Positions 1 to 23,663 of a stretch of DNA of 23,663 nucleotides are shown here, one piece after another. The translations under genes were made by a program, and so were the position numbers. This DNA is from Nitrospirota bacterium. Lineage in GTDB: Bacteria; Nitrospirota; Thermodesulfovibrionia; Thermodesulfovibrionales; Dissulfurispiraceae. The stretch is taken from the NCBI GenBank assembly GCA_040754455.1, contig JBFMCP010000041.1, positions 1-23,663 of the forward strand, read 5' to 3'. How positions within the stretch are numbered: position 1 is the stretch's first letter; each line of letters opens with the position of its first letter. The notes below the pieces were generated by a model. That model searched no databases. It had not been told where the DNA came from and saw nothing but the letters and a program-made list of their open reading frames with translations.

Positions 1-808
1 CCTTGACGGTATTGAGATAGAGCTGTTTTAAATTATCGTACAGCCTGAGCGTTTCGATGATATAGGAGATGCTGTTGTTGACAATGCTGACGAACTTTTT
101 CTCATACGAGGTGAAAAACCGCTTATTGCTATGCCGGAAAAAGGCAATGAACCCTATGACGCCGTCTTTTGTGGTGATCGGAGAGACAATCGCTGATATG
201 TGGTCTTCTATCGTGGAGAGGACGGTATCCGATCGCTGCCGGGCTATCTCGAAGATATTTTCTTCCTGTATCTTGAAGGATTCTTCCCGGGAGAGGTGAT
301 AGGCAGCAGTGATCGCCTTGTTATGGGTGTCTTTTATGCTGATGAACCCGTAATCGGCGCCGATTTTTTTCGATATCTCCCTGATGGACATCTCGCAGAA
401 GGTCTGCAGCCTCTTTATGCCGATCATGTTCTTCGAGAGATTGAAAAGGAAGTTGATCTGTTCCGACAGCTCCAGGATCTCCTCGCTCATCTGCAGTACT
501 TCGGTCTCTCTCTGGAGGAGCGCGCTGATTCCGGCGCAGCACAGCTCTATGGACTTTTCAGCGGTGGCGAGGACCTCCTCACGTTCGGCGGTGCATAAAA
601 GGCCGCTGATGCCGGCAATGGAATCGAGAGGGTAGATCTTTTTGCAGGGGAACTCGGCATGGCTGCTGCTCCTGATCATGATGCGCTGATTGTCCTTGTC
701 GAGAAGAAATGCCCGTATACCATGATCATCGTGCAGTGATACGATGAGCTGCTCCAGATACGCGATATCGGGCATTTGGTCGAGGATGCCCGGCAGGTTT
801 CTGCTCAT
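1..808 (-). CDS. GAF-like sensor with probable HD-GYP phosphohydrolase domain (partial; continues off the left edge)
   Basis: Not in the ORF track, so I translated it by hand. ATG at 808-806 overlaps the stop of the upstream receiver gene (ATGA). The frame stays open to position 1: MSRNLPGILDQMPD...IVSPITTKDGVIGFIAFFRHSNKRFFTSYEKKFVSIVNNSISYIIETLRLYDNLKQLYLNTVK. The GAF-like end and the 'LY..TVK(AL)' helix typically lead into an HD-GYP domain, but that domain is outside the window. Confidence 0.7.
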   Translation of the reverse strand, partial: MSRNLPGILDQMPDIAYLEQLIVSLHDDHGIRAFLLDKDNQRIMIRSSSHAEFPCKKIYPLDSIAGISGLLCTAEREEVLATAEKSIELCCAGISALLQRETEVLQMSEEILELSEQINFLFNLSKNMIGIKRLQTFCEMSIREISKKIGADYGFISIKDTHNKAITAAYHLSREESFKIQEENIFEIARQRSDTVLSTIEDHISAIVSPITTKDGVIGFIAFFRHSNKRFFTSYEKKFVSIVNNSISYIIETLRLYDNLKQLYLNTVK

Positions 809-1182
809 AGTGCAGCCTTCCCCACTATGCCGTTGACCGTTGTGAGCAGGTCATCTTTGGAAACGGGCTTGTTAAGGAAGCGGTTGGCACCTGCATCATA
901 GGCCCTTTTGATATCCTCCTCGCTCCCCAGGGAGGTAAGCATGACGACCGGTATCGCCGAAACGTCGGGGTCGGTCTTTATCAGGCGGGTTGCTTCGATG
1001 CCGTCCATAACCGGCATCTCGATATCCATGATGACCAGATCGGGTTTCCATGTTTTGGCCATTTCATATCCCTTCCGGCCGTTATCGGCTCTCAGGACCT
1101 TGTACCCGGCTTCCCTGAGGATCTTCCCCACAATACGGTGGATCATCATGAGGTCGTCGACAATAAGGATTATGCGCTGCAT
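805..1182 (-). CDS. Single-domain response regulator (CheY-like receiver)
   Basis: ILIVDD, DLVIMDIEMPVMDG, MLTS and NKP give a complete receiver motif set. ATG at 1182 follows a GGGGAG RBS; the ORF track extends to GTG at 1194. Confidence 0.93.
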   Translation of the reverse strand: MQRIILIVDDLMMIHRIVGKILREAGYKVLRADNGRKGYEMAKTWKPDLVIMDIEMPVMDGIEATRLIKTDPDVSAIPVVMLTSLGSEEDIKRAYDAGANRFLNKPVSKDDLLTTVNGIVGKAAL

Positions 1183-1313
1183 TAGCTCCCCCACTATGCA
1201 AACAGAAACAGATCGGATTAAACGGACTATGTATTTTTTCGGGGCTTTTGCGGAAACCTTTACCTATTACAGTGCCTTAGATTCCCCCGGCAGCAGGAAT
1301 GATTCTGAAAATC

Positions 1314-1342
1314 TTGCGATTTTTACGGAAGACTGCTACTAT
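1314..1342 (+). promoter_or_regulatory. Putative sigma70 promoter of yajC-secDF
   Basis: TTGCGA (1314-1319), a 17-nt spacer, then TACTAT (1337-1342) with an extended -10 TG at 1334-1335. Confidence 0.55.
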
Positions 1343-1416
1343 ATTAGGGTAATTTCACAAACACTTTCCTATAAGAAAGATACTACGAAACCCAATCTGC
1401 ACACAGGAGGTGTCTA

Positions 1417-1770
1417 ATGTTCTTTTTGATGAATCTCATTACTGAAGCATACGCGATGGGGCCTGCTCCACAGGGTGGGGGACAGTCGGGCGGGATCCAG
1501 GGAATGATCGGCAGTCTGCTCCCCCTGATACTGATTTTCGTTGTCTTTTATTTCCTCCTGATACGGCCGCAACAGAAAAAGGCAAAAGAGCACAAGCAGA
1601 TGCTCGAAAATATCAAGAAGGGCGACAAAATCATCACTGCCGGCGGAATTTACGGCGTCGTCGACAGCGTGGGGGCGAACACGGTTGTCGTAAAGATTGC
1701 GGAGAATGTTAAAGTGAAATTCGGCAAAGGCTATATTGCAGCTGTCCGACCGGCGTCGGATGAAGAATAA
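1417..1770 (+). CDS. yajC: Preprotein translocase subunit YajC
   Basis: TM segment plus FYFLLIRPQQKK and KGDKIITAGGIYG; AGGAGG RBS; lies upstream of secD. Confidence 0.97.
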   Translation: MFFLMNLITEAYAMGPAPQGGGQSGGIQGMIGSLLPLILIFVVFYFLLIRPQQKKAKEHKQMLENIKKGDKIITAGGIYGVVDSVGANTVVVKIAENVKVKFGKGYIAAVRPASDEE

Positions 1771-1780
1771 TTTGAACGAC

Positions 1781-1857
1781 AAATTCTAAATACAAAATCC
1801 TGAATCCTAAAAATGTACAGCCTTTTGTTTCGGGTTGAGAAAATGGGGTTGAGGGTC
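1781..1857. repeat. Degenerate heptamer array in the yajC-secD intergenic region
   Basis: AAATTCT AAATACA AAATCCT GAATCCT (1781-1808), then a looser G/T-rich arm in the same 7-nt phase: TTTTGTT TCGGGTT GAGAAAA TGGGGTT GAGGGTC (1823-1857). Confidence 0.6.
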
Positions 1858-1881
1858 TAAAAAAGGGAGGATAGTGTTGTA

Positions 1882-3507
1882 ATGAAAAAGGGGGTTTGGT
1901 GGAGAATAGCCCTGATCGCGGCAACGGTGGTTATTTCTCTCGTTTTCTTTTTGCCTAATCTGCCGCTCTTCCAGAGCATGCCGGAATGGTGGAAGAAGAG
2001 CATGCCTTCGAAGGGCATTGTCCTCGGGCTTGATCTCCAGGGCGGCCTGCATCTCGTCTTCGAGGTCGAAGGCGACAAGGCGGTCGAGATCGCGACCGAG
2101 AGAATCGCTTCCTCTCTGGGCGGCATGTTCGAGAGGAAAAAGATTCAGGCATCGGTAAAAAAAGACGGGCTGTCGGTGGTCGTATCGCCTGCGACGCCCG
2201 AGGTGCGAAAGGTGGTCGAGGAGACCTACCCGACGCTGGCATTGGTGGAAAGCGGCGGCAATGCGGTCAGATACCAGATGACGGCGAAGGAGCAGCAGCG
2301 GATCAAGGACACCGCTACCGATCAGGTCCTCGAGATCATCAGAAACAGGATCGACCAGTTCGGTGTCGCCGAGCCGATCATTCATCGCCAGGCGGGGAAT
2401 GAGATCGTTGTCCAGCTCCCTGGCGTAAAAGACCCCAAAAGGGCGGTCGAAATCATAGGCAAAACAGCACAGCTCGAATTCAAGATCGTTGATGATGAGT
2501 CACCTGTTGCCGCAGAGCTGCCCGCCTCGATTCTCCCCGGCGAGGAGCAGCAGCTCATCGAGCGCTTCAAAGAAAAGATCCCCGAGAACGATGAAATACA
2601 GTTCCAGAGGGTAGAGAATAAAGAGACCGGCTTGGTGACCAAACGGCCGATCCTTCTCAAGAAGGAAGCGCTCCTCACCGGCGACCTGCTCTCCGAGGCG
2701 CGCGTCAATATCGACCAGCGGTTCAATGAGCCTCAGGTTTCCATCACGTTCAATAGTGCCGGTGCAAAGATTTTCGAGGAAGTAACGGCGCAGAACGTAA
2801 AGAAACGCCTCGCCATTATCCTTGACAACAACGTCTACTCGGCACCGGTAATACAGGAGCGAATCAGTGGCGGGAATGCGCAGATTACCGGCAGCTTCAC
2901 CATGGAAGAGGCAAAGGACCTCGCTATCGTGCTGAGGGCGGGTGCTCTGCCTGCACCGTTAAAGACGCTCCAGAACGTAACCGTCGGGCCCTCCCTCGGA
3001 AGGGACTCTATCCAGGCAGGCACCATGGCCGGCATCATCGGCACCGTCCTCGTCGTCGCCTTCATGATTGTCTACTATAAGCTCTCCGGCGCTATCGCAG
3101 ATTTCGCTCTGGTGCTGAACGTCATTCTGCTGATCGGCGCAATGGCATCGCTCAATGCTACTCTTACACTGCCGGGAATCGCGGGCATTATCCTTACGAT
3201 CGGCATGGCGGTCGACTCCAATGTCCTCATGTTCGAGCGTATGCGGGAGGAATTGCGGGGGGGCAAGACACCAAAGGCTGCGATCGACAGTGGCTATAAA
3301 AAGGCATTCTGGACCATCTTTGACTCCCATGTCACGACGCTGCTCACTGCAGCGGTACTGTTCCAGTTCGGTACAGGGCCGATCAAGGGCTTTGCCGTCA
3401 CCCTGATGCTCGGCGTCGCGATCAATCTTTTCACCGCGCTGATAGGGACCAAGACAGTCTTTGACGTCATGTATTCCAAAAAGGAAGTTCAGGGGTTGAG
3501 CATATGA
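1882..3507 (+). CDS. secD: Protein translocase subunit SecD
   Basis: [56 protein letters not shown] motifs. Confidence 0.99.
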
Positions 3508-4439
3508 TGGAATTAATCAAAAATCCGGATATAGACTTTATGGGCAAGAGGAAGTTTGCCCTTGCCTTTTCCGCTATCGTAGCGCTGATCGGCATCTTCG
3601 CCATTATCCAGATAGGCCTCGGCAACGCCAACCTGGGCGTCGATTTTGCGGGCGGCACCGCGGTGCAGATCAAGTTCGCCCAGTCCGTTCCTCTCCATGA
3701 GGTACGTGTGGCATTGGAGCAGGGTGGCCTCAGGGACTTCGATCTCCAGGACCTCCCCACGGAGAACAAGGTCCTCATAAGAGTAAAAAAGCAGGAAGAA
3801 AAGCTCGGTGGTGCAGCGGAAAAAATCACCCAGATCCTCTCTGAACGGTTTGGCGACAAGAGGCCGGTGATCGATTCAACGACGGAGATCGGACCGAAGG
3901 TGGGTTCCCGGCTCAGGCAGGATGCCCTCTGGGCGATCCTTGTTGCAACCGCCGGTATATTGGTGTACATTGCGTGGCGGTTCCAGTTCAGGTTTGGTGT
4001 CGGCGCGACCGTAGCGACCTTCCACGATGTCCTCGCCGTGCTCGCCGTCTTCTATATCTTCGGCAAAGAGATGAACCTTATCCTTCTGAGTGCGCTGCTT
4101 ACCATAGCCGGTTACTCGCTCACCGATACGGTCGTCGTATTCGACCGGATCAGGGAGAATATGAAGCGTTTTGCCAACTCCAAAGAGCCGGTAGAGAGCA
4201 TTATCAACAAGAGCATCAACGAAGTGCTCTCAAGGACCATTGTCACCTCGTTAACCGTCTTCCTTACCGCACTTGCGCTCTTCTTTTTCGGTGGGGAGGT
4301 GCTCCACGACTTCGCCCTTGCAATGCTGATAGGCCTTGTTGTCGGCACCTACTCTTCGGTTTTTGTAGCGAGTCCTGTGGTGCTACTGCTCCGCGGCAAG
4401 GGCAGCAGACGGCCTGCAGCAGCAGCCACGAACAGATAA
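3504..4439 (+). CDS. secF: Protein translocase subunit SecF
   Basis: [47 protein letters not shown] overlap with secD. Confidence 0.99.
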
Positions 4440-4466
4440 GCCTGCAATGAGGCATCAATCGAGCAC

Positions 4467-4508
4467 CCGGCCGGTTGGCGGATACCCGCAGCCGGCCGGA
4501 TTTTGATT
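4467..4508 (+). terminator. GC-rich hairpin after secF (possible intrinsic terminator or attenuator)
   Basis: CCGGCCGGTTGGCGG-ATAC-CCGCAGCCGGCCGG followed by ATTTTGATT. Confidence 0.5.
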
Positions 4509-6281
4509 ATGGCGCGCAATGGTTCGATAGGCAGGTGGCTGGTCAACAGGACCAACCCTGAATATATCGACTATTTTTCACGAGTCTCATCGGTCTCGCC
4601 CATCTGTGCACAGGTCCTGGTCAACAGGGGAGTAAAGACGCCTGAGCAACTTACCGCCTTTCTCAATCCCGATCCAGGGAAATTGTCCGACCCCTTTGAT
4701 CTGCCCGGCCTCAAGAGGGCAGTCGAACGCATTAAAGAGGCGCGGCAGCGCGGCGAGCGCGTGCTTATCCACGGCGATTATGATGCCGACGGCGTTTCGG
4801 CAACGGCCATTATGGTCGAAGCGCTCCGCACCCTCGGCATCGATGTCCACTACTTCATTCCCCACCGGCTCAATCACGGCTACGGCTTCGGTATGCCGGG
4901 CATCGAAAAGGCAAAAGAGCTCGGAGCGAAGCTCATTATTACCGTTGATTGCGGTATTACCTCCTTTGAGGCGGTGGCGCTTGCCAATGCCTCGGGGATG
5001 GAGGTGATCATCACCGACCACCACGAACCGGTACGACGGAATTCGGAAGTCAGCCAACAAAGCATAGAAAACAGAATACAAGCTCCTGAAGACGGAGTGC
5101 AGAAGGCAGATATAGTTCTGCCGGAGGCATTTGCGATTGTCAATCCAAAGATCAGTGATGCACTGTCAGGCAGTGCGCATCTTTCCGGTGCCGGGGTTGC
5201 CTTCAAAATCGTCCAGGGGCTCTTCGGCAATGAGAGCGACATCGTTTATAAAGTGCTGGATATTGCGGCGCTGGGAACCGGCGCCGATGTGGTCCCGGTG
5301 CTCGATGATAACAGGATCATTCTCAAAGAGGGCATCAAGCTGGTCCAGTCGGGAGAGCGGATCGGCATCAAGGCGTTGAAGGAGGCAGCGGGCATACGTC
5401 CCGAGTTCTTCAGGACCTCATTGCTCTACTATGTGCTGGTGCCGAGGATCAATGCTGCCGGCAGGATTGCCGATGCAACGGATGTCGTGAGACTTTTGAC
5501 AACCCATTCAGAGGGGGAGGCCGAGACACTGGCCCGATGGCTGCACGGATTGAATGCAAAGCGGCAGGAGATCGAGGAAGCAGTATTCCAGGAAGCACTG
5601 CAGATGCTGGAGAAAGCGGACGCCCGGGGGCCCATTGTCCTCGCCTCTGCGGGATGGCATCTCGGCGTCGTAGGCATTGTTGCCGCGCGGCTTGCCGAGC
5701 GGTTCTACAGGCCGTCCGTGGTGCTTTCCATTGAGAACGGGATCGCCAAAGGCTCGGCCCGGAGCATACCTGCCTTTGACCTGCATTCCGGTCTCGCCCA
5801 GTGCGGGGAACTGCTGAAGCGGTTCGGAGGCCACAAGCAGGCTGCAGGCCTGGCGCTCCCTACGGAGAATATTGAACAGCTGAGAGCGATGCTCTCCCGC
5901 GTGGTCGACAACACACTCTCAGAAGATGATTTTTTCCCTGTCCTGAATATCGATGCAGCCGTGAACATTGCCGACATCAGCGTCGAGCTTATTGACGAGC
6001 TTGCGCGGCTCGAGCCCTTCGGTTATGGCAATGACGAACCGCTTCTCGGCGCAAGGGGCCTGGAGGTGATACAGCCGAAAATCGTCGGGAAAAATCACCT
6101 TAAAATGCGCCTGCGGCAGGGTGGCCGCCGTGTGGACAGTATCGGCTTTGATTTCGGCGACCTGCTGCCGCTCGTCGAAGAGAATTCTCACATTGATGCC
6201 GCATTTGTCCCCGCCATCAACGAGTGGGACGGCGGACGTTTCATACAGCTGAATTTGAAGGCAATAAGACCAACGCAGTAA
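4509..6281 (+). CDS. recJ: Single-stranded-DNA-specific exonuclease RecJ (with an in-frame insertion of about 25 aa)
   Basis: GDYDADG, TVDCG, TDHH, PRINAAGR, GSARS, FGGHKQAAG, EPFGYGN. Start is uncertain (TTG 4503 or ATG 4509). Confidence 0.98.
   Translation: MARNGSIGRWLVNRTNPEYIDYFSRVSSVSPICAQVLVNRGVKTPEQLTAFLNPDPGKLSDPFDLPGLKRAVERIKEARQRGERVLIHGDYDADGVSATAIMVEALRTLGIDVHYFIPHRLNHGYGFGMPGIEKAKELGAKLIITVDCGITSFEAVALANASGMEVIITDHHEPVRRNSEVSQQSIENRIQAPEDGVQKADIVLPEAFAIVNPKISDALSGSAHLSGAGVAFKIVQGLFGNESDIVYKVLDIAALGTGADVVPVLDDNRIILKEGIKLVQSGERIGIKALKEAAGIRPEFFRTSLLYYVLVPRINAAGRIADATDVVRLLTTHSEGEAETLARWLHGLNAKRQEIEEAVFQEALQMLEKADARGPIVLASAGWHLGVVGIVAARLAERFYRPSVVLSIENGIAKGSARSIPAFDLHSGLAQCGELLKRFGGHKQAAGLALPTENIEQLRAMLSRVVDNTLSEDDFFPVLNIDAAVNIADISVELIDELARLEPFGYGNDEPLLGARGLEVIQPKIVGKNHLKMRLRQGGRRVDSIGFDFGDLLPLVEENSHIDAAFVPAINEWDGGRFIQLNLKAIRPTQ
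5037..5113 (+). repeat. In-frame heptamer array inside recJ
   Basis: CGGAATT CGGAAGT CAGCCAA CAAAGCA TAGAAAA CAGAATA CAAGCTC CTGAAGA CGGAGTG CAGAAGG CAGATAT: 11 units, consensus about CAGAAnn. Confidence 0.75.
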
Positions 6282-6477
6282 ACAAAGAGCATACAGTGTT
6301 TACACACTCCTTAATTCATCAAAGTGGGCTAATGCAGAAACGGGTGCTCCAAGAAGTTGCCTCTACCAGCCTCTGCGTGATTTCCAGAGCAACGCACAAA
6401 TGTGTAAGCCTGACGACATCGCTCCAATTTTGATCTGGTTTGTGCCATAATACCATAGCTTTGTACGAGAGGTTGTC

Positions 6478-7278
6478 ATGAACGGAAAGCTGACGGTCCA
6501 GGATGTGCTGAAAAAGAAGCAGGACAAGCAGAAGATCACCATGATCACTGCGTACGACTACCCTTTTGCGCAGATTGCCGATGAGGCGGGAGTCGAAATA
6601 ATCCTCGTCGGCGATTCACTCGCCATGGTGGTGCAGGGACTCGATAATACTCTGCCGGTGACCATGGACGAGATGGTCTACCATACGAGGATGGTCTCGC
6701 GGGCCGTTAAAAGGGCGCTGGTAGTCGGCGATATGCCTTACCTTTCCTATCAGGTGAGCATCGAAGAAGCGGTCAGGAACGCGGGCAGGTTCCTCAAGGA
6801 GGGCGGTGCCCAGGCAGTGAAGCTCGAAGGCGGAAGAGAAGTGGTTCCACAGGTCGAGGCATTGGCGAAGGCCGAGATCCCCGTGGTTGCGCATATCGGG
6901 CTTACTCCGCAGGCGATCCACCGGGTGGGAGGCTACAAGGTGCAGGGCAAGACCGAGGAGGCTGCAAAGCGGCTCGTGGAGGATGCAAAGATGCTCGAGA
7001 GCGCAGGCGCCTTCTCGCTGATCCTCGAAGCGATTCCCGCGGACCTCGCCGGACAGATCACCGGGGATCTGAGCATCCCGACGATCGGCATCGGCGGCGG
7101 GCCGCAGTGCGACGGCCAGGTGCTGGTGCTCCATGACGTGCTCGGATTGTTCGACCGTTTCGTGCCCAAGTTTGTCAAAAAATATGCGAATCTTAAGAAA
7201 GAGGCGCTTTCGGCGATAAGACAATATAAAGAGGACGTCGAAAAGGGGATTTTCCCCGGAAAAGAGCATTCGTTCTAG
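6478..7278 (+). CDS. panB: 3-methyl-2-oxobutanoate hydroxymethyltransferase
   Basis: ITMITAYD, LVGDSL, VKLEGG, HIGLTPQ, TIGIG, DGQVLVLHD. Confidence 0.99.
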   Translation: MNGKLTVQDVLKKKQDKQKITMITAYDYPFAQIADEAGVEIILVGDSLAMVVQGLDNTLPVTMDEMVYHTRMVSRAVKRALVVGDMPYLSYQVSIEEAVRNAGRFLKEGGAQAVKLEGGREVVPQVEALAKAEIPVVAHIGLTPQAIHRVGGYKVQGKTEEAAKRLVEDAKMLESAGAFSLILEAIPADLAGQITGDLSIPTIGIGGGPQCDGQVLVLHDVLGLFDRFVPKFVKKYANLKKEALSAIRQYKEDVEKGIFPGKEHSF

Positions 7279-7288
7279 AGGGAGATAC

Positions 7289-7714
7289 ATGTCAAAGAAG
7301 TCGATACTGGTATGCGTCAAGAAAGACCTCGTCCATCCTATCAGCTACGCCTTAAGGACATTTGAGGGCAAAGTGGCTATCCGCTACCTGGACAATACGC
7401 GCCAGCTCGGGATGGTACTGGGTGATGTGGATAACTGCTGCACCGTAATCCTCGATTCGATCATCGGTGATGCCTCTACCCTCGACTTCGCTAGAGAGAT
7501 AAAAAACGACAAGCCTGACCTGAAAATACTCCTCGTTGTTTCTTCGGGGACGACAAAGGAAGAGATTGTGAACCTCATCCAATCAAAGGTCGTGAGCGGC
7601 GTGCTCATGAGGCCCTTTACCGCCGACCAGTTGAGCGATAACATCTACAAACTCTGCGGATTCCAGAAGCCGACGGATGTGCCGTGGTACATGAAGACGG
7701 GCCTGAAACCGTAA
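7289..7714 (+). CDS. Atypical receiver-domain protein
   Basis: The pattern (ILVCV, VILDS, PDLKILLVVS, GVLMRPF) resembles a REC fold, but the acidic pocket and KP lysine are altered. GAGGGAG RBS. Confidence 0.7.
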   Translation: MSKKSILVCVKKDLVHPISYALRTFEGKVAIRYLDNTRQLGMVLGDVDNCCTVILDSIIGDASTLDFAREIKNDKPDLKILLVVSSGTTKEEIVNLIQSKVVSGVLMRPFTADQLSDNIYKLCGFQKPTDVPWYMKTGLKP

Positions 7715-7732
7715 GATAATTCCTGCCAGGAG

Positions 7733-7763
7733 AGCAGTTCTCTTTGCAGCTGAACTGTTTTTC
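7733..7763 (+). terminator. Possible intrinsic terminator
   Basis: AGCAGTTC (7733-7740) pairs with GAACTGTT (7752-7759), followed by a T run. Confidence 0.35.
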
Positions 7764-7807
7764 TACGATTAAAGTTCAGTCATGAGCCGGCATGCTATGC
7801 TTTAATT

Positions 7808-8839
7808 ATGATCGAGATCGATGGAAGCTATGGTGAAGGCGGGGGGCAGATCCTGCGTACCTCCCTGAGCCTTTCGTGCCTCTTTAACCGGCCCTTCAGG
7901 ATTTTCAATATCAGAAAGAATCGCCCGAAGCCGGGCCTCATGCCCCAGCATCTGACCAGTGTGAAAGCGGCCCAGATGATATCTGATGCAGAGATGACAG
8001 GTGGTCAGATAGGTTCCACCGAGCTCACCTTCTCTCCGCGTGAAGTAAAGAGCGGTTCGTTCACCTTTGATGTGGGCACGGCGGGATCGACGGCGCTCAT
8101 CATGCAGACATTGCTGCCCGCGCTGATATTTTCGCAAGAGAAAGCGACGATAACATTGAGGGGAGGGACCCATGTCCCCTTCAGCCCTTCCTTTCATTAT
8201 CTCGATGGGATTTTCATCCCCTGGTTGAAGAGACTCGGCATGGAGGTAAGGCTCTCTATAGAAGCCTACGGGTTCTATCCGAAGGGCGGAGGGGTGATCG
8301 CCGCCGAGATATTTCCAGCAGGAGAGATCGAACCTCTGAGAGTTACGGAACGAGGAAAGGTTATCGGCGTCTATGGGTATTCCGGCGTCGGAAACCTCCC
8401 GCTCACCATTGCGGAGCGCCAGCGTAGAGGATGCGTCGAGAGGATCGAATCTTCCTATCCCGGCAAGTTTCCCATCGATATCGAGCTTCAGGAAGTGCCG
8501 ACGCCGGGACAGGGGACGTTCATATTTTTAGGAGCTGAAGCGGAGCGTGTCCGTGCGGGGTTCACCGGCATTGGTGAGCGAGGAAAGAGAGCCGAGATCG
8601 TGGGAGAGGAGGCAGCAAATGAGTTTCTCGATTACTATGCTGCCGATGCTGCCCTCGATCCGCATCTGCCCGATCAGCTTGTGCTTTATCTCTCAATGTG
8701 CAGGGAGAGCTCTGAATTTACGACCTCCCGCATAACACAGCATCTTCTGACTAATTTGTGGGCGATAGGGCGATTTCACAAGTTCGACTATGCTGTTGAG
8801 GGCGAGATTGGAAGATCAGGAAAGGTAAAAGTAAATTAA
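7808..8839 (+). CDS. rtcA: RNA 3'-terminal phosphate cyclase
   Basis: IDGSYGEGGGQILR, IRKNRPKPGL..QHL, GTAGS, GGTHV, GFYPKGGG, DPHLPDQL, TQHLLTN. Confidence 0.97.
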   Translation: MIEIDGSYGEGGGQILRTSLSLSCLFNRPFRIFNIRKNRPKPGLMPQHLTSVKAAQMISDAEMTGGQIGSTELTFSPREVKSGSFTFDVGTAGSTALIMQTLLPALIFSQEKATITLRGGTHVPFSPSFHYLDGIFIPWLKRLGMEVRLSIEAYGFYPKGGGVIAAEIFPAGEIEPLRVTERGKVIGVYGYSGVGNLPLTIAERQRRGCVERIESSYPGKFPIDIELQEVPTPGQGTFIFLGAEAERVRAGFTGIGERGKRAEIVGEEAANEFLDYYAADAALDPHLPDQLVLYLSMCRESSEFTTSRITQHLLTNLWAIGRFHKFDYAVEGEIGRSGKVKVN

Positions 8840-8975
8840 TGCAGGGTGTAGCCCAGATCGTTCACAGATAGTGCGGGAGGAGGGGGCTGGGTGTGGAAAG
8901 AAGCTTTGCTTTTCCTCCCGCCCATCCCTGCCCTTGCCCACGATTGAATGAGTTGATGAAACTATCATTAAAGCT

Positions 8976-10009
8976 TTATGCAGCCCCTCTCTTCTCAGGT
9001 CTCAGGAACAGGAGATCGTATACGATGATGAGCACGCCGATGAAAAAGAAGACGCCTATAAACAATGTCACTCCCATCCATGTCCTCAAAAGATGCCAGC
9101 GCCGAGGAAATGGAAGACTGCACCGCCGATCGCCAACGTCCAGGTAAGGGGATTCCTGATCTCTTGTTTACGCTCTTTGACATGTTTCATCGTATCGATC
9201 ACCATCAGGAGGATCGGCAGCGGCTCGAGGGCTGAAAAGATGCCGCCGAACCAGAGCCAGTATTTCGGTGCGCCGATCCAGTAATAGTGGTGTCCGGTGC
9301 CGGTGATGCCGGTAAAGAGGAAGAGACCTAATTCGACATAGAGCCATTTCTCCACAACGTGGCGCTCCACGCCGGTCAGTCTCAGCAGAATGAAGGCGAT
9401 GATCGCCGCAGTGACCAGCTCCCACGCCCCCTCGACCCAGAGGTGGACGACCCACCACCAGTAGTACCAATCGATCACTTCGTTTTTATAAAAGGGGATG
9501 CCGAAGAGATAAAGGAGCGCAAGGAAGGTGAGCCCGCCGAGGAGCGTCCCCTGAATGGCGGTCCAGCGCTTCGCCTTGAACATGGTTGCACCGACATTGA
9601 AGAGGAAGATGAGCGCTCCGATGACGACGATGAAATCGAGGGGCCGTGGAATCTCGAGGAGCGGGCGGCCCTGCGTCCATCCGAAAAGAAAGCCTATCAG
9701 CGCGATAACGCCGGTTGCAACCAACGCAACCAGCTGTATCAACGCAAGCTTTGGAGAAAATATTTCCCTCCCCGTTTCTTCCGGGGTGATGTAATAGGTG
9801 CCGCCCATGAAGCCGAGAATCATCCAGAGCACCAGGAGGTTGGTATGCATGGCGCGGGCGGTGGAGAAAGGGAACGCATCGACGATCCACTGAGGGACGG
9901 TAAAGGTATAATTGACCGCCAGCCACAGCCCCAGCATGACCTGCAGCACAAAGAGGAGCAGGGCGACTCTGAAATACCAGTGGGCAATTCTCTGTGATTG
10001 ATAGTGCAT
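8976..10009 (-). pseudogene. norB: Nitric oxide reductase large subunit with internal deletion and frameshift
   Basis: The 307-aa ORF (10009-9086) has HTNLLVLW, WWWVVHLWVEGAWE, GTGHHYYWIG and SALEPLP, then stops after FHFLGAGIF. A different frame (9089-8976) encodes LRTWMGVTLFIGVFFFIGVLIIVYDLLFLRPEKRGAA*, which resembles the last NorB helix. The helices between them, including HxH, are absent. Confidence 0.85.
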
Positions 10010-10019
10010 CGCGACCTCC

Positions 10020-10721
10020 TTATTTCAGGCCCGCCAGGAACCGGGCCGCCTCGTCCAGTTCCTTGTCCGAAAGATCTGATTGTGGGGGCATCAGGGCATC
10101 GGGATTGACGCTCTTCGGGTCTTTTATATATTGCCTGATCTGATCTGCCGTGAGCCTCCGTCCTACAGTGTCGAGCGGTGGGCCCATGGTCCCGCCTTTG
10201 CCCTGGAGCGAATGGCAGTTCAGGCATCCCCGGTTTTGCACCACTGCTGCGCCGGGTGAGAGGCCTCTGGCGATGATGGCTATTTCCTCGCTCCTCGTCA
10301 TGCGCTTTGTGCTGTCCTGCGGAGGCCAGTCGCCGTTGTCGATTTCCCCAACCCAGGTGAAGAAGGCCAGGAGGCTGTCGATCTCGGCATCGGTAACTCC
10401 CTGGTGAGGCATCTTCCGCCAGGAGTTGGCAAAGGCCTTTTCGGGATTCTTGATCCGGAACCGTATCCCGTCGGTGCCGACGCGCTGCACCACCTTTGTC
10501 ATATCAGGAGCATAATAGCCGCCGAAGCCGAGGATTGTGTGGCAGTCATTGCAGTTGTACTTCTCAAAGACGCGCTTCCCTTCAATGACCTGAGCGGAGA
10601 GTTTATCGGCATTCGAGAGGACCTCAACCTGCCGGTGCGTATCCCAAGTGAGTGCGAGGAAGAGGATTGCCGAGGAGAGGGTTCCCAAAACAAAAATCCA
10701 GAAGGCTGTCTTCTTGCTCAT
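10020..10721 (-). CDS. norC: Nitric oxide reductase cytochrome c subunit with an extra C-terminal cytochrome c domain
   Basis: N-terminal TM anchor, then GKRVFEKYNCNDCHTILGFGGYYAPDMT, RKMP and WPP; a second GCLNCHS...GPPL...PDALMP follows. GGAGG RBS; directly upstream of norB. Confidence 0.92.
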   Translation of the reverse strand: MSKKTAFWIFVLGTLSSAILFLALTWDTHRQVEVLSNADKLSAQVIEGKRVFEKYNCNDCHTILGFGGYYAPDMTKVVQRVGTDGIRFRIKNPEKAFANSWRKMPHQGVTDAEIDSLLAFFTWVGEIDNGDWPPQDSTKRMTRSEEIAIIARGLSPGAAVVQNRGCLNCHSLQGKGGTMGPPLDTVGRRLTADQIRQYIKDPKSVNPDALMPPQSDLSDKELDEAARFLAGLK

Positions 10722-10865
10722 GATGCCTCCACAGGAATTTTATTTGTTTGTGATACAAGTCTATTACACAAAAATGTTGGTTTCAATGGTTACAGAATGT
10801 AGCTTTAGCCGAACAAATAGGTCCACAAGAGATCTACGGATAATAGACGCGTATCGAGTAGGTTC

Positions 10866-11948
10866 TTAATGAATGCTTAAAGAATCGGCGAGGGTCTTAT
10901 GCGTAATCTCACCATGAAAGGTGTTCAGGGCGCTTCTGAGGGGTGAGTCCTCTCTGACTGCCCAATCGATGCCGTTCTTCGCGAGCATTCTTACATAGGG
11001 GAACGTGGCGTTGGTCAGCGCCAGGGTCGATGTCCGCGGATAGGCGCCGGGCATATTGGCGACGGTGTAATGAATAATACCATCAACCTCATAAACGGGG
11101 TTATCGTGAGTCGTGGGGCGCGAGGTCTCGACGCATCCGCCCTGATCGATGGAGACATCGACGATCACCGATCCCTTTTTCATGGTCCTGAGCATTTCCC
11201 TGGTAATTAAGACCGGCGCTCTCCCTCCGGGGATCAGCACCGCGCCGATAATGACATCGGCACTCTTGATTTCCTCTCTGATGACATACGGCTCTGAAGG
11301 CAGAGTGCTTATCATTCCCCGGTGTAGTTCGTCCAGTCTCTGCAGACGCTCGGTCCCTCTGTTGATTACCGTTGTGCTCATACCGAGACCGATACTTACC
11401 CGTGCTGCGTTGCTCCCAACGACGCCTGCGCCGAGGATTACCGCCTTCGCTGGTTTCACACCGACCGTGCCGGTAGGCAGGATACCGTTACCGCCGCGAA
11501 ACTTCTGGAGGTAGTAGGCGCCCATGAGCGGCGCCATCCTCCCAGCGATTTCGCTCATCGGGGCGAGCAGCGGCAAAATGCCGTCTTTCGCGAGGGTCTC
11601 GTAGGCAAAAGCGGTGACATTCTTCTTGAGGAGCAGATCGATGAGGGGGCGGTTGGGCGCAAGATGGAGATAGGTGAAGATCGCCTGTCCCCCTCTGATG
11701 AGATCGAACTCTTCAGGCAGGGGCTCTTTCACTTTCACGATAAGCTCTGCGCTGCCGAACACCGTTCCCCGGTCCGTTATAGACGCTCCCGCTGCTGCGT
11801 ATTCCTCATTCGAAAATCCACTGCCTTCTCCTGCTGCAGTTTCGATTAGGACGGTGTGGCCCTCTTCCCTCAGCTCTCCGACACCCGAAGGGGTGATGCT
11901 GACCCTGTATTCCTCTTTCTTGATCTCTTTCGGGACGCCGATGATCAT
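10866..11948 (-). CDS. ald: Alanine dehydrogenase
   Basis: MIIGVPKEIK, KVKEP, FTYLHLA, LLAPMSEIAGR, GAGVVG, DVSIDQGG, VANMPGAYPRTSTLAL. ATG at 11948 follows AAGGAG. Confidence 0.98.
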   Translation of the reverse strand: MIIGVPKEIKKEEYRVSITPSGVGELREEGHTVLIETAAGEGSGFSNEEYAAAGASITDRGTVFGSAELIVKVKEPLPEEFDLIRGGQAIFTYLHLAPNRPLIDLLLKKNVTAFAYETLAKDGILPLLAPMSEIAGRMAPLMGAYYLQKFRGGNGILPTGTVGVKPAKAVILGAGVVGSNAARVSIGLGMSTTVINRGTERLQRLDELHRGMISTLPSEPYVIREEIKSADVIIGAVLIPGGRAPVLITREMLRTMKKGSVIVDVSIDQGGCVETSRPTTHDNPVYEVDGIIHYTVANMPGAYPRTSTLALTNATFPYVRMLAKNGIDWAVREDSPLRSALNTFHGEITHKTLADSLSIH

Positions 11949-12016
11949 TGCGAGCTCCTTGATCAAATAGGATGTTTTTTCACTCACATATTAGCATAAA
12001 ACGGGGAGAAGAAAAA

Positions 12017-12076
12017 GGATCCAGAATCCAGATTTATTCAGACTCCTGACTCCTGGATTCTGGCTCCTGGCTTCTT
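12017..12076. repeat. Palindromic heptamer array in the ald/nnr divergent intergenic region
   Basis: Left GGATCCAGAATCCAG (12017-12031) pairs 14/15 with CTGGATTCTGGCTCC (12053-12067). The right arm reads TATTCAG ACTCCTG ACTCCTG GATTCTG GCTCCTG GCTTCTT. Confidence 0.8.
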
Positions 12077-12089
12077 CTTTTTCTGTTAA

Positions 12090-12098
12090 TGATATAAT
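12090..12098 (+). promoter_or_regulatory. Extended -10 promoter element for the nnr operon
   Basis: TGaTATAAT about 40 nt upstream of the nnr start. Confidence 0.5.
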
Positions 12099-12139
12099 AA
12101 CTCCGCAATTGCTGCTACAATTTTACGAGAGGGAGACCT

Positions 12140-13681
12140 ATGAAAGTTGTTACCGCAGAGGAGATGAGAGAGATCGACCGCAGTACCATCGAGGGCTACG
12201 GGATTCCGGGCTCTGTCCTCATGGAGCGGGCGGGGCTTGCCGTTGCGTCAAGGGTACGTGCGCTCTCGCTCCCGAACAAGGTGCTTGTTCTCTGCGGCGG
12301 CGGCAACAATGGCGGCGATGGTCTGGTCGTTGCGCGTAACCTCTTCAACTGGGGATTCAATGTGAAGGTTCTGATGACCGCGAAAAGGGATTCGCTCAGC
12401 CCTGATTGCAGACAGCAATTTCAGATCGCAAAGGAAATCGGTCTGCCCATAGAATACCGCACGAAGCTGACAAGAGCGGATATTCACAGCGCAGTGGTCG
12501 TCGACGCAGTCTTTGGCACCGGGCTCAGCAGGCCGGTAAGGGGGGAGGTAGCCGGGATATTCGCCTTCCTCAATAACTCTGCAGCAACAGTCATCGCAGT
12601 GGATATACCCTCGGGCATCTCCTCTGACACGGGAGATGTCCTCGGGGAAGCGCTCATGGCTGATTATACGGTCACCTTCGGCCTACCCAAGCGTGGACAC
12701 CTGCTTGGGCCCGGCGCTGCCTATACAGGGAGGTTATTCGTTGAGGATATCGGATTTCCCTCAAAGCTGCTCACTGCGGATGCTCTCAAGGTCTCGCTGG
12801 TCAGCAGAGAGATGATCGCCCCGCTGCTCCCTCCCCGCCAGCGGGATGCGCACAAAGGAGATTTCGGACATATACTGGTGATTGCCGGGGCCAGGGGCAA
12901 GACCGGCGCTGCCCTGATGACGGCAAAGGCATGTCTCAGGAGCGGTGCAGGGCTTGTGACGCTTGCGGTGCCCGAGTCTCTCGCAGATGTTATCCAGGGC
13001 AGGGTTACTGAGGAGATGGTCCTGCCGCTCCCCGATGACGGCAGCGGTATGTTCTCATCAAGGGCGCTCGACGATATTTTCCCCTTTATTGAGAAGAGGG
13101 CGGACATTATTGCCATCGGTCCGGGTATCGGTGTATCAGAGGAGACTACGGCCATTATGACCGAGCTCGTCCAAAGATCGACGGTGCCGATGGTCATCGA
13201 TGCGGATGGACTGAATTCCCTCAGCGCATCGTTCAAAAGTGAGCACGAGGTGCAGGACGCCTTCAGGAGGGCGAAATCTCCGCTGGTCCTCACTCCCCAT
13301 CACGGTGAAATGGCACGGCTTGTCCATTGTTCCCTGAGCACGGACCGTATTGCAACAGCACTATCTTTCGCACAATCGACAGGGACCTGTCTTGTACTGA
13401 AGGGCGGCCCCACCATTACCGCCTCACCGGAAGGCGACGCCTTTATCAATCCGACAGGCAATCCCGGCATGGCCACGGGTGGATCGGGCGATGTGCTCAC
13501 CGGCATTATTGCCGCTTTGCTGGGGCAGAGCCTTAATCCGGTTAATGCCGCTGTCTACGGTGTCTATCTCCATGGACTCGCGGGCGACAAGGCTGCGGAG
13601 GTAAAAGGAGAACAGGCATTGATCGCTTCCGACATTATCGATGCGCTCCCCGGTGCCTTCAGGGAAATCATCAATGGGTGA
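12140..13681 (+). CDS. nnr: Bifunctional NAD(P)H-hydrate epimerase/dehydratase
   Basis: LMERAG, GGGNNGGDG, DAVFGTG and DIPSG (YjeF_N domain); HKGDFG, IGPGIG, IDADGL, LTPH.GE and MATGGSGDVLTG (kinase-fold domain). Confidence 0.98.
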   Translation: MKVVTAEEMREIDRSTIEGYGIPGSVLMERAGLAVASRVRALSLPNKVLVLCGGGNNGGDGLVVARNLFNWGFNVKVLMTAKRDSLSPDCRQQFQIAKEIGLPIEYRTKLTRADIHSAVVVDAVFGTGLSRPVRGEVAGIFAFLNNSAATVIAVDIPSGISSDTGDVLGEALMADYTVTFGLPKRGHLLGPGAAYTGRLFVEDIGFPSKLLTADALKVSLVSREMIAPLLPPRQRDAHKGDFGHILVIAGARGKTGAALMTAKACLRSGAGLVTLAVPESLADVIQGRVTEEMVLPLPDDGSGMFSSRALDDIFPFIEKRADIIAIGPGIGVSEETTAIMTELVQRSTVPMVIDADGLNSLSASFKSEHEVQDAFRRAKSPLVLTPHHGEMARLVHCSLSTDRIATALSFAQSTGTCLVLKGGPTITASPEGDAFINPTGNPGMATGGSGDVLTGIIAALLGQSLNPVNAAVYGVYLHGLAGDKAAEVKGEQALIASDIIDALPGAFREIING

Positions 13682-14357
13682 GCCGGTTGTTGTTCCTCCC
13701 CTCTTCCGTGGGCAGCATGTGCAGGGCTTTTTTACGACGAAGGCACTGAACGGCGATCCGAAGGCCCTTGCCGGATTCCTGAACATCGATGAGAGGGATA
13801 TCTATCTTCCCATCCAGAAGCATACGGACAAAATCGTGATTGTGGACCATGATATGGAAGCGAAGATCGCCGACGCGGTAATCACCGGCAGAAAGGGAAT
13901 TTTCATCGGCGTCCGGGTGGCCGATTGCGTCCCGATTCTTCTCTATGACCGGAAAAAGCGGATCTCCGGTGCTGTTCATGCCGGCTGGAGGGGAACAGCG
14001 GAAGAGATCCTGAAGAAGACGATAGCGCTTATGATGAGCAGGTTTTATTCATCGCCCGAAGATATCCTCATGGCGGTCGGTCCGAGCATAAAATGGTGCT
14101 GCTACGAGGTGGGCCATGAGGTGATCGAAGCGGTCGTCAAAGTGAACGGTGAGGGAGCATATTATAAAACAAAAGGCGAGAAGTATTGTATCGACCTGCC
14201 GAGTGCCAATTTGCAGCAGGCGCTTTCGCTCGGCATCCCCGCTGCAAATATCTGGATCTCTGATGAGTGCACCTTCTGCAAGCCGGACAGGTTCTATTCC
14301 TACCGCTTTGCGAAGGGGAGCACGGGGCGCCAGGGAGGCTTCATCGGAATTGTCTGA
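13674..14357 (+). CDS. pgeF: Peptidoglycan editing factor / purine nucleoside phosphorylase YfiH family
   Basis: QKH, VADCVPILL, HAGWRG, GPSI..CCYEVG, CTFC, FYSYR, GRQ. ATG at 13674 overlaps the end of nnr. Confidence 0.95.
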   Translation: MGEPVVVPPLFRGQHVQGFFTTKALNGDPKALAGFLNIDERDIYLPIQKHTDKIVIVDHDMEAKIADAVITGRKGIFIGVRVADCVPILLYDRKKRISGAVHAGWRGTAEEILKKTIALMMSRFYSSPEDILMAVGPSIKWCCYEVGHEVIEAVVKVNGEGAYYKTKGEKYCIDLPSANLQQALSLGIPAANIWISDECTFCKPDRFYSYRFAKGSTGRQGGFIGIV

Positions 14358-14401
14358 TACGGTATAATATCTTGATAAGAATGTCTGATAAAGGAGAGGC
14401 G

Positions 14402-14854
14402 ATGCTGAGGGCAAAAGATATAATGACAAAGGATGTGATTACTGTAACGCCGACAACCACGGTCGAGGATCTGGCGCGGATATTGACGGAGCACAAGATC
14501 AGCGGTGCCCCTGTTGTGAACGAGAACGGTGAGTTGATAGGCGTGGTGACCGAGACCGATCTCATCAGCCGCAACAAGCGGCTCCATATTCCGACGGTGA
14601 TGCGGCTCTTCGATGCCTATATCATGCTCGAAAGCCCCTCGAAGATAGAGCAGGAGATCAAAAAGATGGCCGCTGTTACGGTAAACGATATCTATACCCG
14701 CCATGTTATCACGGTGACCGAAGATACCACTATTGAGGATGTGGCGACGATTATGTCCGATAGGAAGGTGTATCTCCTTCCCGTTGTCGAGGGCAGAACA
14801 ATCAAGGGCATTATCGGGAAGATGGACCTGATCAAAGGAATCGGCAAAAAATAG
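14402..14854 (+). CDS. CBS domain pair protein
   Basis: AKDIMTKDVITV, ISGAPVV..GELIGVVTETDL, and a second CBS copy (LPVV..IKGIIGKMDL). AAGGAGAGG RBS; TATAAT at 14363-14368. Confidence 0.93.
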   Translation: MLRAKDIMTKDVITVTPTTTVEDLARILTEHKISGAPVVNENGELIGVVTETDLISRNKRLHIPTVMRLFDAYIMLESPSKIEQEIKKMAAVTVNDIYTRHVITVTEDTTIEDVATIMSDRKVYLLPVVEGRTIKGIIGKMDLIKGIGKK

Positions 14855-14859
14855 TCCTC

Positions 14860-14968
14860 TGTTCACCGTTTGCTGTTCATTGTTCATAGCGAGATTCCTT
14901 TGTCGATGAGCGGTCAACTATGAACTATGAACCATGAGCGGTGAACAGTGATCGGTGAGCTATGGACA
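14860..14968. repeat. Inverted heptamer arrays between the CBS gene and tsaE
   Basis: Left arm TGTTCAC CGTTTGC TGTTCAT TGTTCAT (14860-14887). Right arm ATGAGCG GTCAACT ATGAACT ATGAACC ATGAGCG GTGAACA GTGATCG GTGAGCT ATGGACA (14906-14968). Confidence 0.88.
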
Positions 14969-15444
14969 GAGGTGTCACGATCATCACCCGTTCCGCTGAA
15001 GAGACGGAGGCGGCGGGATTCGGGCTGGGAGATTATATCAAGGCGCACCGGGGAGCGGGCACGGTTGTTCTCTACGGAGACCTCGGCGCGGGCAAGACGA
15101 CCTTTATCAAAGGCATTGCCTCGGCCTTCGGGATCGCCGGGAGAGATATCGGGAGCGCCAGTTTCGTTATCGCTGCCGAATATGAGACGATGCCGCCCTT
15201 CTACCATATCGATCTCTACAGGATCGAAAACGAGGAAGACATCGAAGGCGCGGGCATATGGGAGTATATAGAATCGGGTGGTATCGCGGTCGTTGAATGG
15301 GCAGAACGGCTTCCGGAGATTCCCGAGGGCAGTATAAAGGTCAGTATCACTTATCGGGATGCGACCTCCCGGGAGATCAGCATCGAGGGAATTGAAGATC
15401 CGGCCTTCACAGAGGCCTTCGAGGAGCTCGGCAAAGAGAAATGA
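14962..15444 (+). CDS. tsaE: tRNA threonylcarbamoyladenosine biosynthesis ATPase TsaE
   Basis: GDLGAGKTTF Walker A, S.SF, YHIDLYR, VEWAE. Confidence 0.97.
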   Translation: MDRGVTIITRSAEETEAAGFGLGDYIKAHRGAGTVVLYGDLGAGKTTFIKGIASAFGIAGRDIGSASFVIAAEYETMPPFYHIDLYRIENEEDIEGAGIWEYIESGGIAVVEWAERLPEIPEGSIKVSITYRDATSREISIEGIEDPAFTEAFEELGKEK

Positions 15445-16292
15445 AAAAGATCGGCATCATCTGCAAAATGGGAAGGCCCGAGCCTGTGGAGATCCTGCGA
15501 GGATTCCTCCCGTGGCTCAACGAGAGGGGCTACGAGGTATTCCTCGAGTCGAGGACTGCCGATATGCTCGGCATGCAGGGGTATGCGAGCGAGCAGATTC
15601 CCGGTCTGGCTGATATGGTCATCGTGCTCGGAGGTGACGGCACCATGTTGGGTGTTGCCCGCATGGTCGGCGGCAGGGGGATCCCCATTCTCGGCATTAA
15701 TCTCGGCGGGCTCGGCTTTATTACCGAGATCGGACGTGATGAGATATTCAGCGCCGTAGAAAAGGTGCTTGCCGGCGACTGTTCCGTTGAGGAGAGGATT
15801 ATGCTCGCCGCCTTCGTCCACCGGCAGGAGCGGCAGATCGCCGATTTCGTCGTGCTGAATGATGTGGTCATCAATAAAGGGGCGCTGGCACGGATCATCG
15901 AGCTCGAGACCTATGTGAATAACTTCTATGTCAGCACCTTCAGGGCTGATGGTTTGATTGTCGCGACACCGACCGGCTCCACTGCCTATTCCCTTTCAGC
16001 AGGCGGACCGATCCTGTATCCTACGCTCAACAGCATCGTCATGACGCCTATCTGCCCCCATACGCTTACCAATCGACCGATCGTCCTTCCTGACGATTCC
16101 GTTATAGAGGTGATCATGCGGTCCGAGAGCGAGGATGTCCAGCTTACTCTGGACGGACAGGTGGGATTCTCTTTGCAGAAGGGCGATAAGGTCGCCATTA
16201 GAAAGTCGGGCTTTACTACGAAACTCCTCATTCCCCGCGAGCGCGACTACTTCCAGGTACTCAGGGAAAAGCTCAAGTGGGGTGGGCGGTAA
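15441..16292 (+). CDS. nadK: NAD kinase
   Basis: GGDGT, GINLGGLGF, LNDVV, ADGLIVATPTGSTAYSLSAGGP, PICPH, KLKWG. Confidence 0.99.
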   Translation: MKKIGIICKMGRPEPVEILRGFLPWLNERGYEVFLESRTADMLGMQGYASEQIPGLADMVIVLGGDGTMLGVARMVGGRGIPILGINLGGLGFITEIGRDEIFSAVEKVLAGDCSVEERIMLAAFVHRQERQIADFVVLNDVVINKGALARIIELETYVNNFYVSTFRADGLIVATPTGSTAYSLSAGGPILYPTLNSIVMTPICPHTLTNRPIVLPDDSVIEVIMRSESEDVQLTLDGQVGFSLQKGDKVAIRKSGFTTKLLIPRERDYFQVLREKLKWGGR

Positions 16293-17053
16293 TGATGACT
16301 AGGGAGATGAGGGAGAGTATTGCACAGGTTCTGGAATTTTACCGGGAACTCGGCTTCGAGCGCCTGCCGTTGAACATCCGTAATGCGGTACCCGTAACGC
16401 GTAATGAATTAAAAGAGGAAGACTCCTTTAACTCATCACTCATCACTTGTCACTCATCACCGGCCACGTGTCGCACAGTACGTGACAAAGAGGCCGCCCT
16501 CAAGGAGCTCCGTCAGGAGATCGGCGATTGCCAGCGCTGCAAGCTCGCAAAGGGAAGGACCAATCTCGTCTTCGGCGAGGGCAACAGCAATGCACGCATA
16601 CTGTTTATCGGTGAAGGGCCGGGCGCGGAGGAGGACCGGCAGGGCAGGCCCTTTGTGGGCGACGCCGGACAGCTTTTGACGAGGCTCATCGAGAAGATGG
16701 GACTGAAGAGAGCGGATGTGTATATAGCGAACATCGTAAAATGCAGACCGCCGATGAACCGCGACCCTCAGGACGACGAGATGTCGACCTGTTTCCCTTT
16801 CCTCGACCGCCAGATCGAGATCATTGCGCCGCAGGTGATCGTGGCCCTCGGAAAGATTTCAGCCTATACCCTGCTGGGTGTCGAAGGACCGATCAGCAAG
16901 TTCTCTATTATGCGTACGAGGGGGAAATTCTATGAGTATAAGGGCATCCCTCTGATGCCGACCTTTCATCCTGCTTACCTTCTGAGGAATCCGAAGGACA
17001 AATGGCTCACCTGGCAGGATGCGCAGGCAGTGCTGAGGAAAATTGAGGAATAG
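16292..17053 (+). CDS. Family 4 (Fe-S) uracil-DNA glycosylase
   Basis: CQRC, VFGEG, GEGPG..ED..GRPFVG, KCRPP.NR.P, HPAYLLR. ATG at 16292 overlaps the nadK stop (TAATG). Confidence 0.96.
   Translation: MMTREMRESIAQVLEFYRELGFERLPLNIRNAVPVTRNELKEEDSFNSSLITCHSSPATCRTVRDKEAALKELRQEIGDCQRCKLAKGRTNLVFGEGNSNARILFIGEGPGAEEDRQGRPFVGDAGQLLTRLIEKMGLKRADVYIANIVKCRPPMNRDPQDDEMSTCFPFLDRQIEIIAPQVIVALGKISAYTLLGVEGPISKFSIMRTRGKFYEYKGIPLMPTFHPAYLLRNPKDKWLTWQDAQAVLRKIEE
16379..16475. repeat. In-frame inverted heptamer arrays in the UDG N-terminal linker
   Basis: CGTAATG CGGTACC CGTAACG CGTAATG (16379-16406), a spacer, then TTTAACT CATCACT CATCACT TGTCACT CATCACC GGCCACG TGTCGCA (16427-16475). Confidence 0.82.
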
Positions 17054-17109
17054 CTTTTCTGTCTTTAATTCTTGACTATACTTCTTTCTGCCCTTTAAAC
17101 TAAAAAGCC

Positions 17110-17697
17110 ATGGAAAAGAAAGTACTCAAGGCATTCGAGGATAGTGTCCGCGTCAAGGAGCGATTCGCCAGAGAGAATCTCAGACTCATCATCGAGGTCT
17201 CGAAGCTGATTGCCGATGCGTTTAACGACGGGAAGAAACTCCTCCTCTTCGGCAATGGCGGCAGCGCCTGCGACGCCTCCCATATCGCCGCCGAGTTCGT
17301 TAACCGCTTTAAAAAGGACAGACCCGGCCTGCCCGCCATAGCGCTCAACACCGATACTGCGGTCCTAACCTCCATATCCAATGACTATGACTATGCTGAA
17401 ATCTTTGCCCGCCAGGTGAAGACGCTCGCCGATGCCGGCGATATCGTTATCGCCATAAGCACCAGCGGCGGCTCGAAGAACATCCTCAAGGCAGTGGACG
17501 TGGCAAAAAAAAAAGGCATGACAACCATCGCCTTCACCGGAACAAAAGGGGAGAAATTCGCCTCCAAATGCGATTATGCCTTTGTGGTTCCCACGGACGA
17601 TACCCCGCGCATTCAGGAAACCCACATCACCCTCGGCCATGTGATCTGCCAGATCGTCGAAGAGATACTCTTTGAGGCGCCGAGAAAAAAACAGTGA
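17110..17697 (+). CDS. gmhA: D-sedoheptulose 7-phosphate isomerase
   Basis: GNGGSACDASHIAAEFV, SNDY, ISTSG.S, TPRIQETHI..GH. Confidence 0.98.
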   Translation: MEKKVLKAFEDSVRVKERFARENLRLIIEVSKLIADAFNDGKKLLLFGNGGSACDASHIAAEFVNRFKKDRPGLPAIALNTDTAVLTSISNDYDYAEIFARQVKTLADAGDIVIAISTSGGSKNILKAVDVAKKKGMTTIAFTGTKGEKFASKCDYAFVVPTDDTPRIQETHITLGHVICQIVEEILFEAPRKKQ

Positions 17698-17715
17698 ACC
17701 CAGAATTCTGCCGTT

Positions 17716-18234
17716 ATGAAGCTGTTAGGTATTGACCCCGGAAGTTTCAACTGCGGGTACGGCCTTATTGAATGTCGTAACGCGTTGCGCGTCACGCGTC
17801 ACGCGTCATCGACATATCGATATCTTGCATCAGGCAGAATCGTCCTCCCCCCGAAAAAACTGCTCCACGAACGATTGAAAGAGCTGTATTCAGGACTTGT
17901 GGAAGTTATCGGCGAGTACCGGCCCGATGAGATCATCGTCGAGAAGATGTTCTTTGCCAAAGGGGTGAAGGCTGCTCTGAGTCTCGGGCATGCAAGAGGG
18001 GTTGTCCTCATTGCTGCATCCCTGACCAATCTCCCCCTCTTTGAATACAGCGCCTTGGAAGTGAAAAAAGCGGTTGTCGGTTACGGCAGGGCCGATAAAA
18101 ACCAGGTGCAGCATATGGTGAGAGAGATTCTAAAAATACCCCATCACCTCTCGCCGGACAGCGCCGATGCCCTGGCCCTGGCCCTCTGCCATGCACACAG
18201 CCGGCAGCTCACCGCACAGACAGGTAAGAGATAG
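17716..18234 (+). CDS. ruvC: Crossover junction endodeoxyribonuclease RuvC
   Basis: LGIDPG, VEKMFF, LGHARGV, VKKAVVGYGRADK.QV, DSADALALALCH. Confidence 0.98.
   Translation: MKLLGIDPGSFNCGYGLIECRNALRVTRHASSTYRYLASGRIVLPPKKLLHERLKELYSGLVEVIGEYRPDEIIVEKMFFAKGVKAALSLGHARGVVLIAASLTNLPLFEYSALEVKKAVVGYGRADKNQVQHMVREILKIPHHLSPDSADALALALCHAHSRQLTAQTGKR
17776..17810 (+). repeat. In-frame heptamer array inside ruvC
   Basis: CGTAACG CGTTGCG CGTCACG CGTCACG CGTCATC: 5 units. Confidence 0.85.
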
Positions 18235-18460
18235 TTTCCTCATATTTCTTTATCCCGATCGAATTGTCATATGCTGCTCCTTCCAAAGGGATGAGACATT
18301 TTTTGCACCTGTGACATTATTCATTGTTCACCTAAGATATTAGAATAATAGAGTATTTCTCATATTCAGGCATATCGCTTCGACAACTGTTTCACCCTTT
18401 TATATCGTCGGGTTCCATGTAAGTAGCTGATCCGGCTAAAAATATTTCCCTCCGGGCTGA

Positions 18461-18476
18461 TGGCACCGGATATGCT
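18461..18476 (+). promoter_or_regulatory. Putative sigma54 (-24/-12) promoter
   Basis: TGGCAC-CGGAT-ATGCT has exact GG-N10-GC spacing. It ends 43 nt before the ATG at 18520, with an AT-rich region upstream. Confidence 0.7.
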
Positions 18477-18519
18477 AACGCAGGGGTGAGAGGAGTCCGG
18501 ACAGTAAAAGGAGGCTGAA

Positions 18520-18999
18520 ATGAAAAGGTTTGCCGCTCTTCTGATACTTCTGACGATGATCCTTATTGCCGTTACAGTATCCGGAGTAGCATTTGCCCAA
18601 GATACTGCTTTGAGCAATGCCACGCAGAGACTCGCGAATATCTACCTGCTTACCATGCCGGATGGCAGCCACCATCTCACTGCGCAGGCACTCCGGGAGA
18701 GAATAGTATCGGGCAAAGAGGATTTTGTGCTTATCGATGTCCGTCCGAAAGACTACTATGAGAGAGGCCATATTCCCGGTGCCGAGCATATCGACGCGAG
18801 GGAGATTACAAAACCGGAGGTGATCGCCACGCTCAGCAAAGAAAAAGATATTATCGTCTATGGGAGTACCAGCCGGGAACAGAACAGCGTCATCATAGCC
18901 CTGGCGCGTCTTGGGTACAAGGTATGTGCCCTTAAAGACGGCTATTACGGCTATGTATCATCAAAGCCCGCAGTGGCGGATGCAATGATGAAGTTTTAG
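18520..18999 (+). CDS. Secreted rhodanese-like domain protein
   Basis: Signal peptide ending AFA-QD; LIDVR...Y..GHIPGA, IIVY, LGY and LKDGY..Y; AAGGAGG RBS. Confidence 0.9.
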   Translation: MKRFAALLILLTMILIAVTVSGVAFAQDTALSNATQRLANIYLLTMPDGSHHLTAQALRERIVSGKEDFVLIDVRPKDYYERGHIPGAEHIDAREITKPEVIATLSKEKDIIVYGSTSREQNSVIIALARLGYKVCALKDGYYGYVSSKPAVADAMMKF

Positions 19000-19042
19000 A
19001 GGGGTTGAAGGAGAAGCAACGTAGTTACTTCCTTCCTCTTTA
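18998..19042. terminator. Possible bidirectional terminator hairpin between convergent genes
   Basis: AGAGG..GAAGG..AAGCAAC-GTA-GTTACTT-CCTTC-CTCT, then TT. Confidence 0.45.
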
Positions 19043-19077
19043 ATGTTATTTCAGGGTGTGGAAGCACTCCTGGGTTT

Positions 19078-19260
19078 CTATCCGTCTTTTTTCTCTTTTT
19101 CCCAGAACTTCAGATCTCTGATCATGAGCTTGAACAGCCCGGAAGGTGACTTCTTTGCCACTTCTTTACACCTGCAGCCCTCGTCGCTTTCCTCTGCCGT
19201 TCCCTGCTCTTTTGGTTTTTCCTTCTCAGGGGGGCCTTTGCGTATGTGGTGTTTCGGCAT
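19078..19260 (-). CDS. Small charged hypothetical protein (60 aa)
   Basis: ATG at 19260 is preceded by GGAG and an upstream TACAAT. Product: MPKHHIRKG...GCRCKEVAKKSPSGLFKLMIRDLKFWEKEKKDG. Confidence 0.55.
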   Translation of the reverse strand: MPKHHIRKGPPEKEKPKEQGTAEESDEGCRCKEVAKKSPSGLFKLMIRDLKFWEKEKKDG

Positions 19261-19354
19261 ATCGTGCTCCATGCTCTTATTGTACCTGACAAAGGCAAAA
19301 AGTGGTACGTGCTTTCGGTGAGCAGAGGCGCTGTGAGCAAGGAAGGTGAGCAGT

Positions 19355-20080
19355 TTACTCGACGATGGTATATGTTTTGCGGATGAACTTCTTCTCAAAG
19401 GCTTCGAAATGCCACCACTCAATGGGAAGGGGGCGAAAGCCCGCTGCCGTCATGACCGAGCGCAGGAGGCGGCGGTTGGCGATCTGCTCCGCCGTCAGCT
19501 TGCCCTCCTTCAGAAATCTGGTTTCGTGCCGCGGCTGTGAGAGCATCCCGAAGTGGTCCATCGGAGTACCCATATCGAGGCGATTGCCCTTGTCATCGAT
19601 AATCGTGATATCGACAGCGCAGCCGTAATTATGCATTGAGCCGCCGCTGGGATCGGCGACGTATTGCTTCATGGGTGTCCCTTCCAGGATACCCCGCATC
19701 TTCCGCTGGACGTGCCGCGGACGAAGGGCATCGACCACAAGAAGGGTGAGATGGGGGTGGAGCTGTTTCAGATAGTGATTCGCTTTCGCGAGTTTTTCCG
19801 CCGCCTCACGGCGCAGATAACCCTTCGTAAGATCTCCGTAGACGTTGGCGCCCATGAAATTTGAGGAGGATGCGTACTTCAGCTCTACCTTGATGGTCGG
19901 ATCGATCTCCTGCACATCCGCAAAGCCCATCTTGAGTAGTTGCTGCTCAAACACACTCAGGTACTTTCTGGCAGGTTCTGCAGGCAATGATGCAGTTTTT
20001 GCGGTCTCATTGTCATAGAGGGGGAGCACGCAAAACAGAATAAGGAGCAGCAGAGCGGCTGTACTATATGAGAGTTTCAA
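19355..20080 (-). CDS. D-alanyl-D-alanine dipeptidase (M15D, VanX/DdpX family) with N-terminal signal or anchor
   Basis: ELKYA...NF.G, DALRP..VQ, SMHNYGCAVD (SxHxxGxAxD), DMGT, EWWHF. TTG start. Confidence 0.93.
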   Translation of the reverse strand: MKLSYSTAALLLLILFCVLPLYDNETAKTASLPAEPARKYLSVFEQQLLKMGFADVQEIDPTIKVELKYASSSNFMGANVYGDLTKGYLRREAAEKLAKANHYLKQLHPHLTLLVVDALRPRHVQRKMRGILEGTPMKQYVADPSGGSMHNYGCAVDITIIDDKGNRLDMGTPMDHFGMLSQPRHETRFLKEGKLTAEQIANRRLLRSVMTAAGFRPLPIEWWHFEAFEKKFIRKTYTIVE

Positions 20081-20184
20081 TGGAACAACATCCTTTCTTT
20101 ATTCACTGTAACGAATGTTTCCCCCCTGTCCATTATTAAAGCAGAGAGGGCGACAATTGTTCTACAAAGGATCGGTGCTACCGG

Positions 20185-21240
20185 TCATTTCCTCTGTTTG
20201 CTTAACCAGTACAAACCAGCATTGTAGATGACGTCGTGACCTCCATCGAATATTTTCAGGACAGCGTTGTCCGATGTCCGCTCAAACAAGAGCCTTATAC
20301 CGGCTTCGGCATAGAACTCGTCGGAATACGTTCGAGAGAGATGCGGAGGCAGCTTTCGCTGTTTTGTAATATAGGCGATGTCAGCCTCAGAGATGCGGTC
20401 ATCCTCATCAGCGAGATCATTGAATGCCCGAAAGGAATGTACCGGTGGGACAAAACGATCGTTGATGCCGGTGGCGATATAGACCGGCACTCCCTTGCCT
20501 CTGGCATTTTTGAGATAGTTGCTGGGGCTCCGTTTTTTGCATTCTTCCCACGCTGCGGTGCCGGGGAGGGGAGGTCCGCCGCAGGACTGCGCGATCTGCT
20601 GCGAATAATCGTGTGTTGCATTCCTGGTGGTTCTATACCATTCCGAGAGATCGTAAACAGGCACCCAGGCGACCGCTCCCGCCCAGAGTTCAGGATACCT
20701 GCCCACCATGATGAGCGCTGTCATCGCCCCTCCCGAGAAGCCTGCGACATAGATACGCGATGCATCGATGCGGGCATTCATTTTTGCGTACTCCACCGCA
20801 TCCAGGATATCTCTTATCGCTGTCTCGGAGGCTGTCGCTTGTGGATTATTAAAGCGGCCGCGATAGTCGGGCTGGATAAAGACCCAGTCATTTTTAACGG
20901 CCCAGACACCGTAGGGAATACCGTAATACTGCCGGTAGTCTTCGCTCCAGCTGTGCAGCACCAGTAGCAGCGGCTTATCACGGTCCGATCCGGAATCGTA
21001 ATACAGGGCGGGCTGGCCGGTCCGGTCAGCGGAGGAGGTGATCGTGATGGGGTGCACCTGGGGCACTGCCCTCTTCCATGCCTTCAGACCGGGCATGTGT
21101 CGCAGGGGTGATTTGGCCAGTCTGCTGAACGTTGTGTATTCCCATTCCTTCAGAAGGACGACGTTCGCCTGCTCCTCTCCGGAAATGCCGATCACCAACA
21201 GTGCTGCAAGTGTCATCGTAATTAAAATTATTCTTTTCAT
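20185..21240 (-). CDS. Secreted alpha/beta hydrolase (esterase / S9-like)
   Basis: Signal peptide from MKRIILITM (ATG 21240); PLLLVLHSWS, IDASRIYVAGFSGGA (GxSxG), G.ND..VP, GGHD. Confidence 0.88.
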   Translation of the reverse strand: MKRIILITMTLAALLVIGISGEEQANVVLLKEWEYTTFSRLAKSPLRHMPGLKAWKRAVPQVHPITITSSADRTGQPALYYDSGSDRDKPLLLVLHSWSEDYRQYYGIPYGVWAVKNDWVFIQPDYRGRFNNPQATASETAIRDILDAVEYAKMNARIDASRIYVAGFSGGAMTALIMVGRYPELWAGAVAWVPVYDLSEWYRTTRNATHDYSQQIAQSCGGPPLPGTAAWEECKKRSPSNYLKNARGKGVPVYIATGINDRFVPPVHSFRAFNDLADEDDRISEADIAYITKQRKLPPHLSRTYSDEFYAEAGIRLLFERTSDNAVLKIFDGGHDVIYNAGLYWLSKQRK

Positions 21241-21275
21241 GCGGTCCCTGCAACGGAACACGTTGCCTGCACGAC

Positions 21276-22346
21276 CTACGGCACTATGAAGCGTATCACC
21301 GGGATCAGTTTGACAATGAACACAACAGCCAATGATGCCAGAAAGATACCGAACGCGAATACCGGTATGCCGAGGGCCGGATGGAGCGTGGTCTGGCTGA
21401 AGGTAAACCCCAGAAGGCCTTCCTTCGAAATTTCGATCAGCATGGCATGGATCAGATACATTCCCGGTACGCACGAGGCGGTCGTACGGATTATTCCGAA
21501 TCGCTTCTCAAAGCGCAGCACAACAGCGGGAAGGGTGATGTTTTTCCCGATTGCAAAGATGGCCAGCGACATCGCCAAAACGTTCACACTGAAATATTCG
21601 TAGAATATTCCGTCAAAGATGCCGTCATTCTGCCGGACGGTGACATAGTAGGTCCCGGAGGCGGTCATGAAAAAGGCGAGGAGAAAGAGGAGCAGATAGC
21701 GCAGCATCTGTACGGGTCGCAGCAGCATGTCGCGGAGCACGTAGCCGAGGACAAAATAGCCGAGGAGGGTGAAGACGGTGTTCGAAGCCCCTGTCGAGAG
21801 ATAGATGCGAACATCAAAATAGGACTCGACCATCGGCAGCAGCGAAGCGGTGATGAACCACAGCATGAGGAAGTAGGACACGTTTTGGCGCTCTGCATTT
21901 TTTAGGTAGATACCGAGAAAAGGTGCCAGCAGATACAAGCCGATGATGACATAGAGATACCATAAATGATAATAGATCGGCTCCGTGAAGATTATGACGG
22001 GAAAGGAAGAGAGGGCGAGGGCCTCATTATTGCCATAGATTCTCCAGAGGAAATAGATGAAGCTCCAGATCAGGAGCGGAATGACGACTCTCCGGGCCCG
22101 CTTCCTGAAGAAACGACCGAGAGATTGATCGTGTACGTTGCCGAGCACAAAGGTGCCGCTTATCATAATGAACAGGGGAATGCACCAGCGGGAGAAGGCA
22201 TCATACAGATTGCCGATCCACCAATCGGTTGCTCCGCGTTCGCAATATTGGACCAGCAGAGGCGCGGCGCTGTGGATCATGATAACGGCATAGACGGAGG
22301 CGATCTTCAGCAGATCGGGCCACACGAGGTAATCGTTCTCTTTCAT
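21276..22346 (-). CDS. Acyltransferase family 3 membrane protein (WecH/YiaH-like O-acyltransferase)
   Basis: DLLK....AVIMIH, RWCIPLFIMISG, KR..R...P...WS, YHLWYLY, GYFVLGY, GMYLIH; many TM segments. Confidence 0.92.
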   Translation of the reverse strand: MKENDYLVWPDLLKIASVYAVIMIHSAAPLLVQYCERGATDWWIGNLYDAFSRWCIPLFIMISGTFVLGNVHDQSLGRFFRKRARRVVIPLLIWSFIYFLWRIYGNNEALALSSFPVIIFTEPIYYHLWYLYVIIGLYLLAPFLGIYLKNAERQNVSYFLMLWFITASLLPMVESYFDVRIYLSTGASNTVFTLLGYFVLGYVLRDMLLRPVQMLRYLLLFLLAFFMTASGTYYVTVRQNDGIFDGIFYEYFSVNVLAMSLAIFAIGKNITLPAVVLRFEKRFGIIRTTASCVPGMYLIHAMLIEISKEGLLGFTFSQTTLHPALGIPVFAFGIFLASLAVVFIVKLIPVIRFIVP

Positions 22347-22417
22347 GAGCGGTTATGCCGGTGCGTGCGGAAAGATACATCTATGCCGTAAAAGCCGTAT
22401 GACTTCCCGGCCCTGCC

Positions 22418-22672
22418 TCAGAAGAGGATAACACCGATAAGGCCGAGGACCGCTACCCCGATCGCGAGCACTCCCAGCCCGATGGCGAAGATACTCAGGA
22501 TGCCCCCACCAACGCGCGGCGAGGCAGCCATGACCAGACCGATGATGCCAAAGGCGATTGCTGCCAGTGCCGCCAACGCTCCCCAGATCGGATGGCCGGT
22601 AAAAGTGAAAAAATAGCTTACGACAGCAGTGATGATGGCCAGCGTTGCACTGGTACCTGCTTTTTGATTCAT
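22418..22672 (-). CDS. Small membrane protein (about 3 TM)
   Basis: 84-aa hydrophobic ORF with an AAAGGA RBS. Confidence 0.75.
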   Translation of the reverse strand: MNQKAGTSATLAIITAVVSYFFTFTGHPIWGALAALAAIAFGIIGLVMAASPRVGGGILSIFAIGLGVLAIGVAVLGLIGVILF

Positions 22673-22854
22673 GCGTTCTTTCCTTTATACGTAGTAATGG
22701 TCTTTACTTTCCTTATAGCACCCTTTCATGGTCCCGTCAAGGAGGGCCTCTGGCATCAAACAAGAAAGTCTGAAAAGCGGTTATAATGACGAGCGTAGCA
22801 GGGGTCTATGCGGGGATTCTTTGCAGTGGAAATGAGAGAAGTGGTGGATGGTCT

Positions 22855-23511
22855 TCATTCCATACTCTTGAGCCGTATTTCTACCCGCCTGTTCTGCGCC
22901 CGCTGCTCGGGGGTGTCGTTCGGAGCGACCGGTCTCTGGTCGGCGTTGCCTTTGACATAGAACCGTGAAGGATCCATACCCTGTACGTCGATAAAATACT
23001 TCAGCACACTCGTCGCGCGCGCTACCGAGAGCTCCCAGTTCGAGGGAAATCGGGAGGTATGGATCGGGACATTGTCGGTATGACCGTCGATTTCGACCAT
23101 ATATGACGGATGTCTCCGGATGATCTCCGCTATGCTAGCGATGAGCGGGGCGGAGCCTTGCAATATCTCCGCTTCGCCCGGCATAAAGGTAATACTCTCC
23201 TTTAGCGTTATGATGATATCATTGTTCACCGTCCGGACCGTTGCATCGTTCTCTATGCCTAGCTCCTTTATCCTGGCGATCATTTCATCCCTGAGCGCTT
23301 CCCCGGTTGTAGTCGCAGGCAGTGCGGGAGGAGCGTCTGCGGTAACTGCCCCGGCTGTTTTCTTTGTCTCAACGTGCTTTGCCATGAGCAGCACCACAAA
23401 GAAGACCAGGAGCAGCAGCATGACATCGCTCAATGTAATAAGCCAATTGCTGTCGCTGTCGACCGTCGAGCGTGACCGGTCGATGAGCCTTTTGTATCCC
23501 GAGTTGTCCAT
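22855..23511 (-). CDS. motB: MotB-like flagellar stator protein (OmpA-like peptidoglycan-binding domain)
   Basis: NWLITLSDVMLLLLVFF (stator TM with the conserved Asp), IDGHTDNVPI...FPSNWELS..RA, NRRVEI. Likely start is ATG 23511 after AAAGGGG. Confidence 0.85.
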   Translation of the reverse strand: MDNSGYKRLIDRSRSTVDSDSNWLITLSDVMLLLLVFFVVLLMAKHVETKKTAGAVTADAPPALPATTTGEALRDEMIARIKELGIENDATVRTVNNDIIITLKESITFMPGEAEILQGSAPLIASIAEIIRRHPSYMVEIDGHTDNVPIHTSRFPSNWELSVARATSVLKYFIDVQGMDPSRFYVKGNADQRPVAPNDTPEQRAQNRRVEIRLKSME

Positions 23512-23539
23512 TGCCCCTTTCCTGTGTTCGATGAGGCTA

Positions 23540-23663
23540 GGTTGTGTTTGCAAACTCTATTTCAGCCATAGGAATATGGCAGCGATGATCCACAGTGCCT
23601 TATAGCTGTCTGCTCTTTTATCATATCGAGTAGCCAGTCCTCTGAAGTGCTTATAGAGATTCA
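23540..23663 (-). mobile_element. End of an IS5-family insertion sequence (partial)
   Basis: Transposase C-terminus followed directly by a putative terminal repeat, GGTTGTGTTTGCAAA (23540-23554, + strand), next to CTAG at 23537-23540. Confidence 0.8.
23557..23663 (-). CDS. IS5-family transposase, C-terminal fragment (5' part outside the window)
   Basis: Hand translation gives NLYKHFRGLATRYDKRADSYKALWIIAAIFLWLK*. This matches the K.FR..ATRYDK....Y...........WL signature of IS5 (IS427-like) transposases. Confidence 0.88.
   Translation of the reverse strand, partial: NLYKHFRGLATRYDKRADSYKALWIIAAIFLWLK

Follow-up and report, generated by a model that had tools for sequence, protein, structure and literature searches.

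Heptanucleotide-built DNA elements between genes and in frame within genes of an uncultured Nitrospirota bacterium

Six arrays of short tandem repeats, all with a period of 7 nt, lie in a 23.7-kb stretch of DNA (23,663 nt; the window) from one uncultured Nitrospirota genome, three of them within genes. Their unit sequences differ, which raises the question of whether they arose independently or belong to one family. An earlier note on this DNA favoured a common generating mechanism or a non-autonomous mobile element over independent slippage. All window-level counts given here are limited to this stretch.

The window carries short DNA elements made of 7-base repeats, both intergenic and in frame within genes (Table 1). 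Tandem Repeats Finder (TRF) returned period-7 rows at 12041-12075, 14916-14937, 16431-16460 and 17776-17808, and period-14 rows at 12046-12075 and 14906-14958. Identity at a lag of 7 nt reaches at least 20 of 35 positions at five places (1769-1823, 12014-12089, 14893-14973, 16418-16477 and 17761-17819). At the same level there are none for periods 4, 5, 8 and 10, and one each for periods 6, 11 and 13. When segments were scored against 100 dinucleotide shuffles, four period-7 segments exceeded the threshold of 10 (0.02 expected); at the remaining periods there were three for 14, one for 6 and none for 4, 5 and 8-13. Codon periodicity aside, local arrays occur in the window at period 7 only, with four segments against 0, 1 and 0 for periods 5, 6 and 8. 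Within ORFs, 35-nt windows were counted by lag-7 identity and compared with 300 codon-order shuffles. Two have at least 22 identical positions (0.00 expected; no shuffle reached two), and three have at least 19 (0.6 expected; 10 of the 300 shuffles reached three). The udg, ruvC and recJ arrays were not reproduced by codon-order shuffles, by lag identity or by column score. The arrays described in the earlier note are thus real by TRF, lag identity and both kinds of shuffle, that at 1781 being weak.

Table 1. Heptamer arrays and elements of the window (positions in the window).
Feature	Position	Strand	Units and layout	Location
Weak one-armed heptamer array	1781..1815	.	ATTCTAA / ATCCTGA / ATCCTAA type	yajC-secD spacer
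In-frame array	5033..5117	+	~11-12 degenerate CAGAAnn units	recJ, ~residues 178-205, directly C-terminal of DHH motif
Palindromic heptamer element	12005..12080	.	two inverted arms, MTYCTGR units	between divergent ald (-) and nnr (+)
Palindromic heptamer element	14857..14972	.	RTGAACN units, 14-nt higher-order repeat	between CBS-domain gene and tsaE
In-frame element	16379..16460	+	two arms + central hairpin	family-4 udg, N-terminal linker
udg element, arm 1	16379-16406	+	CGTAATG-type x4	
udg element, centre	16407-16430	+	small central hairpin	
udg element, arm 2	16431-16460	+	ACTCATC x4.3	
In-frame self-complementary array	17771..17812	+	CGTNACG x5, flanks ATGTCG / CGACAT	ruvC ~residues 19-33, beta2-beta3 hairpin loop

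The earlier note had seen inverted arms in at least three arrays. These are clear at 12005-12080 (hairpin z -4.0 as DNA, and -4.4 and -5.4 as RNA for the two strands) and at 14857-14972 (z -4.5 as DNA, -4.1 as RNA), and moderate in ruvC at 17755-17830 (z -2.5). They are absent from recJ (DNA fold z -0.8), while in udg the two arms are merely degenerate inverted copies that fold poorly (z -0.5). The z-scores refer to DNA folding of the array regions and, for intergenic pairs, to RNA folding; the latter gave z between -3.7 and -5.5 in six of eight pairs. A pattern of three successive MTYCTGR units has five matches in the window (0.2 expected), all within 12014-12077 and in both arms. The element at 14857-14972 occupies the whole CBS-tsaE spacer, and at its right end it overlaps the start codon of tsaE (14962). 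The weak array at 1781 has a lag-7 identity of 20/35 and a DNA fold z of -2.9, but period 13 likewise scores 20 in the same A-rich spacer. Judged by eye, both the 1781 and the 5037 array (reverse strand) resemble degenerate MTYCTGR, and neither reaches the three-unit pattern. Neither of the two clean palindromes showed a target-site duplication on inspection by eye. Outside the heptamers the elements lack conserved termini, one tandem pair (in locus L052, below) excepted. Rfam gave no match, and none of the arrays has a terminator-like feature.

The arrays within recJ, family-4 udg and ruvC keep the reading frame, as originally described, and each lies inside a surface loop or linker that has no counterpart in solved structures. 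In RecJ, residues 176-204 are without equivalent in 8y30 and 5f54. The lag identity of this array is borderline (19/35), and its 11-unit column-conservation score of 0.662 is the highest among all ORFs (maximum 0.584 over 60 codon shuffles). The catalytic domain of UDG begins at residue 76, and the udg array (lag-7 identity up to 24/35) lies outside it, in a linker of 43 aa compared with 28-29 aa in the related loci L003, L005, L006 and L007. At the loop bearing the ruvC array (up to 25/35) the protein has nine residues more than E. coli RuvC (1hjr). Among 120 relatives for each protein, the loop or linker ranges over 10-48 aa in RecJ (110 sequences), 13-63 aa in UDG (116) and 9-43 aa in RuvC (115). 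With z-scores that ignore shared descent, 7-residue periodicity is 12.6 for UDG linkers and 6.8 for RecJ loops, and for RuvC the values are 1.7 (lag 7) and 2.9 (lag 8). These loops thus appear to be hypervariable across the clade with a 7-residue periodicity, strong in UDG and RecJ and weaker in RuvC.

The sequences suggest that the arrays are related to one another and are not products of independent slippage, because the udg and ruvC arrays have a 10-mer in common and because the same element-encoded peptides occur in the UDG, RuvC and RecJ loops of relatives. The exact 10-mer CGTAACGCGT is found in both arrays, which are read in the same phase (RNAxxVTR); at no more than one mismatch it has six matches in the window, all in these two arrays (0.66 expected). 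In relatives' proteins NCSDELLVTSNELKDKKNKNSSL of a UDG linker matches NCSNELQVTSNKLKKEKNSLL of a RuvC loop, and VTSNEL motifs are present in RecJ loops. RVTRHAS is found in the window RuvC and in the UDG linker of another genome. The score for peptide pairs across the three proteins was reached by none of 500 composition-preserving shuffles in six of seven pairs, and by three of 500 in the seventh; these are similarities between short, low-complexity protein segments of relatives, compared at the level of protein. The consensus units of the four strongest arrays in the window are rather dissimilar, with pairwise distances of 2-4.

Orthologous loci of relatives include both filled and empty sites. 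The cbs-tsaE spacer is 107 nt in the window, at most 3 nt in L005-L007, and ~36 nt with no array in L001. A close strain whose UDG is ~97% identical (236 of 243 residues in the alignment) has exactly 30 nt (10 aa) of arm 2 missing. The empty allele still encodes SSP (TCATCACC-like), a possible local seed of the kind expected under pure slippage. The RecJ loops of relatives differ in 7-residue steps, e.g. from 16 to 23 aa (KAIGEYE to KAIGNGQEAIGEYE).

Arrays of this kind are unevenly distributed between lineages, with 16.9 per 100 kb in the window, 7.7 in 50 Omnitrophota-type loci, 1.3 in six Nitrospirota relatives and 0.5 in 24 loci of other phyla. In the Omnitrophota-type loci an inverted partner accompanies 15 of 21 intergenic arrays, compared with 4 of 39 genic arrays. 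The units there are closer within one genome than between genomes at the same site. Unit distance is 2.30 within a locus and 3.11 between loci, a difference reached by none of 5000 permutations; random heptamers from the same loci gave 3.20 and 3.23. Copies of (TAGCGTA)n-loop-(TACGCTA)n lie on either side of thrC in L056, and in L070 and L079 copies of the same palindromic element make up the spacer between yajC and secD. Two element copies of ~80 nt with conserved flanks stand in tandem in L052. The Omnitrophota genic arrays are located in FolP, ThrC, CimA and the Nnr dehydratase, so that the association with DNA repair noticed in the window looks coincidental. The Nnr dehydratase array is in a loop at the same position in 12 loci; the loop is 11-13 aa in short forms and 17-20 aa when it bears the array, a difference of ~7 aa. 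Together with the shared CGTAACGCGT, the shared peptides and the filled and empty sites, the within-genome likeness of units bears out the view that the arrays are related.

The reading we prefer, to which we give about an even chance, is that of a non-autonomous family resembling Rickettsia palindromic elements (RPEs) and MITEs, built from heptamers and also changing by slippage. The six arrays would form one family, specific to the lineage, whose members are small and non-coding, measure ~30-110 nt and are composed of heptanucleotide units, typically about four per arm. In most intergenic copies a short spacer would separate two inverted arms, allowing the DNA or its transcript to form a long hairpin with regular interruptions, which might in turn affect the mRNA. 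Genic copies would survive only in frame, free of stops and where a surface loop or linker can accommodate added residues. We infer two steps. A few unit families (MTYCTGR; RTGAACN; CGTNACG / ACTCATC) would be copied to new sites, in the manner of non-autonomous selfish DNA and probably by a factor encoded outside the window. Each copy would then change quickly in place, through slipped-strand gain and loss of units and through point mutation, giving the hypervariable loops of the relatives. Among the window ORFs (27 against NCBIfam, seven of these also against Pfam), none matched a transposase, reverse transcriptase, HUH or RAYT gene, in keeping with the earlier note. The link with four-helix-bundle genes that it raised is not supported, as none of 15 ORFs (seven of the window and eight small array-adjacent ORFs in the loci) matched a four-helix-bundle or GxxExxY family in the Pfam scan.

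Slippage could instead be the whole explanation, each array having grown locally from a heptamer by a replication process favouring 7-nt units, with nothing moving and arrays kept where harmless. In many bacteria heptanucleotide repeats are described as outnumbering other long simple repeats, and polymerase slippage, with a footprint of the polymerase, has been proposed (quoted in PMC4679880 and PMC4692102). The 14-nt higher-order repeats together with the 7-residue loop steps count in favour of local slippage, as do the possible seed in the empty UDG allele and the Nnr loops, whose lengths fit one seed plus three added units. Yet the same units and peptides occur at unrelated sites, whole palindromic copies recur, and units are alike within a genome far beyond what composition predicts. 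The UDG indel of 30 nt is no whole number of units, and a universal property of polymerases leaves the ~30-fold lineage difference in density unexplained. We therefore regard slippage acting alone as doubtful. Chance, codon usage or assembly artefact is extremely improbable: the A-rich surroundings of the 1781 array and the borderline lag identity in recJ would suit it, but the arrays are not reproduced by dinucleotide or codon-order shuffles and the same RuvC, RecJ and UDG segments occur in independently assembled near-identical sequences. For five of the six arrays this reading lacks support.

Selection at defined positions is a further possibility, the arrays serving as sites for a heptamer-reading protein or as structured RNA (e.g. 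operon-internal hairpins), with a factor of genome-dependent specificity. This would account for genome-specific units, for the good folding of intergenic pairs and for orthologous positions occupied in many genomes (the Nnr loop, FolP, ThrC and the yajC-secD spacer), and regulator-binding roles have been proposed for similar arrays in G. metallireducens (PMC2700814), Nostoc and Beggiatoaceae (PMC4679880). We consider it unlikely, since sites in close relatives are empty without visible compensation, several unrelated unit families occur in one window, and genic copies occupy the protein segments under least constraint, as expected of tolerated rather than selected DNA. Nor is there an Rfam match, a terminator-like feature or a known candidate factor. 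The arrays could also be contingency loci, in which gain or loss of a 7-nt unit shifts the frame and toggles recJ, udg and ruvC into a reversible mutator state. All three genic arrays of the window are in DNA-repair genes, and the RuvC of one relative (P0248; 144 aa, on a 102-kb contig) is annotated only from within the loop, which could reflect a frameshift. However, the units are degenerate and imperfect, loop length is constant among sequences at 90% identity or above (four of RuvC, four of RecJ), the single strain-level length change is in frame, and the Omnitrophota genic arrays are in metabolic enzymes. Such switching is thus very improbable.

A mobile, heptamer-built family has partial counterparts among known systems. 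REP/REPIN sequences and MITEs are short, non-autonomous, palindromic intergenic hairpin repeats, often in inverted pairs and of genome-specific sequence, and REPs are not known to have a heptamer substructure. REP/REPINs are associated with RAYT, whereas neither RAYT nor a parent IS is present in the window, where inspection by eye also showed no target-site duplication and where the elements lack a GTAG or CGTC head. Dispersed heptamer arrays of cyanobacteria go by the name STRR. STRR, Nostoc and Xanthomonas GGGAATC arrays are described as dispersed and mostly intergenic, differing in length and sequence at the same sites between close relatives, and some Xanthomonas repeats form convergent inverted pairs (PMC4692102; bioRxiv 10.1101/2022.06.06.494920). 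Dispersal, placement and site-wise variation are shared with the window elements, and the STRR analogy drawn in the earlier note is apt. These systems, however, are dominated by a single unit or a few, commonly as long perfect runs, and in-frame copies in conserved enzymes are not a hallmark.

Marine Beggiatoaceae have genome-dispersed TAACTGA direct repeats in sets of 2-6 units, a few of them in ORFs at the protein periphery, for which horizontal spread was suspected with no evident mechanism (MacGregor 2015, PMC4679880). Short dispersed sets and peripheral copies in ORFs are features in common with the window. By contrast, the account in that paper is of a single unit, mostly direct and mostly directly upstream of start codons, with only one indirect repeat reported. 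In G. metallireducens, Aklujkar et al. (2009, PMC2700814) described elements of four tandem heptanucleotide repeats within and between genes (49 copies), and paired opposite-strand sites of five tandem heptamers with consensus MTYCTGA, and read the heptanucleotide elements as regulator or RNA elements. The paired sites share both unit and inverted-pair layout with the element at 12005-12080. Geobacter belongs to a different phylum, and its families have one consensus and many copies, unlike the window; the passages on these elements contain no description of protein-loop placement or of a filled and empty comparison, both of which are found here. The RPEs, also named in the earlier note, are a fitting comparison for the genic copies. 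They are palindromic, non-coding, in-frame inserts in unrelated housekeeping genes with no transposase known, and each family contributes a conserved peptide compatible with protein function (reviewed in PMC10969869), just as the same element peptide occurs in UDG, RuvC and RecJ of the window's relatives. RPEs as reviewed there are ~150 bp, with family-specific sequence and no 7-nt periodicity, whereas the window elements are 30-110 nt, built from heptamers and far more variable in length.

Chance is excluded as the source of five of the six 7-nt-period arrays in the 23.7-kb window; four of the six are found by the strict criterion (i.e. 16.9 per 100 kb). Tandem Repeats Finder gives period-7 rows at four places, two of which also give period-14 rows, and a sliding lag-7 identity of at least 20/35 is reached at five (see the table). 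The same identity is reached nowhere at periods 4, 5, 8 and 10, and at one place each for periods 6, 11 and 13. By segment score there are four segments at period 7 compared with 0.02 expected from dinucleotide shuffles, and none at periods 4, 5 and 8-13. Head-to-tail 7-nt tandem units are commoner than chance and than neighbouring periods. The arrays are genuine, as the earlier note had claimed, and dinucleotide shuffles fail to generate them. That note had also proposed shuffles that preserve codons. With the codons of each open reading frame (ORF) kept and their order alone shuffled, two scanning windows of at least 22/35 identity at lag 7 were observed in ORFs, compared with 0.00 in the shuffles (0 of 300). 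The recJ array has a lag-7 identity of 19/35, and ranks highest among all ORFs by an 11-unit column-conservation score (0.662; the maximum of 60 shuffles is 0.584). The sixth array, near 1781, is weak, lying in an A-rich spacer whose score at period 13 is just as high.

Positions of the arrays and of related features in the window and in fetched loci of other genomes (L numbers)
Sequence	Position	Feature	Lag-7 identity at least 20/35	Tandem Repeats Finder, period 7
Window	1781-1815	Array in yajC-secD spacer	1769-1823	
Window	5033-5117	recJ array		
Window	12005-12080	Element in ald-nnr spacer	12014-12089	12041-12075
Window	14857-14972	Element in cbs-tsaE spacer	14893-14973	14916-14937
Window	14906-14879 (-)	Promoter-like site inside cbs-tsaE element		
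Window	16379-16460	udg element	16418-16477	16431-16460
Window	17771-17812	ruvC array	17761-17819	17776-17808
Window	9086-10009 (-)	307-aa ORF		
L001	21385-21425	Array in nadK-udg spacer		
L056	10400-10456	Array in Nnr loop		
L066	2199-2252	Array in Nnr loop		
L056	6689-7930	Dihydropteroate synthase / threonine synthase array		
L056	15033-16109	Dihydropteroate synthase / threonine synthase array		
L041	2286-3524	Dihydropteroate synthase / threonine synthase array		
L038	15740-16852	Dihydropteroate synthase / threonine synthase array		
L074	6477-7715	Dihydropteroate synthase / threonine synthase array		
L070	18131-18177	Palindrome in yajC-secD spacer		
L079	15235-15310	Palindrome in yajC-secD spacer		
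L052	10940-11120	Two tandem palindromic elements		
L074	3500-3620	Placement similar to L052		
L063	2810-2866	Period 8 in Nnr loop		
L079	7243-7305	Period 8 in Nnr loop		

The inverted arms described in the earlier note are clear in some elements and not in others. The ald-nnr and cbs-tsaE elements are both clear imperfect palindromes, with z of -4.0 and -4.5 respectively as DNA, and -4.1 to -5.4 for their RNA folds. The ruvC array is self-complementary (fold z -2.5) because its unit CGTNACG nearly equals its own reverse complement. In the udg element a small central hairpin separates two arms that are degenerate inverted copies, and the fold is no better than that of shuffles (z -0.5); the recJ array is a direct array with no palindrome (z -0.8). 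There are no Rfam matches in the window. None of its four terminator-like sites lies at an array and one of its six promoter-like sites lies inside an element; both totals are at background level.

The arrays of the window are not independent of each other, judged from the sequences that they share. An exact 10-mer, CGTAACGCGT, is common to the udg and ruvC arrays; allowing up to one mismatch there are six matches, all within these two arrays, where 0.66 would be expected. The two arrays are in equal reading phase, encoding RNAVPVTRN and RNALRVTRH. MTYCTGR units form both arms of the ald-nnr element (five matches, 0.2 expected). The peptides of the elements also recur between the UDG, RuvC and RecJ proteins of relatives (P numbers). 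NELxVTSNEL followed by a lysine-rich spacer and SSL is found in a UDG linker (P0347), a RuvC loop (P0024) and two RecJ loops (P0123 and P0161), and the RVTRHAS motif of the window RuvC recurs in the UDG linker of another genome (P0372). In six of seven cross-protein peptide pairs none of 500 composition-preserving shuffles reached the observed score. Hand translation shows two further recurrent loop peptides to be direct readings of repeats: QSAVSSQ comes from (CAGTCAG)3, and HSNTPTLQ, which recurs in loops of both RuvC and RecJ, from an octamer array, (CACTCCAA)3. We note that octamer arrays occur alongside heptamers in the proteins P0017, P0023, P0031, P0140, P0186 and P0126, and that two Nnr loops of Omnitrophota have period 8.

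The recJ, udg and ruvC arrays are all in frame, in parts of the proteins that have no counterpart in solved structures, which bears out the in-frame placement given in the earlier note. Residues 176-204 of RecJ lie between two blocks aligned with 8y30 and 5f54, directly after the DHH motif. RuvC has nine residues more than the E. coli enzyme (1hjr) in the beta2-beta3 hairpin; the AlphaFold model (mean pLDDT 56) is too poor to use, and agrees with this placement in its secondary structure alone, with residues 22-32 in a loop. The UDG arrays are in the N-terminal linker, with the catalytic domain beginning at residue 76.

These regions are hypervariable. Among 120 close homologues of each protein, pattern matching gave a RuvC loop of 9-43 residues in 115, a RecJ loop of 10-48 residues in 110 and a UDG linker of 13-63 residues in 116. 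Outside the loops the homologues are 53-77% identical to the proteins of the window, with three near-identical exceptions (93-100%). The UDG linkers have 414 residue matches at lag 7 compared with 247 expected (z 12.6), and other lags show no signal; z is 6.8 at lag 7 for the RecJ loops, and the weak periodicity of the RuvC loops gives 1.7 at lag 7 and 2.9 at lag 8, all of these values ignoring shared descent. A periodicity of seven residues is what 21 nt (i.e. three heptamers) gives. The lengths of the RuvC loops modulo 7 form no clean series, including 9, 16 and 23 but also 13, 19 and 22. The annotation of one RuvC relative on a 102-kb contig (P0248) begins within the hypervariable loop (144 aa, starting MGCVPNFSKLQ); a frameshift or a misplaced start site inside an array may account for this. 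Five annotated RuvC relatives (P0005, P0007, P0032, P0042 and P0047) share an N-terminal extension, MSYARWWKRYSLK.REKD..., suggesting that gene callers read through conserved sequence lying upstream of ruvC.

In the gene scan the content of the window is housekeeping, comprising yajC-secD-secF, recJ, panB, rtcA, ald, nnr, pgeF, a CBS-domain gene, tsaE, nadK, family-4 udg, gmhA, ruvC and others. In a species-level collection the closest genomes are Nitrospirota MAGs that carry the labels Nitrospiraceae, Dissulfurispiraceae or Thermodesulfovibrio, with Nnr 51-64% identical to that of the window (BLAST segment identities). By exact sequence match, the RuvC of the window belongs to a cluster whose NCBI name is that of a Nitrospirota MAG protein. 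The order nnr-pgeF-(cbs)-tsaE-nadK-udg is common to the window and L003, L005, L006 and L007, and L001 keeps it up to nadK, at the end of the locus. The mechanically listed ORF starts at 11944-11987 and 16277-16292 are probably too far upstream. The profile match of ald begins at residue 14, with AAGGAG-ATG near 11946, and database UDGs near-identical to that of the window begin MMTREM at about 16292, overlapping the nadK stop. The 307-aa ORF adjoins a c-type cytochrome gene. Of the 436 positions in the cytochrome oxidase subunit I profile it matches 1-323 and no others, and it may represent a short or truncated form.

Comparison of orthologous sites, which the earlier note had suggested, reveals filled and empty sites. 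The cbs-tsaE spacer, 107 nt long in the window, measures at most 3 nt in L005-L007; in L001 it is about 36 nt long and array-free. One UDG, which outside a gap matches that of the window at 236 of 243 residues, is missing exactly 10 residues of arm 2, or 30 nt. In the near-identical set, loop length is unchanged in four of four RuvC and four of four RecJ sequences. At a neighbouring site rather than that of the window, the nadK-udg spacer of L001, the closest relative, carries a perfect (GTAAGAA)x8 array.

The match of their Nnr dehydratase to the query explains why most of the 80 fetched loci come from Omnitrophota-type bins. By the strict criterion there are 53 period-7 arrays in 691 kb of these, two in 379 kb of other phyla and one in 78 kb of Nitrospirota relatives, compared with four in the window. 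All 80 loci together contain 75 arrays at period 7, and 6, 28, 17 and 48 at periods 5, 6, 8 and 9 respectively. Classed by a crude, greedily approximated ORF map, 15 of 21 intergenic arrays are inverted pairs, which fold well, compared with 4 of 39 genic arrays. The genic arrays occupy fixed places in orthologues from many genomes, in Nnr dehydratase, dihydropteroate synthase and threonine synthase. The association with DNA repair suggested by the three genes of the window fails elsewhere, and specificity for repair was rejected as not general.

The Nnr loop GHLxxL...ILTPH contains an array of four or five heptamers in 12 loci (L028, L029, L039, L041, L049, L053, L056, L066, L069, L074, L075 and L078). 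Its unit varies by genome (CGCACAG, ACTCACT, CGAACGA, GCTATAC, TGTACGA, TCAATTG and others) and its length is near constant despite this; L030-L032, L035 and L036 have short array-free loops of 11-13 aa. In several Omnitrophota bins arrays lie at about 0.38 of the length of dihydropteroate synthase and 0.86 of that of threonine synthase, with units matching those at other sites of their own genome. The mean unit distance between different sites of one genome is 1.56 (nine same-genome pairs), compared with 2.83-3.13 for one site across genomes. With every pair taken together, the mean is 2.30 for units of one locus and 3.11 for units of different loci (0 of 5000 permutations), where random heptamers from those loci give 3.20 and 3.23. 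A (TAGCGTA)n-loop-(TACGCTA)n palindrome flanks thrC on both sides in L056, and such palindromes also occupy the yajC-secD spacers of L070 and L079, a spacer that carries a heptamer element in the window as well. L052 has two tandem palindromic heptamer elements of about 80 nt with conserved flanks, AACAAGCGGG ... CCCATAGCTCTT. These directly follow a tRNA-like sequence, and a similar placement is seen in L074.

We consider, with moderate confidence, that the arrays belong to a family of non-coding elements built of heptamers. Such elements would spread to permissive sites and, once placed, would change through slippage and mutation. Slippage acting purely in situ, with the arrays growing in place, would account for the bias to heptamers reported in the literature (as quoted in PMC4679880 and PMC4692102), for the 14-nt higher-order repeats and for the 7-residue steps among the loops of relatives, but it leaves unexplained the units and peptides common to unrelated sites, the genome-specific units and the 30-fold differences in density between lineages, and we regard it as a doubtful account. 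It is also unlikely that the arrays are functional elements (i.e. binding sites or RNA hairpins), a role that their conserved positions would favour and that the empty sites in close relatives and the several unit families within one window weaken. Phase variation of the repair genes is very improbable. A phase-variable contingency locus has near-perfect repeats whose unit number varies between close strains and shifts the frame, and the degenerate units, the equal lengths of the RuvC and RecJ loops and the in-frame UDG variant speak against it.

A further proposal is a trans-acting, genome-specific mechanism that writes or rewrites heptamer arrays at defined sites, conserved enzymes included, in at least two phyla (Nitrospirota and Omnitrophota). 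We think this rather improbable. In its favour, the same gene loop holds arrays of similar length and genome-specific unit in many genomes, and different genes within one genome have a common unit. Such writing could rest on templated synthesis, on directed gene conversion or on a co-evolving factor that binds the arrays. The earlier note saw no mobilising gene in the window, and this holds: none, including any transposase or RAYT (TnpA-REP) gene, was found among 27 window ORFs in NCBIfam, seven of which were also included in the Pfam scan. Its proposal that similar heptamer runs flank four-helix-bundle (TIGR02436-type) genes in other bacteria, and the suggested co-location with GxxExxY genes, gained no match in those 27 ORFs or in 15 ORFs searched in Pfam (the seven window ORFs and eight small ORFs adjoining arrays in the loci).

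As study material this lineage is unusually clean. One kind of small element lies in frame in RuvC, RecJ and UDG, proteins that are well understood and whose structures are solved; close strains differ in having or lacking one arm; and hundreds of relatives known from metagenomes allow orthologous sites to be compared. This makes it directly testable whether the arrays are mobile or expand where they lie, and what accounts for the period of 7. The elements make hypervariable loops, by which gene callers, alignments and the clustering of MAG proteins by identity can be misled; such loops could also act as strain markers.

Cyanobacteria, Xanthomonas, Geobacter and Beggiatoaceae have for decades been known to carry dispersed heptanucleotide repeats, whose origin is, to our knowledge, still without explanation. 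The window units MTYCTGR, RTGAACN, CGTNACG and ACTCATC presumably match none of the named cyanobacterial STRR units. REP/REPIN-RAYT systems are marked by a genomic RAYT gene and by REP heads of the GTAG or CGTC type. Like MITEs, the ald-nnr and cbs-tsaE elements have terminal inverted repeats; no target-site duplication was visible by eye at the ends of these two clean palindromes. Rickettsia palindromic elements insert in frame in unrelated housekeeping genes and add a family-specific peptide, both of which are seen here, but they are Rickettsia sequence families with palindromes of about 100-150 bp, whereas the genic elements of this Nitrospirota window are 42-85 nt and the recJ copy is non-palindromic. 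Literature searches returned no report of heptamer elements for Nitrospirota or Omnitrophota, although the one that ranks by term count could have missed a paper. Both analogies drawn in the earlier note are sustained. The arrays resemble the Rickettsia elements in their in-frame behaviour (PMC10969869), and the cyanobacterial and Xanthomonas (PMC4692102, 10.1101/2022.06.06.494920) and Beggiatoaceae (PMC4679880) repeats in their dispersed-heptamer habit. As described, no system compared joins heptamer arms, an inverted-pair layout and one element in frame in several conserved enzymes. The closest description is that of the heptamer elements of G. metallireducens (PMC2700814). There, elements of four heptamers are found in genes as well as in spacers, and five MTYCTGA units, the unit of the ald-nnr element, form inverted pairs. 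Both arms of 12014-12077 fit its class 3 paired sites (about five tandem MTYCTGA per strand, inverted), a fit to a descriptive class rather than to a family of proven homology.
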